Shown here piece by piece: positions 1 through 64,000 of a stretch of DNA of 64,000 nt. This DNA comes from an uncultured Bacteroidota bacterium (GTDB lineage: Bacteria; Bacteroidota; Bacteroidia; Flavobacteriales; Flavobacteriaceae): the NCBI GenBank assembly GCA_902631125.1, contig CACOXF010000001.1:53052-117051 (forward strand), given 5' to 3'. Within the stretch, counting starts at the first letter, position 1, and each line of letters opens with the position of its first letter. The translations under genes were made by a program, and so were the position numbers. The notes beneath the pieces are model-generated. The model saw nothing but the letters and a program-made list of their open reading frames with translations, was not told the DNA's origin and did not search any database.

Positions 1-1639
1 GAACCAAATAGTTTTCAATTACCTCGTCGGTTGAAAGCCAGCGCTCGAGGAGTTGTGATTGAAACTCGGTATAATCACGAACACCTCCATTGAGTGTTGG
101 ATAGCGCACTTCAGACGAAAAGAAATGAAGCGCATGTCCAAATTCATGAAAGAAGGTTATTGCATCATCCCATGAAACCAACAATGGTTCACCAGGTGCA
201 GGCTTGACAAAATTGGAGTTGTTAGAAGCCAAAACATTGGTTTTACCATCAAAAGTAGTATGGCTTCTATAGGTTGTTGCCCAAGCACCAGATCGTTTGC
301 CATCTCGTGCATAAGGGTCAAGATACCACAATCCGATGTGGTTGCCAGTCGTTTTGTCTGTCACATCCCAAACTTTTACATCCTTATGAAAAACAGGAAC
401 ACTACCCTCTGGAACTGGATTAAATTCGTAGTTAAACAATCGCCCAGCAACATAATGCATGGCATCTGTGAGCTTGTCCAACTGCAAGTATTGCTTAACC
501 TCTTCAGAGTCAAGGTCATATTTTACTCGACGCACCTTTTCTGCATAAAAACGATAATCCCAAGGCTCAATAGTAATTCCATCACCATTTTGGTCTGCGA
601 TGGCTTGCATATCGGCTACCTCCTCATCAACACGAGCAATGGCTGCTGGCCATACAGTTTCCATCAGCTTTAGCGCATTGGCTGGATTTTTGGCCATACG
701 ATTTTGCAAACGCCACGTGGGATAGTCTGGGTAACCCAACAGTTCAACGCGTTCTCTGCGAAGCTCAAGAATTTTGGCAATAATGTCCTTGTTATCATAC
801 TCATCATTGTTGTCACCACGTGAATAGTAATTGGTCCAAACAGTTTTTCGGAGCTCACGATTTGTCGAAAATGTCAAAAACGGATCCATTGATGATCGTG
901 TGTTGGTAATTGCATACTTACCCTCTTGTCCTTTTGCAGTTGCAATACGAGCAGCTGATTTGATATACCCATCTGAAAGTCCATCCAACTGGTCTTCTGT
1001 TAAATAGGTATTGTAGTTTTCCTCATCATGAAGGACATTGTTTGAAAAAGTGGTGTATAGTGATGACAACTCCCGATTAATATTAGCATAGCGTACTTTT
1101 GATATTGAGTCCATAGCAGCACCATTCATTTCAAAGCCTTTATAAATCAACTCAACAACACGCTGCTGATCATCCTCGAACGGCGTTTCTTGCGAACGCT
1201 GATAAATTATTTGAAGTCGTGAAAATAGGCGTTGGTTTTGTGTGATTTTGGCAGAGTAATTTGCAAATTGAGGAGCTAATCCAACATCAATTTCTCTAAA
1301 CTCAGGGGTAGAGATATTACTCCTCAAAATTCCATAATAACTAAAGGCACGATCTAGTGCAGCGCCCGATCGTTCCATTTCTTCAATGGTATTTTCAAAA
1401 GTTGGTTCATCAGGGTTGTTGGCGATTATTTCGATTTCGGCCAAACTCATATTCATGGCAGTAACCATGGCGTCTTGCACATCGCCAATATCAATTTGGT
1501 CAAAAGCAGGCAATCCACCATATGGACCTGTCCACTGTTGTAACAAAGGGTTTTTGACTCCTGTTTTTGTTGTGCAGGAGGTGACGATTAGACATGCAAC
1601 AAGCAATTGTGTGTTCTTGCATAATTTTTGAAATAACAT
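1..1639 (-). CDS. dcp: M3-family peptidyl-dipeptidase (Dcp-like) lipoprotein; C-terminal end runs off the left window edge
   Basis: The ORF is open to position 1, so it is missing from the ORF track. Hand translation from ATG (cat 1637-1639) gives MLFQKLCKNTQLLVACLIVTSCTTK..LLQQWTGPYGGLPAFD.. An in-frame HEFGHALH zinc motif is encoded at 125-148. Confidence 0.85.
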   Translation of the reverse strand, partial: MLFQKLCKNTQLLVACLIVTSCTTKTGVKNPLLQQWTGPYGGLPAFDQIDIGDVQDAMVTAMNMSLAEIEIIANNPDEPTFENTIEEMERSGAALDRAFSYYGILRSNISTPEFREIDVGLAPQFANYSAKITQNQRLFSRLQIIYQRSQETPFEDDQQRVVELIYKGFEMNGAAMDSISKVRYANINRELSSLYTTFSNNVLHDEENYNTYLTEDQLDGLSDGYIKSAARIATAKGQEGKYAITNTRSSMDPFLTFSTNRELRKTVWTNYYSRGDNNDEYDNKDIIAKILELRRERVELLGYPDYPTWRLQNRMAKNPANALKLMETVWPAAIARVDEEVADMQAIADQNGDGITIEPWDYRFYAEKVRRVKYDLDSEEVKQYLQLDKLTDAMHYVAGRLFNYEFNPVPEGSVPVFHKDVKVWDVTDKTTGNHIGLWYLDPYARDGKRSGAWATTYRSHTTFDGKTNVLASNNSNFVKPAPGEPLLVSWDDAITFFHEFGHALHFFSSEVRYPTLNGGVRDYTEFQSQLLERWLSTDEVIENYLV

Positions 1640-1986
1640 TTTTGTTCGTTTAGAAATGTGAACTTACAAAAATTGATCTAATTTTTATAGTAGAACACAC
1701 AAAAGCACGGGTTGGGATTAGAAGATGACTTAGATCTACAATGTACAAAGTACAATTAAGGTGAATATCGCAGAGCCAACCAAACTTGGAATAATTTAGA
1801 ATTGAGCTGGATCAACTGCTATACTTCCTAGAAAAGAACCAAAATCGTTAAAAATATATAGCGATTGGATTATGAATTTATAGATGATATTGAAAAGTAG
1901 GGCAATTGCGATGCCAAAATTGTTAAAAATAAAAGATTCATAGTGCATAAGATTAGGGTTAATATTAATAAAATTATATTGAAAAT

Positions 1987-3000
1987 TTACAAACGGTTGA
2001 GAATACGTTTGACCATAGCTGGACCTTCATACACAAAGCCTGTGTAAACTTGAAGTAGTGATGCGCCAGCCTCCAATTTTTCTATGGCGTCTTGAGGAGT
2101 ATGTATCCCCCCTACTCCTATGATTGGAAAGCTGTTTTTGCTTTTTGTGTGCAAAAATCGAATGACTTCAGTGCTTCTGTTGCGTAGTGGTTTTCCACTC
2201 AAGCCGCCAGTTTCTTTTGTAATCTCAGCGTTGGATTGCAGTCCATCTCTAGCAATTGTAGTGTTGGTCGCAATAACGCCATCAATCTTGGTGTCTGCTA
2301 CAATGTCTATAATATCTAACAGCTGTGTTTCTGTCAAGTCAGGTGCGATTTTTAACAATATAGGCTTAGGATTTTCTCTTTTATGATTTTCAATTTGTAG
2401 GGCTTTCAACAGAGCCGTCAGTGGCTTTTTTTCTTGCAGATCACGCAGGTTAAGTGTATTGGGCGAACTGACATTGACTGCAAAATAATCCACATAAGCA
2501 AACAATGCATCGAAGCAAATTAAGTAGTCATCTGTAGCTTGGTCATTTGGAGTGAATTTGTTTTTTCCAATGTTGCCACCAATGACTACATTTTTATTTC
2601 TCTTGAGTCTCTTAATTGCTGCTTCAACGCCCTGATTGTTAAAGCCCATACGATTGATAATCCCTTGGTCTGCTTGTAAACGAAACAGACGCTTTTTGGG
2701 GTTCCCATCTTGAGGCTTTGGCGTTAGCGTGCCAATCTCGATAAATCCAAATCCGAAATTGGAAAGTTCTAGGAACAATTTGGCATCCTTGTCAAAACCA
2801 GCAGCAAGACCTATTGGATTTGGAAAGCGAATACCAAACACTTCACGCTCCAACTTTGGGTGTTTCACAGTATATAAATAACGAATGATGCTCGCAACAA
2901 AAGGGATTTTATGAGTCAGTCGGATTGACGCAAAAGAGAAGTGATGAACCTTCTCAGCATCAAACAAAAACAAAATGGGACGTATGAGTTTTTTATACAT
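1987..3000 (-). CDS. pyrD: dihydroorotate dehydrogenase (quinone), class 2
   Basis: Track ORF 1987..3012. Family-typical N-terminus [19 protein letters not shown], plus GFIEIGT, NVSSPNT and GGLSG motifs. The track start 3012 is GTG; the first ATG at 3000 fits the conserved N-terminus better. Confidence 0.93.
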
Positions 3001-3012
3001 TTGTTTGTTCAC

Positions 3013-3038
3013 AAAAAAAGCGCCAGAGGCGCTTTTTT
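3013..3038 (-). terminator. Rho-independent terminator after yajC (symmetric, could act in both directions)
   Basis: GCGCC-AGA-GGCGC hairpin at 3020-3032, flanked by an A-run (3013-3019) and a T-run (3033-3038). It lies just after the yajC stop and only 13 nt before the pyrD ATG. Confidence 0.7.
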
Positions 3039-3040
3039 GA

Positions 3041-3334
3041 TTATTTTTTGGAGGGCGGAGATAGCTTCTGGCTAAGCTCCATGGAAATAAAACTCCGTTC
3101 CATTTTCAATTTTCCAGCCATTGTTTCCACCACACACGAATCGTTTAAGTCATTGACTTCAACAATTTTGCCATGGACACCAAATTTTGTGATGACTCGA
3201 TCACCCTTTTTCATCCTGTTTTTAAAGTTTTTCTCTTTTTTAGCTCTGCGCTGTTGAGGGAGAATCATAAAGAAAAATATGATTCCAAACATCATTAGTA
3301 AGAAAGGGAGTTGACCAGCAAATGCGCCTTCCAT
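3041..3334 (-). CDS. yajC: preprotein translocase subunit YajC
   Basis: 97 aa with one N-terminal TM segment, then [32 protein letters not shown], typical of YajC. Confidence 0.9.
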
Positions 3335-3351
3335 AGTTATTGCTTAAGAAA

Positions 3352-3843
3352 TTATTGATTGTCTTGCATCGCTTGACGACGGGCTTCTCTTTGTTGCTCT
3401 TTCAAAGGGTCAGGAGTTACAAATGTTCTAATCTGAACAACTTCTCTACCCTTTTCAGTATTGGTCGTGAAAGTCACAGATCGATTGTTTGCATTGGGCT
3501 TGTTGTTCGAATCAAACTTAACAGTCACTTCAGCACTAGCCCCTGGTGCAATGGGTTGATTTTTTGGGTATTCAGGTACTGTACATCCACAACTTCCACG
3601 AGCATTAAGAATAATCAAATCTGAAGTACCAGTATTTGTAAGTGTAAATACAGTTTCTACAACATCGCCTTCGTTGATTGTACCAAAGTCATGCGACAGT
3701 TTATCAAATGTCACCACTGGACCATCAGCTGTTGGTGTTGTTGCTTCAGTAGTTTCAGCTTTGCTTTCCTTTGCTTTTTTTGATGGATCAGTCGAACAAG
3801 ATGTTACAACTGCGAGGGCTATAAGTATATGTATGTATTTCAT
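3352..3843 (-). CDS. DUF1573-family lipoprotein
   Basis: MKYIHILIALAVVTSCS lipoprotein signal from the ATG at 3843 (the track start 3861 is TTG). C-terminal beta-sandwich-like region with a GSCGCT motif. Sits in the nusB-DUF1573-yajC order common in Bacteroidota. Confidence 0.8.
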   Translation of the reverse strand: MKYIHILIALAVVTSCSTDPSKKAKESKAETTEATTPTADGPVVTFDKLSHDFGTINEGDVVETVFTLTNTGTSDLIILNARGSCGCTVPEYPKNQPIAPGASAEVTVKFDSNNKPNANNRSVTFTTNTEKGREVVQIRTFVTPDPLKEQQREARRQAMQDNQ

Positions 3844-3889
3844 GCGTCTAATTTTATACAAAGTTACACATTTCTATTGATTCTGAATA

Positions 3890-4816
3890 CTATTTGTCAG
3901 ACATACTTTTGTGCTTTATCTCTTTGGAAATCACATCCAAAATCCCATTGATAAAAGTACTGCTTTTTGGTGTTGCATATTCTTTGGCAATCTCCAAATA
4001 CTCATTGATGGTTACTTTGGAAGGGATCGATGGAAAATACAAAAACTCAGCGATAGCGAGCTTGAGCAGAATCATGTCTAATACAGCAATTCGATCTTTT
4101 TCCCAATTGGGCGTGCGCCCTACGAGATGAGCTGCAAGCTCTTCATCGTGTACAACCACCGATTCGAGTAGTTCCACTGCAAATTTTCGATCATCATCAT
4201 CTTTATAAACAGAGGTCAAAATCAGCTGTTTCGGATCACTGTCTTCATGCATATGAATCAGCGTATTTCGTAAGATTGTATTGACCAGTGGAAAGTCATC
4301 AACCCATGACGGTTTGATTTCTTCAATCAGTTCATGCAATCTGTCATAAGGTGCAATAACATCTGTAAAAAGTGTAATGAGTGCATTTTTATCAGAGGAA
4401 AAACTTGATTGGCCTTCAGCCAGATATGCTGCATAAGCGTCACTGGCAGCAATGTGATCCCAAATCAGGCGAACATACTCATCATGATTTTGCCAATGGG
4501 TTATCTTTAGTTGATTAGTATATTTTTTTAGAGTCTCGCTACTAGTGATTTTTGTTATGGCGAGATTGGAAAAGAATTTTGGATTGAGCTGATTGGAATT
4601 TGCTTCTAGATATTGCTTTTTGACAAGTTTGTGAAGCGAATGACCACAGGACTGAACCTCGATAAACATGTTGAGTAAAAACAGATACAATTCAAAGAAA
4701 CCTTCATTACTACTCTGCAATTGTTTTTGCGCTACCTCAAGGTCAAAAGGTTGGCGCATGGTATTTGCATAAAGCTGTTGCATTACTTTCACTCGCAAAT
4801 GTCGTCTGGTCAGCAT
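3890..4816 (-). CDS. nusB: transcription antitermination factor NusB (long Bacteroidota form)
   Basis: N-terminus MLTRRHLRVKVMQQLY. C-terminal NusB core ..DRIAVLDMILLKLAIAEFLYF..IPSKVTINEYLEIAKEY... Confidence 0.88.
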   Translation of the reverse strand: MLTRRHLRVKVMQQLYANTMRQPFDLEVAQKQLQSSNEGFFELYLFLLNMFIEVQSCGHSLHKLVKKQYLEANSNQLNPKFFSNLAITKITSSETLKKYTNQLKITHWQNHDEYVRLIWDHIAASDAYAAYLAEGQSSFSSDKNALITLFTDVIAPYDRLHELIEEIKPSWVDDFPLVNTILRNTLIHMHEDSDPKQLILTSVYKDDDDRKFAVELLESVVVHDEELAAHLVGRTPNWEKDRIAVLDMILLKLAIAEFLYFPSIPSKVTINEYLEIAKEYATPKSSTFINGILDVISKEIKHKSMSDK

Positions 4817-4888
4817 GTCAAAGATTTCATAATCCGCAACAAAAATACACTTATTAATGGTTTGATGTTAAGGCATGATAATTAAATC

Positions 4889-6667
4889 TTGCACACTATC
4901 TTTGAAAAACAGAATTTCAAAAAATTGCGCGCACTTCAATATCTCAATAAGTATCTCTACAGGTACAGGATCCGTCTTGTACTCGGATTGTTTTTTACAA
5001 TCGCTGCCAAGGTATTTGCAGTCGTTGCGCCGAGTTTGGTTGGTGATTCAATCACTGAAGTCAATCGGTACCTCAGCGACCCTTCAGCTAATTTTGAACA
5101 AACCAAAAGTATCTTAATTCAAAACATAGCCCTTATTGTAGGAGCAGCACTGTTATCAGGATTATTTACCTTCACAATGCGTCAAACCATTATCAATGTA
5201 TCACGATTTATAGAGTTTGATCTTAAAAATGAAATTTATCAACACTATCAACGCTTGAGTATAAACTTTTACAAAAACAACCGTACTGGTGATTTGATGA
5301 ATCGAATTAGCGAAGATGTGTCGAAGGTGCGCATGTATTTTGGCCCCGCACTGATGTACAGCATCAACACAGTTGCACTATTTGTAATTGTCATCTCATA
5401 CATGGTCAGTGTTGCGCCTACCCTTTCGATGTATGCGTTGGCACCACTCCCTTTTCTGTCGATTGCCATCTATCAGTTGAGCCGATCGATTCACAAGCGC
5501 AGCACTATTGTGCAACAATATCTCTCCAAGCTTTCTGCTTTCACTCAGGAGATGTTCAGTGGTATTGGAATCATCAAAGCCAATGCGATTGAACCTACCG
5601 CTAATAATAAAATGGGGGCTTTGGCATTGGGGAGTATGTCCAAAAACATGCACCTGGTTCAAGTACAGGCATGGTTTTTCCCCTTGATGATACTGTTGAT
5701 TGGCTTATCCAATGTTTTGGTCATATTTATTGGAGGGAGTCAATTTATCAATGGGCAGATTGAATTGGGAACATTAGCTGAGTTTATCATTTATATAAAC
5801 ATGCTCACATGGCCTGTTGCTACTGTAGGTTGGGTTACATCGATTGTTCAACAAGCTGAGGCTTCTCAAAACCGAATCAATGAGTTTTTGGGACAAGAGC
5901 CAGAGATTGTCAGTCCGAAAGATGGTCAGAAACTTCAGTCCTTCAGCATCACATTTGAGGATGTATCTTTTTCTTATTATGAGGGTCGAGAGGAAGTTTT
6001 GAAAGAAGTAAACTTTACATTAGAATCAGGAAAAACACTAGCAATTTTGGGTCGAACAGGTTGTGGAAAATCAACACTTTTACAGCTGATCACAAGAATG
6101 TATGACGTTAGTTCTGGTATTGTCAAAATTGGTGGCATTGATGTCCGTAAACTCAATCTCAATGATTTGAGAAATCATATTGGTTCTGTACCACAAGAGG
6201 CATTTCTTTTTTCAGACAGCCTTGAAAACAACATCCGATTTGGAAATGCTGAAGCAACAAAAGATGAGATCGAAAACGCAACCAAACAAGCTGCTGTTCA
6301 CAACAGCATTTTGAATTTTACTGACGGCTATCAAACTGTTATTGGAGAGAGAGGCGTATCACTTTCTGGTGGGCAAAAGCAGCGTATGTCTATTGCGAGG
6401 GCTTTGGTCAAGCAACCTCAAATTTTGCTATTTGATGATTCTTTTTCAGCAGTGGACACCCAAACTGAAGAGACCATTTTACAACACCTCAGATCGATGT
6501 CATTCCAATCGACAACCATCGTTGTTTGTCATCGAGTATCTTCAGCCAAAAATGCAGACTACATTCTGGTCATGGACCAAGGTCGTGTGACCCAATTTGG
6601 TAAGCATGAATCACTGGTAAACAAGCCAGGATATTATTCAGAGTTGTGTAAAAAGCAACTCAAATAG
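4889..6667 (+). CDS. ABC transporter, fused permease/ATP-binding protein (MsbA/multidrug-exporter type)
   Basis: Six-TM N-terminal half. Walker A GRTGCGKST, signature LSGGQKQR, Walker B ILLFDDS. There is no in-frame ATG near the 5' end, so the start must be TTG (4889 or 4925). Confidence 0.9.
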   Translation: MHTIFEKQNFKKLRALQYLNKYLYRYRIRLVLGLFFTIAAKVFAVVAPSLVGDSITEVNRYLSDPSANFEQTKSILIQNIALIVGAALLSGLFTFTMRQTIINVSRFIEFDLKNEIYQHYQRLSINFYKNNRTGDLMNRISEDVSKVRMYFGPALMYSINTVALFVIVISYMVSVAPTLSMYALAPLPFLSIAIYQLSRSIHKRSTIVQQYLSKLSAFTQEMFSGIGIIKANAIEPTANNKMGALALGSMSKNMHLVQVQAWFFPLMILLIGLSNVLVIFIGGSQFINGQIELGTLAEFIIYINMLTWPVATVGWVTSIVQQAEASQNRINEFLGQEPEIVSPKDGQKLQSFSITFEDVSFSYYEGREEVLKEVNFTLESGKTLAILGRTGCGKSTLLQLITRMYDVSSGIVKIGGIDVRKLNLNDLRNHIGSVPQEAFLFSDSLENNIRFGNAEATKDEIENATKQAAVHNSILNFTDGYQTVIGERGVSLSGGQKQRMSIARALVKQPQILLFDDSFSAVDTQTEETILQHLRSMSFQSTTIVVCHRVSSAKNADYILVMDQGRVTQFGKHESLVNKPGYYSELCKKQLK

Positions 6668-7026
6668 CTTGTTATTGCCAATAAAATTCCTTAATTCATA
6701 AAATCACAATCCCAAAGATTACTAAGATTGCTGTTAAAAAACATCATAGTCTGATATCCCGCCGATTTAAGTGCTGCCACAAAACTTATTTTTGATGTAT
6801 TTGAAAACATTTGTGGAGATCATTACCTCAAGCTGATCTAAAGCATTCGCAATAAAAATTCTACCTAGAACAACCAAATTTTTTTTGTGAAATCATCCAT
6901 ATCAATGAAGAATCACTTCATGAATTTTAAGCACACATCAAAGACTATATTCGCACGATAGACGAAAGGGATGAAACCAAGCACTCAATAAATTCTTGAA
7001 GAACAGACAAGGACGAATGATATTTG

Positions 7027-7034
7027 TATTTTTG
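7027..7034 (+). promoter_or_regulatory. Bacteroidota -7 promoter box (TAnnTTTG)
   Basis: TATTTTTG lies 9 nt upstream of the ATG at 7044 and matches the established TAnnTTTG sigma-A -7 consensus of Bacteroidota. Confidence 0.35.
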
Positions 7035-7043
7035 TAAAAAAAT

Positions 7044-7601
7044 ATGGCACGAACACATTCTAATATGTTGCCTTTGGGCACAAAGTCGCCTTCTTTTGAA
7101 CTGCTAGATACAGTAAGTGGGCTAACTCTATCTCTCGATCAAATCCATGGGAAAGAAGGAACAGTAGTGATGTTTATCTGCAATCACTGTCCATTTGTAA
7201 AACATATCTTTACAGGCATCACCGACCTTGCAAACGATTATCAAGATAAAGGCTTTGCTTTTGTAGCGATTTCGAGCAATGATGTTGAAAATTATCCTGA
7301 TGATGCACCTGAATTAATGACAGAAGTTGCGGCCGAAAAGAACTTTCCTTTCCCTTATCTCTTTGATGAAAGTCAGGAGGTTGCACGTGCATATGATGCT
7401 GCTTGTACACCTGATTTTTACATCTTTGACAGTAGTAAAGCATTGGTTTATCGTGGTCAGTTGGATGATTCTCGACCTGAAAACGGAATTCCAGTCACTG
7501 GAAAAGACATTCGATCGGCACTTGACGCAATGACTAATCAAAAGGAAATTTCTAGACTGCAAAAGCCAAGCATTGGCTGTAACATCAAGTGGAAGAGCTA
7601 G
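7044..7601 (+). CDS. thioredoxin-fold thiol-disulfide oxidoreductase (AhpC/TSA-like redoxin family)
   Basis: 185 aa. CxxC motif (FICNHCPFV) in a thioredoxin-fold context (..GKEGTVVMF.. ..FAFVAISSND..). Confidence 0.75.
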   Translation: MARTHSNMLPLGTKSPSFELLDTVSGLTLSLDQIHGKEGTVVMFICNHCPFVKHIFTGITDLANDYQDKGFAFVAISSNDVENYPDDAPELMTEVAAEKNFPFPYLFDESQEVARAYDAACTPDFYIFDSSKALVYRGQLDDSRPENGIPVTGKDIRSALDAMTNQKEISRLQKPSIGCNIKWKS

Positions 7602-8530
7602 CTTACTGCTACCAGTTCAACATCAAATATTAAAGCTGCGTCTGGGGGAATTACACCACCAGCACCTCTAGACCCATACGCCAAATCTGATGGGATCAGA
7701 AAACGAGCCTTATCCCCAACTTTAAGTAAAGAAACACCTTCGTCCCAACCAGTAATGACCTGTCCTTGACCTAGGACAAAATCGATTGGTTGCTGTCTCT
7801 TGTAAGATGAATCGAATACAGTGCCGTCGAGAAGTTCGCCTTTGTAATGAACAGAAACTTTTTTGCCTGCAGAAGCTTGCTCTCCTGCCCCCTCTTGTAC
7901 AATTTTATAATGCAAACCACTCTCTGTTTGTGAAAAACCCTTTGTGATTTTTTGAAGCTCTTTTGCTTGTTTTTCCTTTTGCTCTTCTATGCGTTTATGC
8001 GCCAATTCGTTGAACTTTTGAAAGGCTGCAACAGCATCCCAATTCTTTGCATCTTTCCCAACGCGTTTAATCTCTATTTTATCAATCGAATCTTCTTGAT
8101 CGATAGAGTCAACAACGGATTGACCCTCAATTACAGCACCAAAAACAGTGTGTTTTCCATTAAGCCATGGGGTAGATACATGTGTGATAAAAAATTGACT
8201 TCCATTAGTTCCGGGACCAGAGTTGGCCATCGACAGTATACCTGGCTTATCATGTCGTAAATTGGCATTGATTTCATCATCAAACTGATAACCAGGTCCC
8301 CCAACTCCACTTCCCTGTGGACATCCTCCTTGGATCATAAAATCAGGGATCACTCGATGAAAATTTAATCCATCGTAATAGGGTGTGCCGTCTGTCTTCA
8401 CGTCGTTGGGCAGAGTCCCCTCTGCCAGACCTACAAAATTGCCTACAGTAGCAGGTGTTTCTTTGTAATGAAGTTGAATAATAATTATGCCTTTTTGCGT
8501 GTGAATTGATGCGTAAATTCCGTTTGTCAT
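7598..8530 (-). CDS. dual-domain peptidyl-prolyl isomerase: N-terminal cyclophilin fused to C-terminal FKBP
   Basis: Cyclophilin motifs FHRVIPDFMIQGG and SMANSGPGTNGSQFFIT. A charged helical linker follows. FKBP motifs VHYKGELLDGTVFDSS, GWDEG and LIFDVELV. Confidence 0.9.
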   Translation of the reverse strand: MTNGIYASIHTQKGIIIIQLHYKETPATVGNFVGLAEGTLPNDVKTDGTPYYDGLNFHRVIPDFMIQGGCPQGSGVGGPGYQFDDEINANLRHDKPGILSMANSGPGTNGSQFFITHVSTPWLNGKHTVFGAVIEGQSVVDSIDQEDSIDKIEIKRVGKDAKNWDAVAAFQKFNELAHKRIEEQKEKQAKELQKITKGFSQTESGLHYKIVQEGAGEQASAGKKVSVHYKGELLDGTVFDSSYKRQQPIDFVLGQGQVITGWDEGVSLLKVGDKARFLIPSDLAYGSRGAGGVIPPDAALIFDVELVAVS

Positions 8531-8572
8531 GTCAATTTATTAGTTGGCAAATATAGAGAAAAAGAAAAGAGG

Positions 8573-10768
8573 TTAATTGGCGACTTCGCTAATAAATTTT
8601 ATTCGATACAAACGAAGGTCATCTTCTTCAAAATCACCATCAAACTCTTCAAAAGCTTCTTGAATATCATCGTTTTCAGCTTCCATAAAATATTCTTGCA
8701 ACTCATCTTGTTGATCCTCGTCAAAAAGCGAATCTATCTCATAACTGATATCGAGTTTTGTTCCAGAAAATACAATGGTTTCGAGTTCTTTTATAAAGGC
8801 TGTCCTGTCCTTTCCCTTAGCATTGGCAATATCTTCAAGTGGTAATTTTCGATCAACACTTTGAATGATGTATAATTTGAGGGCAGAGTTAGCACCTGTG
8901 CTTTTGATTATAATGTCTTGGGGTCGAAGAACATCATTGTCGGTACAATATTTTTCAATGAGTTTGACAAAAGAATTCCCAAATTTCATTGCCTTTCCCT
9001 CTCCAACTCCATGAATGTTTTTGAGTTCATCCAAAGTGATTGGATACTTCAAAAGCATATCTTCTATTGATGTTTCTTGAAAAACAGCATAGGGCGGAAC
9101 ACCTGATAGCTCTGCAACTCTTTTTCTCTCTTTCATCAGCAATTCATGCAATTTTTTATCAAAAACTGCAGTTCCACTCCCATTAGTTGAAGTGGTAGAT
9201 TGTGTTTGATCGTATTCATGATTTTCAGTCATGAAAAATGAGTACGGCGATGCAAGAAACGCTTCCCCTTTGGCTGTCAATTTGATAACACCATAGGTTT
9301 CAATTTCCTTCTTTAGCAGTCCAGCAACAAGAAGTTGTCGGACAAGTGCTCGCCAATAGGATAAGGTCTCATGTGAACCAATCCCAAAAAAATTTTTTTC
9401 AACCACCTGACGAGTCACCAAAAGAGCATTTTTAACCCCAACAAGTATGTTGACAATCTCATTGAAACGATATTGTTGTGCTGTGTCTAGAATGACTTTC
9501 AATAGCAATTCGACTTGCTTTTGCGCTTCTTTTTTAGGCTTTGGATTCCTTGCATTATCGTCCATGTCAGCACCTGGCCCATTCACACCGTCAAATTCTT
9601 CCCCAAAATAGTGTAGGATAAACTTGCGTCTAGACATCGAGGTTTCGGCGTAAGCAACCATCTCGTGCAGTAGAGCGAAGCCAATTTCCTGCTCTGCAAT
9701 TGGTTTTCCCGACATAAACTTTTCTAATTTCTCAATGTCTTTATAGGCATAAAAAGCTAAGCAATGGCCCTCGCCACCATCTCGTCCAGCACGGCCTGTC
9801 TCTTGATAGTAACTTTCAATACTTTTTGGGATATCGTGGTGGATGACAAAACGTACGTCTGGCTTATCGATTCCCATGCCAAAAGCAATTGTGGCAACAA
9901 CAACATCTACATCTTCCATCAGGAACATATCTTGATTCTTCACGCGCTGTTTATTGTCTAAACCAGCATGATAAGGAACTGCTTTTATACCATTGACAAC
10001 CAAAATTTGTGCTAACTCTTCAACTCGTTTTCGAGATAAGCAATAAACGATTCCAGACTTACCGTCATTCTTTTTGATGAATGATGTGATGTCACGATCA
10101 ACCTGATCTGTTTTGGGAAGCACCTCATAAAAAAGGTTTGGTCGATTAAAAGATGCTTTAAAGGTAACGGCATCTGTAATACCAAGGTTTTTTAATATGT
10201 CTTCTTGAACCTTTGGGGTCGCAGTGGCAGTCAGTCCAATCACAGGAATCTTTTCATCAATACGATCCAAAATCTCTCTAAGATTTCGGTACTCCGGCCT
10301 AAAGTCATGACCCCATTCTGAAATACAATGCGCTTCATCGACTGCCATAAAGCTAATGGGAACAGAGCGTAAAAAGTCAACATAGTTCTGCTTTGTCAGT
10401 GACTCTGGTGCGACATACAACAATTTTGTAACGCCATTTAAGATATCATCCTTCACAACTTGGACTTGTCCTTTGGTCAATGAAGAATTTAGCACATGTG
10501 CAACACCATCTTGTTTGGAGATGCCACGAATGGCATCAACTTGATTTTTCATCAAAGCAATAAGTGGAGAGACTACAATGGCTGTTCCATCTAGTAAAAG
10601 TGCTGGTAATTGATAACATAACGATTTACCTCCACCAGTTGGCATTATAACGAAGGTATCTTTCCCTGAAAGTAGGGTTTCGATCACTTCTTCTTGAAGA
10701 CCACGGAAATTGGAGAATCCAAAAAAGCGCTTTAATGAAGACGCAAGCTCATAATCTCTGGCACTCAT
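8573..10768 (-). CDS. recQ: ATP-dependent DNA helicase RecQ
   Basis: 731 aa. Walker A MPTGGGKS and DEAH box (MAVDEAHCISEWGHDFRPEY). RecQ C-terminal and HRDC-like regions are present. Confidence 0.96.
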   Translation of the reverse strand: MSARDYELASSLKRFFGFSNFRGLQEEVIETLLSGKDTFVIMPTGGGKSLCYQLPALLLDGTAIVVSPLIALMKNQVDAIRGISKQDGVAHVLNSSLTKGQVQVVKDDILNGVTKLLYVAPESLTKQNYVDFLRSVPISFMAVDEAHCISEWGHDFRPEYRNLREILDRIDEKIPVIGLTATATPKVQEDILKNLGITDAVTFKASFNRPNLFYEVLPKTDQVDRDITSFIKKNDGKSGIVYCLSRKRVEELAQILVVNGIKAVPYHAGLDNKQRVKNQDMFLMEDVDVVVATIAFGMGIDKPDVRFVIHHDIPKSIESYYQETGRAGRDGGEGHCLAFYAYKDIEKLEKFMSGKPIAEQEIGFALLHEMVAYAETSMSRRKFILHYFGEEFDGVNGPGADMDDNARNPKPKKEAQKQVELLLKVILDTAQQYRFNEIVNILVGVKNALLVTRQVVEKNFFGIGSHETLSYWRALVRQLLVAGLLKKEIETYGVIKLTAKGEAFLASPYSFFMTENHEYDQTQSTTSTNGSGTAVFDKKLHELLMKERKRVAELSGVPPYAVFQETSIEDMLLKYPITLDELKNIHGVGEGKAMKFGNSFVKLIEKYCTDNDVLRPQDIIIKSTGANSALKLYIIQSVDRKLPLEDIANAKGKDRTAFIKELETIVFSGTKLDISYEIDSLFDEDQQDELQEYFMEAENDDIQEAFEEFDGDFEEDDLRLYRIKFISEVAN

Positions 10769-10848
10769 ATTAACCTATAAAGTCGATTTTGTACATTTGC
10801 CTACTAAATATACGTCATAATTTTCAAACCAAGCTGAATCTTTTACTA

Positions 10849-11814
10849 TTGGATAAAAAAATCGACATTCTAAACACTGCTAAAGACTGTTTCACCAACC
10901 AAAGCAATGCCATCGCTGCACTTCAAGACCAACTTAATGAAGATTTTGTGAAGGTGATTGACTTGATTTTCAAATCCAACTCGCGCCTTGTGATAACCGG
11001 GATAGGTAAAAGTGCGTTGATTGGAATGAAAATCACAGCTACATTAAACTCTACAGGCACTCGATCGATTTTTATGCATGCTGCCGATGCCATTCATGGT
11101 GATCTGGGTACAGTCGCAAAAGAGGATATTGTTCTATTTATCTCAAAAAGTGGGGACACACCAGAAATCAAGGCTTTGGTCCCCCTAGTCAAAGCCATGG
11201 GCAACAGCATCATTGGCATGACGGGAAATCCTTCTTCTTTTCTAGCACAAGAATCAAATTATGTGTTGTCAATTGCCATCCAAAAAGAAGCATGTCCAAA
11301 TAATCTGGCACCAACGACCAGCACCACAGCCCAACTTGTTATGGGAGATGCAATTGCGATTTGTTTGCTTGAAATGCGTGGGTTTGACAAAAATAATTTT
11401 GCCCAATTTCACCCCGGCGGCTCGATTGGTAAAGCATTGTACCTAAAAGTTAAAACACTTGTTGATAGCAAAAACATTCCAGCTGTTCGGCCAAATTCAT
11501 CTTTAACAGATGTCATCATCGAAATTGGAGAAAAGCTTGTTGGAGCAACAGCTGTATTGGAAAATGATAAAGTTTGTGGAATCATTACAGATGGAGACAT
11601 ACGAAGGGTTTTAGAAAAAACATCTGATCTGAGTTCGATTCGAGCGAAAGATATTATGAACCCTAACCCCAAGACGATTGAAACTGACATCCTCGCTTCT
11701 GAGGCATTAAATACAATGCAAAAGAATAACATCAGCCAATTGTTGGTCATGAAAAATGATGAATTTATTGGTATTGTACACCTGCACAAAATCTTAAATG
11801 AAGGAATTAGCTGA
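10849..11814 (+). CDS. kpsF: arabinose-5-phosphate isomerase (KpsF/GutQ family; SIS domain plus CBS pair)
   Basis: SIS motif VITGIGKS..HAADAIHGDLG, with a CBS pair in the C-terminal third. The track start 10789 (TTG) leaves only 20 bp to the divergent recQ. An in-frame TTG at 10849 gives a family-typical 321 aa, but the start remains uncertain. Confidence 0.86.
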   Translation: MDKKIDILNTAKDCFTNQSNAIAALQDQLNEDFVKVIDLIFKSNSRLVITGIGKSALIGMKITATLNSTGTRSIFMHAADAIHGDLGTVAKEDIVLFISKSGDTPEIKALVPLVKAMGNSIIGMTGNPSSFLAQESNYVLSIAIQKEACPNNLAPTTSTTAQLVMGDAIAICLLEMRGFDKNNFAQFHPGGSIGKALYLKVKTLVDSKNIPAVRPNSSLTDVIIEIGEKLVGATAVLENDKVCGIITDGDIRRVLEKTSDLSSIRAKDIMNPNPKTIETDILASEALNTMQKNNISQLLVMKNDEFIGIVHLHKILNEGIS

Positions 11815-12629
11815 TGGCTGATAAAGAAATGTCTTTTTTAGAACATCTCGAAGATTTACGATGGCATCTTCTACGCTCAATCACTGCCATTCTGATTGCA
11901 GCTCTCGCTGCTTTTTCAGCAAAAGATTTTGTCTTTGATGTTTTGCTTTTTGGACCTAAAAAAACCGATTTCCTCACCTATCGACTCCTTTGTCAAGCGT
12001 CCAATCTATTGGGGTTTGACGATGGGTTTTGTATCAGCGAATTACCTTTTCGAATCCAAAGTCGTACGATGGCTGGGCAGTTTTCAGCACACATTTGGAC
12101 CTCGATAACCCTCGGGTTTGTCGTCTCATTTCCTTATATTATTTATCAGTTTTGGAAATTTATTAGCCCAGGACTTTACTCCCATGAGAGAAAAACAGCA
12201 AGTGGATTTATTTCGATGTCTTCGTTGCTGTTCTTCTTAGGAGTTTTGTTTGGCTATTATGTTGTAACACCCCTTTCCATTCGATTTTTGGGTACTTACA
12301 CTGTGAGTGCAGAAATTTTTAATGACTTTGATCTGAGTAGCTACACAGCTTTGGTTCGCGCATCTGTTCTGGCATCCGGTATCATTTTTGAACTTCCGAT
12401 TTTAGTTTATTTTCTTACAAAAATTGGGGTAATTACTCCTAAATTTATGCGTAAATACAGAAAAATAGCTCTGATAATGGTCATGTTTTTATCTGCAGTG
12501 ATCACGCCACCAGATGTCGCAAGTCAAATTATCGTCGCAATTCCCGTTCTTATTTTATATGAGTTGAGTATTTTTATATCCAAAAGAGTAATTCGAAACA
12601 TGAATAAAAAAGCACACAAATGGAGTTGA
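11814..12629 (+). CDS. tatC: twin-arginine translocase subunit TatC
   Basis: 271 aa, multi-TM. N-terminus ..MSFLEHLEDLRWHLLRS.. is typical of TatC. The ATG overlaps the kpsF stop (TGATG). Confidence 0.92.
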   Translation: MADKEMSFLEHLEDLRWHLLRSITAILIAALAAFSAKDFVFDVLLFGPKKTDFLTYRLLCQASNLLGFDDGFCISELPFRIQSRTMAGQFSAHIWTSITLGFVVSFPYIIYQFWKFISPGLYSHERKTASGFISMSSLLFFLGVLFGYYVVTPLSIRFLGTYTVSAEIFNDFDLSSYTALVRASVLASGIIFELPILVYFLTKIGVITPKFMRKYRKIALIMVMFLSAVITPPDVASQIIVAIPVLILYELSIFISKRVIRNMNKKAHKWS

Positions 12630-13366
12630 AGCTAGCTGCCAATAATATTTCTAAAATCTATGGCAAACGAAATGTCGTTGACAATGTCAGTATACATGTC
12701 AGTCAAGGGGAAATTATTGGCTTACTTGGGCCAAATGGTGCAGGCAAAACAACTTGTTTTTACACCATCGTTGGTCTGATCAAGCCTAGTGCAGGTGAGG
12801 TTTTCCTAGATAATACCGACATTACTTCCTTTCCCATGTACCAAAGAGCGCAGAATGGAATTGGATATTTGGCTCAAGAAGCATCTGTTTTTCGCAAACT
12901 GAGTGTAGAAGACAATATACGTTGTGTATTGGAACTCAAGAAGTTAACCAAGGTTGAACAAAATGAAAAGATAGAGTCATTGCTTGAGGAGTTTAGCTTA
13001 ACTGCCATTCGAAAAAACAGAGGTGATTTGCTTTCAGGTGGAGAGCGGCGTCGGACAGAGATTGCTCGTGCATTGGCAACAGATCCTAAATTTTTACTTC
13101 TTGATGAGCCCTTTGCTGGTGTTGATCCAGTAGCAGTTGAGGATATCCAAAAAATTGTAGCTCACTTAAAGAAGAAAAATATCGGGATTCTCATTACTGA
13201 TCACAATGTACAGGAAACACTGGCAATTACTGACAGAACCTATTTGATGTTTGAGGGTAAAATTCTAAAAGCTGGCAAACCCGAGGATCTGGCGAATGAC
13301 GAAATGGTACGCAAGGTGTATCTTGGCAAAAACTTTGAATTGCGAAAAAAGAAAGTCACCCTCTAG
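12620..13366 (+). CDS. lptB: LPS export ABC transporter ATP-binding protein LptB
   Basis: Walker A GPNGAGKTT, signature LSGGERRR, Walker B LLLDEPFAG. About 248 aa, as expected for LptB. Confidence 0.92.
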   Translation: MELKLAANNISKIYGKRNVVDNVSIHVSQGEIIGLLGPNGAGKTTCFYTIVGLIKPSAGEVFLDNTDITSFPMYQRAQNGIGYLAQEASVFRKLSVEDNIRCVLELKKLTKVEQNEKIESLLEEFSLTAIRKNRGDLLSGGERRRTEIARALATDPKFLLLDEPFAGVDPVAVEDIQKIVAHLKKKNIGILITDHNVQETLAITDRTYLMFEGKILKAGKPEDLANDEMVRKVYLGKNFELRKKKVTL

Positions 13367-14018
13367 ACTTCGCCACATGGCTAAAGACTATAGAAAATAA
13401 GGCGTATAAAGTGATAGTAATACTCCAAGCAAGATGACCAAATTGCAACCACAAAACGATCATCATAACAATCATTAACGATAACTTAACAAAATAAAGT
13501 AGAGAATATTTTAGCTGTAGGCGATAAAACGTAAAAGAACTGTTCAACAAAAATGAAGTGACAATTACAGCACTAACTATCAAGTTGAAAGTAATTTCAG
13601 TTTGAATGTGTGTGAGACCGATCCAAAACAAAGCATTTGCAGGGGTTGGCAATCCAGAAAAGTGGAATTTGTTTTGGTTATTCGTGTTGTAGTTCGCCAA
13701 ACGATATGCAGAGGCAAGTGTGATTATAAATCCAATAAATAATCTGGGGAAATCTACATCCAAAATACCAAGCATCACGGTGGCAACTGCCCCTGGAACA
13801 ACCCCAAAACTAATTACATCGGCCAAGGAATCGAGTTGTTTTCCAAATTCACTGGTTGCACCTATCACACGTGCTAAAAAACCATCAAGAAAATCGAAAA
13901 CACAACAAATCAGGACACAATATGTCGCGGTTTCAAAATCTATATCTAAAATGAAATAAAGGGCCAAGCAACCAGCTGCAGCGTTGGCCAACGTAAATAA
14001 ATTTGGGAGGACTTTCAT
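13356..14018 (-). CDS. pssA: CDP-alcohol phosphatidyltransferase, probably phosphatidylserine synthase
   Basis: CDP-alcohol motif DFLDGFLARVIGATSEFGKQLDSLADVISFG; polytopic membrane protein. The track start 14057 is GTG. The ATG at 14018 (MKVLPNLFTLANA..) is more plausible. Confidence 0.85.
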   Translation of the reverse strand: MKVLPNLFTLANAAAGCLALYFILDIDFETATYCVLICCVFDFLDGFLARVIGATSEFGKQLDSLADVISFGVVPGAVATVMLGILDVDFPRLFIGFIITLASAYRLANYNTNNQNKFHFSGLPTPANALFWIGLTHIQTEITFNLIVSAVIVTSFLLNSSFTFYRLQLKYSLLYFVKLSLMIVMMIVLWLQFGHLAWSITITLYALFSIVFSHVAKSRG

Positions 14019-14066
14019 AACGCGAAGATAACAAAGTAAACAACACCAACTCGCCACCCTTTTTTA

Positions 14067-14074
14067 TATCTTTG
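14067..14074 (+). promoter_or_regulatory. Bacteroidota -7 promoter box (TAnnTTTG)
   Basis: TATCTTTG lies 5 nt upstream of the lnt ATG, which implies a near-leaderless transcript if it is used. Confidence 0.25.
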
Positions 14075-14079
14075 AGCAG

Positions 14080-15642
14080 ATGAATAGCAACTTATCCAAA
14101 AGCATTTTAAGTGCTTTACTATTGACAATAGCATGGCCAACGAATGGCCTTTCTTTAATTATTTTTATCGCATTTGTCCCCTTGCTTCAAATCTTATATC
14201 ATCAGCCTGAAAAAAAATCAAAACGAACAACTACTCACTTTTTTCTGAGCTTTTTTCTTTGGAATTTGGGTATAACGTGGTGGATATGGAATGCATCAGC
14301 CTTTGGAATGTTTTTTGCCGTACTGGTAAATAGTTCACTAATGACAATTGTCTTTATGCTCTCACGAATGGTCATCAGAAAGCTATCGACACAAGCTGGA
14401 TTGTTATTTCTGACAACTTTTTGGATGAGCTTCGAACTTCTGCACCTTCATTGGGATTTTTCGTGGCCTTGGCTTCAACTAGGAAATGTGTTTTCTGAAA
14501 CAACTTCATGGGTACAATGGTATGAATATACAGGAGTATTTGGTGGGAGTTTATGGGTGATGGTTGTAAATATTTTGTTCTTTAAAGCAATACGAGCAAA
14601 CACATTTCGGTTGCGAAAAATGGCTATTGCAGTTCTCACCATAGCAATTCCTGTCTGCATATCACTGTTGATTTATGCCAATCATCATCCTCAAAACAAT
14701 AAAGCTGTTGAGGTTGTTATTGCACAACCTAATATCGATCCTTATGATGAAAAATTTATCGCTAGTGATATTGAGCAAGCCAAAGCTCTCTTTGCGCTTA
14801 TCAAACCAGAGCTCAAGTCATCAACTGATTTAATTCTTGCACCTGAAACTTATTTTACAGAGGGGTTTGGCTATTCCTTACCAAGCTTATCGTCGAGCTT
14901 CCTATACCAAAGTATCAGCGAAAAGCTGTCGCAAATCGAACCCACCCAGCTGTTGACAGGCATTCAACTGTATCAGGTGTATTCAAAAGCTGACAAAACT
15001 CCAACTTCAAATAAGATGGGCAACCAGTGGGTGGATTTTTACAACAGCGCATTTTTAAGTGGAACCAATCCCTTGCAGGTCTACCACAAGTCCAAACTGG
15101 TAGTTGGAATCGAAACCCTCCCCTACAAACAAATTGTTGAGCCCCTTTTTGGCAACATTATGCTTGACTTGGGTGGTACAGTTCGAAGTCGAGCAGTGGA
15201 TACTAATCGAAAAGTATTTCAACTCAAAAATGGCAGTAAAGTGGGGCCAATCATCTGTTATGAATCTTTATATGGGAGTTTTGTTGGAGGTTATGTGCGC
15301 AATGGTGCAGAATTCTTGGCTGTCATGACTAATGATGCGTGGTGGGGAACAACTCCAGGTCATCGCCAATTGCTGAGTTATACAAAGTTGCGAGCGATTG
15401 AAACACGATTGCCCTTTGTCAGGTCGGCCAACTCAGGTATATCAGCAATAATCAACTCGTATGGTGAAGTCACAAAACAAATCCCTTATTTGAAAAGAGA
15501 CGCCATGTCTGTGACCATAGTTCCACAAAACCAATTGACATTTTATGTTAAATACGGAGATTATATTGCAAGATTGTCATTGTTTGTTTCAGTGCTTTTA
15601 TTGTTGATCACCATCACACGAAAAAAACTGATTTTTAGGTAG
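14080..15642 (+). CDS. lnt: apolipoprotein N-acyltransferase
   Basis: 520 aa. Multi-TM N-terminal half plus a C-terminal CN-hydrolase domain with the catalytic Cys context GPIICYESLY. Confidence 0.9.
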   Translation: MNSNLSKSILSALLLTIAWPTNGLSLIIFIAFVPLLQILYHQPEKKSKRTTTHFFLSFFLWNLGITWWIWNASAFGMFFAVLVNSSLMTIVFMLSRMVIRKLSTQAGLLFLTTFWMSFELLHLHWDFSWPWLQLGNVFSETTSWVQWYEYTGVFGGSLWVMVVNILFFKAIRANTFRLRKMAIAVLTIAIPVCISLLIYANHHPQNNKAVEVVIAQPNIDPYDEKFIASDIEQAKALFALIKPELKSSTDLILAPETYFTEGFGYSLPSLSSSFLYQSISEKLSQIEPTQLLTGIQLYQVYSKADKTPTSNKMGNQWVDFYNSAFLSGTNPLQVYHKSKLVVGIETLPYKQIVEPLFGNIMLDLGGTVRSRAVDTNRKVFQLKNGSKVGPIICYESLYGSFVGGYVRNGAEFLAVMTNDAWWGTTPGHRQLLSYTKLRAIETRLPFVRSANSGISAIINSYGEVTKQIPYLKRDAMSVTIVPQNQLTFYVKYGDYIARLSLFVSVLLLLITITRKKLIFR

Positions 15643-15706
15643 TGTATAAAAAAATTGACTTAACTTAGCAAAAAAAATTGCGCCTATCATTAAGTAGGTT
15701 ACGATT

Positions 15707-16255
15707 ATGAAAATCTACACGAAAACTGGAGATCAAGGGATGACCTCATTATATGGAGGTGAGCGAGTGTCGAAAAGCCATTTGCGTATCGAAACCTACG
15801 GAACTATTGACGAGCTCAATGCATGGATGGGAATGATTGCATCCAACTCAGAATCGCAGTATTTCCATCGTGACTTGATTAAAATCCAAAACGATTTGTT
15901 TGTTTTAGGTGCTATGCTTGCTGTAGATGGCGAACATACCGACCTGCGTATTCAGAAAATTAACGATGAACATGTCGAGTGGATAGAAAAATGTATCGAT
16001 AAAATTGTGTCCGACCTTCCTCCGATGACACATTTTATACTTCCTGGTGGAGATGAAACAGCATCGCACGCTCATCTTGCCAGATGCGTTTGCAGACGTG
16101 CCGAGAGGTTAACTGTTACGCTTAGCAAAAGTGCATACGTTGATGATATTGCCGTGATTTATCTCAATCGACTTTCAGATTATTTGTTTTGCCTTGCACG
16201 ATTGATGTGTAAAGATACTGGTAATGAGGAAGTTAAGTGGATTCCAAGAATCTAG
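15707..16255 (+). CDS. ATP:cob(I)alamin adenosyltransferase, PduO type
   Basis: N-terminus MKIYTKTGDQGMTSL..; ..LPGG..ASHAHLARCVCRRAER.. matches the PduO/MMAB family pattern. Confidence 0.9.
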   Translation: MKIYTKTGDQGMTSLYGGERVSKSHLRIETYGTIDELNAWMGMIASNSESQYFHRDLIKIQNDLFVLGAMLAVDGEHTDLRIQKINDEHVEWIEKCIDKIVSDLPPMTHFILPGGDETASHAHLARCVCRRAERLTVTLSKSAYVDDIAVIYLNRLSDYLFCLARLMCKDTGNEEVKWIPRI

Positions 16256-16286
16256 GAATTTTGCTTGTATAATTCGGTTAAACCTA

Positions 16287-16294
16287 TATTTTTG
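16287..16294 (+). promoter_or_regulatory. Bacteroidota -7 promoter box (TAnnTTTG)
   Basis: TATTTTTG lies 20 nt upstream of the ATG at 16315. Confidence 0.35.
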
Positions 16295-16314
16295 CATTTT
16301 TAATACAGAAGATT

Positions 16315-16536
16315 ATGTATTGGACTTTAGAGCTTGCATCCTACCTCAGCGATGCGCCCTGGCCAGCAAACAAAGACGAACTGATCGACTTTGCTATTCG
16401 AACGGGTTCTCCGCTTGAAGTTGTCGAAAACCTTCAAGCCATTGAGGATGAAGGAGAAATATATGAGTCAATCGACGAGATTTGGCCTGATTATCCAACC
16501 GACGATGATTATCTTTGGAATGAAGATGAGTATTAA
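16315..16536 (+). CDS. DUF2795 domain-containing protein
   Basis: 73 aa. ..YLSDAPWPANKDELIDFAIRTGSPLEVVENLQAI.. matches the DUF2795 pattern as I recall it, followed by an acidic tail. Confidence 0.7.
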   Translation: MYWTLELASYLSDAPWPANKDELIDFAIRTGSPLEVVENLQAIEDEGEIYESIDEIWPDYPTDDDYLWNEDEY

Positions 16537-16583
16537 GAAATTTTAGCTTCATCATTTATTCGACCAAAGCCCTTTTTTTTCCT

Positions 16584-16591
16584 TATTTTTG
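16584..16591 (+). promoter_or_regulatory. Bacteroidota -7 promoter box (TAnnTTTG)
   Basis: TATTTTTG lies 19 nt upstream of the secA ATG. Confidence 0.4.
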
Positions 16592-16610
16592 ATGTCTTTG
16601 ATAGCAAACC

Positions 16611-19600
16611 ATGAGTATTTTAAATCGTGTCCTAAATGTTTTTGTTGGAGATAAATCCAGAAAAGATTTAAAATTTATACAACCTATCGTTTCTCAAATT
16701 CTTGTTGAAGAGAAAAAACTCTCTAACAGATCGAACGATGAATTAAGAAGCAAAACCAAAGAATTTAAGAATCAAATTCAAGACATTCGAAACCCCTTTC
16801 AAGAAAAAATAAATACCCTATTAGTACAAATTGATCAGAGCGATGATATTGACGAGAAAGAATCATTGTACACTGAAATTGATGAGCTCAATGAAGAATC
16901 CAATAATGAAGTTTCATCTTTTCTCGATCAGATCCTACCTTCGGCATTTGCAGTTGTCAAAGAAACTGCCAAACGATTTACCAACAATACAGAAATTGAG
17001 GTTACAGCAAATGCCTTTGACAGAGAAATTTCAGTATCAAAATCCTATGTGAAGCTCAAAGGAGATCAAGCAACTTGGTTCAATTCTTGGGACGCAGCAG
17101 GTAAACAAGTCACGTGGGATATGATTCACTACGACGTCCAGCTTATTGGGGGCATCATCCTTCATCAAGGTAAAATTGGAGAAATGCAAACAGGTGAGGG
17201 TAAAACACTTGTTGCGACTCTTCCTGTTTACCTCAATGCATTGAGTGGCAATGGAGTTCATTTGGTCACAGTGAATGATTACCTTGCCAAAAGAGACAGC
17301 GCTTGGATGGCACCTATCTTTGAGTTCCATGGTCTTAGTGTTGACTGTATCGATTATCACAAACCAAACTCTGCTGAACGTCGCAAAGCCTATATGGCAG
17401 ATATAACCTATGGAACAAACAATGCTTTTGGGTTTGACTATTTGCGTGATAACATGGCACATTCGATCGAGGACATGGTACAACGTGTACACAATTATGC
17501 TATCGTTGATGAGGTTGATTCAGTCTTGATTGATGATGCGAGAACACCACTGATTATTTCAGGACCAGTCCCAGAGGGTGATCGTCATGAATTTACTGAA
17601 CTTAAGCCCAAGGTAGCTCAACTGGTTCAAAATCAAAGACAATATATCAACACTGTTTTGGCCGAAGCTAAAAAATACATCGTTGAAGGCAATGTTATTG
17701 ATGGTGGATTTATGCTTCTTCGCGCCTTTCGAGGGCTGCCAAAAAACAAAGCGCTTATTAAGTTTTTGAGTCAAGAGGGCGTTCGACAACTTCTGCAAAA
17801 GACCGAAGGACAATATATGCAGGACAACAACCGAGAGATGCCCAAAATAGATGCTGAATTGTTTTTTGTGATCGATGAAAAAAATAATCAAATCGAACTC
17901 ACTGATAAGGGAATTGAGCATTTGTCCGATGACAAAAACACTGCTGATTTTTTTGTCTTACCAGACTTAGGGTCTGAAATTGCAAAAATTGAAGGCAAAG
18001 GGCTTGATACTAAAATCGAAGCTTATGAAAAAGAAAAGTTGTTTAGCGATTTTAGTGTAAAGAGTGAACGCATACACACCTTAAATCAGCTGTTAAAGGC
18101 CTACACTCTATTTGAAAAAGATATCGCCTATGTCGTGATGGATAATCAAGTAAAGATTGTAGATGAACAAACAGGTCGTATTATGGAAGGTCGTCGTTAT
18201 TCCGACGGATTGCATCAAGCTATTGAGGCAAAGGAAAATGTAAAAATTGAATCTGCTACTCAAACTTTTGCCACTATAACCCTGCAAAACTACTTCAGAA
18301 TGTATCAAAAACTAGCAGGAATGACTGGTACCGCGATAACAGAATCAGGTGAGTTTTGGGAAATTTATGAGCTTGATGTTGTTGAAATTCCGACCAACCG
18401 AACAATTGCAAGGAACGACGAAAATGATCTGATTTATAAAACCAAAAGGGAAAAGTATAACGCTGTAATTAATCAAGTTACACTGCTTTCAAATGCAGGT
18501 AGACCAGTGTTGATTGGTACAACTTCAGTCGAAATATCAGAACTCTTGAGTCGAATGCTTCAGCGTCAGAATGTAAAACATAATGTGCTAAACGCAAAGC
18601 TTCACAAAAAAGAGGCCGACATCGTAGCTGAAGCTGGACATGCAGGTATAGTAACGATTGCAACAAACATGGCTGGACGTGGTACAGATATCAAAATCAA
18701 TGATGCTGTCAAAACTTCTGGTGGATTGGCTATTATTGGTACAGAACGTCATGACTCAAGACGAGTAGATCGGCAGCTTCGAGGTCGTTCGGGACGACAA
18801 GGCGACCCGGGGAGTTCACAGTTTTATGTCTCTTTGGAGGATAATTTGATGCGCTTGTTTGGCTCTGAACGCGTTGCCAAAATGATGGATCGCATGGGCG
18901 TTAAGGAGGGGGAAGTGATTCAACATTCTTTGATGACCAAATCGATTGAACGTGCTCAGAAAAAGGTAGAGGAAAACAATTTTGGTATTCGCAAGCGTCT
19001 TCTCGAGTATGATGATGTGATGAATGCCCAGCGAGAAGTGGTTTACAAACGTCGCAAACATGCACTGAAAGGTGAGCGTTTGAAGGTGGATATTTCAAAT
19101 ATGATTTATGAAACCGCAGAGAGTATCGTTGAAAACAACCTAAATGCAAAAGATTATAAAAACTTTGATTTTGAGTTGGTTCGTTTCTTCTCTATCAGCT
19201 CTCCTGTTGATATGCAGGAATTTGAAACCATAGATCAATCGACTTTAATCGACCAGGTTTATGAAGCAGCTTATGAGAGTTTTCTAAACAAGACCAAGCA
19301 AAGTGCTGAACAGGTGTTCCCTGTAATCAAGGACGTTTATGAAAACCCCTCTAATAAGTTTGAACGCATTGTTGTTCCCTTTACTGATGGTAAAAAAACA
19401 CTGAATGTTGTTACGAACCTAAAGTATGCATACGAATCAGAGGGGGAACAGTTGATTGAAGATTTTGAAAAAAACATCAGCTTAGCAATCATCGATGACT
19501 CTTGGAAAGAACACCTGCGAAAAATGGATGAATTGAAGCAATCTGTTCAGTTGGCGGTCCATGAACAAAAAGACCCTTTGCTGATCTACAAATTTGAATC

Positions 19601-19979
19601 CTTTGAGCTTTTTAAGACCTTGATGGATAAAATCAATAAAGACATTATCTCATTTTTATTTAAGGGCGAATTGCCGGCACGCGAAAGCCAGCCCATACGC
19701 GAAGCGAGAAACATTCGGCGTAAACAAAACACAAAAGCTTTAAAGGAAGAAGTGTTGAACTCTGATGAAATGGCAATGCGAAATCGACAGGTTGGTTCAT
19801 CTGCAGGACAAAAACAAAGAGAAGTTGTTGAAACCATTGTTCGCGACAAACCAAAAATTGGTAGAAATGAAAAGGTTGATATCCAACACATCGCTTCTGG
19901 AGAAGTTAAAACTGTGAAGTTCAAACAAGCCGAACCACTGCTGATTAAAGGAAAGTGGGTTTTGATTGAAAAATCATGA
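16611..19979 (+). CDS. secA: preprotein translocase ATPase SecA
   Basis: 1122 aa. EMQTGEGKT Walker A and DEVDSVLIDDARTPLIISG. The long Bacteroidota insertions are present. Confidence 0.97.
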   Translation: MSILNRVLNVFVGDKSRKDLKFIQPIVSQILVEEKKLSNRSNDELRSKTKEFKNQIQDIRNPFQEKINTLLVQIDQSDDIDEKESLYTEIDELNEESNNEVSSFLDQILPSAFAVVKETAKRFTNNTEIEVTANAFDREISVSKSYVKLKGDQATWFNSWDAAGKQVTWDMIHYDVQLIGGIILHQGKIGEMQTGEGKTLVATLPVYLNALSGNGVHLVTVNDYLAKRDSAWMAPIFEFHGLSVDCIDYHKPNSAERRKAYMADITYGTNNAFGFDYLRDNMAHSIEDMVQRVHNYAIVDEVDSVLIDDARTPLIISGPVPEGDRHEFTELKPKVAQLVQNQRQYINTVLAEAKKYIVEGNVIDGGFMLLRAFRGLPKNKALIKFLSQEGVRQLLQKTEGQYMQDNNREMPKIDAELFFVIDEKNNQIELTDKGIEHLSDDKNTADFFVLPDLGSEIAKIEGKGLDTKIEAYEKEKLFSDFSVKSERIHTLNQLLKAYTLFEKDIAYVVMDNQVKIVDEQTGRIMEGRRYSDGLHQAIEAKENVKIESATQTFATITLQNYFRMYQKLAGMTGTAITESGEFWEIYELDVVEIPTNRTIARNDENDLIYKTKREKYNAVINQVTLLSNAGRPVLIGTTSVEISELLSRMLQRQNVKHNVLNAKLHKKEADIVAEAGHAGIVTIATNMAGRGTDIKINDAVKTSGGLAIIGTERHDSRRVDRQLRGRSGRQGDPGSSQFYVSLEDNLMRLFGSERVAKMMDRMGVKEGEVIQHSLMTKSIERAQKKVEENNFGIRKRLLEYDDVMNAQREVVYKRRKHALKGERLKVDISNMIYETAESIVENNLNAKDYKNFDFELVRFFSISSPVDMQEFETIDQSTLIDQVYEAAYESFLNKTKQSAEQVFPVIKDVYENPSNKFERIVVPFTDGKKTLNVVTNLKYAYESEGEQLIEDFEKNISLAIIDDSWKEHLRKMDELKQSVQLAVHEQKDPLLIYKFESFELFKTLMDKINKDIISFLFKGELPARESQPIREARNIRRKQNTKALKEEVLNSDEMAMRNRQVGSSAGQKQREVVETIVRDKPKIGRNEKVDIQHIASGEVKTVKFKQAEPLLIKGKWVLIEKS

Positions 19980-21082
19980 TTGTAATCATTGGCCCTGCGC
20001 ATCCATACCGAGGGGGAATTGCTGACACAAATGAATCTTTAGCGCAAGTACTTATTGATTTGGGATATGATATTAAGGTGTTTACTTTTTCACGCCTATA
20101 TCCAAATCGAGTTTTTCCAGGTAAAACACAATTTAGCAGCAAACAAAAACCCGAAGGAATTGATATTGAAAGGAGCATCGACTCTGTTCGACCAGTGTCA
20201 TGGTTCAGAACTGCAAGAACAATCAACAAAATGACCCCTTCAGTTGTAATTTTTCGCTACTGGACACCTTTTTTAGGGCCTTGTTTGGGAACAATCGCTC
20301 GTTTGATTCGATCCAAATGCATCACAATTGTTGACAATGCCAAAGGCCATGAGCCGAAATTTGGAGAGTCCTTTTCTCTGCGATTTATGTTGGGAGCACA
20401 AGATGGCTTGATTTCACTATCAAATTACACCTCAAATCAGTTGGGCTTTGTTAAAAAGAAACCTCTCATCACTTACCCACATCCAATCAACAGTGGACTT
20501 GCACCAATGATTGAACAAGAAAAAGCTAGGTCAATTTTAGGGCTTGACTACAATGCTCCTGTTGTATTGTTTTTTGGACTAATTCGAAAATACAAGGGGG
20601 TTGATATCTTGATTGAGGCTGTGGCACAGCTCAAAAACCAATTTCCGAATCTTCGAGTGTTGATCGTTGGCGAACCTTATGTGTCGATAAAGCCTTATTT
20701 GAAAAAAACAAAGGCGCTTGGCTTGGATGAACTGATAAGTTTTCACACAACTTATGTTGAAGACAAAGATGTTGGGGTTTGGTTTTCTGCCTGTGATTGT
20801 GTTGTACAACCCTATAAAGCAGCAAGTCAAAGTGGAATTACGCCAATGGCACTGCATTATCACAGGCCAATGGTTGTGACGGATGTTGGTGGATTGTCAG
20901 AGGGACTTAAGATGCCTGTTGTTAAAATTGTTAACCCTTTTGCTAGCAACATTGCCGATGGTCTTGCATACGTTTTGAAATCAGAACAACCTTCAAAAAA
21001 TGAATTTGCGCCCTACCTAAAGCAAAGAAGTTGGAAAAGTTTCGCTAAAAAATTAATCACTTTTGCACAATCTTTGCAATAG
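19976..21082 (+). CDS. glycosyltransferase, GT4-like (GT-B fold)
   Basis: 368 aa. The C-terminal half has the GT4-type layout (..FFGLIRKYKGVDILIEA.. ..ASQSGI..). The ATG overlaps the secA stop (ATGA). Confidence 0.78.
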   Translation: MIVIIGPAHPYRGGIADTNESLAQVLIDLGYDIKVFTFSRLYPNRVFPGKTQFSSKQKPEGIDIERSIDSVRPVSWFRTARTINKMTPSVVIFRYWTPFLGPCLGTIARLIRSKCITIVDNAKGHEPKFGESFSLRFMLGAQDGLISLSNYTSNQLGFVKKKPLITYPHPINSGLAPMIEQEKARSILGLDYNAPVVLFFGLIRKYKGVDILIEAVAQLKNQFPNLRVLIVGEPYVSIKPYLKKTKALGLDELISFHTTYVEDKDVGVWFSACDCVVQPYKAASQSGITPMALHYHRPMVVTDVGGLSEGLKMPVVKIVNPFASNIADGLAYVLKSEQPSKNEFAPYLKQRSWKSFAKKLITFAQSLQ

Positions 21083-21100
21083 CATCTAAAAATCATTTTT

Positions 21101-21772
21101 ATGAAAACTTCAATCGCCTACTCCTATTTTTCAGTTATGATCTATCTTTTTTTATCCTCTTGTCAAATTGTACCACCAAAGATCACGAACAATGCAGTAG
21201 CTGTTGGTTTGTCAAACGCCCCTAGCCTTCAGCAATATGAAACTGCTTATTTTGCATCTGGTTGTTTTTGGTGTGTCGAAGCCATTTATGAAAGTGTTTA
21301 TGGCGTTGTGGAAGTGATTTCAGGCTATGCTGGCGGAATCACTGTCAATCCAAATTATCAGCAAATTGGCACTGGACGCACAGGTCATGCCGAAACAGTA
21401 GAGGTGTACTACGATCCTGAAAAGGTTGATTTTAAAACGCTGTTGGCTGTTTTTTTCGATTCACATGACCCAACAACAAAAAATCGTCAAGGGCCAGACA
21501 GAGGCACACAATACCGTTCGATTGCTTTCTTTAGCAATAAACAGGAAAAAAAAATCATTGAAGGCTACATCGAAGAGTTGACGAACAGGCAGGTGTTTAG
21601 CAACCCTATTGTAACTGAAATCAAGCCCCACACTGTATTTTACAAAGCTGAAGAATATCACCAAGATTTTGAAAAACTCAATCCCTCTCATCCTTATGTC
21701 CGTCAGATTTCAATTCCACGCCTAATCAATTTTAAGCAAAAAAGTCCTGAGGTTTTGAAAGAGAGTAAATGA
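21101..21772 (+). CDS. msrA: peptide-methionine (S)-S-oxide reductase MsrA with lipoprotein-type signal peptide
   Basis: Catalytic motif ASGCFWCVEA; ..GHAETVEVYYDP.. N-terminus MKTSIAYSYFSVMIYLFLSSC resembles a lipobox. Confidence 0.92.
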   Translation: MKTSIAYSYFSVMIYLFLSSCQIVPPKITNNAVAVGLSNAPSLQQYETAYFASGCFWCVEAIYESVYGVVEVISGYAGGITVNPNYQQIGTGRTGHAETVEVYYDPEKVDFKTLLAVFFDSHDPTTKNRQGPDRGTQYRSIAFFSNKQEKKIIEGYIEELTNRQVFSNPIVTEIKPHTVFYKAEEYHQDFEKLNPSHPYVRQISIPRLINFKQKSPEVLKESK

Positions 21773-21810
21773 CAATAAGTGAAGGATCAATAGGTGTTTG
21801 TTTACAAGGA

Positions 21811-22356
21811 TTAAGGGAATAAAAACCGGCGTGAAATACGCGCAAAAAAGAAGCCAATAAGAGATCCAAAAAAAGCACCACTTAGAATATCTATTGGGTA
21901 ATGAACCCCAACATATACTCTGCTGTAAGCAATGATAGCAGCCCATAATAGCAGCCAGCGCATGGTGGGAGATATCGTCTTAAAAAATGTGATAAAGAAA
22001 ACTGCTAAAGCAAAAGAGTTTGAGGCGTGACCTGAAAAAAATCCGTACAAACCACCACAACTGTCTTTGACTAAACGCATCAAAGGGGCAATTTCTGGGT
22101 CATGACAAGGGCGCAGTCGTTCAAAGCCATCCTTGAACAAGTTGGTGGTTTGATCTGTACAACTGATGAGCAAGGCAATTGTGAGGACAAACCAAAGGCC
22201 CCTCTTCCAGCCAATGTGTTTAAATGAATATATCAACAAAAACAGATAGAGAGGTATCATATTGTATTTATTGGTCATAAACAACCAAAAGCCATCCCAA
22301 TTTGAAGTCCCAAGAGAATTTAAAAATAAAAAAAGCTGTTCGTCAATCTGTATCAT
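21811..22356 (-). CDS. PAP2-family lipid phosphatase
   Basis: The three PAP2 motifs are present: KDGFERLRP, SGHAS, SRVYVGVHYPID. Multi-TM. Confidence 0.88.
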   Translation of the reverse strand: MIQIDEQLFLFLNSLGTSNWDGFWLFMTNKYNMIPLYLFLLIYSFKHIGWKRGLWFVLTIALLISCTDQTTNLFKDGFERLRPCHDPEIAPLMRLVKDSCGGLYGFFSGHASNSFALAVFFITFFKTISPTMRWLLLWAAIIAYSRVYVGVHYPIDILSGAFFGSLIGFFFARISRRFLFP

Positions 22357-22580
22357 TCGTAGGTTGAAATTTCAAGATCATAAAATTGAGTGGCCTCTTT
22401 CACCCAGTGTGAAACCTCCTGTAGTGCAATGTCCTTGTCCTCATTGTTAAATGATTCCCACCATTCAATTTCATCGTTTTGAAGGTTTATGACAAAGCGA
22501 GGAAAAGTAGTGTGAATAACAAAAATTGACGATGGGCTTTCTGATGAATCAGCTAAAAGAAATTCAGGTAATTGTTCCAT
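22353..22580 (-). CDS. hypothetical small acidic protein (75 aa)
   Basis: Track ORF 22353..22745 trimmed to the internal ATG (MEQLPEF..), because the upstream part lies inside the MATE gene. Its stop overlaps the PAP2 start (ATGA) and its start overlaps the MATE stop. No family recognised. Confidence 0.45.
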   Translation of the reverse strand: MEQLPEFLLADSSESPSSIFVIHTTFPRFVINLQNDEIEWWESFNNEDKDIALQEVSHWVKEATQFYDLEISTYE

Positions 22581-23940
22581 TGTTGCGAATAAGTTTGTTG
22601 GTTTGATACAAAAAACGAAGATACAACAACAATGAAGATGCAACCAAACCACCCAAAAGTCCGATCCATACGCCAAATGCTCCAAGAGGGGTGTAGAGAC
22701 CGAGGTATACCATGGTGGTAAATCCGACCAACCCATATGACGCAAAGCATATCCAGGTAGGAATAATTACATCTTGCAATCCACGCAGGGCACCAAGTGC
22801 AACCACTTGTGCTCCATCAAAGATTTGAAAAAAGGCAGCAACTAAAAATAAAGAGGAAGCGATTGTTGCCACCTCAATCACATCAACTGCAGTTGAGGAT
22901 TCAAGATACAACCATGGAAAAGCGTCTTTGGCGAAAATAAAGACAACCGCAAAAATGATATCAATTATCAAGGTAAGTAGAAACACTGACTGGGCAATAC
23001 GGCGAAGGTCGATAAATGCACCCAATCCCTTTTGATTACCAACCCTTACCATGGCTGCTACGCTCAACCCCATAGCGACCATAAAAGTCATAGATGATAT
23101 GTTGAGTGCAATTTGATTTGCTGCTTGTTCATTTTTGCCCAACAATCCACATACCCAGATTGCAGAAGTAAAGAATGCAACTTCAAACAGCATTTGAAGT
23201 GCAGAAGGAAAACCTAAGCTAAAGAGATTGTGCATTTGCACTTTGGAATATGTTTGTCGCCAAATTCCTTTGATGTAGTATGATAGTTTTTTATGAAACC
23301 AAATCAAAAGAATCAATGCGAAAAGCATCACTATTCGTGAGATTAGTGTTCCAATTGCAGCACCTGTTACGCCCCATGCAGGGAAACCACATTTACCAAA
23401 AATCAATACATAATTGACAATTACATTGACCGCATTGGCAAGCACAGTTGCATACATGGAGTATCGGGTCAGCGACATCCCATCTGTAAATTGCTTAAAT
23501 GCCTGAAAAACGATCAATGGGAATAGAGAAACAGCTACCCACTTTAAATAGGGAAATGCCAGTTCGACAACCTCCTCGGGTTGTCCCATAGAGAACATGA
23601 GGTTGCGAGAGAGGTAAACTGATAAAAACAATACCAATCCCAAGACCAAGCACCATAACAACCCATGATAAAAAATGGATTTGACTTCGGTTGGTCGTTT
23701 GGCCGAATCACCCTCAGCAACCAGTGGTGTTATGGCTGTTGAAAATCCAATACCAACTGACATGGCAATAAATATAAAACTGTTGCCAAGCGAGATCGCT
23801 GCTAGCTCAGCTGTTCCGAGTTGCCCCACCATAACATTGTCAATAAACTGAACAAAAGTGTGTCCCAACATGCCAATGATCACTGGATAAGACAACTTCA
23901 GATTGTATGAAAACTCTTTGGTGTAGGCGGATAGATTCAA
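22564..23940 (-). CDS. MATE family efflux transporter
   Basis: 458 aa, about 12 TM segments, with a MATE-typical N-terminus ..LKLSYPVIIGMLGHTFVQFIDNVMVGQLG... The start is TTG; there is no upstream ATG. Confidence 0.9.
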   Translation of the reverse strand: MNLSAYTKEFSYNLKLSYPVIIGMLGHTFVQFIDNVMVGQLGTAELAAISLGNSFIFIAMSVGIGFSTAITPLVAEGDSAKRPTEVKSIFYHGLLWCLVLGLVLFLSVYLSRNLMFSMGQPEEVVELAFPYLKWVAVSLFPLIVFQAFKQFTDGMSLTRYSMYATVLANAVNVIVNYVLIFGKCGFPAWGVTGAAIGTLISRIVMLFALILLIWFHKKLSYYIKGIWRQTYSKVQMHNLFSLGFPSALQMLFEVAFFTSAIWVCGLLGKNEQAANQIALNISSMTFMVAMGLSVAAMVRVGNQKGLGAFIDLRRIAQSVFLLTLIIDIIFAVVFIFAKDAFPWLYLESSTAVDVIEVATIASSLFLVAAFFQIFDGAQVVALGALRGLQDVIIPTWICFASYGLVGFTTMVYLGLYTPLGAFGVWIGLLGGLVASSLLLYLRFLYQTNKLIRNNGTIT

Positions 23941-23947
23941 AATCTTA

Positions 23948-25351
23948 TTATTTGGTTTCTATTGGCGATCCTCGAACCAGACCATAGGTGTCATATAGAT
24001 AAATGAGTGAAGTTAAGGTAGCAGCACCCAGTTCAAGTTCTCTTTTGTTGACAGCGTCGAAGGTATCTGTCGCCGCGTGATGATGATCAAAATAGCGTTG
24101 AGAGTCAGGGCGTAAACCAGCCAATACATTGGTTTTGGTTTTTAGTGGTCCAATATCTGCCCCACTGCCTCCTTTTTCAAAATAATGAATCAAATAGGGT
24201 TCAAAAAGAGGTTCCCAAGATTTGATTTGCGCAAACTCATGATCAGGAAGGTCAAAATTAAAACCTCTGGGAGTAAATCCACCTGCATCTGACTCGAGAG
24301 CAAAAATGTGCGTCTCTCCTTTCAAAGCAGCCATTTCGGCATACTTTCGACCTCCTCTTAGGCCATTTTCTTCGTTCATAAACAACACCACACGCAGTGT
24401 GCGTTTGGGTTTGTAGTCCAATTGCTGAAACAATCGTAACACCTCCATCGATTGCACACAACCTGCACCGTCATCATGCGCACCATCACCAACATCCCAA
24501 GAGTCGAGATGACCCCCAACCAAAATTATCTCATCTGGATAATCTGATCCAGTGATTTCTCCAATGACATTATACGACAATACATCGTCATACTGCTTGC
24601 ACTGTTGGCGAAATAAAAATTTGAGTTTTGGTGCGATTTTAAGAAGGTTGCTCAACTTCTCTGCAGCGTTGGTACTTATTGCCGCAGCTGGTATGCGCTT
24701 GCTGATTGGTTGATCGCCATAACTCATTGCACCTGTGTGTGGATAATCATCCATACGAAGGGTCATCGAACGGACAATCACCCCAATAGCGCCATATTCA
24801 CTAGCCTCTCGAGCACCATCATAACGTTGATTGACACAACCCCCATAAGCAGAGAATGTGCTGATCAAATCTGCTTGCATGGGGCGATTTAAAAACACAA
24901 TTTTACCATCGATTTTTTCTCTTCCCAAAGCTGCCAACTCTTCAAAATTTTGCACCTCTACGACTTCTGCCTTTAAACCAACTGATGGTGTTGCGACTGA
25001 GCCACCAAGTGCAGTGATCGGAACATTGAATGTCACGCCTGGTTCTGTTTCAATCAATGCAAATTCTTTTGGACCTCGCACCCACTTTGGTACCAGTACA
25101 GGTTGTAGCCACACTTTGTCAAGGTTCAACTTTTCCAACTCTTCCTTTGACCACTCTACAGCACGTTCTGCATTGAGCGACCCTGAAAGACGACCACCGA
25201 TTTGGTTGGTTAGATAGTCTAACCAATCGTAAGCTTTTCCGTCGAGGAGAGCTTTTCTGTAAATCGATTGTAGCATCAATGAGTCTTTGCGCTGCTGGGC
25301 TTCAGAATAAAACATCATCAATAGAAGGGTGAAGAGGGCATACTTTTTCAT
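23948..25351 (-). CDS. M28-family metallopeptidase with PA domain, secreted
   Basis: Signal peptide from the ATG at 25351 (MKKYALFTLLLMMFYSEAQQ). Zinc-ligand contexts GGHLDSWDVGDGAHDDGAG and NEENG. The longer track ORF would overlap the upstream regulator. Confidence 0.85.
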   Translation of the reverse strand: MKKYALFTLLLMMFYSEAQQRKDSLMLQSIYRKALLDGKAYDWLDYLTNQIGGRLSGSLNAERAVEWSKEELEKLNLDKVWLQPVLVPKWVRGPKEFALIETEPGVTFNVPITALGGSVATPSVGLKAEVVEVQNFEELAALGREKIDGKIVFLNRPMQADLISTFSAYGGCVNQRYDGAREASEYGAIGVIVRSMTLRMDDYPHTGAMSYGDQPISKRIPAAAISTNAAEKLSNLLKIAPKLKFLFRQQCKQYDDVLSYNVIGEITGSDYPDEIILVGGHLDSWDVGDGAHDDGAGCVQSMEVLRLFQQLDYKPKRTLRVVLFMNEENGLRGGRKYAEMAALKGETHIFALESDAGGFTPRGFNFDLPDHEFAQIKSWEPLFEPYLIHYFEKGGSGADIGPLKTKTNVLAGLRPDSQRYFDHHHAATDTFDAVNKRELELGAATLTSLIYLYDTYGLVRGSPIETK

Positions 25352-25364
25352 GGGGATATTTGAT

Positions 25365-26513
25365 TTAGTGATTGACATATTGTTTGACATCTGATGCTGT
25401 AATCTGACCATCGGATAAAATATGAAGACGCTCAACTACATTGCGAAGTTGCCTGACATTTCCAGTCCAATCTATCGCTGCTAATAGGCGAACTGCTTCA
25501 TCTTCAATCGACTTACATGGCGTCAAAGATGCATTAAAATGATCGATTAATAATGGAATATCGGAACGTCTTTCGTTCAGTGGTGGCACTTGAATTTCGA
25601 TGACAGCAATGCGATGAAACAAATCTTCTCGAAAACGATTTGCTTTGATTTCTTCAGCCAAATTTTTGTTGGTCGCAGCGACAACTCTCACATCAACAGA
25701 AATATTTTTATCACTCCCTACACGTTGTATCTTATGCTCTTGGAGTGCACGCAATACCTTGGCTTGTGCTGGAAGACTCATATCACCAATTTCATCTAAA
25801 AAAAGTGTACCTCCGTGAGCTGTTTCAAATTTTCCTTTTCGGTCTTTGTTTGCCGATGTAAATGCACCTTTCATGTGACCAAACAATTCGCTTTCGATCA
25901 GTTCGGATGGTATTGCAGCACAATTCACTTCAATAAATGGCCCTTTATGACGAAGACTTTGTTTGTGAATTGCATCGGCAACCAACTCCTTACCACTTCC
26001 ATTTGGACCTTGCACCAATACACGTGCCTGTGTTGGAGCAACCTTAGCAATCAGCTTGTGAATCTTCAACATGGATTTTGATTTACCAACCATTAGTGGA
26101 AGCAGATTCTGTTTTTTAACCATCTTTTTGGCAAGAGTTGGTTCCGTTTTGGATTGCAATGCAATTCTGACCGTTGACAATAAATGATTAAGATCTGGGG
26201 GTTTTGATATATAGTCAAAGGCTCCCATTCGCATGGCCTTGACAGCTGTTTCAAGATTCCCATGCCCTGATATCATAACAACGGGTGTTGAGGGGGTATG
26301 TGTAAGAGTGAAATCCAGTACTTCAATCCCATCTTTCTTTGGCATTTTAATATCACAAAGGATGAGGTCAAACGATTGGTTTCTAATAAGAGAAACACCC
26401 TCTTGTCCATCTTTAGCTTCATAAAATCGATAGGAATCATTGTCTTCTAACAAGACTTTTTTCAACACGCGTCGGATGCTATCCTCATCTTCAATTAGTA
26501 AAATATTGAACAT
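25365..26513 (-). CDS. sigma-54-dependent response regulator (receiver + AAA+), without a C-terminal HTH
   Basis: From ATG 26513 (MFNILLIEDEDS..): receiver domain, Walker A GPNGSGKE, GAFTSA (a GAFTGA variant), Walker B LFLDEIG, ..GNVRQLRNVVERL... The protein ends 20 aa after that, leaving no room for a Fis-type HTH. Confidence 0.88.
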   Translation of the reverse strand: MFNILLIEDEDSIRRVLKKVLLEDNDSYRFYEAKDGQEGVSLIRNQSFDLILCDIKMPKKDGIEVLDFTLTHTPSTPVVMISGHGNLETAVKAMRMGAFDYISKPPDLNHLLSTVRIALQSKTEPTLAKKMVKKQNLLPLMVGKSKSMLKIHKLIAKVAPTQARVLVQGPNGSGKELVADAIHKQSLRHKGPFIEVNCAAIPSELIESELFGHMKGAFTSANKDRKGKFETAHGGTLFLDEIGDMSLPAQAKVLRALQEHKIQRVGSDKNISVDVRVVAATNKNLAEEIKANRFREDLFHRIAVIEIQVPPLNERRSDIPLLIDHFNASLTPCKSIEDEAVRLLAAIDWTGNVRQLRNVVERLHILSDGQITASDVKQYVNH

Positions 26514-26514
26514 A

Positions 26515-27330
26515 CTATTTGGAATAAACAACGCGTTGAGGGAATGGAATTTCGATGTTATGCTTTTCGAAAGCATCGTAGATCGAGAAGCGTATATCAC
26601 TTTGAATCGGAACAGCCTTGAAACTGTTTTTCAACGAAAAGGCAATTTCTAAATCAAGGCTACTATCACCAAAGTTTTGAAATAAAACTGTCGGGGCTGG
26701 TGACTTTAGGATTGCTTTGTGCTGATCAGCGATATCCAATAAAATTTTGGTAACCAACCTCACATCTGACCCATAAGCGACCCCAACAGCAACACGCTCT
26801 CGAGTGATTTTACCGTTTTCAGTCCAATTGTATAAGGTGTTGGTCAAATATAAATGATTTGGAATCACAAGGACTTTATTGTCTATTGTTACTGCTCTGG
26901 TGGTTCGAAGGGTGATATTTTCAACTTTACCCACCTTTCCATCAACTTCGATGATATCACCTACATGTACAGATTGATCAATCAAAATAAAAATCCCTGA
27001 AATAATGTCTTGAAAAAATGTTTGAAGTGCAAACCCAATACCCACCAATAGTGCAGCAGAGGCTGCAAATATTGCTGTAAGTTCAACACCTATATTTTGT
27101 AGAGCTAAAAGAATAATAATTGTATAGATGCTGTAATTGAGAAAACCAAAAATGGGCTTAAACTTAGCTTTACGCTCATCTGTGAAATTGCGTGAAACAA
27201 TTCTTCGAAACAGGCGAAGAATAAATCGTGTAACAAAAAATATTATGAGGAAAATAAGGAAAAGCTTGATGTTGAAGCTCAAGCCGCCAAACGAAAGGTT
27301 TTTGGTAAAGAAATCAACAAATTTATCCAT
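26515..27330 (-). CDS. mechanosensitive ion channel (MscS family)
   Basis: 271 aa. Three N-terminal TM segments, then the MscS beta-domain pattern ..HVGDIIEVDGKVGKVENITLRTTRAVTIDNKVLVIPN... Confidence 0.85.
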   Translation of the reverse strand: MDKFVDFFTKNLSFGGLSFNIKLFLIFLIIFFVTRFILRLFRRIVSRNFTDERKAKFKPIFGFLNYSIYTIIILLALQNIGVELTAIFAASAALLVGIGFALQTFFQDIISGIFILIDQSVHVGDIIEVDGKVGKVENITLRTTRAVTIDNKVLVIPNHLYLTNTLYNWTENGKITRERVAVGVAYGSDVRLVTKILLDIADQHKAILKSPAPTVLFQNFGDSSLDLEIAFSLKNSFKAVPIQSDIRFSIYDAFEKHNIEIPFPQRVVYSK

Positions 27331-27354
27331 CGATCTAAGTTACAAAATGATTGT

Positions 27355-27391
27355 AAAATAAAACCCACCCTTGATAGAAATCAAGGATGGG
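27355..27391 (-). terminator. Rho-independent terminator after dnaJ
   Basis: A 12-bp stem with one mismatch (CCCACCCTTGAT / ATCAAGGATGGG, 27364-27391) and a 4-nt loop. On the minus strand it is followed by TTTTATTTT (27355-27363). Confidence 0.7.
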
Positions 27392-27481
27392 AAAAAATTG
27401 CTATGAAAAAGAAAAATTAACTATAGAATAATCTATCGTTAGTTCAAATATACTACAAATTTTATTTCGAACGATTTTTTT

Positions 27482-28588
27482 TTAAGAAAACATATCTTTT
27501 ACCCTGTCAAAAAAGGATTTATCTCCTTTTTTTGGTTCAGGAATAAAGTGTTCATCATCACGCATAGATTCAAAAAAATGCTTTTGTTCCTTTGATAAGT
27601 GTTGTGGTGTCCAAACATTGACATGAACGAGCAGGTCTCCTTTTCCATAGCCATTTAGACTTGGGATTCCTTTACCTTTAAGACGTAAAATTTTTCCAGA
27701 CTGTATCCCAGCTTCCAATCGAATGCGAACTGGCCCTTGAACAGTCTCAATTTCTTTGGAAGCTCCCAATATGGCTTCTGGCAAACTAACATATAAATCC
27801 ATATGAAGATTATCCCCTTCTCGACTGAGTGATTTATGTGGTTGCACCTGTATCAAAATAATTAAATCACCAGAGATACCATTGCCTGGCGCATCATTCC
27901 CTTTTCCAGACATTTTAAGTTGCATGCCATCTTCCACACCTGCGGGGATATTGACTGATACCAACTCTTCTTTGGCAATGAATCCGTTTGCGTCTGAACC
28001 TGTTGGTCGATTGACTAGCGACTGCCCAGAACCCCCACAAGCAGAACAGGTGGATGCAGTTTGCATCCGACCCAAAACAGTATTTGTGACTCGCATAACT
28101 TGGCCAGAACCATTACAAGTCCCACAAGCAGAAAACCTTGCTTCAGGTGCTTGTACCCTCCGCTTGACCTTAATTTTCTTTTCTACACCTAGGACCATTT
28201 CTTCGAGTTTTAGCTTCACTCGTACACGAAGATTTGTCCCTTTGGCTGTTCGTCCGCCACCACCACCAAAACCGCCAAAGCCACCAAAGGCACTGCCAAA
28301 AATATCTCCAAATTGACTGAAAATATCTTCCATGTTCATACCCCCGCTACCAAAGCCTTGGCCACCCTCAAAAGCAGCATGACCAAATTGATCGTATTGC
28401 TGTCGTTTTTGTTGATCACTTAGAATTTCATAAGCCTCTGCTGCATTCTTAAATTGTTGTTCAGCGTTGGCATCACCAGGGTTTTTGTCTGGGTGGTATT
28501 GAAGAGCTTTTTTGCGATATGCTTTTTTGATTTCGCTTGCCGAAGCCGACTTAGAAACCCCTAGTATTTCGTAATAATCTTCCTTCAT
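27482..28588 (-). CDS. dnaJ: molecular chaperone DnaJ
   Basis: J-domain with HPD (YHPDKN), a G/F-rich linker, and a Cys-rich zinc-finger region with CxxC-type repeats (e.g. [16 protein letters not shown]). Confidence 0.97.
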
Positions 28589-28604
28589 CAGATTGCCATT
28601 GACA

Positions 28605-29126
28605 TTAATTTCCTACAATTACTCTAGGGTAGCGAATGATTTTTTCTCCAAGCTTATAACCTATCCCAACCACATCGATAACCTTTCCTTTTAGCCTTTC
28701 TTTAGGTGCCGGTATTTGGGTGATTGCCTCATGCAATTCTGCATCAAAAACATCTCCTTTGTTGACTTCCATTTTAGTCAAGCCTTGATTTTGCAAGGTG
28801 TCAAAGAGTTTATTGTAAATCAATTTAATCCCTTGCAGTTGTTCACTCCTATCAGATTTTTTTATTTCAGCTAAGGCTCTTTCAAAGTCATCAAGAACAG
28901 GTAATAGTGCAGTAAGAAGCTCTTGTGAAGCTGTTTTGAAAAGCTCTAAACGCTCTTTGGAAGTTCGCTTCTTGTAGTTTTCAAACTCAGCAAACAATCG
29001 TAAAAACTGATCTTTCTCTTTCTCAACACTCGATTTTAATTCATCGATTTTGACTTGAAGATTATCCTGCTTTGTTGTGTTTTTGGCTGTGCTTTTTTTG
29101 CCTTTATCAGAATTACTTTTAGCCAT
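28605..29126 (-). CDS. grpE: nucleotide exchange factor GrpE
   Basis: ..[16 protein letters not shown].. and ..[11 protein letters not shown].. are GrpE hallmarks. The gene lies directly upstream of dnaJ. Confidence 0.93.
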
Positions 29127-29204
29127 TATTTAATTTTAAAAAAAACATTCGCAAAAGTGACGCCAAAAGCAGACTTCTGCCAATTTGACACCAATTTATT
29201 TTTT

Positions 29205-30107
29205 CTAATGAATCAAATCAGTAACACAAGAGGTGATGTCAGAATATTTGTACTGATAACTACTTTTCAATAGCTTTTGTGGTTTTGCATAAATACTATC
29301 AAACAACAATTTGTGCATTTCTCCCAGAAAAAAGGACAACACAACTTTTGGTAATCCAGGTAAAAACTGTGGCGCACCTGCTACCTTGGCTATTACTCGA
29401 ACCAAATTTCGTTGTCTAACAGGGTTGGGAGCAGTGGCGTTCACACAACCTACCAATTGATGCTGCAAACAATAATCAATGACCCCAACCAAATCATCAA
29501 TATGAATCCATGATTGCCATTGTTGACCATTTCCAAACCATGTGCCCAAACCCCATCGAGTGGGTGTTGACAATGGAATAAATACACCTCCAACGTTGGA
29601 AAGCACTAACCCAATGCGCAAGATGGTTGTTAGACAGGACAGTTTTTCGAACTGTTTTGCTTCCTCCTCCCATTGACGAACAACAACACCATCAAAAGCA
29701 TCAGAAAAGACTTTGTCTGTTTCGGTGTATTGCTTATTTAAGTTACTTCTGTATATCCCAATAGCTGAGGCATTGATAATATGCACTTTATTTTGGGTTT
29801 TTTGAATAATTTCAAACAGCAGTCTAGTAGATTCTGTACGACTCTTTAAAATTGCTGCCTTACTTTTTGTTGTCCAACGTTGATTGATTTTAGCACCTGC
29901 AAGGTTGATAACAGCCTCAACCCCTTCTAAGGCCTTATCATCGATATCATTATTTTTAGGAGCCCATCTGAAAATTTGTGTTTGTTCGTTCTCAACTTGC
30001 CATGGGGTTCTTGTCGTTAAAATGTGAAGTGTGTGCCCTTTTGACAATAAATGTTTGCATAGCTGAGTACCAATTAAACCTGAAGCACCAGTAACAAGAA
30101 TCTTCAT
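29205..30107 (-). CDS. YfcH/TIGR01777-like NAD-dependent epimerase-family protein
   Basis: Rossmann motif MKILVTGASGLIG from the ATG at 30107 (the track start 30134 is TTG). About 300 aa, with a DUF1731-like C-terminus. Confidence 0.78.
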   Translation of the reverse strand: MKILVTGASGLIGTQLCKHLLSKGHTLHILTTRTPWQVENEQTQIFRWAPKNNDIDDKALEGVEAVINLAGAKINQRWTTKSKAAILKSRTESTRLLFEIIQKTQNKVHIINASAIGIYRSNLNKQYTETDKVFSDAFDGVVVRQWEEEAKQFEKLSCLTTILRIGLVLSNVGGVFIPLSTPTRWGLGTWFGNGQQWQSWIHIDDLVGVIDYCLQHQLVGCVNATAPNPVRQRNLVRVIAKVAGAPQFLPGLPKVVLSFFLGEMHKLLFDSIYAKPQKLLKSSYQYKYSDITSCVTDLIH

Positions 30108-30158
30108 ATTTTTTTTTACAAAATTAAAAAGCAATGATTTTCAATGTACAACTTTTCG

Positions 30159-30166
30159 TAATTTTG
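30159..30166 (+). promoter_or_regulatory. Bacteroidota -7 promoter box (TAnnTTTG)
   Basis: TAATTTTG lies 18 nt upstream of the ilvE ATG. Confidence 0.4.
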
Positions 30167-30184
30167 TTAGCAAATCTTTAAACA

Positions 30185-31231
30185 ATGAAAATACGCCCGA
30201 TCGAAAAATCAAAACTCGGCACTGTTGATTTCGAGGATTTGGACTTTGGGTCAACCTTTTCTGATCACATGTTTGTTTGCGATTATGCTAATGGCAGTTG
30301 GGGAGAACCTGAAATTGTTCCCTATGCACCACTGCATCTCGACCCTTCTGCGAGTGCATTGCACTATGGACAAGCAGTCTTTGAAGGAATGAAAGCTTAC
30401 AAAGATGACAAGGGAGATGTGTTTTTGTTTCGCCCTGATCAAAACATCAAACGTCTAAACAAATCTGCCGAACGTTTAGCGATTCCACAGATTCCAGAAA
30501 AATTATTTATTGAGGGTTTGCACAAACTCATCGACTTAGAAAGAGATTGGGTTCAGCCTGGTATAGGCAACTCACTATACGTTAGACCATTTGTATTTGC
30601 GAGTGAGCCATGTGTGCAAGCATCCCCTGCCAAACAGTATCGTTTATTGATTATCTGCACACCTGTTTCAAGCTATTACAATCACAGTGAAGTTCGTGTT
30701 AAAATTGCTGATCACTATAGTCGTGCAGCAAACGGAGGTACAGGTTATGCAAAAGCAGCTGGAAATTATGCTGGTCAGTTTTATCCAACCAAGCTGGCAA
30801 TGGATGAGGGGTATCAACAAATTATTTGGACTGACGCTGCGACACATAAATACATAGAAGAAGCTGGAACGATGAACCTATTTTTTTTTATCGGAGACAA
30901 GCTGATTACTGCGCCTACTTCGGATAGTATTTTGGATGGCATTACACGAAAAAGTGTGATTGAACTAGCAAAAGATCGTGGCATACAGGTCGAAACGCGC
31001 CAATTAACTGTTTCCGAATTGATCGAGTCTGCTGAAAACAAGACCTTGCGAGAAATTTTCGGAAGTGGAACAGCAGTTGTTGTTTTACCGATCCATGGCT
31101 TTGGTTTTAAAGGAAAAGACTATTATGTTGGAACACCTGCTGACGCATTGGCATTGGCTTTGAAAACTGATTTGACTTCAATTCAGTATAATCTAACTCG
31201 CGATCCTTATGGGTGGCGCGTGAAGGTTTAA
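30185..31231 (+). CDS. ilvE: branched-chain amino acid aminotransferase
   Basis: 348 aa, fold-type IV aminotransferase pattern (..LHYGQAVFEGMKAY.. ..GTGYAKAAGNYA.. ..EEAGTMNLFF..). Confidence 0.9.
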   Translation: MKIRPIEKSKLGTVDFEDLDFGSTFSDHMFVCDYANGSWGEPEIVPYAPLHLDPSASALHYGQAVFEGMKAYKDDKGDVFLFRPDQNIKRLNKSAERLAIPQIPEKLFIEGLHKLIDLERDWVQPGIGNSLYVRPFVFASEPCVQASPAKQYRLLIICTPVSSYYNHSEVRVKIADHYSRAANGGTGYAKAAGNYAGQFYPTKLAMDEGYQQIIWTDAATHKYIEEAGTMNLFFFIGDKLITAPTSDSILDGITRKSVIELAKDRGIQVETRQLTVSELIESAENKTLREIFGSGTAVVVLPIHGFGFKGKDYYVGTPADALALALKTDLTSIQYNLTRDPYGWRVKV

Positions 31232-31232
31232 T

Positions 31233-31619
31233 CTATTTTTTTAGAATTTTTGCAATATCTGGCCGAAAGTAATTTGGACCTTTCAAAACTTTTCCATCTT
31301 CTCTGTAGATTGGTTTTCCATCATTGCCAAGCTTACTCATATTGCTTTGTTGAATTTCTTCGAAAACCTTATCAATTACATCTTGCATACCATGGGTGAT
31401 AATTGTTCCACAAAGAATATATAGCATATCACCCAAAGCGTCTGCCACCTCGATTAAATCCTTGTTTTCCATAGCGGCAAGATATTCTTTGTTTTCCTCA
31501 TCCATTAGCGAAAAACGCAACCACATGGTAGCTTCATCTATCTCTACTGTAGGTGTATTGTTAACAATTAATCGAAATGCTTTATGAAATGCAGTGACTG
31601 CGGAAATTTTATTCTTCAT
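31233..31619 (-). CDS. MazG-like nucleotide pyrophosphohydrolase family protein
   Basis: 128 aa from the ATG at 31619. Small all-alpha protein with acidic motifs (LMDEENKEYLAAME; EVADALGDMLY) like MazG-type NTP-PPases. Confidence 0.6.
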   Translation of the reverse strand: MKNKISAVTAFHKAFRLIVNNTPTVEIDEATMWLRFSLMDEENKEYLAAMENKDLIEVADALGDMLYILCGTIITHGMQDVIDKVFEEIQQSNMSKLGNDGKPIYREDGKVLKGPNYFRPDIAKILKK

Positions 31620-31645
31620 ATTTTTGTTTTGATTAAAAATAAACA

Positions 31646-31834
31646 ATGTTTAGCACGGGACAACTTTTTTTTGCAGTATTCTTCGTTATTGGATTTACCA
31701 TACTAACGGTCTGGAGTTATCGAAAAGATCGCGCTAAAAACCCCACATACTTTAGAGGTAGTATTTGGGTGCTTTTAGGATTTCTTGTGTTTATTGGTTT
31801 GTTGCTGTTCCTAAAAAGAGGTGTATCTTTATGA
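31646..31834 (+). CDS. small two-TM membrane protein, hypothetical
   Basis: 62 aa with two hydrophobic helices separated by a basic loop (SYRKDRAKNPTYFRG). The stop overlaps the crcB ATG (ATGA), which suggests translational coupling. Confidence 0.45.
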   Translation: MFSTGQLFFAVFFVIGFTILTVWSYRKDRAKNPTYFRGSIWVLLGFLVFIGLLLFLKRGVSL

Positions 31835-32205
31835 AAGAGTTGTTGTGGGTATTTGTAGGTGGTGGTCTGGGGAGTATCTGCAGATATGCAATTACCCTTA
31901 TATTAGAAGAAACCAACTCGCTCTACCCTTGGCCCACTTTATTGGCCAATGCCCTAGGTTCATTGCTCATGGGTATTTTGGCAAACCAGTTGCTGCACAA
32001 CTCCTATGCCCATTCAGCAAATAATTTGTTTTGGATCATTGGATTTTGTGGTGGTCTCACGACATTTTCTACTTTTGCCCTTGAAAATATCATATTGTTT
32101 CGCGTGTCTGGGGCTGCATCCTTACTAATCTACGCTAGTTTGACTTACTTTATATGCCTGGGAATGATCCTGCTAGGCACTTCTTTGTCGAAGTTAATTT
32201 TTTAG
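31831..32205 (+). CDS. crcB: fluoride ion channel CrcB (Fluc)
   Basis: 124 aa from ATG 31831 (MKELLWVFVGGGLGSICRY..), with ..GFCGGLTTFSTF.. typical of CrcB. The longer track ORF begins inside the upstream small gene. Confidence 0.88.
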   Translation: MKELLWVFVGGGLGSICRYAITLILEETNSLYPWPTLLANALGSLLMGILANQLLHNSYAHSANNLFWIIGFCGGLTTFSTFALENIILFRVSGAASLLIYASLTYFICLGMILLGTSLSKLIF

Positions 32206-32420
32206 AATTGTCCTTTATTTTTTATTCGATCCGCACAAGGAGTCGTGGTTCATTTATAACTTTTACATGTTTACAGAACCCCATCCCCTAAAATTTCATG
32301 TATTTCAAAATTCATAGTATTTTTTTTTATATACCATAATTTTGTGGGGGGTATAATTAAAAATATCATAAAAATAAGCAACTAACCCCCTATTTTTTTA
32401 TGGTTATATTTATGAAACTA

Positions 32421-32428
32421 TACTTTTG
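32421..32428 (+). promoter_or_regulatory. Bacteroidota -7 promoter box (TAnnTTTG) for the porin-glnK-amt operon
   Basis: TACTTTTG lies 28 nt upstream of the first ATGAAACTA (32457) and 53 nt upstream of the porin ATG (32482). Confidence 0.35.
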
Positions 32429-32440
32429 AAGGAATAAATA

Positions 32441-32499
32441 ATTAAAAATTACTATTATGAAACTAATTAAAAATTACTATTATGAAACTAATTAAAAAT
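32441..32499 (+). repeat. tandem direct repeat, 25-nt unit x 2.4 (ATTAAAAATTACTATTATGAAACTA)
   Basis: Copies at 32441-32465 and 32466-32490 are identical, and the next 9 nt repeat again. Each full copy carries ATGAAACTA; the last one is the porin start codon. Confidence 0.95.
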
Positions 32500-33144
32500 A
32501 TTTTAGGAATCGCAGCAATTGCTGTCTTAACACTCTTGACTACTAACGTAAAAGCACAAGAACTTAATTTCGGTGCTGATGTTGTAAGTCAATATGTATG
32601 GAGAGGAACACAGTTTGGCGCTGGTCCACATGTACAGCCATGGATGTCAATAGCTTCAGGTTATCTTGAGCTTGGTATTTGGGGTAGCTTCCCTACAACT
32701 GGTGGGGACAGTGGTCATGAACTTGATCTTTATGCTTCTTACAGCTTTGGTCCCGCTTCACTTACCATCACAAACTATACCTTTCCAGGGGCTAGTGGGG
32801 CATATGCAACTGATGAAGGTCTCCTTGAGGATGCTTTCCTTGAAGTTAGTGGTGGAGCAACTGTTGGTCCAATCGATTTAACTGTAGGGTATTTTACGGA
32901 AGTTGAGGCACTTTACCTTGAAGCTGCTTTTTCGGTTGGTGTTGTTGATGTTGCACTTGGTTATGGTAGCGACGATGCAGAAACTGCTTGGTATGCAAAT
33001 GGTGACAGCGGTCTTGTAAATATTGCTATCGGCGGAAGTAAAGACATTAAAATCACAGAAGATTATTCACTTCCTGTATTCTCATCATTTGTATTTAATC
33101 CTGACGCTGAATCAGCATTCTTGGTTTTTGGGATGAGTTTCTAA
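32482..33144 (+). CDS. outer-membrane beta-barrel protein / putative porin (TorF/Gcw_chp-like)
   Basis: Signal peptide ..TTNVKAQE, alternating beta-strand pattern, ..YVWRGTQ.. and ..ELDLYASY.. motifs, and a C-terminal Phe. First gene of the glnK-amt cluster. Confidence 0.6.
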   Translation: MKLIKNILGIAAIAVLTLLTTNVKAQELNFGADVVSQYVWRGTQFGAGPHVQPWMSIASGYLELGIWGSFPTTGGDSGHELDLYASYSFGPASLTITNYTFPGASGAYATDEGLLEDAFLEVSGGATVGPIDLTVGYFTEVEALYLEAAFSVGVVDVALGYGSDDAETAWYANGDSGLVNIAIGGSKDIKITEDYSLPVFSSFVFNPDAESAFLVFGMSF

Positions 33145-33183
33145 TTGGTATCAAATCAACATTTATTCACTTAATTATAAGCC

Positions 33184-33522
33184 ATGAAAAGAATAGAAGC
33201 GATTATTCGCAAAACCAAATTTGATGACGTCAAAGACGCCCTTTATGACGCTGGTGTGACTTTTTTCAGCTACTGGGACGTAACTGGAATTGGAAATGAA
33301 AAGATAGGACACGTTTATCGTGGAGTGTCTTATAGCACCTCTGAAATTCAACGCCGTTTGTTATCAATTGTTGTTAATGATGAATTTGTCCAACCTGCTA
33401 TTGACGCCATCGTAAAAGCTGGTGCCACTGGTCGCGTTGGTGACGGTAAAATCTTTGTTCTTCCTGTAGAAGACGCTTACCGCATCCGTACAGGCGACAA
33501 AGGAGGAGATACATTAAACTAA
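33184..33522 (+). CDS. glnK: nitrogen regulatory protein P-II
   Basis: 112 aa. MKRIEAIIRKTKFDDVKDAL.., T-loop region ..GHVYRGVSY.., ..GDGKIFV... Adjacent to amt. Confidence 0.93.
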   Translation: MKRIEAIIRKTKFDDVKDALYDAGVTFFSYWDVTGIGNEKIGHVYRGVSYSTSEIQRRLLSIVVNDEFVQPAIDAIVKAGATGRVGDGKIFVLPVEDAYRIRTGDKGGDTLN

Positions 33523-33538
33523 AATACAATATATACTT

Positions 33539-34759
33539 ATGGAATTATTAACAACAAACAACGTATGGATGATGATCTGCACTGGTCTTGTATTCTTTAT
33601 GCACTTAGGGTTTACTTTTTTAGAAAGTGGAATGACTCGTCAAAAGAATACCGTAAATATTTTATTTAAGAACTTCTTTGTAATCACAATGGGACTTCTT
33701 GTCTATGCTATTGGCGGATTTAACTTGATGTACCCTGGAGATTTTAATGGATATATTGGATTTGCAGGATGGGGTCTTGACTCACTTGCTGCTGCTGACC
33801 TTGGCTATAATGAGGGCTATACATATTGGACAGACTTCTTGTTCCAGGGGATGTTTGCTGCTACTGCTGCAACCATTGTTTCTGGAGCTGTTGCTGAGCG
33901 AATCAAGTTAGGTGCGTTTATGCTTTATGCCTTACTACTAGTCTCATTTGTATACCCAATAGTTGGGGCATGGAAATGGGGCGGTGGCTTCATGGATGCA
34001 ATGGGCTTCTATGATTTCGCAGGTTCTACACTCGTGCATTCAGTGGGTGGTTGGGCTGCTCTTGTAGCAATCATTTTTTTAGGTGCACGTGTTGGTCGAT
34101 TTGACAAAGATGGTAAGCCTAATGCGATTCCCGGTCACAACTTACCAATATCTGCAGCTGGGGTATTAATCCTTTGGTTAGGTTGGTTCGGATTTAACGG
34201 AGGTTCTGTATTATCTGCTGACCCTGCACTAACTTCACTAGTTCTTGTCACTACCTCTCTTGCTGCTGCAGCTGGAGGAATTGCTGCATTTTTATTTTCA
34301 CTCGGCTTATATAAAAACTACGATGTTACTATGTTTATGAACGGAGTGCTTGGTGGATTAGTTGGCATCACTGCTGGAGCCGATCAAATGAGCCCTCTTG
34401 AATCAGTAATTATTGGTGCAATTGGGGGGATTGTTGTAGTTCTTGCTATTTCATTTATGGACAAGCAAAAACTTGATGATCCCGTTGGTGCAATAGCTGT
34501 TCACTTATTTGGTGGTATTTGGGGAACCCTAGCTGTTGGAATTTTTGGTGACCTAGCTTCAGGTGAGCAATTTGCTGTACAAGCTGCTTGTGTTGGTATC
34601 ACTGGTGTTTTCAGTGTGGTATCCTGTACAATCATTGGTTTTATCACATCAGCTATATTTGGTGGAATGCGCGTAAGTAAAGAAGAAGAAATTGCTGGAT
34701 TAGATGGAGCCGAACATGGCATGTCGGCTTATGCGGATTTTCGTTTAAATCAACATTAA
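33539..34759 (+). CDS. amt: ammonium transporter (Amt family)
   Basis: 406 aa, about 11 TM segments, with Amt signatures ..DFAGSTLVHSVGGWAAL.. and ..AVHLFGGIWGTLAVG... Confidence 0.95.
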   Translation: MELLTTNNVWMMICTGLVFFMHLGFTFLESGMTRQKNTVNILFKNFFVITMGLLVYAIGGFNLMYPGDFNGYIGFAGWGLDSLAAADLGYNEGYTYWTDFLFQGMFAATAATIVSGAVAERIKLGAFMLYALLLVSFVYPIVGAWKWGGGFMDAMGFYDFAGSTLVHSVGGWAALVAIIFLGARVGRFDKDGKPNAIPGHNLPISAAGVLILWLGWFGFNGGSVLSADPALTSLVLVTTSLAAAAGGIAAFLFSLGLYKNYDVTMFMNGVLGGLVGITAGADQMSPLESVIIGAIGGIVVVLAISFMDKQKLDDPVGAIAVHLFGGIWGTLAVGIFGDLASGEQFAVQAACVGITGVFSVVSCTIIGFITSAIFGGMRVSKEEEIAGLDGAEHGMSAYADFRLNQH

Positions 34760-34782
34760 TTAGGTTATAATTTTAGTTCTTT

Positions 34783-34811
34783 AAAAATCCCGCTTCGGCG
34801 GGATTTTTTTT
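34783..34811 (+). terminator. Rho-independent terminator after amt
   Basis: Perfect hairpin ATCCCGC-TTCG-GCGGGAT (34787-34804), followed by a T-run. Confidence 0.85.
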
Positions 34812-34827
34812 ATCCTATTTCTATTTT

Positions 34828-34835
34828 TACATTTG
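34828..34835 (+). promoter_or_regulatory. Bacteroidota -7 promoter box (TAnnTTTG)
   Basis: TACATTTG lies 8 nt upstream of the purU ATG. Confidence 0.3.
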
Positions 34836-34843
34836 CATCCGAT

Positions 34844-35698
34844 ATGAGCACAATTACCCTTGTAATACAGTGTCCCGATCAAAAGGGAATCATTGCAGAA
34901 GTTACACAATTTATCTATGGCCATAAGGGCAATATTCTATATATCGATCAATATGTCGATCGAGAAAACCAGGCGTTTTTTATGCGTCTAGAAAGTGATT
35001 TTAATTGCGAACTAGATGCTATTGGACAATTTCAACAGGCCTTTGCCTGTGGCCCTGCCGAGAAATATCAAATGACATGGTCACTTTACCCCCAAGAGAA
35101 AAAGCCACGCATGGCACTGTTCGTGTCGAAATACGATCACTGCCTTTATGACCTTTTGGGCCGATTTAAGTCTGGTGAACTCGACGTGACAATCCCATTT
35201 ATATTAAGCAATCACGCTGATTTACAGCCGATCGCAAAGTCATTTGGTATCCCCTTTTTCAATATCCCTGTCAGCAAAGACGCAAAAGCAAAAGCCGAAA
35301 AACAGCAATTGGAACTGCTTAAAAAACACGATGTCTCATTTATTGTCCTTGCGCGATATATGCAGGTTGTGTCTCCAAACCTCATCAATGAGTATCCCAA
35401 TAATATCATCAATATTCACCACTCCTTTTTACCTGCTTTTCCTGGAGCAAAGCCTTATCACTCTGCCTTTGAGCGCGGGGTAAAAATCATTGGAGCGACA
35501 AGCCACTATGTGACTGAAGAACTCGACGCTGGACCAATTATTGAGCAAGATGTTTCGCATGTATCACACACACACAGTGTTAGTCAACTAGTGGCCAAAG
35601 GACGGGATTTGGAAAAGATTGTTCTCGCTCGAGCAGTAAAAAACCACATTGCCCACAAAGTCATGGTTTATGGCAATAAAACAATCATATTCTCTTAA
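34844..35698 (+). CDS. purU: formyltetrahydrofolate deformylase
   Basis: N-terminal ACT domain plus a formyltransferase core (..NIHHSFLPAFPGAKPYHSA.. ..ATSHYVTEELDAGPII..). Confidence 0.92.
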   Translation: MSTITLVIQCPDQKGIIAEVTQFIYGHKGNILYIDQYVDRENQAFFMRLESDFNCELDAIGQFQQAFACGPAEKYQMTWSLYPQEKKPRMALFVSKYDHCLYDLLGRFKSGELDVTIPFILSNHADLQPIAKSFGIPFFNIPVSKDAKAKAEKQQLELLKKHDVSFIVLARYMQVVSPNLINEYPNNIINIHHSFLPAFPGAKPYHSAFERGVKIIGATSHYVTEELDAGPIIEQDVSHVSHTHSVSQLVAKGRDLEKIVLARAVKNHIAHKVMVYGNKTIIFS

Positions 35699-36480
35699 CG
35701 ATTGAAATTCTGAATAAACGAAATCGAATGCTTGTTAAACTGGTCTGGTTGGTCAACATTGACGACATGTCCAGAGTAAGGAATAACGCTGAGCTGTGCA
35801 GATTTGTGTACTGCTACCAATTTTTCAATACTAGGCAAAAACATATAGTCCTCACTTCCCATGACATATAAGGTGGGGATTTTGATATCCACTTGGCGAA
35901 ACAATCGCAATAAAGGTTTGATTTCTGTGGTAAGCTTATACCAGCGTATAAATTCTTTTTGATAAAGTTTTTTGGCCTCTCTAACAAACAACAATCTAGA
36001 CTCTTTATGGTTGTTATTTGGCATTATGATGTAGGCAAACAGGCGATAAAGCCATAGATATGGGATGATGGACTTACAAATATTTCCAAAGCGCATCAAT
36101 ATTTGAGAGCGCAAATTGAGTTTCATAATCGCACCAGCCATCACCATGCTTCGCACACGTACGGGGTACATTTCACCTAATTGACGAATTAATATTGTGC
36201 CTAAAGAAATCCCTACAAAATGACAAGCCTTAATTTGTTCTTTATCCAAAACAGCAATGATATCTTCCGCCAGTACATCAAATGTGTATTTCTTTTTAAA
36301 AACATTTGAAAACTGCATTCTAGATTTTCCATGCCCCCTTAGATCGAGCAATAATAAATTAAAATGTTTTGAAAACTCTCGCAGCTGCTTAAACCAAATC
36401 GACGAACTCCCACCTGCCCCATGCACAAAAGTGACCCAGGCTTTTGAAGTGGGATGGGAATGTACTGAATAGTGCAGCAT
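35695..36480 (-). CDS. alpha/beta hydrolase
   Basis: HGAGGSS oxyanion region, nucleophile elbow GISLGT, and a C-terminal ..SGHVVNVDQP.. His motif. Confidence 0.8.
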   Translation of the reverse strand: MLHYSVHSHPTSKAWVTFVHGAGGSSSIWFKQLREFSKHFNLLLLDLRGHGKSRMQFSNVFKKKYTFDVLAEDIIAVLDKEQIKACHFVGISLGTILIRQLGEMYPVRVRSMVMAGAIMKLNLRSQILMRFGNICKSIIPYLWLYRLFAYIIMPNNNHKESRLLFVREAKKLYQKEFIRWYKLTTEIKPLLRLFRQVDIKIPTLYVMGSEDYMFLPSIEKLVAVHKSAQLSVIPYSGHVVNVDQPDQFNKHSISFIQNFNR

Positions 36481-37289
36481 CAGAGCAGTTTTTTCATTTC
36501 TAGTTGTAAATCCATTGCAGCTTTTCTGGCTGCTTCGGCATAGTCATCATTGCTTGAAGCAAAAATGATACTTCTTGACGAATTAACCAAGAGTCCTATA
36601 TTCTCATTGGCTGCCGCATGAAATACAGATTCCAAATTCCCGCCTTGCGCTCCAACGCCGGGTACCAAAAAGAAAGATTTTGGGGTCAAAGCGCGAATTG
36701 TAGCTAGATGTTCGGTTTTGGTTGCGCCAAGTACATACATGAGGCGATCGGCACCATCCCAAGTACGACTTGTCGCAACAACGTATTCGTAGAGTGAACG
36801 ATCAACTGTGTTTAAGGTTTGAAAATCATAAGCACCTTGGTTTGAAGTCAGCGCCAACATTATTGCATACTTCCCTTCAAATTTTAAAAAAGGCTCAATG
36901 GAGTCGCGACCCATATAAGGTGCGACTGTTATGGAGTCAAAGGGAAGCTTCTCAAAAAATGCACGTGCATACTGGGTTGATGTATTGCCAATATCCCCTC
37001 GCTTGGCATCAGCAATGGTAAAATGGTTTGGATGGTATTGATCCAAATACGCTATGGTTTTTTCAAGGGCTTGATACCCTTTTGAACCGTCAGACTCATA
37101 AAAAGCAGTATTGATTTTATATGCAACTGCCAAATCATGGGTTGCATCGATGATTTGTTTGTTGAAAGTAAACTGTGCTTCTGGGTGTTGGCTGACACTC
37201 GGTGGCAATTTAGAAGTATCTGAATCCAATCCAACGCATAAGAAGGATGATTTTTTTCGGATTTGCTCTGTCAATGATTGGATTGTCAT
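36480..37289 (-). CDS. pyrF: orotidine-5'-phosphate decarboxylase (long type)
   Basis: ..LCVGLDSD.. and ..[11 protein letters not shown].. motifs. The start overlaps the prfA stop (ATGA). Confidence 0.9.
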
Positions 37290-38362
37290 ATCAAATCTCC
37301 AGAAACTTTAAGTTTTTCGGTATTGTAATGCAACTGTATTTCGTCTACTAGCTTACCGAGATCTCCATTAACAATGTTTTGTAGATCATAGAGTGTGAGG
37401 CCAATTCGATGATCGGTCACACGACCTTGAGGATAGTTATAGGTGCGTATTTTTGCAGAGCGATCACCAGAAGACACCATGGCATTTCGCTTGGCTGAAT
37501 CTTCTTCTAACTTTTTACTTAGCTCGAGTTCATACAAACGAGATCGAAGAACTTTTAGAGCTTTTTCTTTGTTTTTATGTTGCGATTTTTGATCTTGACA
37601 TTGGGCTACTATCCCAGTTGGAAGATGGGTAAGGCGCACTGCCGAATAGGTCGTATTGACCGACTGCCCTCCTGGTCCAGATGAACAAAACAAGTCAAGT
37701 CGTACCTCATTCATATCAATTTCAACATCAAACTCCTCTGCTTCTGGCAAAACCATAACTGTGGCAGCAGAAGTATGAACACGACCTTGGGTTTCGGTTT
37801 GGGGAACACGTTGTACACGATGAACACCAGACTCAAATTTCAAGGTTCCATAAACTTCTGTCCCCGACACTTCGATTATGATTTCTTTGAATCCACCTGA
37901 TGTGCCTTCACTGAGATCAACAACACTGACTTTCCACCCCTTCCTCTCGCAGTATTTGGTATACATACGATACAGGTCACCAGCAAAAATGGAAGCTTCA
38001 TCGCCACCGGTACCCGCACGAAGTTCCATCACGACATTTTTGGCATCCTCAGGGTCTTTAGGAATTAGCATAAAGCGAATGGTTTCTTCTAGCGCAGGAA
38101 GTTTGGATTTGACTTCTTCCAACTCTTCTTTAGCCATATCAGACATTTCTGGGTCTGAGCCGTCAGAAATGATTTCTTCAGCTTCTTTTAGTCGCTGGCT
38201 CAGCTTGAGGTAATCCTTTCGCTTTTCAATTAGGGCACTTAGATCCTTGTATTCACGATTGAGCTCAATGTATCGCTTTTGATCAGCAATGACCTCGGGC
38301 TGGATAATCAGGTCCGAGACTTCGTCGAATCGTTGTTTCACTATGGCCAATCGCTCAATCAT
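37286..38362 (-). CDS. prfA: peptide chain release factor 1
   Basis: GGQ motif ([12 protein letters not shown]) and a PxT-type recognition region (..[13 protein letters not shown]..). 358 aa. Confidence 0.96.
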
Positions 38363-38463
38363 AAGGGCAAATTTACGACAAAATCAGGCAATGCATTTTC
38401 TTGGACAAACAAGATAAAAGCAGCATAAATAAGTTTCTAAAAAACAGGATTCTACACAAATAT

Positions 38464-39630
38464 TTAATACTTAAACTTTCCATAAGGAGAGGAAATCGTT
38501 AATTGTTTTTTGGTTGAATCCTCTACCCTACCAACGATCTGTGCAGCCACCCCAAAAGATTCCGAAATTGAAATCAGTGTACTGGCAACAGCTTCAGAGA
38601 CATACAGCTCCATCCGATGTCCCATGTTAAACACTTGGTACATCTCTTTCCAGTCTGTTCCAGACTGTTCTTGTATCATCTGAAACAAAGGCGGTACATC
38701 AAATAAGTTGTCCTTTATGATATGAAGCTCGTCGATAAATTGTAGAATTTTGGTTTGGGCACCACCACTGCAATGCACCATACCATGAATCTGTTGTCGA
38801 TCCACCTGGTTCAGTATCGCTTTGATAATGGGTGCATAAGTTCGAGTTGAAGATAGCACTAACTTTCCAGCATCGAGTGGGGTGTCTGTAGCCTCGGTTA
38901 ATAATTTTTGTCCAGTATACACCAAGGCCTCTGGTACATTAGGGTCATAACTTTCTGGATACTGTAGCGCGAGTATTTTCGAAAAAACGTCATGTCGTGC
39001 AGAAGTAAGGCCATTACTTCCGATACCCCCATTGTACGCATCCTCATAAGTTGCCTGACCAAAAGAGGCCAGACCAACAATAACATCACCTGCCTGAATA
39101 TTCGCATTGTCAATCACATCATCACGTTTAATACGTGCAGTCACAGTGGAATCAACAATAATCGTGCGGACCAAATCACCAACATCTGCTGTTTCTCCAC
39201 CAGTACTGTGAACCTCAACACCATGATTTGCAAGGTCTAAAATCAGTTCTTCCGTACCTTGAATAATAGCTTTAATAACCTCTCCAGGAATTTTGTTTTT
39301 GTTTCTTCCAATGGTGGAAGAAAGTAGGATATTATCAGTAACGCCAACACATAACAAGTCATCAAGATTCATGACCAGAGCATCTTGCGCAATACCTTTC
39401 CAAACAGATAAATCCCCTGTTTCTTTCCAATAAATATATGCTAAAGATGACTTTGTCCCTGCCCCATCGGCGTGCATAACCAAACAAGCCTTGGGGTCAT
39501 TAGTCAAATAATCTGGAATGATTTTACAAAAAGCCTTTGGAAATAACCCCTTGTCTATAAAAGCTATCGCCTTGTGCACATCATCTTTTGATGCAGAAAC
39601 CCCCCGTTTACTATACCGTTGGTCGTACAT
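38464..39630 (-). CDS. purM: phosphoribosylformylglycinamidine cyclo-ligase (AIR synthase), long Bacteroidota form
   Basis: PurM-family motifs (..HADGAGTK.. ..HCSGGAQTK..). 388 aa. Confidence 0.88.
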   Translation of the reverse strand: MYDQRYSKRGVSASKDDVHKAIAFIDKGLFPKAFCKIIPDYLTNDPKACLVMHADGAGTKSSLAYIYWKETGDLSVWKGIAQDALVMNLDDLLCVGVTDNILLSSTIGRNKNKIPGEVIKAIIQGTEELILDLANHGVEVHSTGGETADVGDLVRTIIVDSTVTARIKRDDVIDNANIQAGDVIVGLASFGQATYEDAYNGGIGSNGLTSARHDVFSKILALQYPESYDPNVPEALVYTGQKLLTEATDTPLDAGKLVLSSTRTYAPIIKAILNQVDRQQIHGMVHCSGGAQTKILQFIDELHIIKDNLFDVPPLFQMIQEQSGTDWKEMYQVFNMGHRMELYVSEAVASTLISISESFGVAAQIVGRVEDSTKKQLTISSPYGKFKY

Positions 39631-39665
39631 GAGCTATATTTTCCATAAATATATCCGTTTATCCA

Positions 39666-41852
39666 TTAGCGTAGAAACAGTAGCTCACGATACTTTACCA
39701 TTGACCACAATTCGTCATCGACCAAAAGCTCCAGACGATCAGAATGATAACGGATTTCATCGAAAAATGGCAATACCTCGTTGCAGTACAACTGTGCTCT
39801 TTGCTCGTTGTTCGAAATTTTATTGGCTTTTTTTCTTGCATTAATCATATCTGTCACTCCACGATTGATGTTAGCAATAAAGGAAGATATTTTCTCAATT
39901 AATTCCATTTGTTCGCTGGCGTGCTTTAAGTAATGAGACCCATAAATTTCTTTTAGCCCACGAACATTTTCAATCAGTGTGTTTTGATATTTTACAGCTG
40001 TTGGAATAATATGATTTCGTGCAATATCACCTAGTACACGACTCTCAATTTGAATCCGCATGATATATTCCTCCAATTGCACCTCATAACGAGCGCGAAC
40101 TTCAGTGGCGTTCATAACGCCCATTTCTGCAAAAAGAGAAATGGTTTTTTTGTCAATCCTGGCTCTTAATGCATCAGGAGTTTTAGGTGTGTTCGAAAGC
40201 CCTCTGCGCCTGGCTTCTTTAGCCCAATTTTCACTGTAGCCATCGCCTTCAAAAAGTATTGGTCTCAATTTTTTGATGTAATCGCGTAGTACATTAAAAA
40301 TTGCATCATCTTTTTTTAGTTTTTTGACTTTTATCAGCTTGTCAACCTCAGTTTTAAAGGATTTGAGTTGACAGGCCACAACTGTATTCAATACTATCAT
40401 CGGATTGGCACAATTGGCAGAAGAACCAACTGCGCGGAATTCAAATTTATTACCCGTAAAAGCAAACGGAGACGTTCTATTTCGATCGGTGTTATCCAAT
40501 AGTATCTCAGGAATTTTACCAACAACATTTAGCTTTAAGTCGGTTTTTTCTTTAGGTGAAAGTTTTCCCTCAGAAACATTTTCCAAATCATCCAAAACCC
40601 TGGTCAATTGATCACCAATAAAAACAGACAATATGGCTGGTGGTGCTTCATTGGCACCCAATCGATGGTCGTTGCTGGCACTCGCAACAGATGATCGTAA
40701 AAGGAATTCATAATCATAAACTGCTTTGATGGTATTGATGAAAAAAGTCAAAAATTGAAGGTTTCGCATCGGGGTTTTACCAGGGCTCAACAGGTTGACA
40801 CCTGCGTCGGTTTGCAAAGACCAGTTGTTGTGTTTACCCGAACCATTGATCCCTGCAAAGGGTTTTTCGTGGAGTAAAACCTTGAGATTGTGCTTGCTTG
40901 CGATTTTACCCATAACATCCATAAGCAAAGTATTGTGATCGACCGAGAGATTAGCCTCTTCAAAAATAGGAGCCAATTCAAATTGGTTTGGTGCCACTTC
41001 ATTGTGACGAGTTTTTACTGGAATACCGAGCAACATACATTCGTGTTCTAGCTCTCGCATAAAAGAAAGAGCACGATTTGGGATTGAACCAAAGTAGTGA
41101 TCGTCCAGTTGCTGTCCTTTAGCTGGAGCATGACCAAGCAGCGTACGACCTGCAAGCACCAGATCTGGTCGGCTTTGTGCAAGTGATTTGTCAATCAAAA
41201 AATATTCTTGCTCCCAACCGAGTGTTGCAATTACTTTTCCAACATTTTTATCAAAGTATTGCGCGATACCAGTTGCTGCGTGATCAACAGCTTGTAAGGC
41301 ACGCAGTAAAGGAGTTTTGTTATCTAACGCCTCCCCAGTGTAAGAAACAAAAACAGTTGGGATGCAAAGGGTTGTTCCGTAAATAAAGGCAGGTGAAGTC
41401 GGATCCCAAGCGGTATATCCCCGTGCTTCAAAGGTGTTGCGAATTCCTCCACTAGGAAAGCTAGAAGCATCGGGCTCTTGCTGTGCCAGCTGTGCGCCTT
41501 CAAAGTTTTCGAGGGCAATACCGTCTGAAGTGATATCAAAAAAGGCGTCATGCTTTTCTGCAGTTGCGCCTGTAAGGGGTTGAAACCAGTGGGTGTAGTG
41601 AGTTGCTTGTTTGGACAAGGCCCAATCACGCATTGATGCTGCAACATGATCTGCAACTTTACGATTGATTTGCCCGCCCTTGTCAATTGCAATACAAACT
41701 TGTTGGTATGCTTCTTTGGTTAAAAAGGCGCGCATGTTCTTTTTATCAAAGACGTTCTGCGCAAAAATTTGTGAGCGATCTTGATGAGCCAATGGCTCGA
41801 TGGGTTGGCGTTGGGACGCATGTTGGACTGATGTAAAACGAATTGTTGAAAT
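39666..41852 (-). CDS. glnA: glutamine synthetase type III
   Basis: GSIII hallmarks: ..THYTHWFQPLTGATAEKHDAF.., ..KTRHNEVAPNQFELAPIFE.., ..HRLGANEAPPAI... The 5' end is extended from the track TTG (41792) to an in-frame ATT at 41852 (see finding). The stop at 39666 is certain; the start is uncertain. Confidence 0.92.
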   Translation of the reverse strand: MSTIRFTSVQHASQRQPIEPLAHQDRSQIFAQNVFDKKNMRAFLTKEAYQQVCIAIDKGGQINRKVADHVAASMRDWALSKQATHYTHWFQPLTGATAEKHDAFFDITSDGIALENFEGAQLAQQEPDASSFPSGGIRNTFEARGYTAWDPTSPAFIYGTTLCIPTVFVSYTGEALDNKTPLLRALQAVDHAATGIAQYFDKNVGKVIATLGWEQEYFLIDKSLAQSRPDLVLAGRTLLGHAPAKGQQLDDHYFGSIPNRALSFMRELEHECMLLGIPVKTRHNEVAPNQFELAPIFEEANLSVDHNTLLMDVMGKIASKHNLKVLLHEKPFAGINGSGKHNNWSLQTDAGVNLLSPGKTPMRNLQFLTFFINTIKAVYDYEFLLRSSVASASNDHRLGANEAPPAILSVFIGDQLTRVLDDLENVSEGKLSPKEKTDLKLNVVGKIPEILLDNTDRNRTSPFAFTGNKFEFRAVGSSANCANPMIVLNTVVACQLKSFKTEVDKLIKVKKLKKDDAIFNVLRDYIKKLRPILFEGDGYSENWAKEARRRGLSNTPKTPDALRARIDKKTISLFAEMGVMNATEVRARYEVQLEEYIMRIQIESRVLGDIARNHIIPTAVKYQNTLIENVRGLKEIYGSHYLKHASEQMELIEKISSFIANINRGVTDMINARKKANKISNNEQRAQLYCNEVLPFFDEIRYHSDRLELLVDDELWSMVKYRELLFLR

Positions 41853-41868
41853 AACTCCTGATTTTAAT

Positions 41869-41876
41869 CAAAAATA
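41869..41876 (-). promoter_or_regulatory. Bacteroidota -7 promoter box (TAnnTTTG) for GSIII
   Basis: On the minus strand, TATTTTTG lies 16 nt upstream of the proposed ATT start at 41852. Confidence 0.4.
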
Positions 41877-42041
41877 AGAAATAATGCATTTTGAATGGGT
41901 CTAATTCTGAAATATTCTCAATATGATCTATAAATATTATTAAAAAATAAATTTACCCCCAAAAAAAATGGGGTGTTCATAAATTTAATGTTAATGTTTA
42001 TAGTTTATCCCTCTAACTTACATAGGGCGAATTAAAAAAAT

Positions 42042-42049
42042 TATTTTTG
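42042..42049 (+). promoter_or_regulatory. Bacteroidota -7 promoter box (TAnnTTTG) for GSII
   Basis: TATTTTTG lies 18 nt upstream of the ATG at 42068. It is the same octamer, at nearly the same spacing, as in front of the divergent GSIII gene. Confidence 0.4.
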
Positions 42050-42067
42050 TTTGGTAAATTACTATAT

Positions 42068-43075
42068 ATGAGCAAGTCTAAAATTGAATATTTATGGTTA
42101 GATGGGTACAAACCCACTGCCAACTTACGAGGAAAAACTAAAATTATTGAAAATTTCAGTGGAAAATTAGAAGACGTTCCGATGTGGGGTTTTGACGGGA
42201 GTTCTACTCAGCAAGCGATTACAGGTTCATCTGACTGTTTACTAAAACCAGTAGCCATTTTTCCCGATCCAGCTCGTAGAGACGGGTATTTGGTTATGAC
42301 AGAGGTATTAAGTCCTGATGGGTCAGCTCACGAGTCAAACGGACGTGCGATTATTGATGATGACGATGACGATTTTTGGTTTGGATTCGAACAGGAATAT
42401 TTCCTTTGGGATCCTGAAACAAATCTTCCTCTTGGTTTTCCAAAAGATCAAACACCTCAAGGTCAGTTCTATTGCTCTGTAGGTGGAAGCAATGCTTATG
42501 GTAGAGAGATTATGGAACGTCACTTGGATCTGTGTTTGGATGCAGGAATCAATATAGAGGGAACAAACGCTGAGGTTGCACCAGGACAATGGGAATATCA
42601 AACCTTTGCAAAAGGTGCTGCAAAAGCAGGAGATGAAATGTGGGTTGCACGTTACATCCTGGAGCGTTTGGCTGAAGAATATGGTTTATCAATCGACTAC
42701 CATCCAAAGCCGTTAGGTGCTACAGATTGGAATGGGTCTGGAATGCATGCAAATTTCTCAAACACGACCCTCAGAACATGTGGTTCGAAAGAAACATATG
42801 AGAAGATTTGTGAAGCTTTCCGTCCAGTTGTAAAAGAACACATTGAAGTTTATGGAGCATACAACGACCAACGATTGACAGGTGATCACGAAACACAGTC
42901 AATTACTGAGTTTAGCTATGGTGTATCTGACCGTGGAGCATCTATTCGTATCCCTATTATGACAGTTGAAAAAGGTTGGAAAGGATGGTTGGAAGACAGA
43001 AGGCCAGCTTCAAACGGAGATCCTTACAAAATTGCAGCAAGAATTATCAAAACAGTTAAGTCTGCAAAAGTTTAG
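42068..43075 (+). CDS. glnA: glutamine synthetase type II (eukaryote-like short GS)
   Basis: From ATG 42068 (MSKSKIEYLWLDG..). ..GFEQEYFL.., ..NAEVAPGQWEYQ.., ..GSGMHANFS... The track start 42047 is TTG. Confidence 0.88.
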   Translation: MSKSKIEYLWLDGYKPTANLRGKTKIIENFSGKLEDVPMWGFDGSSTQQAITGSSDCLLKPVAIFPDPARRDGYLVMTEVLSPDGSAHESNGRAIIDDDDDDFWFGFEQEYFLWDPETNLPLGFPKDQTPQGQFYCSVGGSNAYGREIMERHLDLCLDAGINIEGTNAEVAPGQWEYQTFAKGAAKAGDEMWVARYILERLAEEYGLSIDYHPKPLGATDWNGSGMHANFSNTTLRTCGSKETYEKICEAFRPVVKEHIEVYGAYNDQRLTGDHETQSITEFSYGVSDRGASIRIPIMTVEKGWKGWLEDRRPASNGDPYKIAARIIKTVKSAKV

Positions 43076-43097
43076 TTTTTATTGACGAACCAAAATG

Positions 43098-43126
43098 AAA
43101 AAGCACCTAAATTTAGGTGCTTTTTT
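43098..43126. terminator. bidirectional Rho-independent terminator between GSII and the antiporter gene
   Basis: Palindrome AAAAAGCACCTAAATTTAGGTGCTTTTTT, with A- and T-runs on either side, lies between two convergent genes. Confidence 0.8.
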
Positions 43127-44063
43127 AATTTAGTGTTGTTGTTATAAATAAGAAATAAACTGCAAGCAACATAAGACCATCACGCCAATGCATTTCCATT
43201 CTTTTTGGCATAAACACCAACGGAATTAACAACGCAGCAATTCCAATCATCACATAGATATCAAAACTGAGCAGAGTATTATCGGCCACAGTCAGTGGAT
43301 GAATGAGAGATGTAATACCAACAATAGCAAGAATATTGAATAAGTTTGAGCCCAGAAGGTTACCAATGGAAATTACATTTTCTTTCTTTGAAATAGCTAC
43401 CAAAGAAGCTGCGAGCTCAGGGATACTCGTACCGACAGAAACGACAGTTATGGCAATGATTCTTTCACTTACACCTAGCTGACTGGCAACTTCAACTGCA
43501 CCATTGACTAGCAATTCGGAGCCAAAAGTTAAAAATATAGATCCAAATGCAACTAGTAGTCCTATTTTTGGCCACGATATTAGAGTATTTAAATCATCAG
43601 AAGCAATAAAATCTGACTTGTCCTTTAAGCGCAACAAATACACTAACATAAGAATAAGCAGCAGGACAAGTACAGATCCCTCTATGGCAGTAATTGATCC
43701 ATTTTGAATGAAAATCCAAAAAATTATGGATGCAATAAACATCATTGGCCAATCAGATTGGTAAAAACTCTTACTCACCTCGATTCTGGTAAAAAGCAAC
43801 ACAACACCGAGAACCAGTCCAAAGTTCGCAATGTTAGAACCCACAACATTTCCTAATGCCAAGTCTGGGTAGCCCTCCAAAGCAGATCGAATACTTACAA
43901 TTAACTCGGGAAGAGATGTTGCAAAAGACACGACAGTCATCCCAATAACAATTTTTGGAATTTTAAACTTATTAGATGCTGCAACTGCTGAACGCAATAT
44001 TAAATCCCCTCCAGAAATTAGAGCAATAAGGCCACCTACAATTTTTAAAATCTCAATTAACAT
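43125..44063 (-). CDS. Ca2+/Na+ antiporter (CaCA / YrbG family)
   Basis: 312 aa, about 10 TM segments. Two alpha-repeat motifs: GNVVGSNIANFGL and GNLLGSNLFNILA. Confidence 0.85.
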   Translation of the reverse strand: MLIEILKIVGGLIALISGGDLILRSAVAASNKFKIPKIVIGMTVVSFATSLPELIVSIRSALEGYPDLALGNVVGSNIANFGLVLGVVLLFTRIEVSKSFYQSDWPMMFIASIIFWIFIQNGSITAIEGSVLVLLLILMLVYLLRLKDKSDFIASDDLNTLISWPKIGLLVAFGSIFLTFGSELLVNGAVEVASQLGVSERIIAITVVSVGTSIPELAASLVAISKKENVISIGNLLGSNLFNILAIVGITSLIHPLTVADNTLLSFDIYVMIGIAALLIPLVFMPKRMEMHWRDGLMLLAVYFLFITTTLN

Positions 44064-44358
44064 CTCACTAAGATAAAGTAAGATAATTTTGTATTTTTAT
44101 TTTATGAAAAATTTTTTTAAAATAATTGCAAAATTTAATAGATTAATATTCCCAAGTTTTTCAAAAATGGGAATTAAATTATCAAACGCCTCGCAAATTC
44201 AATTAATTATTTTAAGCTGGAGAGCTTACATCACAAAACGTGCCTTATAAATAAATCATAAAAACAAATTTGAATCTAATTATATTGGCACCCCCTAAGA
44301 CAATTACCTCAAAGAAATAAGTTGAATAAACAGAAAAAAAAGTTTCTTCATCGTATTG

Positions 44359-44376
44359 TTTTTAGTGGTACTAATT
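44359..44376. repeat. left arm of perfect 18-bp inverted repeat (TTTTTAGTGGTACTAATT)
   Basis: Exact reverse complement of 44710-44727. The arms are 333 bp apart and enclose the tRNA gene. Confidence 0.95.
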
Positions 44377-44507
44377 TAAAAAAAATCAATAAGTTTGCCA
44401 CCTCGTTGTACTCATATAAAATGAGTGATTGTATAACATGTTTTACACGAAGTTGTACACATACAAAAAAATAAGAGCGCAACGAGGGCATTTTTAAAGA
44501 ATATACC

Positions 44508-44581
44508 GGCCTCGTGGCGCAACTGAATAGCGCATCTGATTACGGCTCAGAAGGTTGCAGGTTTGAATCCTGCCGAGGTCA
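44508..44581 (+). tRNA. tRNA-Arg (anticodon ACG)
   Basis: Hand-folded cloverleaf. Acceptor GGCCUCG/CGAGGUC (one G-U pair), D-stem GCGC/GCGC, anticodon stem UCUGA/UCAGA, loop UUACGGC, 5-nt variable loop, T-stem GCAGG/CCUGC. 74 nt; no encoded CCA. Confidence 0.8.
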
Positions 44582-44588
44582 CAGCTTA

Positions 44589-44621
44589 AGAGGGCAAGAA
44601 TTTATCTTGCTCTTTTCTTTT
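44589..44621 (+). terminator. probable terminator after the tRNA
   Basis: Hairpin AGAG(GG)CAAG-aatttat-CTTGCTCT with a 2-nt bulge, followed by a T-rich run. Confidence 0.5.
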
Positions 44622-44709
44622 CTATAAACTTCGATGTAAACTACATTGGTGGTCTTACCGCCTCTTTACGTATTCTAAACACACTATTTTTAGTATACAT
44701 TTTTCCTTT

Positions 44710-44727
44710 AATTAGTACCACTAAAAA
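44710..44727. repeat. right arm of perfect 18-bp inverted repeat (AATTAGTACCACTAAAAA)
   Basis: Exact reverse complement of 44359-44376. A further GTACCACTA half-copy follows at about 44739-44747. Confidence 0.95.
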
Positions 44728-44904
44728 AATATGGAAATGTACCACTATAACCTACTTGAGAGGTTTAGAAATAGCAGAACTTGAGGAAAGTGATATGCTG
44801 ATGATTTTGTAATTTTAAGCAAAACATAATACGATGAAAAAAATCAGTTTACTTTTAACATTAATTGTGGGGATTTGTTTAAACTCATTTTTAATAGTTT
44901 AATG

Positions 44905-46572
44905 CTAGTTGTATCCTTCGTTCTGAACTAATTTAGAGTTTATTTGTAGTTCTGACGTAGGAATTGGCCATCTAATCTCATTAGGATTATATTGTGGCTG
45001 TGGATTACCACTGTTTGACCAAATGGGTTGAGATGAGTTAATTGCCTCATAATAAACCCCATTACGAATAAGATCATTTCTTCTCCACCCTTCAAAACAC
45101 AGTTCTTTTCTCCGTTCGCTTAAGATTTCATCTTTATTGTGTTGTTGAGTCCCAACAACTAAATCTGTTGCTACTCCATTTTTGACTTCACCAGGCCAAA
45201 CACGTGCGCGAGCCCTTAATAAGTTGATAGTCATATCTGCATCAGCCTGTGTGAGTTTGTTTTGACCGTTTAAGGCCTCTGCATACATCAATAAAACATC
45301 AGCATAACGAATATATATTTCATCCACTGGGGTATCACTTCCCCAATCACTTGGACGAATATTATGCCATTTCCATGGCTTCCATGCTCCTTTTCCTAAT
45401 CTCCTTGCTTGACCGTACGTAGTTTGCCCTCTATCTCCAAACATGCCGTCCTCTGGCCAGTTGTTTATCCACTGTGACTGATTAACATTGGATTTTGCTA
45501 TGTTGTTTCTGGATCGAATGTCAAGGTCTTCGTATGGTTGTGCAAAAGCATGATTGTTTCTAGGTAGTCCACCCTTTCCATTAGATGAAGTCCAATTGCC
45601 AGTGTTTCCCGGTCCAGTAACCGGGCCTGCTAACTCCCAATTTACATACCACATATTTCCATTAGCTGAACCATTTGAAACCGATCCTAGCGGGCCATAC
45701 AGCGTACCCACTGCACTTCCTTGACCTATTCCAGGTCCATCAAAGCCAAAAGAAAAAATGATTTCTTCATTTTGCTCATGGTCGACTTTAAAAATATTGG
45801 GATAATAGTCAACTAAATCATAGACTCCGCTATCAATAACTCCTTTTAGTTCAGTTTCAGCTTTTGCAAAATAACTTACATCATTTATTGGGTAACCTGT
45901 CATCTGAAGGTAGATACGACCTAGAACAGCTTGTGCTGCTCCCTTTGTAACACGTCCTCCGCCTTGATTTGCATCTAAATTATCTTTAGCGAAAAGTAAA
46001 TCGTCTTCTATGAATTTATAAACTTCTAAAGGTGTTGACTGCGGGACTTCCAGATTTTCCAAAGAGGTTGTTTCATTTTTTATCAGAGGAATATTCTCCC
46101 ATGAACTAACTAAAGCAAAATTGATAATTGCTCTTAAGAAACGTGCTTGAGCTACAAGCTTATTTTTATCATCAACATCTATTTGATCCTCTGACATACC
46201 ACCTACTCTGTCAATAACGCTGTTGACTTTATTAAGATTGATATACATATTCTCCCAAATATCCCGTATTATGATGTCTGAGGGCGATACAGTATGAAGA
46301 TATATGGGTTTAAACTTACTCCATCCAGGAGATACAATTTCATCAACAGCCATAACACCCCAAATATTTAACCAGCCTGTTTGGAAGTTTGACATCAATG
46401 CGTTCCTTGCTGCATCATATGCACCAACAGTATAAATTTCAGCACCATCCTTGTCAGTTAACAGCAAGGATGGATCTATAATACTTGTTGGACTTTCTTG
46501 TAGAAAGTCTTCTTGGCAACCTAAAAAAAGTAATCCAAGTATAAAATATCTTACTGTTTTAATATTTTTCAT
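44905..46572 (-). CDS. susD: SusD/RagB-family nutrient-binding outer-membrane lipoprotein
   Basis: 555 aa with lipobox ..LLFLGCQ. TPR-like SusD pattern (..RFLRA.., ..YADVLLMYAEALN.., ..ERRKELCFEGWR..). Directly downstream of susC. Confidence 0.9.
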   Translation of the reverse strand: MKNIKTVRYFILGLLFLGCQEDFLQESPTSIIDPSLLLTDKDGAEIYTVGAYDAARNALMSNFQTGWLNIWGVMAVDEIVSPGWSKFKPIYLHTVSPSDIIIRDIWENMYINLNKVNSVIDRVGGMSEDQIDVDDKNKLVAQARFLRAIINFALVSSWENIPLIKNETTSLENLEVPQSTPLEVYKFIEDDLLFAKDNLDANQGGGRVTKGAAQAVLGRIYLQMTGYPINDVSYFAKAETELKGVIDSGVYDLVDYYPNIFKVDHEQNEEIIFSFGFDGPGIGQGSAVGTLYGPLGSVSNGSANGNMWYVNWELAGPVTGPGNTGNWTSSNGKGGLPRNNHAFAQPYEDLDIRSRNNIAKSNVNQSQWINNWPEDGMFGDRGQTTYGQARRLGKGAWKPWKWHNIRPSDWGSDTPVDEIYIRYADVLLMYAEALNGQNKLTQADADMTINLLRARARVWPGEVKNGVATDLVVGTQQHNKDEILSERRKELCFEGWRRNDLIRNGVYYEAINSSQPIWSNSGNPQPQYNPNEIRWPIPTSELQINSKLVQNEGYN

Positions 46573-46590
46573 TTTGTTAAAATTTATAAA

Positions 46591-49500
46591 TTAAAATCGT
46601 GCTACAATTCCTGTTCTAAATGTTCTTGATCTTGGATAAGAGTCAACATCCAAACCAGGTGTTAATTGATTGTTTCCAACACTTACATCTGGATCCCATC
46701 CACTGTATTTAGTCCAAATGTGTAAATTATCCATAGTTGCATAAATACGCAGATTTTTAACCCCAATTTTTCTGATTAAATCATTAGGCAAAGTAAAACC
46801 TAGAGTAATATTTCTAATTCTAAAATAGGAACCATTTTCAAGGTACAGGTCATAAGCTGCTGAATTTACGTCTCCACTATTTCCGGCACTAAATGCAGTG
46901 AAGGTACCGTCAGGGTTTGTTGGAGACCATCTGTCATCAACTATAGAAAACTTATTTCTCCAAGGAACAGCAGTTTGTGCCCCCTTTTTCAAAGTCTTGT
47001 TATAGACATCATTCCCATATGACCAAGATGTTTGAATAGATAAATCAAAATTCTTGAAATTTAAATTTTGTGTCATACCTCCGAAGTGCTTAGGAAAAGT
47101 ATTTCCAATAATATGTCTGTCATCATCATTAATTACGCCATCTCCATTGATATCTTTAAATTTAGTCATCCCGGGACGGTAGGTGCCATTAGTAACAAGC
47201 GCATTTACGGGAACTCCGTCCTTAAGCGTATACTGGTTTAAGCTCCACCACATTTCAGTGCCGTCATCTCCAACTGCTGCTGCATCTGCATATAATTTAG
47301 ATGCTGCTTCATCAATACTCATTCCATCGAATTCGACAAAATCCTGATAGTTGTAAACCCCGTCATAGGCCAATCCGTAGATTGAACCTAATGATTCACC
47401 AACTTTAACTATATAATCGTTATTTGTTAAATTATCACCAATTGCTGTAACGAAAAATTCGTCAGCATCTCCTAGGTCCAATACTTTGTTTTCATTGAAA
47501 CTGATGTTAAAATTCATATTCCAATTAAAATCTCGATTCTCAATCATATTTGCGTTTACAGCAAATTCATATCCTTTGTTGTTTATCAAACCTATGTTTT
47601 TAAATGATGTCTGGTATCCTGATGTTGATGGTAGTGGAACTTCTAAAAGTAAATTAGAAGTTTCCTTATCGTAATAATCTGCTTCAATAGTAGCCCTATT
47701 ATTAAAAAGACCAAGACTAAGACCATAATCAATTTCACGAGTGGTCTCCCACGTAAGTTCTTCATTGGCCAACTGAGTAATTGATGAACCTGTTGTAAGT
47801 GCACTACCACCAAAAACATAGCTAGAGATCCCCGCTTGAGCAATCGATTTGTAGGCAGGAATCTCAGTATTTCCTGACTGACCATAACTGAACTTCAGCT
47901 TAACTTCTGAAATATTATCCTGTATAAAAGACCCAATGGGGTATTTCCAAAATGAACCATTATGACTAGCGAACCATTCTTCATTTGTTAATCTCCAAGC
48001 AAAACCAATTGAGGGAAAATAATCCCAGCGTTTATCTTCAGCAAAACGTGAGGAACCGTCATAGCGTAAACTAGCTGTAAGTAAATATTTATTATATCCA
48101 TCATATTGAATACGACCAATAAATGATTCAACAGATGAATTGAATGCATATGACTGTGTTGGTTCTGTATTGAGAGCACCTTGAAGTGCATCTAGATTTA
48201 AGTCTGGGATATCAAAACCAGTTGAATTTGATCTTAAAGTTTCTGATGTATTTTGTTGTCTCTCATATACAAGCGTTGTATTGATACGGTGGTTACCAAA
48301 ATCTTTTAAATAGCTTAAATTTTGTTCAGTAACTAAACTCCCACTATTATAAAATCTCGTTATTGCTCTACCGCCGACAGCTTTTGACCAACCAAATTTA
48401 TTTGTGTACCAGGCCTTGTTTTTTACTGCCATAGAAAATCCTCTAATTGATGATCTAAAAGTTAAACTCTCGGTTAATTCGTATGTTAGATAGGCATTAA
48501 GGCTTGTTTGTAGTGTTTTTCCAAAGTTAGTATTTTCAGATAATATTAGTTCCGGGTTACTTACATCTCCGTTTCGATTTGCAATTATACGTCCAGTTTC
48601 TGGGTCATATTCATTTTGAAACCATTGCCTTGGTGATTGAACAGGAGAAAAAAGAATAGCACTCGTTACTATCCCCGATCTACCTTGGCTGTTATCCGAA
48701 GCAGCAGTTACAACACCCGACCTAGAAATATGTCCAATATTTCCATTAAAACCTGCTCCTAGTTTATCATCTAATTTAGAACTTATATTGAAATTACCTG
48801 TATACCTTTCAATTCCAGATGTGCGAATTATACCTTCACGATCTTGATACGAAAAAGCTGCATTATAGCGCGTATTTTTATTACCGCCACTCGCATTAAT
48901 TCTGTAGTTTTTTGTAATAGCTTCACGAGTAATGTTTTCTTGCCAATCATCAATTAATATGGGTGGATCAAATTCCATTGTTGCTAAATCAATGGGGATG
49001 TAAGTACCTGTACCATCATCAACCCTCATAGATTCAGCTAAATACTTAATTTGGTTCGTATCATCTGAAACCTCTGAGAACTGGGGAAACCAAGTCTGAT
49101 AATCATTTCGATAATCAATAAACTCTTGTGCCGATAAAATATCAAGTTTTTTTGAAAGTGTTGAAACCCCATAAAATGACTGAAAAGTTATTTGATTTCT
49201 TCCCGGCAACCCTTTTTTAGTTGTTATTAAAATTACTCCGTTAGCTCCTCTAGAACCGTAAATGGCAGTAGCGGATGCATCTTTTAATATGTCAATTGAC
49301 TCAATACTACTAGGATCTATTGTCGCAAGTGGGCTTGTTGAACTATTTCCTTGGCCAACCGAAGTAGAAACGCCAGCACCCGTAATTGGAAAACCATCAA
49401 TTACATATAAAGGGTCATTGCTTGCATTTATTGAAGTACCCCCTCGAATTCTAATTTTGAATGATGCATCAGGTCCTCCTTCAGATTGCACCACTTGCAC

Positions 49501-49962
49501 GCCAGCAGCTTGGGAAGCTATGGCACCTTCAAAACTTGTGGTTTTGATTTTTTCAATTTCATTAGACTTGATTGTTGATACAGCTCCGGTCAAATCTTTT
49601 CGCTTTACAGAACCATAACCAACCACCACAACTTCTTCAAGCTCTGAAATATCAGCAATAAGATTTACACTTAATTGGTTTCGACCCTCGAGCTCAACTT
49701 CTAATGTTTTAAAACCTATATAGCTGAAGACAATTGCATCGTCTTTATTTGCAAAAATTTCGAAATTACCATCAAAATCAGTGACTGAGCCGACTTGTTG
49801 TCCTTTAACTGCCACACTGACACCTGGAAGTAAACTTCCATCTCCTGTGACCGTTCCTTTTACATTCAACTGTTGCCCATACACAAATGTGAATGAACAA
49901 AATAGCACGAGCAAAATTATAAAAGTAGATTTTAGTGTTTTGCTAATTATCAGTCTGATCAT
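46591..49962 (-). CDS. susC: SusC/RagA-family TonB-dependent outer-membrane transporter
   Basis: From ATG 49962. Signal peptide, carboxypeptidase-regulatory-like domain (VKGTVTGDGSLLPGVSVAVKG..), plug (..DPLYVIDGFP..), and a large barrel ending ..RTFRTGIVARF. No N-terminal STN extension. Confidence 0.93.
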   Translation of the reverse strand: MIRLIISKTLKSTFIILLVLFCSFTFVYGQQLNVKGTVTGDGSLLPGVSVAVKGQQVGSVTDFDGNFEIFANKDDAIVFSYIGFKTLEVELEGRNQLSVNLIADISELEEVVVVGYGSVKRKDLTGAVSTIKSNEIEKIKTTSFEGAIASQAAGVQVVQSEGGPDASFKIRIRGGTSINASNDPLYVIDGFPITGAGVSTSVGQGNSSTSPLATIDPSSIESIDILKDASATAIYGSRGANGVILITTKKGLPGRNQITFQSFYGVSTLSKKLDILSAQEFIDYRNDYQTWFPQFSEVSDDTNQIKYLAESMRVDDGTGTYIPIDLATMEFDPPILIDDWQENITREAITKNYRINASGGNKNTRYNAAFSYQDREGIIRTSGIERYTGNFNISSKLDDKLGAGFNGNIGHISRSGVVTAASDNSQGRSGIVTSAILFSPVQSPRQWFQNEYDPETGRIIANRNGDVSNPELILSENTNFGKTLQTSLNAYLTYELTESLTFRSSIRGFSMAVKNKAWYTNKFGWSKAVGGRAITRFYNSGSLVTEQNLSYLKDFGNHRINTTLVYERQQNTSETLRSNSTGFDIPDLNLDALQGALNTEPTQSYAFNSSVESFIGRIQYDGYNKYLLTASLRYDGSSRFAEDKRWDYFPSIGFAWRLTNEEWFASHNGSFWKYPIGSFIQDNISEVKLKFSYGQSGNTEIPAYKSIAQAGISSYVFGGSALTTGSSITQLANEELTWETTREIDYGLSLGLFNNRATIEADYYDKETSNLLLEVPLPSTSGYQTSFKNIGLINNKGYEFAVNANMIENRDFNWNMNFNISFNENKVLDLGDADEFFVTAIGDNLTNNDYIVKVGESLGSIYGLAYDGVYNYQDFVEFDGMSIDEAASKLYADAAAVGDDGTEMWWSLNQYTLKDGVPVNALVTNGTYRPGMTKFKDINGDGVINDDDRHIIGNTFPKHFGGMTQNLNFKNFDLSIQTSWSYGNDVYNKTLKKGAQTAVPWRNKFSIVDDRWSPTNPDGTFTAFSAGNSGDVNSAAYDLYLENGSYFRIRNITLGFTLPNDLIRKIGVKNLRIYATMDNLHIWTKYSGWDPDVSVGNNQLTPGLDVDSYPRSRTFRTGIVARF

Positions 49963-50166
49963 AATTTGAGTTTTCAAAGTTTATTTTTTAAAATATTTTT
50001 AAATTTATTAGTATATCTTAATTTATATTGCCAACCAATTAACAAAATATATTCAAAAATTATCAATTTGTTAAAATAGGCTTGATAACCCCTGTTATTT
50101 AAAAGGTAATTTTAGATATTATTGTTTCAAAAAAAATTAAGTCTTTTGATAAAAATTAGTCAATTT

Positions 50167-53100
50167 ATGATTCTTTATTATTTGAGAGTTACCTACTTTT
50201 TGATTTTTATTCAATCAACCCTACTTTTTGCCCAAACAGATACCATGATAGATAGCATATCACTCAATGGAAAATGGACTATTATTTTTGACCAAGAGAA
50301 CAAAGGGGGTGTTGAAAAATGGTATCTAAAAAAAAATTTTGACAAGCATACAAAACAAATTGAAGTTCAAGTACCGAGTCACTGGGAAAGCATCAAAAAA
50401 GACTATGAAGGCGTGGTCTTTTACAAAAAATCATTTCAATTACCAGAAACTTGGAATGATGGAGTTTTTAGTCTTCATTTTGAAGCAGTCAATTACAAAG
50501 CCGAGATTTGGGTCAATGACCAAGCCGTCGGTACACATGAAGGGGGATTTACTCCTTTTTCCTTTCAGGTCGATGAGGTTCTTAAACCCAGCGTGATAAA
50601 CCATATTATTATAAGGGTTGTCGGTCCGATTCTAATGACTGAACAGCGTATTGATGAAATGGGTCGTATGGAAGTACCCCAATGGAGAGGTGCGATTACA
50701 GGGGGAATTTGGCAAGACGTTTGGATTCAGCGCAGAGGAAATGTTACCATTCATGATGTTTTTTTAAAACCCGATATTGACAAATCGCAAACGGATATTG
50801 ATCTAGAATTATACAATTACAAATCAGCACAACAAAAAACAACTCTTTCAATTAAAGTCAATGATGCAGCCAGTAACACGGTGGGCGTTTTTGAAAAAAA
50901 TATGGACTTGGATCCAGGAATAAATAGCCTCAAAACATCCGTAGATATTCCAAATCAAAAGTTGTGGTCGACAAAAAGTCCACACCTATATTCGATTGAC
51001 ATTTCACTCACAAATGGCAAAGAAACAACGGACAACTGGACACATCGTTTTGGCATGCGAAAATTTACAATCAATAACAATCGATTCTATCTAAACAATG
51101 AACCCCTATATTTAAAAGCAACCTTTTTTGAAGGGCTTTACCCTGTAGGACTTGCTTATCCTGACTCAAAGGAAATGGCGATTAGAGAAATTCAACTTGC
51201 CAAAGATGCGGGATTCAATATGATTAGACCTTGGCGAAAGCCTCCGCCCAAAATGTGGCTTGAACTCTGTGACGAGATGGGTGTTTTAACCGTCGGTAGC
51301 TTAGCAATAGAATGTATGAATAGACCTATCCAATCGGCTTATTTGCCTATGCGGGTAGAGAATGAACTTACACAGAGTATTCTAAGGGATCGAAACCGAA
51401 CAAGCGTAGTGATTTGGGAACTTTTCAATGAGCTTTTACAGCCAGTTATGATTCAAATGCTTCGACCCATGTCACTAAAAGCCCGAGAGCTTGACCCAAC
51501 CAGGCTTATTCTGGACGAATCAGGCGGATGGGCCAAGGGTGCAAGAATGTATTTGCCATACGAAAAAACAGGAAATCAGTTTAATGATATTCATGATTAT
51601 TCAGGTTCCCAAATTACGCAAAGTATTTATGATGGATATGCTAATATTGGTGCTTCAAATGACGAATTGAAAGAGAAAAACCTCTACGGACTAAAAATAC
51701 CAGGGAAAAATGTCGTTCCTGGGCGACTCTCTTTCGTTTCTGAATTGGGTTATGGCAGTTTGCCTAATCTCCCTCAAAACAATGAGGAATTTAGACGAAA
51801 AGGAAATCCCCTAGCACCCACCATGCGCTATCACCTAAGACTAGAAAAAGAACTTGAGCAAATGATGCAAAAAACAGGTTTTGATCGTTTGTTTAAAAAT
51901 TTTGAAGAGTTCTGTTTGGCTCAGCAAACGGCACATGGAATGGCAAACAAAAGATTGCTTGAAGCCACACGCTCCAACCCAAATGTAATCGGGTATTGTG
52001 TTCATGCACTAACAGCGGGAGATTGGATAATGGGTGCAGGTCTGTTGGATTTGTGGCGGAATCCTAAAACAGATGTTTATGAAATGACTAAAGAGGCCAA
52101 CCAAGAGCAAATTGTTACCTTACGGGTAATGCCTAGAAACAGTTACTCTGGAGTTAACCCAAAGGTAGAAGTGATTGGCGTCAACGAAAATATGGAGATG
52201 AAAGTCCAAATTCATTTTCAAGTATATGATGCGTCGGAAAACCTTATTATTGAAAAAGAATTACATAAACCTTTGACCAAAGGCATAACACCTTACCTGA
52301 GTGAAGAAATTAACATGTCTGGATTAACGGGGAGTTTTGAAGCGCGTGTTAAATTAAAAGACAAAAAAGGAAATATTATTGCCAAAAATAGTTTTGATTT
52401 TGACATTTTTGACCCTGTAGTTTTTAATATTGATGCGCCGCTTCGCGTCATAGATCCAAAAGGAGAACTAAAAATATTTCTAACCAAAAAAAATATATCT
52501 TTTGTAGATTTTGAAACTAATGAACATGCTGGGGGATTGATAATCAGTGGTTTGGTGCCACGGACAGAAAAAAAAGTTTTTAACGAGTTGCTCAAAAATG
52601 CTAAAGCTCAAGTTGCTAAAGGAGGAAAGCTAATCATTTTAGATGTACCGGGAAAAACACCGCCCTATTTTGGAAGAAAATTTGAATCTAACAGCGTTGA
52701 GGGCCTGCCTTTTTCTGCTAATTTGTTAAATAAAGGTACCACCCTAGGACTTTGGGCTGGAAAACCTCATATGATCAAGGAACACCCCGTGTTCCAAGGA
52801 CTACCAACGAGTGTAATAATGCAAGAAGTTTATCAAAATGTACATCCAAAAACCACGATGATGATGCAACAAGGCAAAATGATATCGGGCGTGGTAAGCT
52901 ATGACCATTTTAAAAATTTAGATTTGATGCTTCGTCATTATCCGGGTCCCGGTGATATTTGGTTTGGCGCCAATCTTTTAGAAACAGCGTTTGGTGAAGG
53001 GACTATGCTGTTATCAACTTTTGATATTGTTGGAAATCTAGGAAAAGATCCAGTTGCCGAACTTATTTTAAAAAATATGATTAATTACGTAAATAAATAA
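50167..53100 (+). CDS. glycoside hydrolase family 2-like enzyme with a long C-terminal extension
   Basis: From ATG 50167, with a signal peptide. GH2 sugar-binding N-domain (..HFEAVNYKAEIWVNDQAVGTHEGGFTPFSF..). TIM barrel with FNMIRPW, acid/base context VVIWELFNE and nucleophile context SFVSELGYGS. About 350 further residues are of unclear fold. Confidence 0.8.
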   Translation: MILYYLRVTYFLIFIQSTLLFAQTDTMIDSISLNGKWTIIFDQENKGGVEKWYLKKNFDKHTKQIEVQVPSHWESIKKDYEGVVFYKKSFQLPETWNDGVFSLHFEAVNYKAEIWVNDQAVGTHEGGFTPFSFQVDEVLKPSVINHIIIRVVGPILMTEQRIDEMGRMEVPQWRGAITGGIWQDVWIQRRGNVTIHDVFLKPDIDKSQTDIDLELYNYKSAQQKTTLSIKVNDAASNTVGVFEKNMDLDPGINSLKTSVDIPNQKLWSTKSPHLYSIDISLTNGKETTDNWTHRFGMRKFTINNNRFYLNNEPLYLKATFFEGLYPVGLAYPDSKEMAIREIQLAKDAGFNMIRPWRKPPPKMWLELCDEMGVLTVGSLAIECMNRPIQSAYLPMRVENELTQSILRDRNRTSVVIWELFNELLQPVMIQMLRPMSLKARELDPTRLILDESGGWAKGARMYLPYEKTGNQFNDIHDYSGSQITQSIYDGYANIGASNDELKEKNLYGLKIPGKNVVPGRLSFVSELGYGSLPNLPQNNEEFRRKGNPLAPTMRYHLRLEKELEQMMQKTGFDRLFKNFEEFCLAQQTAHGMANKRLLEATRSNPNVIGYCVHALTAGDWIMGAGLLDLWRNPKTDVYEMTKEANQEQIVTLRVMPRNSYSGVNPKVEVIGVNENMEMKVQIHFQVYDASENLIIEKELHKPLTKGITPYLSEEINMSGLTGSFEARVKLKDKKGNIIAKNSFDFDIFDPVVFNIDAPLRVIDPKGELKIFLTKKNISFVDFETNEHAGGLIISGLVPRTEKKVFNELLKNAKAQVAKGGKLIILDVPGKTPPYFGRKFESNSVEGLPFSANLLNKGTTLGLWAGKPHMIKEHPVFQGLPTSVIMQEVYQNVHPKTTMMMQQGKMISGVVSYDHFKNLDLMLRHYPGPGDIWFGANLLETAFGEGTMLLSTFDIVGNLGKDPVAELILKNMINYVNK

Positions 53101-53290
53101 ATGTAAAAAATATTCACTTTTGTGAAATCATGTTAAAGCTTAGCCTCTCCAGGTTTTTTAGGTTTTTCTCGAACAAATTCTTTTGATGTTTTTTATGGCG
53201 TCGGCTAATCCAACGTAGTTTATAACGAAAAATTAAATCATTTAGGAAACAATGTACGTTAGGCCCGAAAGGTCATTCAAGAAGTGAAAA

Positions 53291-54817
53291 CTATTTAAGT
53301 TCTATTTTTTTAACTTTTGAATAACTATCCCCCCTAATTTCTTTGAATCTGAGAATCATTTCGTTAAGTTTTTCTGGCTTTGAATCTGCCAAATTAAATT
53401 GTTGGCTTATATCTTGTGAAAGATCGTAAAGTTGGTACTGATTACCATTACCGATTTCAATATTAACAGCTTTTAGTTTAGCAGGTCCGCTGTATGGAGG
53501 AATCATAACCCAATCACCACTTCTGAAAGCAGTTCGGGTTGTTGCCTCCAATATCAACTCCTCGCGCCCCAGATCACTATTGCCCATAAAGGTATTTAGC
53601 AAGTCAATACTGTCTTCGGCTCGAAGATTACTACCAGTCAATCTAGCAAATGAAGAAAATAAATCCAATTGGCTCACCAATGCATCTGATTTTTTAGCCT
53701 GAATCTTTCCTTTCCAATACACTATAAAAGGAACCCTTGTACCGGCTTCAAATAGGCTGTATTTACCCCCTCGCAATACCCCTGATGACGTATGATTTCC
53801 GTTTTTTTCAACCGCATCGTCATAGTAACCATCATTTAACACTGGTCCGTTATCGCTTGAAAACACGATAAGCGTATTTTCCACAAGCCCTTCTTCTTTT
53901 AGCGTTTTCATAAGCTCCCCAATACACCAATCAGCTTCAGCAATCACATCTCCCCTTGGTCCTAAAGAAGTAGCTCCAACAAAGCGAGGATGAGGCGTGC
54001 GAGGTACGTGGGGTTGTTGCATGCCATAGTATAAAAAGAATGGTTTATTTTTTTTTGATTTTATATATTTTTTGACCTTATTAAGGAAATGATCTGCCAT
54101 ATCTGTATCACTCCACTTTGCAGATTCACCACCTTTCATAAAACCAATTCTAGGAACGCCGTTTACAATAGTTCCGTTATGTCCGTGGTGCCACATCATT
54201 GATAACAGTTCAGGATTGTTTTTTCCTGTTGCTTGACCCTCATAATTCATTTGGTAACTGATTTCAATGGGATCTGATGGATCTAAACCGTCCACGTAAC
54301 CATTCTCAATATAAACAGTTGGCACTCTATCCTGTGTTGCTGCCATGATGTATGAATGATCAAATCCTATCTCATTTGGTCCTGGACTAATATGGGTATT
54401 CCAATCGACTTGCCCTGTACCAAGGCCAAGATGCCATTTTCCAATGACTGCTGTTTCATAGCCTTGATTTTTAAGCATTTTGGGAATTGTCATTTGGGCT
54501 GTATCAATGATTAGTGGCGCTGTCCCTGGAAGGATACGTGCTCGCTTTTCTTTCCAAGGATAAGTGCCTGTTAAGAGCGCATACCTACTGGGTGTGCACG
54601 TAGCCGATGATGCATAACCTTGGGTAAATTGAACGCCATTATTTGCTAAAAAATCCATATTGGGTGTGCTAATTTCTGTAGCTCCGTAAGCACTTACATC
54701 TCCATATCCTAAATCGTCAGTGTATATGATAATTATATTGGGGGTTTGCGGTTCTTTTGAACAACCCCCAAGATTAATTGCTACAAAAACAATAAATAAA
54801 AACGTATATTTTCTCAT
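53291..54817 (-). CDS. S1-family sulfatase (Cys-type), lipoprotein
   Basis: From ATG 54817 (MRKYTFLFIVFVAINLGGCS). ..IIIIYTDDLGYGD.. and the formylglycine motif SATCTPSRYALLTG. Confidence 0.9.
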   Translation of the reverse strand: MRKYTFLFIVFVAINLGGCSKEPQTPNIIIIYTDDLGYGDVSAYGATEISTPNMDFLANNGVQFTQGYASSATCTPSRYALLTGTYPWKEKRARILPGTAPLIIDTAQMTIPKMLKNQGYETAVIGKWHLGLGTGQVDWNTHISPGPNEIGFDHSYIMAATQDRVPTVYIENGYVDGLDPSDPIEISYQMNYEGQATGKNNPELLSMMWHHGHNGTIVNGVPRIGFMKGGESAKWSDTDMADHFLNKVKKYIKSKKNKPFFLYYGMQQPHVPRTPHPRFVGATSLGPRGDVIAEADWCIGELMKTLKEEGLVENTLIVFSSDNGPVLNDGYYDDAVEKNGNHTSSGVLRGGKYSLFEAGTRVPFIVYWKGKIQAKKSDALVSQLDLFSSFARLTGSNLRAEDSIDLLNTFMGNSDLGREELILEATTRTAFRSGDWVMIPPYSGPAKLKAVNIEIGNGNQYQLYDLSQDISQQFNLADSKPEKLNEMILRFKEIRGDSYSKVKKIELK

Positions 54818-55001
54818 TATGATGGCATTTTTGATTCTCAAATCTAAAAAACTATTGAAAGTTTAAATGGTATAATATTATCTTAAAACTGTTGATAATT
54901 ATCATTTTTTGATAATTTATATTGACAAAAAGGTAATTGTTATTATTAAAACAACTGATTTATGGTTTAGTTTTAACGATGCAAAAGTGACTTTAAAAAA
55001 T

Positions 55002-56405
55002 ATGGATATCAAAATACTTCTCTTGCTTATTTGTTCTAGCTCGTTTACTGTAGCCCAAACCACAGTTGGTACTGTCTTTGGCGATGGTATGGTTTTACAG
55101 CAACAGAAAGATATCTATTTATGGGGTACTGACAATTTTGATGGCAAAATACATGTTGTAAGTTCATGGGGCGAAACTTCCCAGACAACCACATCAACGA
55201 ATGGCAAATGGAAGCTACAATTATCAACCCCTGTAGCTGGTGGTCCGCATTCGATTACTATAAGGGGGTCGTCTACTATAAAAATAAACGACGTATTGAT
55301 TGGAGAGGTGTGGATATGCTCGGGGCAGTCTAATATGCAATTACCTCTTAAAGGAGGATTGGATGGTAATTTCATTGAAGGTGGGCTGGATGCAATTGTG
55401 AATTCAAAAAACGACAGAATCCGTTTTTTTAATGTCAAACAAAATACAAGTTTAAAACCACTGGACAATGTAAAAGGTAGATGGGAAAAAGCAGCACCTT
55501 TAACTTCGGGATCCTTTAGCGCAGTTGGATACTTCTTTGCCCAACAACTTGAAAAGGTACTAGATGTGCCTGTAGGGGTAATTGTTACAGCATGGGGTGG
55601 TTCTTCAGCAGAAGCTTGGACAAATTCAAGCACATTAATCAGTTTAGATTTGGAATCAGCTAAAAAAATGGTCAAAATGAAGCAACAAACACCAAGTGTG
55701 TTATATAATGCCATGATTCATCCTCTAATTGGCTATGGAATAAAAGGAGTTTTGTGGTATCAAGGAGAAGCAAATCGTCGTAATGCCAATGAATATGAAA
55801 AAATAGTCAATGCTATGGTTACTTCATGGCGAAAACAATGGAATATTGGAGATTTCCCTTTTTATTATGCTCAGATTGCACCTTTTAATTATGGTAAAAA
55901 TAATTCTGCTTTTTTGAGAGAAGCACAACTCAAGAGTACCCAAAGCTTACAAAATGCAGAGATGGTAGTTACGTTAGATGTTGGCGATTGCACCCAAATC
56001 CATCCATCAAAAAAAAGGGAAGTTGGCAGGCGTCTATCGTATATAGCACTAGCTAAAGACTATGGCATTAGTGGATATGATTTCAAGTCACCCACATTAA
56101 CAAATTACTTTATTGATAAACAAGAGATCATTTTAACTTTTTCGAACCGTATACAATTAAACAGGAATGTAGATACCTCAGAAAATTTTGAAATAGCAGG
56201 AACTGATATGATTTTTTATCCAGCAAATGCAGTTATGACGAGTCCCTATCATAAAGATCAAAAAGTCAGGGTTTTTTCTGAAAAAGTACCCCATCCAAAA
56301 GCAGTGCGTTATGGATTTAAAAACTGCGTAATACCAACCCTTTTTGGACGGAATGGCCTTCCTGTTTCATCTTTTAGAACCGATAATTTAAAGGCCAATG
56401 AATAG
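55002..56405 (+). CDS. SASA/DUF303-type carbohydrate esterase (sialate O-acetylesterase family)
   Basis: From ATG 55002, with a signal peptide. ..FGDGMVLQQ.. and the catalytic GEVWICSGQSNM motif; ..GVLWYQGEAN... Confidence 0.85.
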   Translation: MDIKILLLLICSSSFTVAQTTVGTVFGDGMVLQQQKDIYLWGTDNFDGKIHVVSSWGETSQTTTSTNGKWKLQLSTPVAGGPHSITIRGSSTIKINDVLIGEVWICSGQSNMQLPLKGGLDGNFIEGGLDAIVNSKNDRIRFFNVKQNTSLKPLDNVKGRWEKAAPLTSGSFSAVGYFFAQQLEKVLDVPVGVIVTAWGGSSAEAWTNSSTLISLDLESAKKMVKMKQQTPSVLYNAMIHPLIGYGIKGVLWYQGEANRRNANEYEKIVNAMVTSWRKQWNIGDFPFYYAQIAPFNYGKNNSAFLREAQLKSTQSLQNAEMVVTLDVGDCTQIHPSKKREVGRRLSYIALAKDYGISGYDFKSPTLTNYFIDKQEIILTFSNRIQLNRNVDTSENFEIAGTDMIFYPANAVMTSPYHKDQKVRVFSEKVPHPKAVRYGFKNCVIPTLFGRNGLPVSSFRTDNLKANE

Positions 56406-56865
56406 GCTATCATTGTTTTTTTTACTTCCGAGTGGTTTTGGAAATACTCAAAAATATCAACCGCAGTTTTCTACTGCAGGATTTTACCAAACGAACAAGA
56501 GTGTTCGTGAAGCTATTAATTTTAATGTAGGATGGAGCTTTATAAAGCAAGACGTTACTGGTGCGGAAAAACATGATTTTGATGACAGCGCATGGAGCGT
56601 TCTTAACCTCCCTGATTGCTTGGAACTTTTACCTTTAGCTGCCAAAAGAACTATACATAAAACAGGATTGCAAACTAGAGAAACCAATCATCAAAAAAGC
56701 ATTGCCATTAAAATGAAATCAAACGCCATCTTGAAAATTTTTGTTGCAAATGATTATGGCGACTTGGGCACTGTAGAATATTCGTGTAATTCATCTTTTG
56801 AAGAAGTATTGATTCCTCTCAATAATAGCACCAGTTTGAGCGGTACAACAAAGCTAAAAATTTAA
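56398..56865 (+). pseudogene. remnant of a second GH2 gene (N-terminal about 70 aa retained, core deleted)
   Basis: The 155-aa ORF starts with an ATGA overlap on the esterase stop. Residues ..INFNVGWSFIKQDVTGAEKHDFDDSAWSVLNLP.. match the start of GH2 sugar-binding domains. Similarity then stops, and the ORF is far too short for a GH2. Confidence 0.5.
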
Positions 56866-57033
56866 TTTCGTGACAAGAAAAATGACTTGATTAAAATAGA
56901 TTACGTAAAAAAATTATAAAGACATTGAAGATATGTTAACTAGCACAAAATCATGGGTAATATTTAGCACCTTACTATTCCAGTGTTTTATTTATTTTGA
57001 GCAGTTGAATTGAACCATTCATAAAAAAACTAC

Positions 57034-58632
57034 ATGCTTAGACATATTTTTACTTTTTCACTCATCTCTTTGTCTTTTATAGCCACATCACAAGAACAGC
57101 CAAATGTGTTGTTGATTATGGCAGATGATCTTAACGATTACATTGGTGCTTTTGGTGGGCACCCTGACGTTAAAACACCCAATATGGACCGCTTAGCAGC
57201 ATCGGGTGTACAGTTTTCAAATGCACACACCAACGTACCTGTTTGTCAGCCTTCAAGAAACAGTTTATTTACAGGAGTTTATCCGCACAATTCCGGAGAT
57301 TTTGGCTGGACACCCATGTCAGAACAACCTGTGCTTAAGCACAATAAAACCATGATGGAATATTTTGTTGAAAACGGCTATCAAACCTTAGGTACAGGAA
57401 AATTGACACATGAAGCGCCGCAACAACATTGGCAAGAATGGGGGAATAATCCTAAGCATAATTATGGGCCATTTTATTTTGATGGTGAGGAAATTGGTGT
57501 ATTACCAACCGTACCATATCCCTACCGCCAGATAGGAACTATTGATGGCTCTTACGGACGTATTTCCGAAGGTGGCATCACCAATGGTAAACATGGTGAA
57601 ATCGGTTTGGTTTATGGATGGGACAAAAAGCCGTACAGGTTTCAAGGCAATGATGACAGAGACTTACTTCAAGGAGAATTACATACTCAATGGGCCATTG
57701 AAAAGTTTGAAAAAATTGCACAAAACAAAACAGCAAAGCCATTTTTTATGGGGGTCGGTTTTGTGAGGCCTCATACACCGCTTCATGCTCCCGACGAATA
57801 CTTTGACATGTATCCCATTGATGAAATTGAATTGGATAAATGGATTGACGGTGATGAATTGGACACCTTCTGGAAAGAAAATTTTCAGGGCAACCTATCG
57901 CTTGAAGGTGATATAAAAACAGTTTACGGGTACAGAGGAGGAAATCTTAAAGGTCCATTGTTATTTAAGACATTGGTAGATTCATACGGAGGAGACAGAG
58001 AATTAGCACTTAAATATTTCCTACAAGCCTATTTAGCATGTATCACCTTTGTTGATGATCAGGTTGGGATAATTTTAAACTCTTTAGAATCAACAGGCTT
58101 GAGTAAAAACACAATAGTCATTTTAACCAGTGACCACGGATGGCATTTAGGCGAGAAAAACCATTTATTTAAGAACTCTCCTTGGGAAGAAAGTACACGT
58201 GTTCCGTACATTGTCCGCATTCCTAATAGCGAAGTGAAAGGTGTTGTTAACCACCCGGTGTCACTAATTGATATTTTTCCAACATTAATTGACTATTGTT
58301 CACTTTTGGGTAACACCAAAAAATCAAATTCCGGAGGAAATCTAGGCGGGTACTCTTTACGTGCATTTTTAGAAAATACAAATACAAAAAATTGGAAAGG
58401 GCCTAATTATGCCTTAACAATTGTAGGAAACTATGGGCTGAAATTCCCAAAAGAAAAACAAAACTACTCCTTGCGCACAACAGATTATAGATATATCAGA
58501 TATTATAATGGAAAAGAGGAGTTGTATCACAACAAAAAAGATCCATACGAGTGGCACAATGTGGTCTTTGAAAAAAGATATAGAAAGAAACTTAAAACAT
58601 TTCGTGCGCAACTTAATAACATAGTAAATTAG
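57034..58632 (+). CDS. S1-family sulfatase (Cys-type)
   Basis: Signal peptide. ..LLIMADDLNDY.. and the formylglycine motif VPVCQPSRNSLFTG. Paralogue of 60044..61609. Confidence 0.9.
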   Translation: MLRHIFTFSLISLSFIATSQEQPNVLLIMADDLNDYIGAFGGHPDVKTPNMDRLAASGVQFSNAHTNVPVCQPSRNSLFTGVYPHNSGDFGWTPMSEQPVLKHNKTMMEYFVENGYQTLGTGKLTHEAPQQHWQEWGNNPKHNYGPFYFDGEEIGVLPTVPYPYRQIGTIDGSYGRISEGGITNGKHGEIGLVYGWDKKPYRFQGNDDRDLLQGELHTQWAIEKFEKIAQNKTAKPFFMGVGFVRPHTPLHAPDEYFDMYPIDEIELDKWIDGDELDTFWKENFQGNLSLEGDIKTVYGYRGGNLKGPLLFKTLVDSYGGDRELALKYFLQAYLACITFVDDQVGIILNSLESTGLSKNTIVILTSDHGWHLGEKNHLFKNSPWEESTRVPYIVRIPNSEVKGVVNHPVSLIDIFPTLIDYCSLLGNTKKSNSGGNLGGYSLRAFLENTNTKNWKGPNYALTIVGNYGLKFPKEKQNYSLRTTDYRYIRYYNGKEELYHNKKDPYEWHNVVFEKRYRKKLKTFRAQLNNIVN

Positions 58633-58637
58633 CAATT

Positions 58638-60038
58638 ATGATAAAAGGTGTTTTTATATTTTACGTGTTACTATTTGTTGCACCAATTTTTCTGTGGAGT
58701 CAGTCTAAAAAACCCAATTTAATTGTGATCATGACTGACGATATGGGCTATGCAGATGTTGGGTTTAATGGGTGTACAGATATCCCTACACCCAATATTG
58801 ATTCTATTGCATATAATGGCGCACACATTGTAAATGGTTATGTGTCATTTCCAGTTTGTGGACCTAGTAGAGCAGGTTTTATGACGGGCCGCTATCAAGA
58901 CAGATTTGGCTTTACAACCAACCCGACTATTGATCCGACAAATTATATTGCTGGTCTTCCACTTGATGAAAAAACCCTAGCTGAGGTTTTACACAAAGAA
59001 GGTTATAAAAGTGCTATTGTGGGAAAATGGCATTTGGGTACACATCCAAATTTTCATCCATTAAATAGAGGATTTGATTATTTCTATGGTTTTTTATCTG
59101 GAGGGCATAATTACTTTATAAATCAATTGACTATAGAAAATCTTGAAAATGTTAAATCAAAATGGGCTTGGTATAGAACAAAGCTGATGGAAAATCATAA
59201 AACACTAGAATTTGAGGATTACAAGACCGACTACTTAACAGATGAGCTCAGTGAAGCAGCCCTTCGCTTTATTGACAAACAATCTGAAAATGACCAATCT
59301 TTTTTCTTATTTCTCTCCTATAATGCTCCACATACACCCATGCATGCCACTGAAAAATACCTTTCAAGATTTCCAGAAATACAGGATAGAAAAAGAAAGA
59401 CCTATGCAGCTATGGTAAGTGCTGTTGATGACGGAATAGGACTAGTACTTGAGAAGTTGAAAGAAAATATTCTAATTGAAAATACCATTATTGTGTTTTT
59501 ATCTGATAACGGAGGTGCACATAACAATGCTTCTCAAAACATACCTCTGAGAGGAACTAAAGGAAGTGTTTACGAAGGCGGTCTAAGAGTGCCATTTGCC
59601 ATACAATGGAAAGGAGTGATTCCTGTAAATACAAAGTACGAAGAATCGGTATCTTCATTGGATATTATGGCAAGTATGGTAGACATTTTAGACATTAAAT
59701 CAAATCGGAAAAAACCACTAGATGGAGTAAATATCATTCCTTACCTAACTGGTGAAAAGCAAGGCGCGCCTCATGATTATTTGTTTTGGCGAAAGTGGGA
59801 ACAAAACGCCATGGCAGTAATTCATGGAGATCACAAACTACTCAAATCAAATAAAAGATCAGATTCAGAAATTTATAACTTGAAACTTGATGTTTCTGAG
59901 TCAAAAAACATTAAAGGCTCTAACGTTATTTTGGAAAAACAATTGCAAAATGCGTGGAATCATTGGAATAAAAAAAATATAGACAGAATATTCCCATCAT
60001 TGGGTGAAGACGAATGGTGGACTAAAAATGAAAATTAG
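58638..60038 (+). CDS. S1-family sulfatase (Cys-type)
   Basis: Signal peptide. ..LIVIMTDDMGYADVG.. and the formylglycine motif FPVCGPSRAGFMTG. Confidence 0.9.
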   Translation: MIKGVFIFYVLLFVAPIFLWSQSKKPNLIVIMTDDMGYADVGFNGCTDIPTPNIDSIAYNGAHIVNGYVSFPVCGPSRAGFMTGRYQDRFGFTTNPTIDPTNYIAGLPLDEKTLAEVLHKEGYKSAIVGKWHLGTHPNFHPLNRGFDYFYGFLSGGHNYFINQLTIENLENVKSKWAWYRTKLMENHKTLEFEDYKTDYLTDELSEAALRFIDKQSENDQSFFLFLSYNAPHTPMHATEKYLSRFPEIQDRKRKTYAAMVSAVDDGIGLVLEKLKENILIENTIIVFLSDNGGAHNNASQNIPLRGTKGSVYEGGLRVPFAIQWKGVIPVNTKYEESVSSLDIMASMVDILDIKSNRKKPLDGVNIIPYLTGEKQGAPHDYLFWRKWEQNAMAVIHGDHKLLKSNKRSDSEIYNLKLDVSESKNIKGSNVILEKQLQNAWNHWNKKNIDRIFPSLGEDEWWTKNEN

Positions 60039-60043
60039 ATTGT

Positions 60044-61609
60044 ATGCTAAGGTACGCTTTATTTTCTCTATTTATTTTGACAACATCGCAATTGTTTGCG
60101 CAGGAAAAACCCAATGTTTTGATGATTGTTTTGGATGACCTCAATGATTATGTGGGTGTTTTGGATGGTCATCCACAGGCAAAAACCCCTAACATTGATA
60201 GGCTTGCTAAAGAAGGAGTTTTGTTTACAAACGCACATGCCAATGTCCCAGTATGTCAACCATCCAGAGCAAGTTTTATGACAGGCATTTCTCCATTGCG
60301 TTCTCGAATGTGGGGATTTGATAATTGGATGAAGAACAAATTATTAGCGCAAGCAACTACCCTTCCTGAGTTTTTCACTGCGAAGGGCTATATTAGCATG
60401 CAGTCTGGAAAGGTGTTTCATAGTCCAAAAAAAGGTGCTTGGAGCCTCATGGGGGTTAAAAAAGATTATGGCCCCATAGCATTTAATGGCAAAAAATCAG
60501 TTCCCCACCCCTTATCTCCAAAAGGTATGCGTGAATTAGGAGCTCTTGATGCTACATTTTTCTCTTTGGCAGATGTTCCCGAAGTTCCACCTACTGATGA
60601 TACCCCTGGAGCAAAAGGATGGTATAATGGTAGCTGGGGAGGAAAACCATTTCGCTATGTAAATGATACTGATAGAGATTTAATGACTGATGAGAAAAGT
60701 ACTATTTGGGCAAAAAAACAATTGGAAAAACTAAGCAAACAAGATAAAGTAAAACCATTTTTTATGGCGATTGGTTTGCATAGACCACACACACCCTTAG
60801 TCGTTCCTCAAAAATATTTTGATATGTTTCCATTAAAAATCATTCAAACGTCACAAATAAAAGAGAAAGATTATTCGTATACGTATTTAGAAAACAACAA
60901 CCTTAAGAAAGGTAGAATGTCAAGAGGAAGAAAGGCATATTTAGGTTTAGTTGAAGGTTATGAATCAAAGGAGCTTGCACTTAAAAAATACACACAGGCC
61001 TATTTGGCAAGCGTTGCTTTTGCTGATGATCGTGTAGGAGAGCTGCTTGAAGCATTAGAAAATTCGAAGTTTGCCAACAATACCATTGTTATTCTCTTTA
61101 GTGACCATGGATACAATTTGGGAGAAAAAAAATATCTGTGGAAGTATAATCTGTGGGAAGAAACTACACGTGTACCACTGATTATAAAAGCGCCAAAATA
61201 TAACACAAATGCAGGAAAAAAAATAACCCATCCAGTTTCATTACTAGATATTTATCCTACAATATTATCTCTAACAGGAAATAATGTCTCAAACCTTAAA
61301 CTAAACGGAATACAGCAGTTAGATGGATTCAGCTTAGAACCATTTTTAAAAAATCCTAAAACCAAATTATGGGATGGTCCCGATGCAGCATTAACAGTTA
61401 TTGCAAGTTGGAAGTCTCAACTTCCTGAACGACAACACCTATCAGTAAGAGGAAAAAGATATAGATATATTAAATATGCAAACGGTAATGAAGAGCTATA
61501 TGATCACAAAAAGGACCCTTACGAATCGTATAATCTAGCAAGTAGTATTGAACATAACTATGTCAAACAAAAACTTTCTAGTATCTTGAATAAACAGTTA
61601 AAATTGTAA
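60044..61609 (+). CDS. S1-family sulfatase (Cys-type)
   Basis: Signal peptide. ..VLMIVLDDLNDY.. and the formylglycine motif VPVCQPSRASFMTG. Shares many blocks with 57034..58632. Confidence 0.9.
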   Translation: MLRYALFSLFILTTSQLFAQEKPNVLMIVLDDLNDYVGVLDGHPQAKTPNIDRLAKEGVLFTNAHANVPVCQPSRASFMTGISPLRSRMWGFDNWMKNKLLAQATTLPEFFTAKGYISMQSGKVFHSPKKGAWSLMGVKKDYGPIAFNGKKSVPHPLSPKGMRELGALDATFFSLADVPEVPPTDDTPGAKGWYNGSWGGKPFRYVNDTDRDLMTDEKSTIWAKKQLEKLSKQDKVKPFFMAIGLHRPHTPLVVPQKYFDMFPLKIIQTSQIKEKDYSYTYLENNNLKKGRMSRGRKAYLGLVEGYESKELALKKYTQAYLASVAFADDRVGELLEALENSKFANNTIVILFSDHGYNLGEKKYLWKYNLWEETTRVPLIIKAPKYNTNAGKKITHPVSLLDIYPTILSLTGNNVSNLKLNGIQQLDGFSLEPFLKNPKTKLWDGPDAALTVIASWKSQLPERQHLSVRGKRYRYIKYANGNEELYDHKKDPYESYNLASSIEHNYVKQKLSSILNKQLKL

Positions 61610-61691
61610 TATAGTTTATACTTTATATGTTTTTTAACATTGTCAAATTCAGTGCGCTCAAAAAAGACTAATTTTCCAACAAACGTCACTA

Positions 61692-62828
61692 ATGACCATA
61701 AACACAAACAATTCTGACATCATTGTAAAATCCCCTGGTCGCATCAATCTGATTGGCGAACACATTGATTACAACGGCGGGCATGTACTGCCGGCAGCGA
61801 TAGATCGTAAAGTCACCATGTGGTTTAGAAAAAAGGACAACAGCCTATGTCGGGTAAATTCTGAAGATGAGGGCGCCTTTTCTTTTGATATCAACAAGCC
61901 CTTACAAATCAGCGATACCCATTGGGAGAATTATGTGCTTGGTGTTGTCGATGGCATTGTAAAAGCCTGTCCAGGAAAGCTCGGAGGTTTTGATTGTGTG
62001 ATATCCAGTGAGTTGCCTATTGGGGCTGGTATCAGCTCATCTGCCGCCCTTGAATGTGGTGTTGCCAAAGGCTTAAATGATTTATTTGACTTGGGGCTTT
62101 CCAATTTGGAGCTTATAGAGATCTCTCGCATGGCAGAGCACAACTTTGTGGGTACCAAATGTGGGGTGATGGATCAGTTTGCGGTGACGATGGGCAAACG
62201 TAAAAAGCTGTTACTTCTAAACTGCGAGACCTTAGACTACAAACTCATTGATGCAGAGTTTACTCCTTATAAGATATTGCTACTGAACACCAATATATCG
62301 CATAACTTGGCATCGAGTGAGTACAACACGCGAAGAGACGAATGCGAACAAGCCCTTGCTCTCATTCAAAAAGACCATCCTCAGTATGATTTTTTAGCCG
62401 ATGTTCCAGAAATAATCATCCAGACTTATAAAGAAAAACTCTCTAAAAAAGTCTATCAACGGGCACTTTTTGTGTCTCGTGAAAACGCCAGAACCTTAAA
62501 AGCTGCAGAGCTTATCCAAAGCGGAGATATTAAGGGTTTTGGCAAGCTGATGTACCAAACCCACGAAGGGCTATCCAAAAACTATGAAGTCAGTTGCCCT
62601 GAACTCGATTTTTTAGTGGACCTTTCCAAAGACTTCCCGCAGGTGGTGGGAAGTCGTATGATGGGTGGCGGCTTTGGCGGTTGCACAATCAACCTTCTGG
62701 AAGAGGGCTTTGTCAATGAGTTTATGGATTTGGCAAGCAAAGTCTACAAACAAAATTTTGATATTAATCTCACTTCCATATTGGTAGCTACCTCAAATGG
62801 CGTGGAAACCATAAATTCTGAATTATAG
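61692..62828 (+). CDS. galK: galactokinase
   Basis: Signature GRINLIGEHIDYNGG and the GHMP motif ..PIGAGISSSAALE... Confidence 0.95.
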   Translation: MTINTNNSDIIVKSPGRINLIGEHIDYNGGHVLPAAIDRKVTMWFRKKDNSLCRVNSEDEGAFSFDINKPLQISDTHWENYVLGVVDGIVKACPGKLGGFDCVISSELPIGAGISSSAALECGVAKGLNDLFDLGLSNLELIEISRMAEHNFVGTKCGVMDQFAVTMGKRKKLLLLNCETLDYKLIDAEFTPYKILLLNTNISHNLASSEYNTRRDECEQALALIQKDHPQYDFLADVPEIIIQTYKEKLSKKVYQRALFVSRENARTLKAAELIQSGDIKGFGKLMYQTHEGLSKNYEVSCPELDFLVDLSKDFPQVVGSRMMGGGFGGCTINLLEEGFVNEFMDLASKVYKQNFDINLTSILVATSNGVETINSEL

Positions 62829-63866
62829 ATGGATTTTAACAACACCCAACACAGAAGAAAAAACATCCTCACAGGCGAATGGGTACTGGTATCTCCACAC
62901 CGCACTAAACGCCCATGGCAAGGCAAAAAAGACAAGCCCCAGGAAGTAGAGCTATTAGATTACGATCCGAACTGCTATTTATGCCCAGGCAATGAGCGCG
63001 CAGGAGGCGCCAAAAACCCAGACTATACATGCACATACAGCTTCCAAAACGATTTTGCAGCCCTGCTTAAAGGCCCAGAAGAAACTTTTAAAGAGGGGCT
63101 ACTAGAAGCCGAAAGCGAATCCGGAAAATGTAAAGTGATTTGCTATCACCCCAATCACAGTTTGACACTGCCACTAATGGAAGAGCGTGATATAGAGGAA
63201 GTGATCACACTTTGGCAAAAGGAATACACTGACCTTGGGAGTGATCTAAACATCAACCATGTGCAGATTTTTGAGAACAAAGGAGCAATAATGGGCTGCT
63301 CCAACCCGCACCCACATGGACAGATATGGGCACAACGCACCATTCCTCAGGAAGTGCAGAAAAAAGTGGTGCACCTAAAAAGCTATTGGGACCAAAACAG
63401 CAGCAGTTTATTGGGCGATTATTTACAACAAGAACTTGATGCCAAAGAGCGCATTGTATTGGAAAACGAAAGCTTTTTAGCACTTGTTCCCTATTGGGCA
63501 GTATGGCCATTTGAGACCATGATTATACCCAAAAGACATATTACCTCTATTCTAGAACTATCACTGCAAGAAGTATCGGATTATGCAGGTATCCTAAAAG
63601 CCCTCACTATTCGCTATGACAACCTTTTTGAAACCTCATTTCCCTACTCTGCAGGAATACACCAAGCGCCCACAGATGGAAAGGATAACAGCCACTGGCA
63701 TATGCATATGTCGTTTTATCCACCCTTACTTCGCTCAGCCGAGGTCAAGAAATTTTTGGTGGGCTACGAGATGTTTGCCAGTCCCCAGCGTGACATCACG
63801 GCTGAGCAAGCCGCACAACGCTTACGTGATTGTGCAACCAAACACTATTCAAAAAACAAAACATAA
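62829..63866 (+). CDS. galT: galactose-1-phosphate uridylyltransferase
   Basis: Zinc site CYLCPGNE and active-site HPHGQIW. The start abuts the galK stop. Confidence 0.95.
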   Translation: MDFNNTQHRRKNILTGEWVLVSPHRTKRPWQGKKDKPQEVELLDYDPNCYLCPGNERAGGAKNPDYTCTYSFQNDFAALLKGPEETFKEGLLEAESESGKCKVICYHPNHSLTLPLMEERDIEEVITLWQKEYTDLGSDLNINHVQIFENKGAIMGCSNPHPHGQIWAQRTIPQEVQKKVVHLKSYWDQNSSSLLGDYLQQELDAKERIVLENESFLALVPYWAVWPFETMIIPKRHITSILELSLQEVSDYAGILKALTIRYDNLFETSFPYSAGIHQAPTDGKDNSHWHMHMSFYPPLLRSAEVKKFLVGYEMFASPQRDITAEQAAQRLRDCATKHYSKNKT

Positions 63867-63891
63867 ACAAAACCATTAAAAACAAAGCCAA

Positions 63892-64000
63892 ATGAATTTT
63901 TCAACAATAGACATAGCTGTATTTGCGCTTTATGCGCTGATCATTTTATCAATCGGATTTTTTGTATCCCGTCAAAAGAAGGGTGAGACCAAAAGTGCGG
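63892..64000 (+). CDS. sodium:solute symporter (SSS family), 5' fragment cut by the window edge
   Basis: Hand translation MNFSTIDIAVFALYALIILSIGFFVSRQKKGETKSA matches the usual SSS N-terminus (TM1, then a basic stretch). Only 36 codons are visible. Confidence 0.65.
   Translation, partial: MNFSTIDIAVFALYALIILSIGFFVSRQKKGETKSA

Follow-up and report, generated by a model that had tools for sequence, protein, structure and literature searches.

Positions 44905-64000 of the window (the whole stretch of 64,000 nucleotides analysed here, from an uncultured member of the Flavobacteriaceae) are likely to represent the left two-thirds of a polysaccharide utilisation locus (PUL) from an uncultured pelagic lineage of this family. 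The locus can be regarded, with similar confidence, as a reduced representative of a biochemically uncharacterised PUL family conserved among marine Flavobacteriia. The predicted enzymes suggest that its target is probably a sulfated, acetylated, galactose-containing algal glycan. The features of the locus are as follows.

44508-44582, plus strand: tRNA-Arg (ACG), left boundary of the locus (ARAGORN; Rfam 59.6 bits)
44905-46572, minus strand: SusD-like glycan-binding lipoprotein, 555 aa (Pfam, lipobox)
46591-49977, minus strand: SusC-like TonB-dependent transporter (TIGR04056, Pfam)
50167-53100, plus strand (ORF 50122-53100): GH2a, 977 aa from the ATG at 50167 (Pfam)
53291-54841, minus strand: SulfA, S1_15 sulfatase (PDB sequence matches, CTPSR)
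54909-56405, plus strand: predicted CE20-type (SASA) de-O-acetylase (Pfam SASA, GQSNM)
56398-56865, plus strand: orf155, deletion scar (blastn breakpoints, junction alignment)
57034-58632, plus strand: SulfB, Cys-type S1 sulfatase (Pfam Sulfatase 2e-52, CQPSR)
58638-60038, plus strand: SulfC, sulfatase assigned to S1_19 (PDB sequence matches, CGPSR)
60044-61609, plus strand: SulfD, Cys-type S1 sulfatase (Pfam, CQPSR)
61692-62828, plus strand: galK, galactokinase (Pfam GalKase_gal_bdg plus GHMP kinase N and C)
62829-63866, plus strand: galT, galactose-1-phosphate uridylyltransferase (Pfam GalP_UDP_transf 4e-62, GalP_UDP_tr_C 2e-63)
63893-64000, plus strand: 5′ end (36 codons) of an SSS gene cut by the window edge (match to the SSS of L017)

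All genes named in an earlier note on this DNA lie where it placed them, with strong HMM support, and the four sulfatase motifs are as it quoted them. Its gene order needs correction: SulfA is encoded on the minus strand, convergent with GH2a, and the true order is GH2, SulfA (minus), esterase, remnant, SulfB, SulfC, SulfD. The reading as a PUL of SusC/D type directed at a sulfated glycan is supported, but the claim of an unusual architecture is not. This is a trimmed copy of a sugar-harvesting gene cluster common in uncultured ocean Flavobacteriaceae. Homology to PUL-bearing relatives, whose hosts are pelagic SAGs and MAGs, begins at 44865, and in one of them (L010) an identical tRNA-Arg (ACG) adjoins SusD. 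Orthologues of SusCD, GH2a, SulfA, SulfB, SulfC, the CE20 enzyme, and a GH16 (GH16′) and a beta-helix protein are present in Polaribacter, Urechidicola and Lutimonas. The intact genes all evolve under purifying selection (dN/dS 0.07-0.16), indicating that their function has been retained.

The reduction of the locus is the result of a single, recent deletion of ~6.4 kb, which took most of a second GH2 gene (GH2b), one GH16 and two sulfatases. The undeleted arrangement, SASA / GH2b / GH16 (lipoprotein) / sulfF / sulfE, is preserved in four relatives (L001, L002, L006, L008). In the window, orf155 is an in-frame fusion, made at ~56644, of GH2b codons 1 to ~82 with the final ~125 codons of sulfE, and it has a premature stop. 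Its start is 83% identical to the GH2b N-terminus of L001, and blastn shows the breakpoint, with window 55053-56644 corresponding to L001 14926-16517 and window 56644-57200 to L017 3821-4377. What had been described as a decayed second GH2 is thus indeed a GH2 remnant, but a chimeric deletion scar rather than a product of slow decay; its constraint is relaxed (dN/dS 0.27 and 0.51). Further deletion states are found in L017 and in L011 (junction 53216|56841).

The window also ends in the middle of the locus. In all four of L017, L093, L103 and L106 the order is SulfB-C-D / galK / galT / SSS / GH16′ / beta-helix / LacZ-type GH2, the last three on the minus strand, and L017 runs collinear with window positions 56644-64000 (86% nucleotide identity). 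From relatives at this level of identity (~86%), GH16′, the beta-helix gene and the LacZ-type GH2, which in the relatives clears the NCBIfam equivalog cut-off (1032 vs 999), are predicted to lie past 64000 in the window genome. A sugar-acid module (Dabb, MR_MLE, Aldedh, HpcH and RhaT) and an AraC gene come next in L103 and L106, the only fetched stretches that extend that far, with the AraC regulator ~14 kb past galT. The two GH16 paralogues are closer to laminarinases (GH16_3) than to any galactanase known. The lack of an endo-enzyme and the 4:1 ratio of sulfatases to GHs, taken before as unusual traits, are artefacts of the ~6.4 kb deletion and of a window edge that falls before GH16′, the beta-helix gene and the LacZ-type GH2. 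In Pfam scans covering all window ORFs of 100-120 aa or more, neither an endo-GH nor a PL turned up, nor any HTCS, SusR, ECF, LacI or AraC regulator, nor an FGE or anSME; the sole regulator, a sigma-54 response regulator (25365-26600), lies 18 kb off. These absences had been noted correctly for the window, but they do not set the locus apart, since endo-GHs, regulators and an FGE are present in relatives: an FGE lies beside galK-galT-galM in L016, and the regulators of other genera are of HTCS or GntR/LacI type, the latter divergent from GH2a in Lutimonas. Endo-enzymes and a regulator just outside, raised earlier as a possible sign of an ordinary fragment of a known PUL type, do occur in relatives, but no characterised PUL was found that matches the locus.

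The SusD protein (SusD_RagB 1e-31 plus SusD-like_3; lipobox LGC) is 94% identical to that of L001 (dN/dS 0.07). SusC (TIGR04056 821 bits; probable start 49962; dN/dS 0.11) yielded only Plug and CarbopepD_reg_2 in the Pfam scan, with no STN domain. GH2a appears to be the signature exo-glycosidase of this PUL family, a predicted secreted enzyme with GH2 N, Ig and TIM domains (dN/dS 0.14); across 36 homologues its Asn421-Glu422 and Glu526 (SELGYG) do not vary. Its best PDB sequence matches (7XYR, 7SF2, 5T98) reach ~1e-45, and its ~500 C-terminal residues have no match among PDB sequences. The AF2 model (pLDDT 82.5) finds its best folds in the uncharacterised Phocaeicola plebeius GH2 8U01 (TM 0.64/0.68) and in B. 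uniformis BuGH2A (5T98/5T99; E 1e-40), which was crystallised with galactoisofagomine, although sequence identity to both is only 16-19%. Unlike in gut Bacteroides GH2 systems, no agarase or porphyranase (GH16_12/16, GH86, GH50, GH117) lies beside GH2a. A simple assignment as beta-galactosidase is not supported, because the nearest solved relatives mix GH2 specificities: an uncharacterised GH2_19 enzyme (a furanosidase group; PMC12243196), beta-glucuronidases and BuGH2A.

Among the sulfatases, SulfA, a lipoprotein with probable start at 54817, is a probable exo Gal/GalNAc-6-O-sulfatase of family S1_15, enzymes of which work as exo-Gal-6-sulfatases in PMC12549532. Its closest solved homologues are the Bacteroides thetaiotaomicron enzymes BT1624, BT4631 and BT3333 (7OZC/7OZE/6S20; 4.6e-196 for 7OZC, 4e-160 for 6S20), with which it shares the FGly motif (CTPSR at C82) and the Asp-Arg (D171/R172, in YIMAATQDRVP) of the described galacto-recognition motif (bioRxiv 10.1101/2021.07.23.453482). 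A HHGH stretch lies at 219-222, and the position of the triad His we can only infer. This galactose triad is absent from ~70% of marine S1_15 sequences. SulfA has a Cys at the FGly position where the B. thetaiotaomicron host-glycan enzymes have Ser, which implies an aerobic FGE. Orthologues (66-68% identity) occupy the equivalent position in Urechidicola and Lutimonas. SulfC falls by homology in S1_19, in the Gal-4-sulfatase clade, as kin to the carrageenan Gal-4-O-sulfatases (6BIA 7e-98, 6B0J 1e-95, 6PRM 2e-95, and 9HH3, ‘family S1-19’, 1e-94). SulfB and SulfD are paralogues (41% identity). The closest PDB matches of SulfB reach 1e-42 only (7OZ8, 6HHM), and its orthologues share 60% identity in Urechidicola and 56% in Lutimonas; SulfD is nearest to iduronate-2-sulfatase/S1_7 (1e-41), and its family is widespread among marine sulfated-glycan degraders, with homologues (57-59% identity) adjoining an AraC-RhaT-Aldedh-MR_MLE module. 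The galactose connection proposed earlier is accordingly likely, given the S1_15 Asp-Arg of SulfA and the S1_19 assignment of SulfC.

The esterase (SASA 2e-21; probable start 55002, 467 aa; GQSNM at residue 139) shares the SGNH core and GQSNM block of the CE20 enzymes Fl8CE20_II (9H4U, 3e-79) and XacXaeA (7KMM, 5e-72). It aligns to both in two stretches that skip ~200 target residues, and is therefore predicted to be a CE20-type de-O-acetylase devoid of their inserted beta-sandwich ancillary domain; the more distant locus versions L009 and L098 have the full-length form. For CE20 enzymes, the activities characterised to date are on xylan or xyloglucan rather than sulfated glycans (PMC12313940).

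The galactose genes are probably co-transcribed with the sulfatases. The SulfD-galK gap is 82 nt and holds no terminator-like hairpin, and in L093 the two genes overlap, SulfD ending within the start of galK. Among relatives galK always lies close behind the upstream gene, with no promoter region conserved. The galK gene has a dN/dS of 0.07. The 36 SSS codons in the window match the start of the L017 SSS protein (562 aa; TIGR00813 365 bits) at 78% identity. In Lutimonas galK-galT-SSS-galM adjoins the orthologous GH2a, which, together with the L093 overlap, supports the suggested tie between galK-galT and the sulfatases.

From this gene content we infer a pathway for the target glycan. In full versions of the locus, the lipoprotein GH16s would act at the cell surface, cutting an algal glycan that contains galactose and is sulfated and O-acetylated, and the T9SS-secreted beta-helix protein may assist. 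Oligosaccharides would be bound by SusD and imported by SusC, and the periplasmic CE20 esterase would strip the acetyl groups. SulfA would take off galactose 6-sulfate and SulfC galactose 4-sulfate, with SulfB and SulfD desulfating other positions, all matured by an FGE presumably encoded elsewhere in the genome. The exposed residues would then be trimmed by GH2a and the predicted LacZ-type GH2, and galactose, taken up via the SSS symporter, would be passed by GalK and GalT to the Leloir pathway.

It is possible, though unlikely, that galK-galT-SSS is instead a housekeeping galactose operon at a site prone to rearrangement, with insertions or losses of various glycan loci, and that the key sugars are not galactose, as in a sulfated rhamnose- or uronic-acid-containing polymer. 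In close relatives the surroundings of galK-galT-SSS can be quite different, and its proximity to the PUL could thus be partly a matter of position: GalT proteins 87-92% identical lie behind SSF (L014, L019), DUF4861 plus galM (L015, L018), a different SusC/D (L016) or GH97 (L104, L105). In addition, GH2a pairs with a rhamnosidase-like GH78 gene in four other lineages, with translational coupling of the two in other genera, and it sometimes has PfkB, alone or with KDPG aldolase, behind it or GntP in front, which suggests rhamnose or a sugar acid, either in place of galactose or in addition to it; the downstream RhaT/MR_MLE/HpcH/Aldedh module of the relatives fits the same idea. Against this, L017, L093, L103 and L106 have PUL genes on both sides of galK-galT-SSS, the block they conserve includes a bona fide LacZ-type beta-galactosidase, Lutimonas has the equivalent association in a different arrangement, SulfD and galK overlap in L093, and SulfA retains the galacto-recognition Asp-Arg.

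A carrageenan-family (red-algal galactan) system akin to the Zobellia galactanivorans regulon (ZGAL_3145-3159; PMC5698469) is quite improbable. Such a system would desulfate carrageenan oligosaccharides by S1_19 and S1_7-like enzymes and catabolise 3,6-anhydro-D-galactose through the downstream module. There are several likenesses: SulfC matches carrageenan S1_19 sulfatases at ~1e-96, SulfB and SulfD have S1_7 members among their nearest neighbours, GH2 beta-galactosidases come last, there is more than one transcription unit, and the Aldedh, MR_MLE, RhaT-like DMT-type sugar/H+ symporter and AraC genes of the relatives are ordered like ZGAL_3155-3159. Lambda-carrageenan galactose 6-sulfate is, moreover, handled by S1_15 exo-galactose-6-sulfatases, which with exo-beta-galactosidase(s) release free galactose in the cascade of Pseudoalteromonas distincta U2A (PMC12549532). 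However, the carrageenases GH16_17 and GH82, the anhydrogalactosidases GH127/129, and GH150, GH167 and GH110 were not found in the window or close relatives, and the GH16s gave no kappa-carrageenase match at E<=1e-3. The best MR_MLE scores are acid-sugar dehydratases, none past the curated cut-off, an HpcH aldolase replaces DauC/DauD, the catabolic link is the Leloir genes, and the hosts are pelagic. The locus further differs from that of Zobellia in having SusC/D inside it, S1_15, CE20 and the large GH2a, and from U2A, a gammaproteobacterium, in its Bacteroidota host with SusC/D and its lack of a clear S1_8. SulfA also matches S1_15A/B of U2A, but less closely (1e-144, 1e-137) than Bacteroides S1_15 (1e-196).

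A scavenger of animal-type glycans (mucin- or keratan-sulfate-like sulfated poly-LacNAc from zooplankton, fish or gelatinous material), with a toolkit of Gal-6-sulfatase, endo-beta-galactosidase-like GH16_3, GH136-like beta-helix, beta-galactosidases and sialate-O-acetylesterase-type esterase, would account for the Bacteroides host-glycan homologues of SulfA, a weak GH16 match to the O-glycanase 6T2N (the B. thetaiotaomicron GH16_3 O-glycanases having as counterpart the laminarinase-like GH16 within the locus of the relatives), the beta-helix match to GH136 lacto-N-biosidase (1e-16) and the SASA/sialate O-acetylesterase superfamily of the esterase, but it is very improbable, as no locus version was found to hold the GH20, GH33, GH29/95, GH84/89, S1_11 or S1_20-like partners (hexosaminidase, sialidase and fucosidase among them) expected from B. 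thetaiotaomicron, the characterised CE20 substrates are those given above, and the GH136 match spans only ~80 N-terminal residues.

The stretch running from 44905 to the right end of the window represents a genuine polysaccharide utilization locus (PUL), whose substrate is most probably an algal heteroglycan that contains galactose and is both sulfated and acetylated. The gene content of the locus places it among the SusC/D PULs: susC and susD are adjacent, both on the minus strand and separated by 18 nt in the ORF listing, and glycan-degrading enzymes are co-localised with them, Pfam recognizing a GH2, a CE20-type esterase and four S1 sulfatases within 12 kb. The same combination of GH2, CE20 and S1 sulfatases recurs in synteny in over 10 related contigs. 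The gene list of the earlier note, including the four FGly motifs and the esterase GQSNM motif, was borne out by the ORF listing and HMM scans, apart from details of strand and order. The features of the locus are as follows.

44508-44582, tRNA-Arg, left boundary of the locus
44905-46572, minus strand, SusD (SusD_RagB, 1e-31, Pfam); lipobox and signal peptide
46591-49977, minus strand, SusC (TIGR04056, 821 bits against a cut-off of 368); signal peptide
50122-53100, plus strand, GH2a, divergent from SusC/D, 977 aa from the ATG at 50167; signal peptide
53291-54841, minus strand, sulfatase SulfA, FGly motif CTPSR at C82; lipobox and signal peptide
54909-56405, plus strand, SASA-type esterase, GQSNM at residue 139; signal peptide
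56398-56865, plus strand, 155-codon ORF, chimeric deletion scar
57034-58632, plus strand, sulfatase SulfB, FGly motif CQPSR; signal peptide
58638-60038, plus strand, sulfatase SulfC, FGly motif CGPSR at C74; signal peptide
60044-61609, plus strand, sulfatase SulfD, FGly motif CQPSR; signal peptide
61692-62828, plus strand, galK, unambiguous in the Pfam scan
62829-63866, plus strand, galT, unambiguous in the Pfam scan
Right end of the window, after galT, first 36 codons of a sodium:solute symporter gene (SSS), cut by the edge

The ATG at 50167 is the start used for GH2a in all relatives, and the domain scan found no STN domain in SusC. The Leloir pathway is represented by galK and galT, galE and galM being absent from the window. 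Between 44 and 64 kb, sigma-70 promoter-like sites (51 versus 68 expected from shuffles, in a scan that is uninformative for Bacteroidota) and terminator-like sites (16 versus 15.6) show no excess. An Rfam scan detected no RNA besides the tRNA-Arg. This tRNA, which also adjoins SusD in the relative L010, is flanked, where the PUL begins on the left, by two nested imperfect inverted repeats (44329-44385 and 44701-44856; 27 nt with 89% and 35 nt with 74% complementarity) and immediately followed by a strong hairpin (44588-44616), so that the junction could hold a small element of mobile or recombinational origin. The PUL is also adjoined by a nitrogen-assimilation cluster (33539-43075) with AmtB (33539-34759) and, in divergent orientation, a type III glutamine synthetase (39666-41792, minus strand) and a short glutamine synthetase-like gene (42047-43075, plus strand).

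Pfam scans of the sizeable ORFs identified no linked regulator in the window (HTCS, SusR, ECF/anti-sigma, AraC or LacI/GntR) and no endo-acting GH, PL, FGE or anSME; the remaining sizeable ORFs are housekeeping genes only, such as AmtB, two glutamine synthetases, SecA, DnaJ/GrpE and RecQ. The absences reported by the earlier note are therefore true within the window. Linked regulators are common in PULs, albeit not obligatory, and an absence seen in a single window argues only weakly for novelty. The further claim that these absences, together with a 4:1 sulfatase:GH ratio, denote an unusual architecture did not survive the comparison with relatives, where synteny indicates that they reflect a deletion and the window boundary. 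Once both are considered, the architecture of the locus is ordinary.

Evidence for the deletion comes from relatives gathered with the GH2 protein, a set of SAGs and MAGs from uncultured marine Flavobacteriaceae (86-93% identity). Four of them (L001, L002, L006 and L008) carry, after the esterase, an intact second GH2 of 896 aa (GH2b), a GH16 gene encoding a 302-aa lipoprotein with an ExDxxE motif, and two further sulfatase genes, sulfF (516 aa) and sulfE (621 aa). The window is collinear with L001 from 55053 to 56644, as far as codon ~84 of GH2b, and from 56644 to 57200 with another relative, L017, over the last 276 nt of sulfE and the sequence that follows; in a three-way alignment the switch between GH2b and sulfE homology falls within a few bases. 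Because collinearity with L001 stops precisely where the L017 sulfE tail begins, about 6.4 kb has been lost from the window genome, comprising GH2b beyond the breakpoint, GH16, sulfF and the greater part of sulfE. The ORF at 56398-56865 is an in-frame GH2b/sulfE chimera with a premature stop, whose dN/dS values of 0.27 and 0.51, from small samples, indicate relaxed constraint. What had been described as a decayed second GH2 is thus this chimeric scar. One of the four contigs, L006 (NZLM01000039.1), is labelled 'Methanobacteriota archaeon isolate IN35' and carries a flavobacterial GH2a-SulfA-SASA-GH2b-GH16 block that is 93-98% identical to the SAGs, so that it is almost certainly mis-binned.

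Other relatives display differing states of loss. In L017, the SASA gene is followed by sulfE, GH2b-GH16-sulfF being missing. In L011, the end of GH2a is joined directly to the region before SulfB (junction equivalent to window 53216|56841). In L101, GH2a and three sulfatases alone remain, without SusC/D, at the same chromosomal site, adjoining a glutamine synthetase and a Na/Ca exchanger as in the window. In L004, a sulfatase gene located between GH2b and GH16 is broken into ORFs of 235 and 250 aa (L004:20322-21781). The GH2a-SulfB stretch is thus undergoing erosion in this lineage. A further sign of decay is the SSS gene of L104, split into 379 and 166 aa (L104:12904-14592). That the window locus as a whole is decaying and non-functional is rejected, since strong purifying selection acts on all its intact genes (dN/dS 0.07-0.16).

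An exact search for the window's GalT gave no match in the assembly collection, and the flank beyond the right edge was approached through synteny with L017, L093, L103 and L106. L017, obtained by a metagenome scan with GalT, is collinear with window 56644-64000 at 86% nucleotide identity. SulfB-C-D lie upstream of galK in L017, L093, L103 and L106 (L093 SulfD is 72% identical to that of the window), and in all four contigs three genes of opposite orientation come after SSS: GH16' (a 314-aa lipoprotein 40% identical to the L001 GH16), a gene for a 635-aa beta-helix protein with a T9SS tail, and a 1055-aa GH2 that exceeds the NCBIfam equivalog cut-off for LacZ-type beta-galactosidase. Since all four contigs with SulfB-D carry this right-hand block, it has probably been retained in the window genome. 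The fetched stretches of L103 and L106 extend past this GH2 into two small secreted proteins, a Dabb protein, an enolase-superfamily enzyme (MR_MLE), an aldehyde dehydrogenase (Aldedh), an HpcH-type aldolase, a RhaT-like DMT symporter and, ~14 kb beyond galT, an AraC-family regulator. MR_MLE, Aldedh and RhaT all score under curated NCBIfam cut-offs, and the AraC-RhaT-Aldedh-MR_MLE module directly follows SulfD homologues in two more distant loci.

It had also been proposed that the locus channels released galactose into catabolism through galK-galT-SSS. The adjacency could be partly positional, as contigs with 87-92% identical GalT carry other genes upstream of galK (SSF, galM, another SusC/D pair or GH97). 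However, PUL-bearing contigs have PUL genes on both sides of galK-galT-SSS, the SulfD-galK gap in the window is only 82 nt and lacks a hairpin, and both genes overlap in L093. Alignment of galK upstream regions revealed no conserved promoter block, and galK is never accompanied by a conserved upstream region of its own. Moreover, Lutimonas saemankumensis has a GH2a orthologue (48% identical) and, in divergent orientation to it, a GntR/LacI-type regulator gene with galK, galT, SSS and galM behind it; SulfA, SulfB and SulfC orthologues lie downstream. A functional link between galK-galT-SSS and the sulfatase locus is judged likely, not proven. The gene galM adjoins galK/galT in L016, L018 and Lutimonas. 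In L016, which has a different SusC/D upstream of galK, galK-galT are followed by galM and then by an FGE gene (PF03781, 8e-72; L016:12136-13080), which fits the Cys-type sulfatases. This arrangement suggests that the surroundings of galK serve the sulfated-glycan loci of this lineage as a general hub.

Among the enzymes, two sulfatases can be assigned to subfamilies. SulfA is an S1_15 sulfatase: its top eight PDB matches range from 4.6e-196 (7OZC) to 1.6e-136 before falling to 5e-47, and 7OZC, 6S20, 7OZE, 9BAS and 9BAU among those eight are S1_15 by name or cited paper. Members of S1_15 act as exo-Gal/GalNAc-6-sulfatases both in Bacteroides and within the lambda-carrageenan cascade (bioRxiv 10.1101/2021.07.23.453482; PMC12549532). 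SulfA carries YIMAATQDRVP in place of FIMAATGDRVP, with D171 and R172 as the galacto-recognition Asp-Arg, and an HHGH (219-222) ~50 residues further on, the triad His being assigned by position only; the BT1624 triad, D170/R171/H220, has the same His spacing, and ~70% of marine S1_15 sequences are without the motif kept in SulfA (bioRxiv 10.1101/2021.07.23.453482). SulfC is likewise assigned to S1_19 (6BIA 7e-98, 6B0J 1e-95, 6PRM 2e-95, 9HH3 1e-94; next subfamily 1e-61), its matches including carrageenan Gal-4-sulfatases at ~1e-96. SulfB and SulfD are paralogous (41% identical) and have no close solved relative, their best PDB E-values (1e-41 to 1e-42) being spread over 7OZ8, 6HHM, 5G2V and human IDS without a clear lead for S1_7 members.

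GH2a comprises GH2 sugar-binding, Ig-like and TIM-barrel domains (Pfam), and its catalytic pair is intact, N421-E422 and E526 being invariant in 36 homologues. The closest folds to its AF2 model (pLDDT 82.5) are 8U01 from Phocaeicola plebeius and BuGH2A, all top fold matches being GH2. Its sequence neighbours are mixed (uncharacterised GH2_19, GUS, 7SF2 and BuGH2A, 5T98) and do not single out a beta-galactosidase specificity, and it reaches no NCBIfam equivalog cut-off. Its C-terminal half (~480-977; window 51600-53100) is family-conserved, modelled with high confidence and without a PDB sequence match, and is predicted to contain beta-sandwich domains and a Rossmann-like alpha/beta domain. 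The esterase, with an SGNH core (9H4U 3e-79, 7KMM 5e-72), is classified as CE20-like without the ancillary domain: it has 467-498 aa versus about 640, and its match to 9H4U/9EGA is split, target residues ~210-405, the inserted beta-sandwich, being skipped. The ancillary domain occurs in only some CE20 members (PMC12313940). Both GH16 paralogues are distantly similar to GH16_3 laminarinases (1e-18 to 1e-24).

Homologues of GH2a that are 46-53% identical over their full length are widespread in marine Bacteroidota. In Polaribacter the order is SusD, SusC, GH2a, GH78, GH16', two beta-helix genes and a full-length CE20; in Urechidicola, GntP, GH2a, GH78, SulfA (minus strand), SulfB and HTCS; the Lutimonas locus also contains PfkB and GH78, and L102 has HTCS, sulfatase, GH2a, GH78, sulfatase, aldolase, MR_MLE, SSF and GH127. 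These loci have orthologous genes in common with the window and belong to a conserved PUL family characterized by SusC/D, GH2a, S1_15, S1_19, the paralogues SulfB/D, GH16 proteins of a divergent clade, the T9SS beta-helix protein and CE20. Regulators of the AraC, HTCS and GntR/LacI types are found in relatives, and the presence of HTCS or GntR/LacI-type genes in the loci of other genera indicates that regulators are normal for the family. A PfkB sugar kinase lies directly after GH2a in two lineages (L007:12932-14691 and L100:12948-13994), L007 also has a KDPG/KHG aldolase, and the GntP permease of Urechidicola is beside GH2a; these neighbours hint that GH2a or its partner may release a sugar acid. 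The recurrence of GH78, PfkB/KDPG-aldolase and RhaT/HpcH genes suggests that the natural substrate would contain rhamnose and/or an acidic sugar besides galactose.

Several known systems share components with this family. The Zobellia carrageenan regulon has in common S1_19 and the AraC/DMT/Aldedh/MR_MLE module found in the relatives; the lambda-carrageenan cascade shares S1_15 with the window locus; Bacteroides host-glycan systems share S1_15 and, with the relatives, GH16_3; and gut Bacteroides GH2 enzymes share the fold of GH2a. A search for the diagnostic enzymes of each of these systems recovered none. The kappa/iota-carrageenan PUL markers GH16_17, GH82 and GH127/GH129 were not detected by Pfam in the window or close relatives, the GH16 paralogues match no carrageenase at E<=1e-3, and the agar/porphyran markers GH16_12/16, GH86/GH50 and GH117 are absent from the window and relatives. 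No matching characterised PUL was found in the literature covered for the compositions S1_15/S1_19/GH16, GH2/GH78/GH16_3 and galactokinase, including work on NS5, Polaribacter, North Sea PULs, Maribacter arabinogalactan and the 2026 PUL-screening papers.

A tentative joint reading, which we regard as possible rather than probable, is that the family targets an undescribed phytoplankton glycan, rich in galactose, sulfated and acetylated and possibly of rhamnogalactan type, that new specificities or families are represented by GH2a and the beta-helix protein, and that the deletion series reflects ongoing loss of polymer-attacking genes in some pelagic populations. If this is true, what these populations retain would be the oligosaccharide-scavenging part alone. 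The nested deletions in genomes that are nearly identical show how a PUL of streamlined planktonic bacteria sheds its endo-acting, public-good portion while transport, desulfation and catabolism are kept. Sulfated algal glycans constitute a large and poorly resolved share of marine organic carbon and, to our knowledge, few pelagic PULs have a known substrate. Since several Flavobacteriia genera carry the family and ocean metagenomes often contain its proteins (with hundreds of members in the GH2a and SulfD clusters), it is a reasonable target for substrate discovery; its interest lies in this abundance and in the clear erosion series among close relatives.

The beta-helix protein (L103:10001-11908; homologue L017:13753-15660) is a candidate uncharacterised glycan-active family. 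It has no Pfam family besides a weak Por_Secre_tail, is annotated as 'hypothetical' in the sources, and its match to GH136 lacto-N-biosidase is limited to ~80 N-terminal residues; its AF2 model has a pLDDT of 37.7, from an alignment of homologues of at least 89% identity only. The assembly collection nevertheless lists it in 183 blocks; two paralogues occur in tandem in the Polaribacter locus (L098), and L009 and L012 have two copies each.
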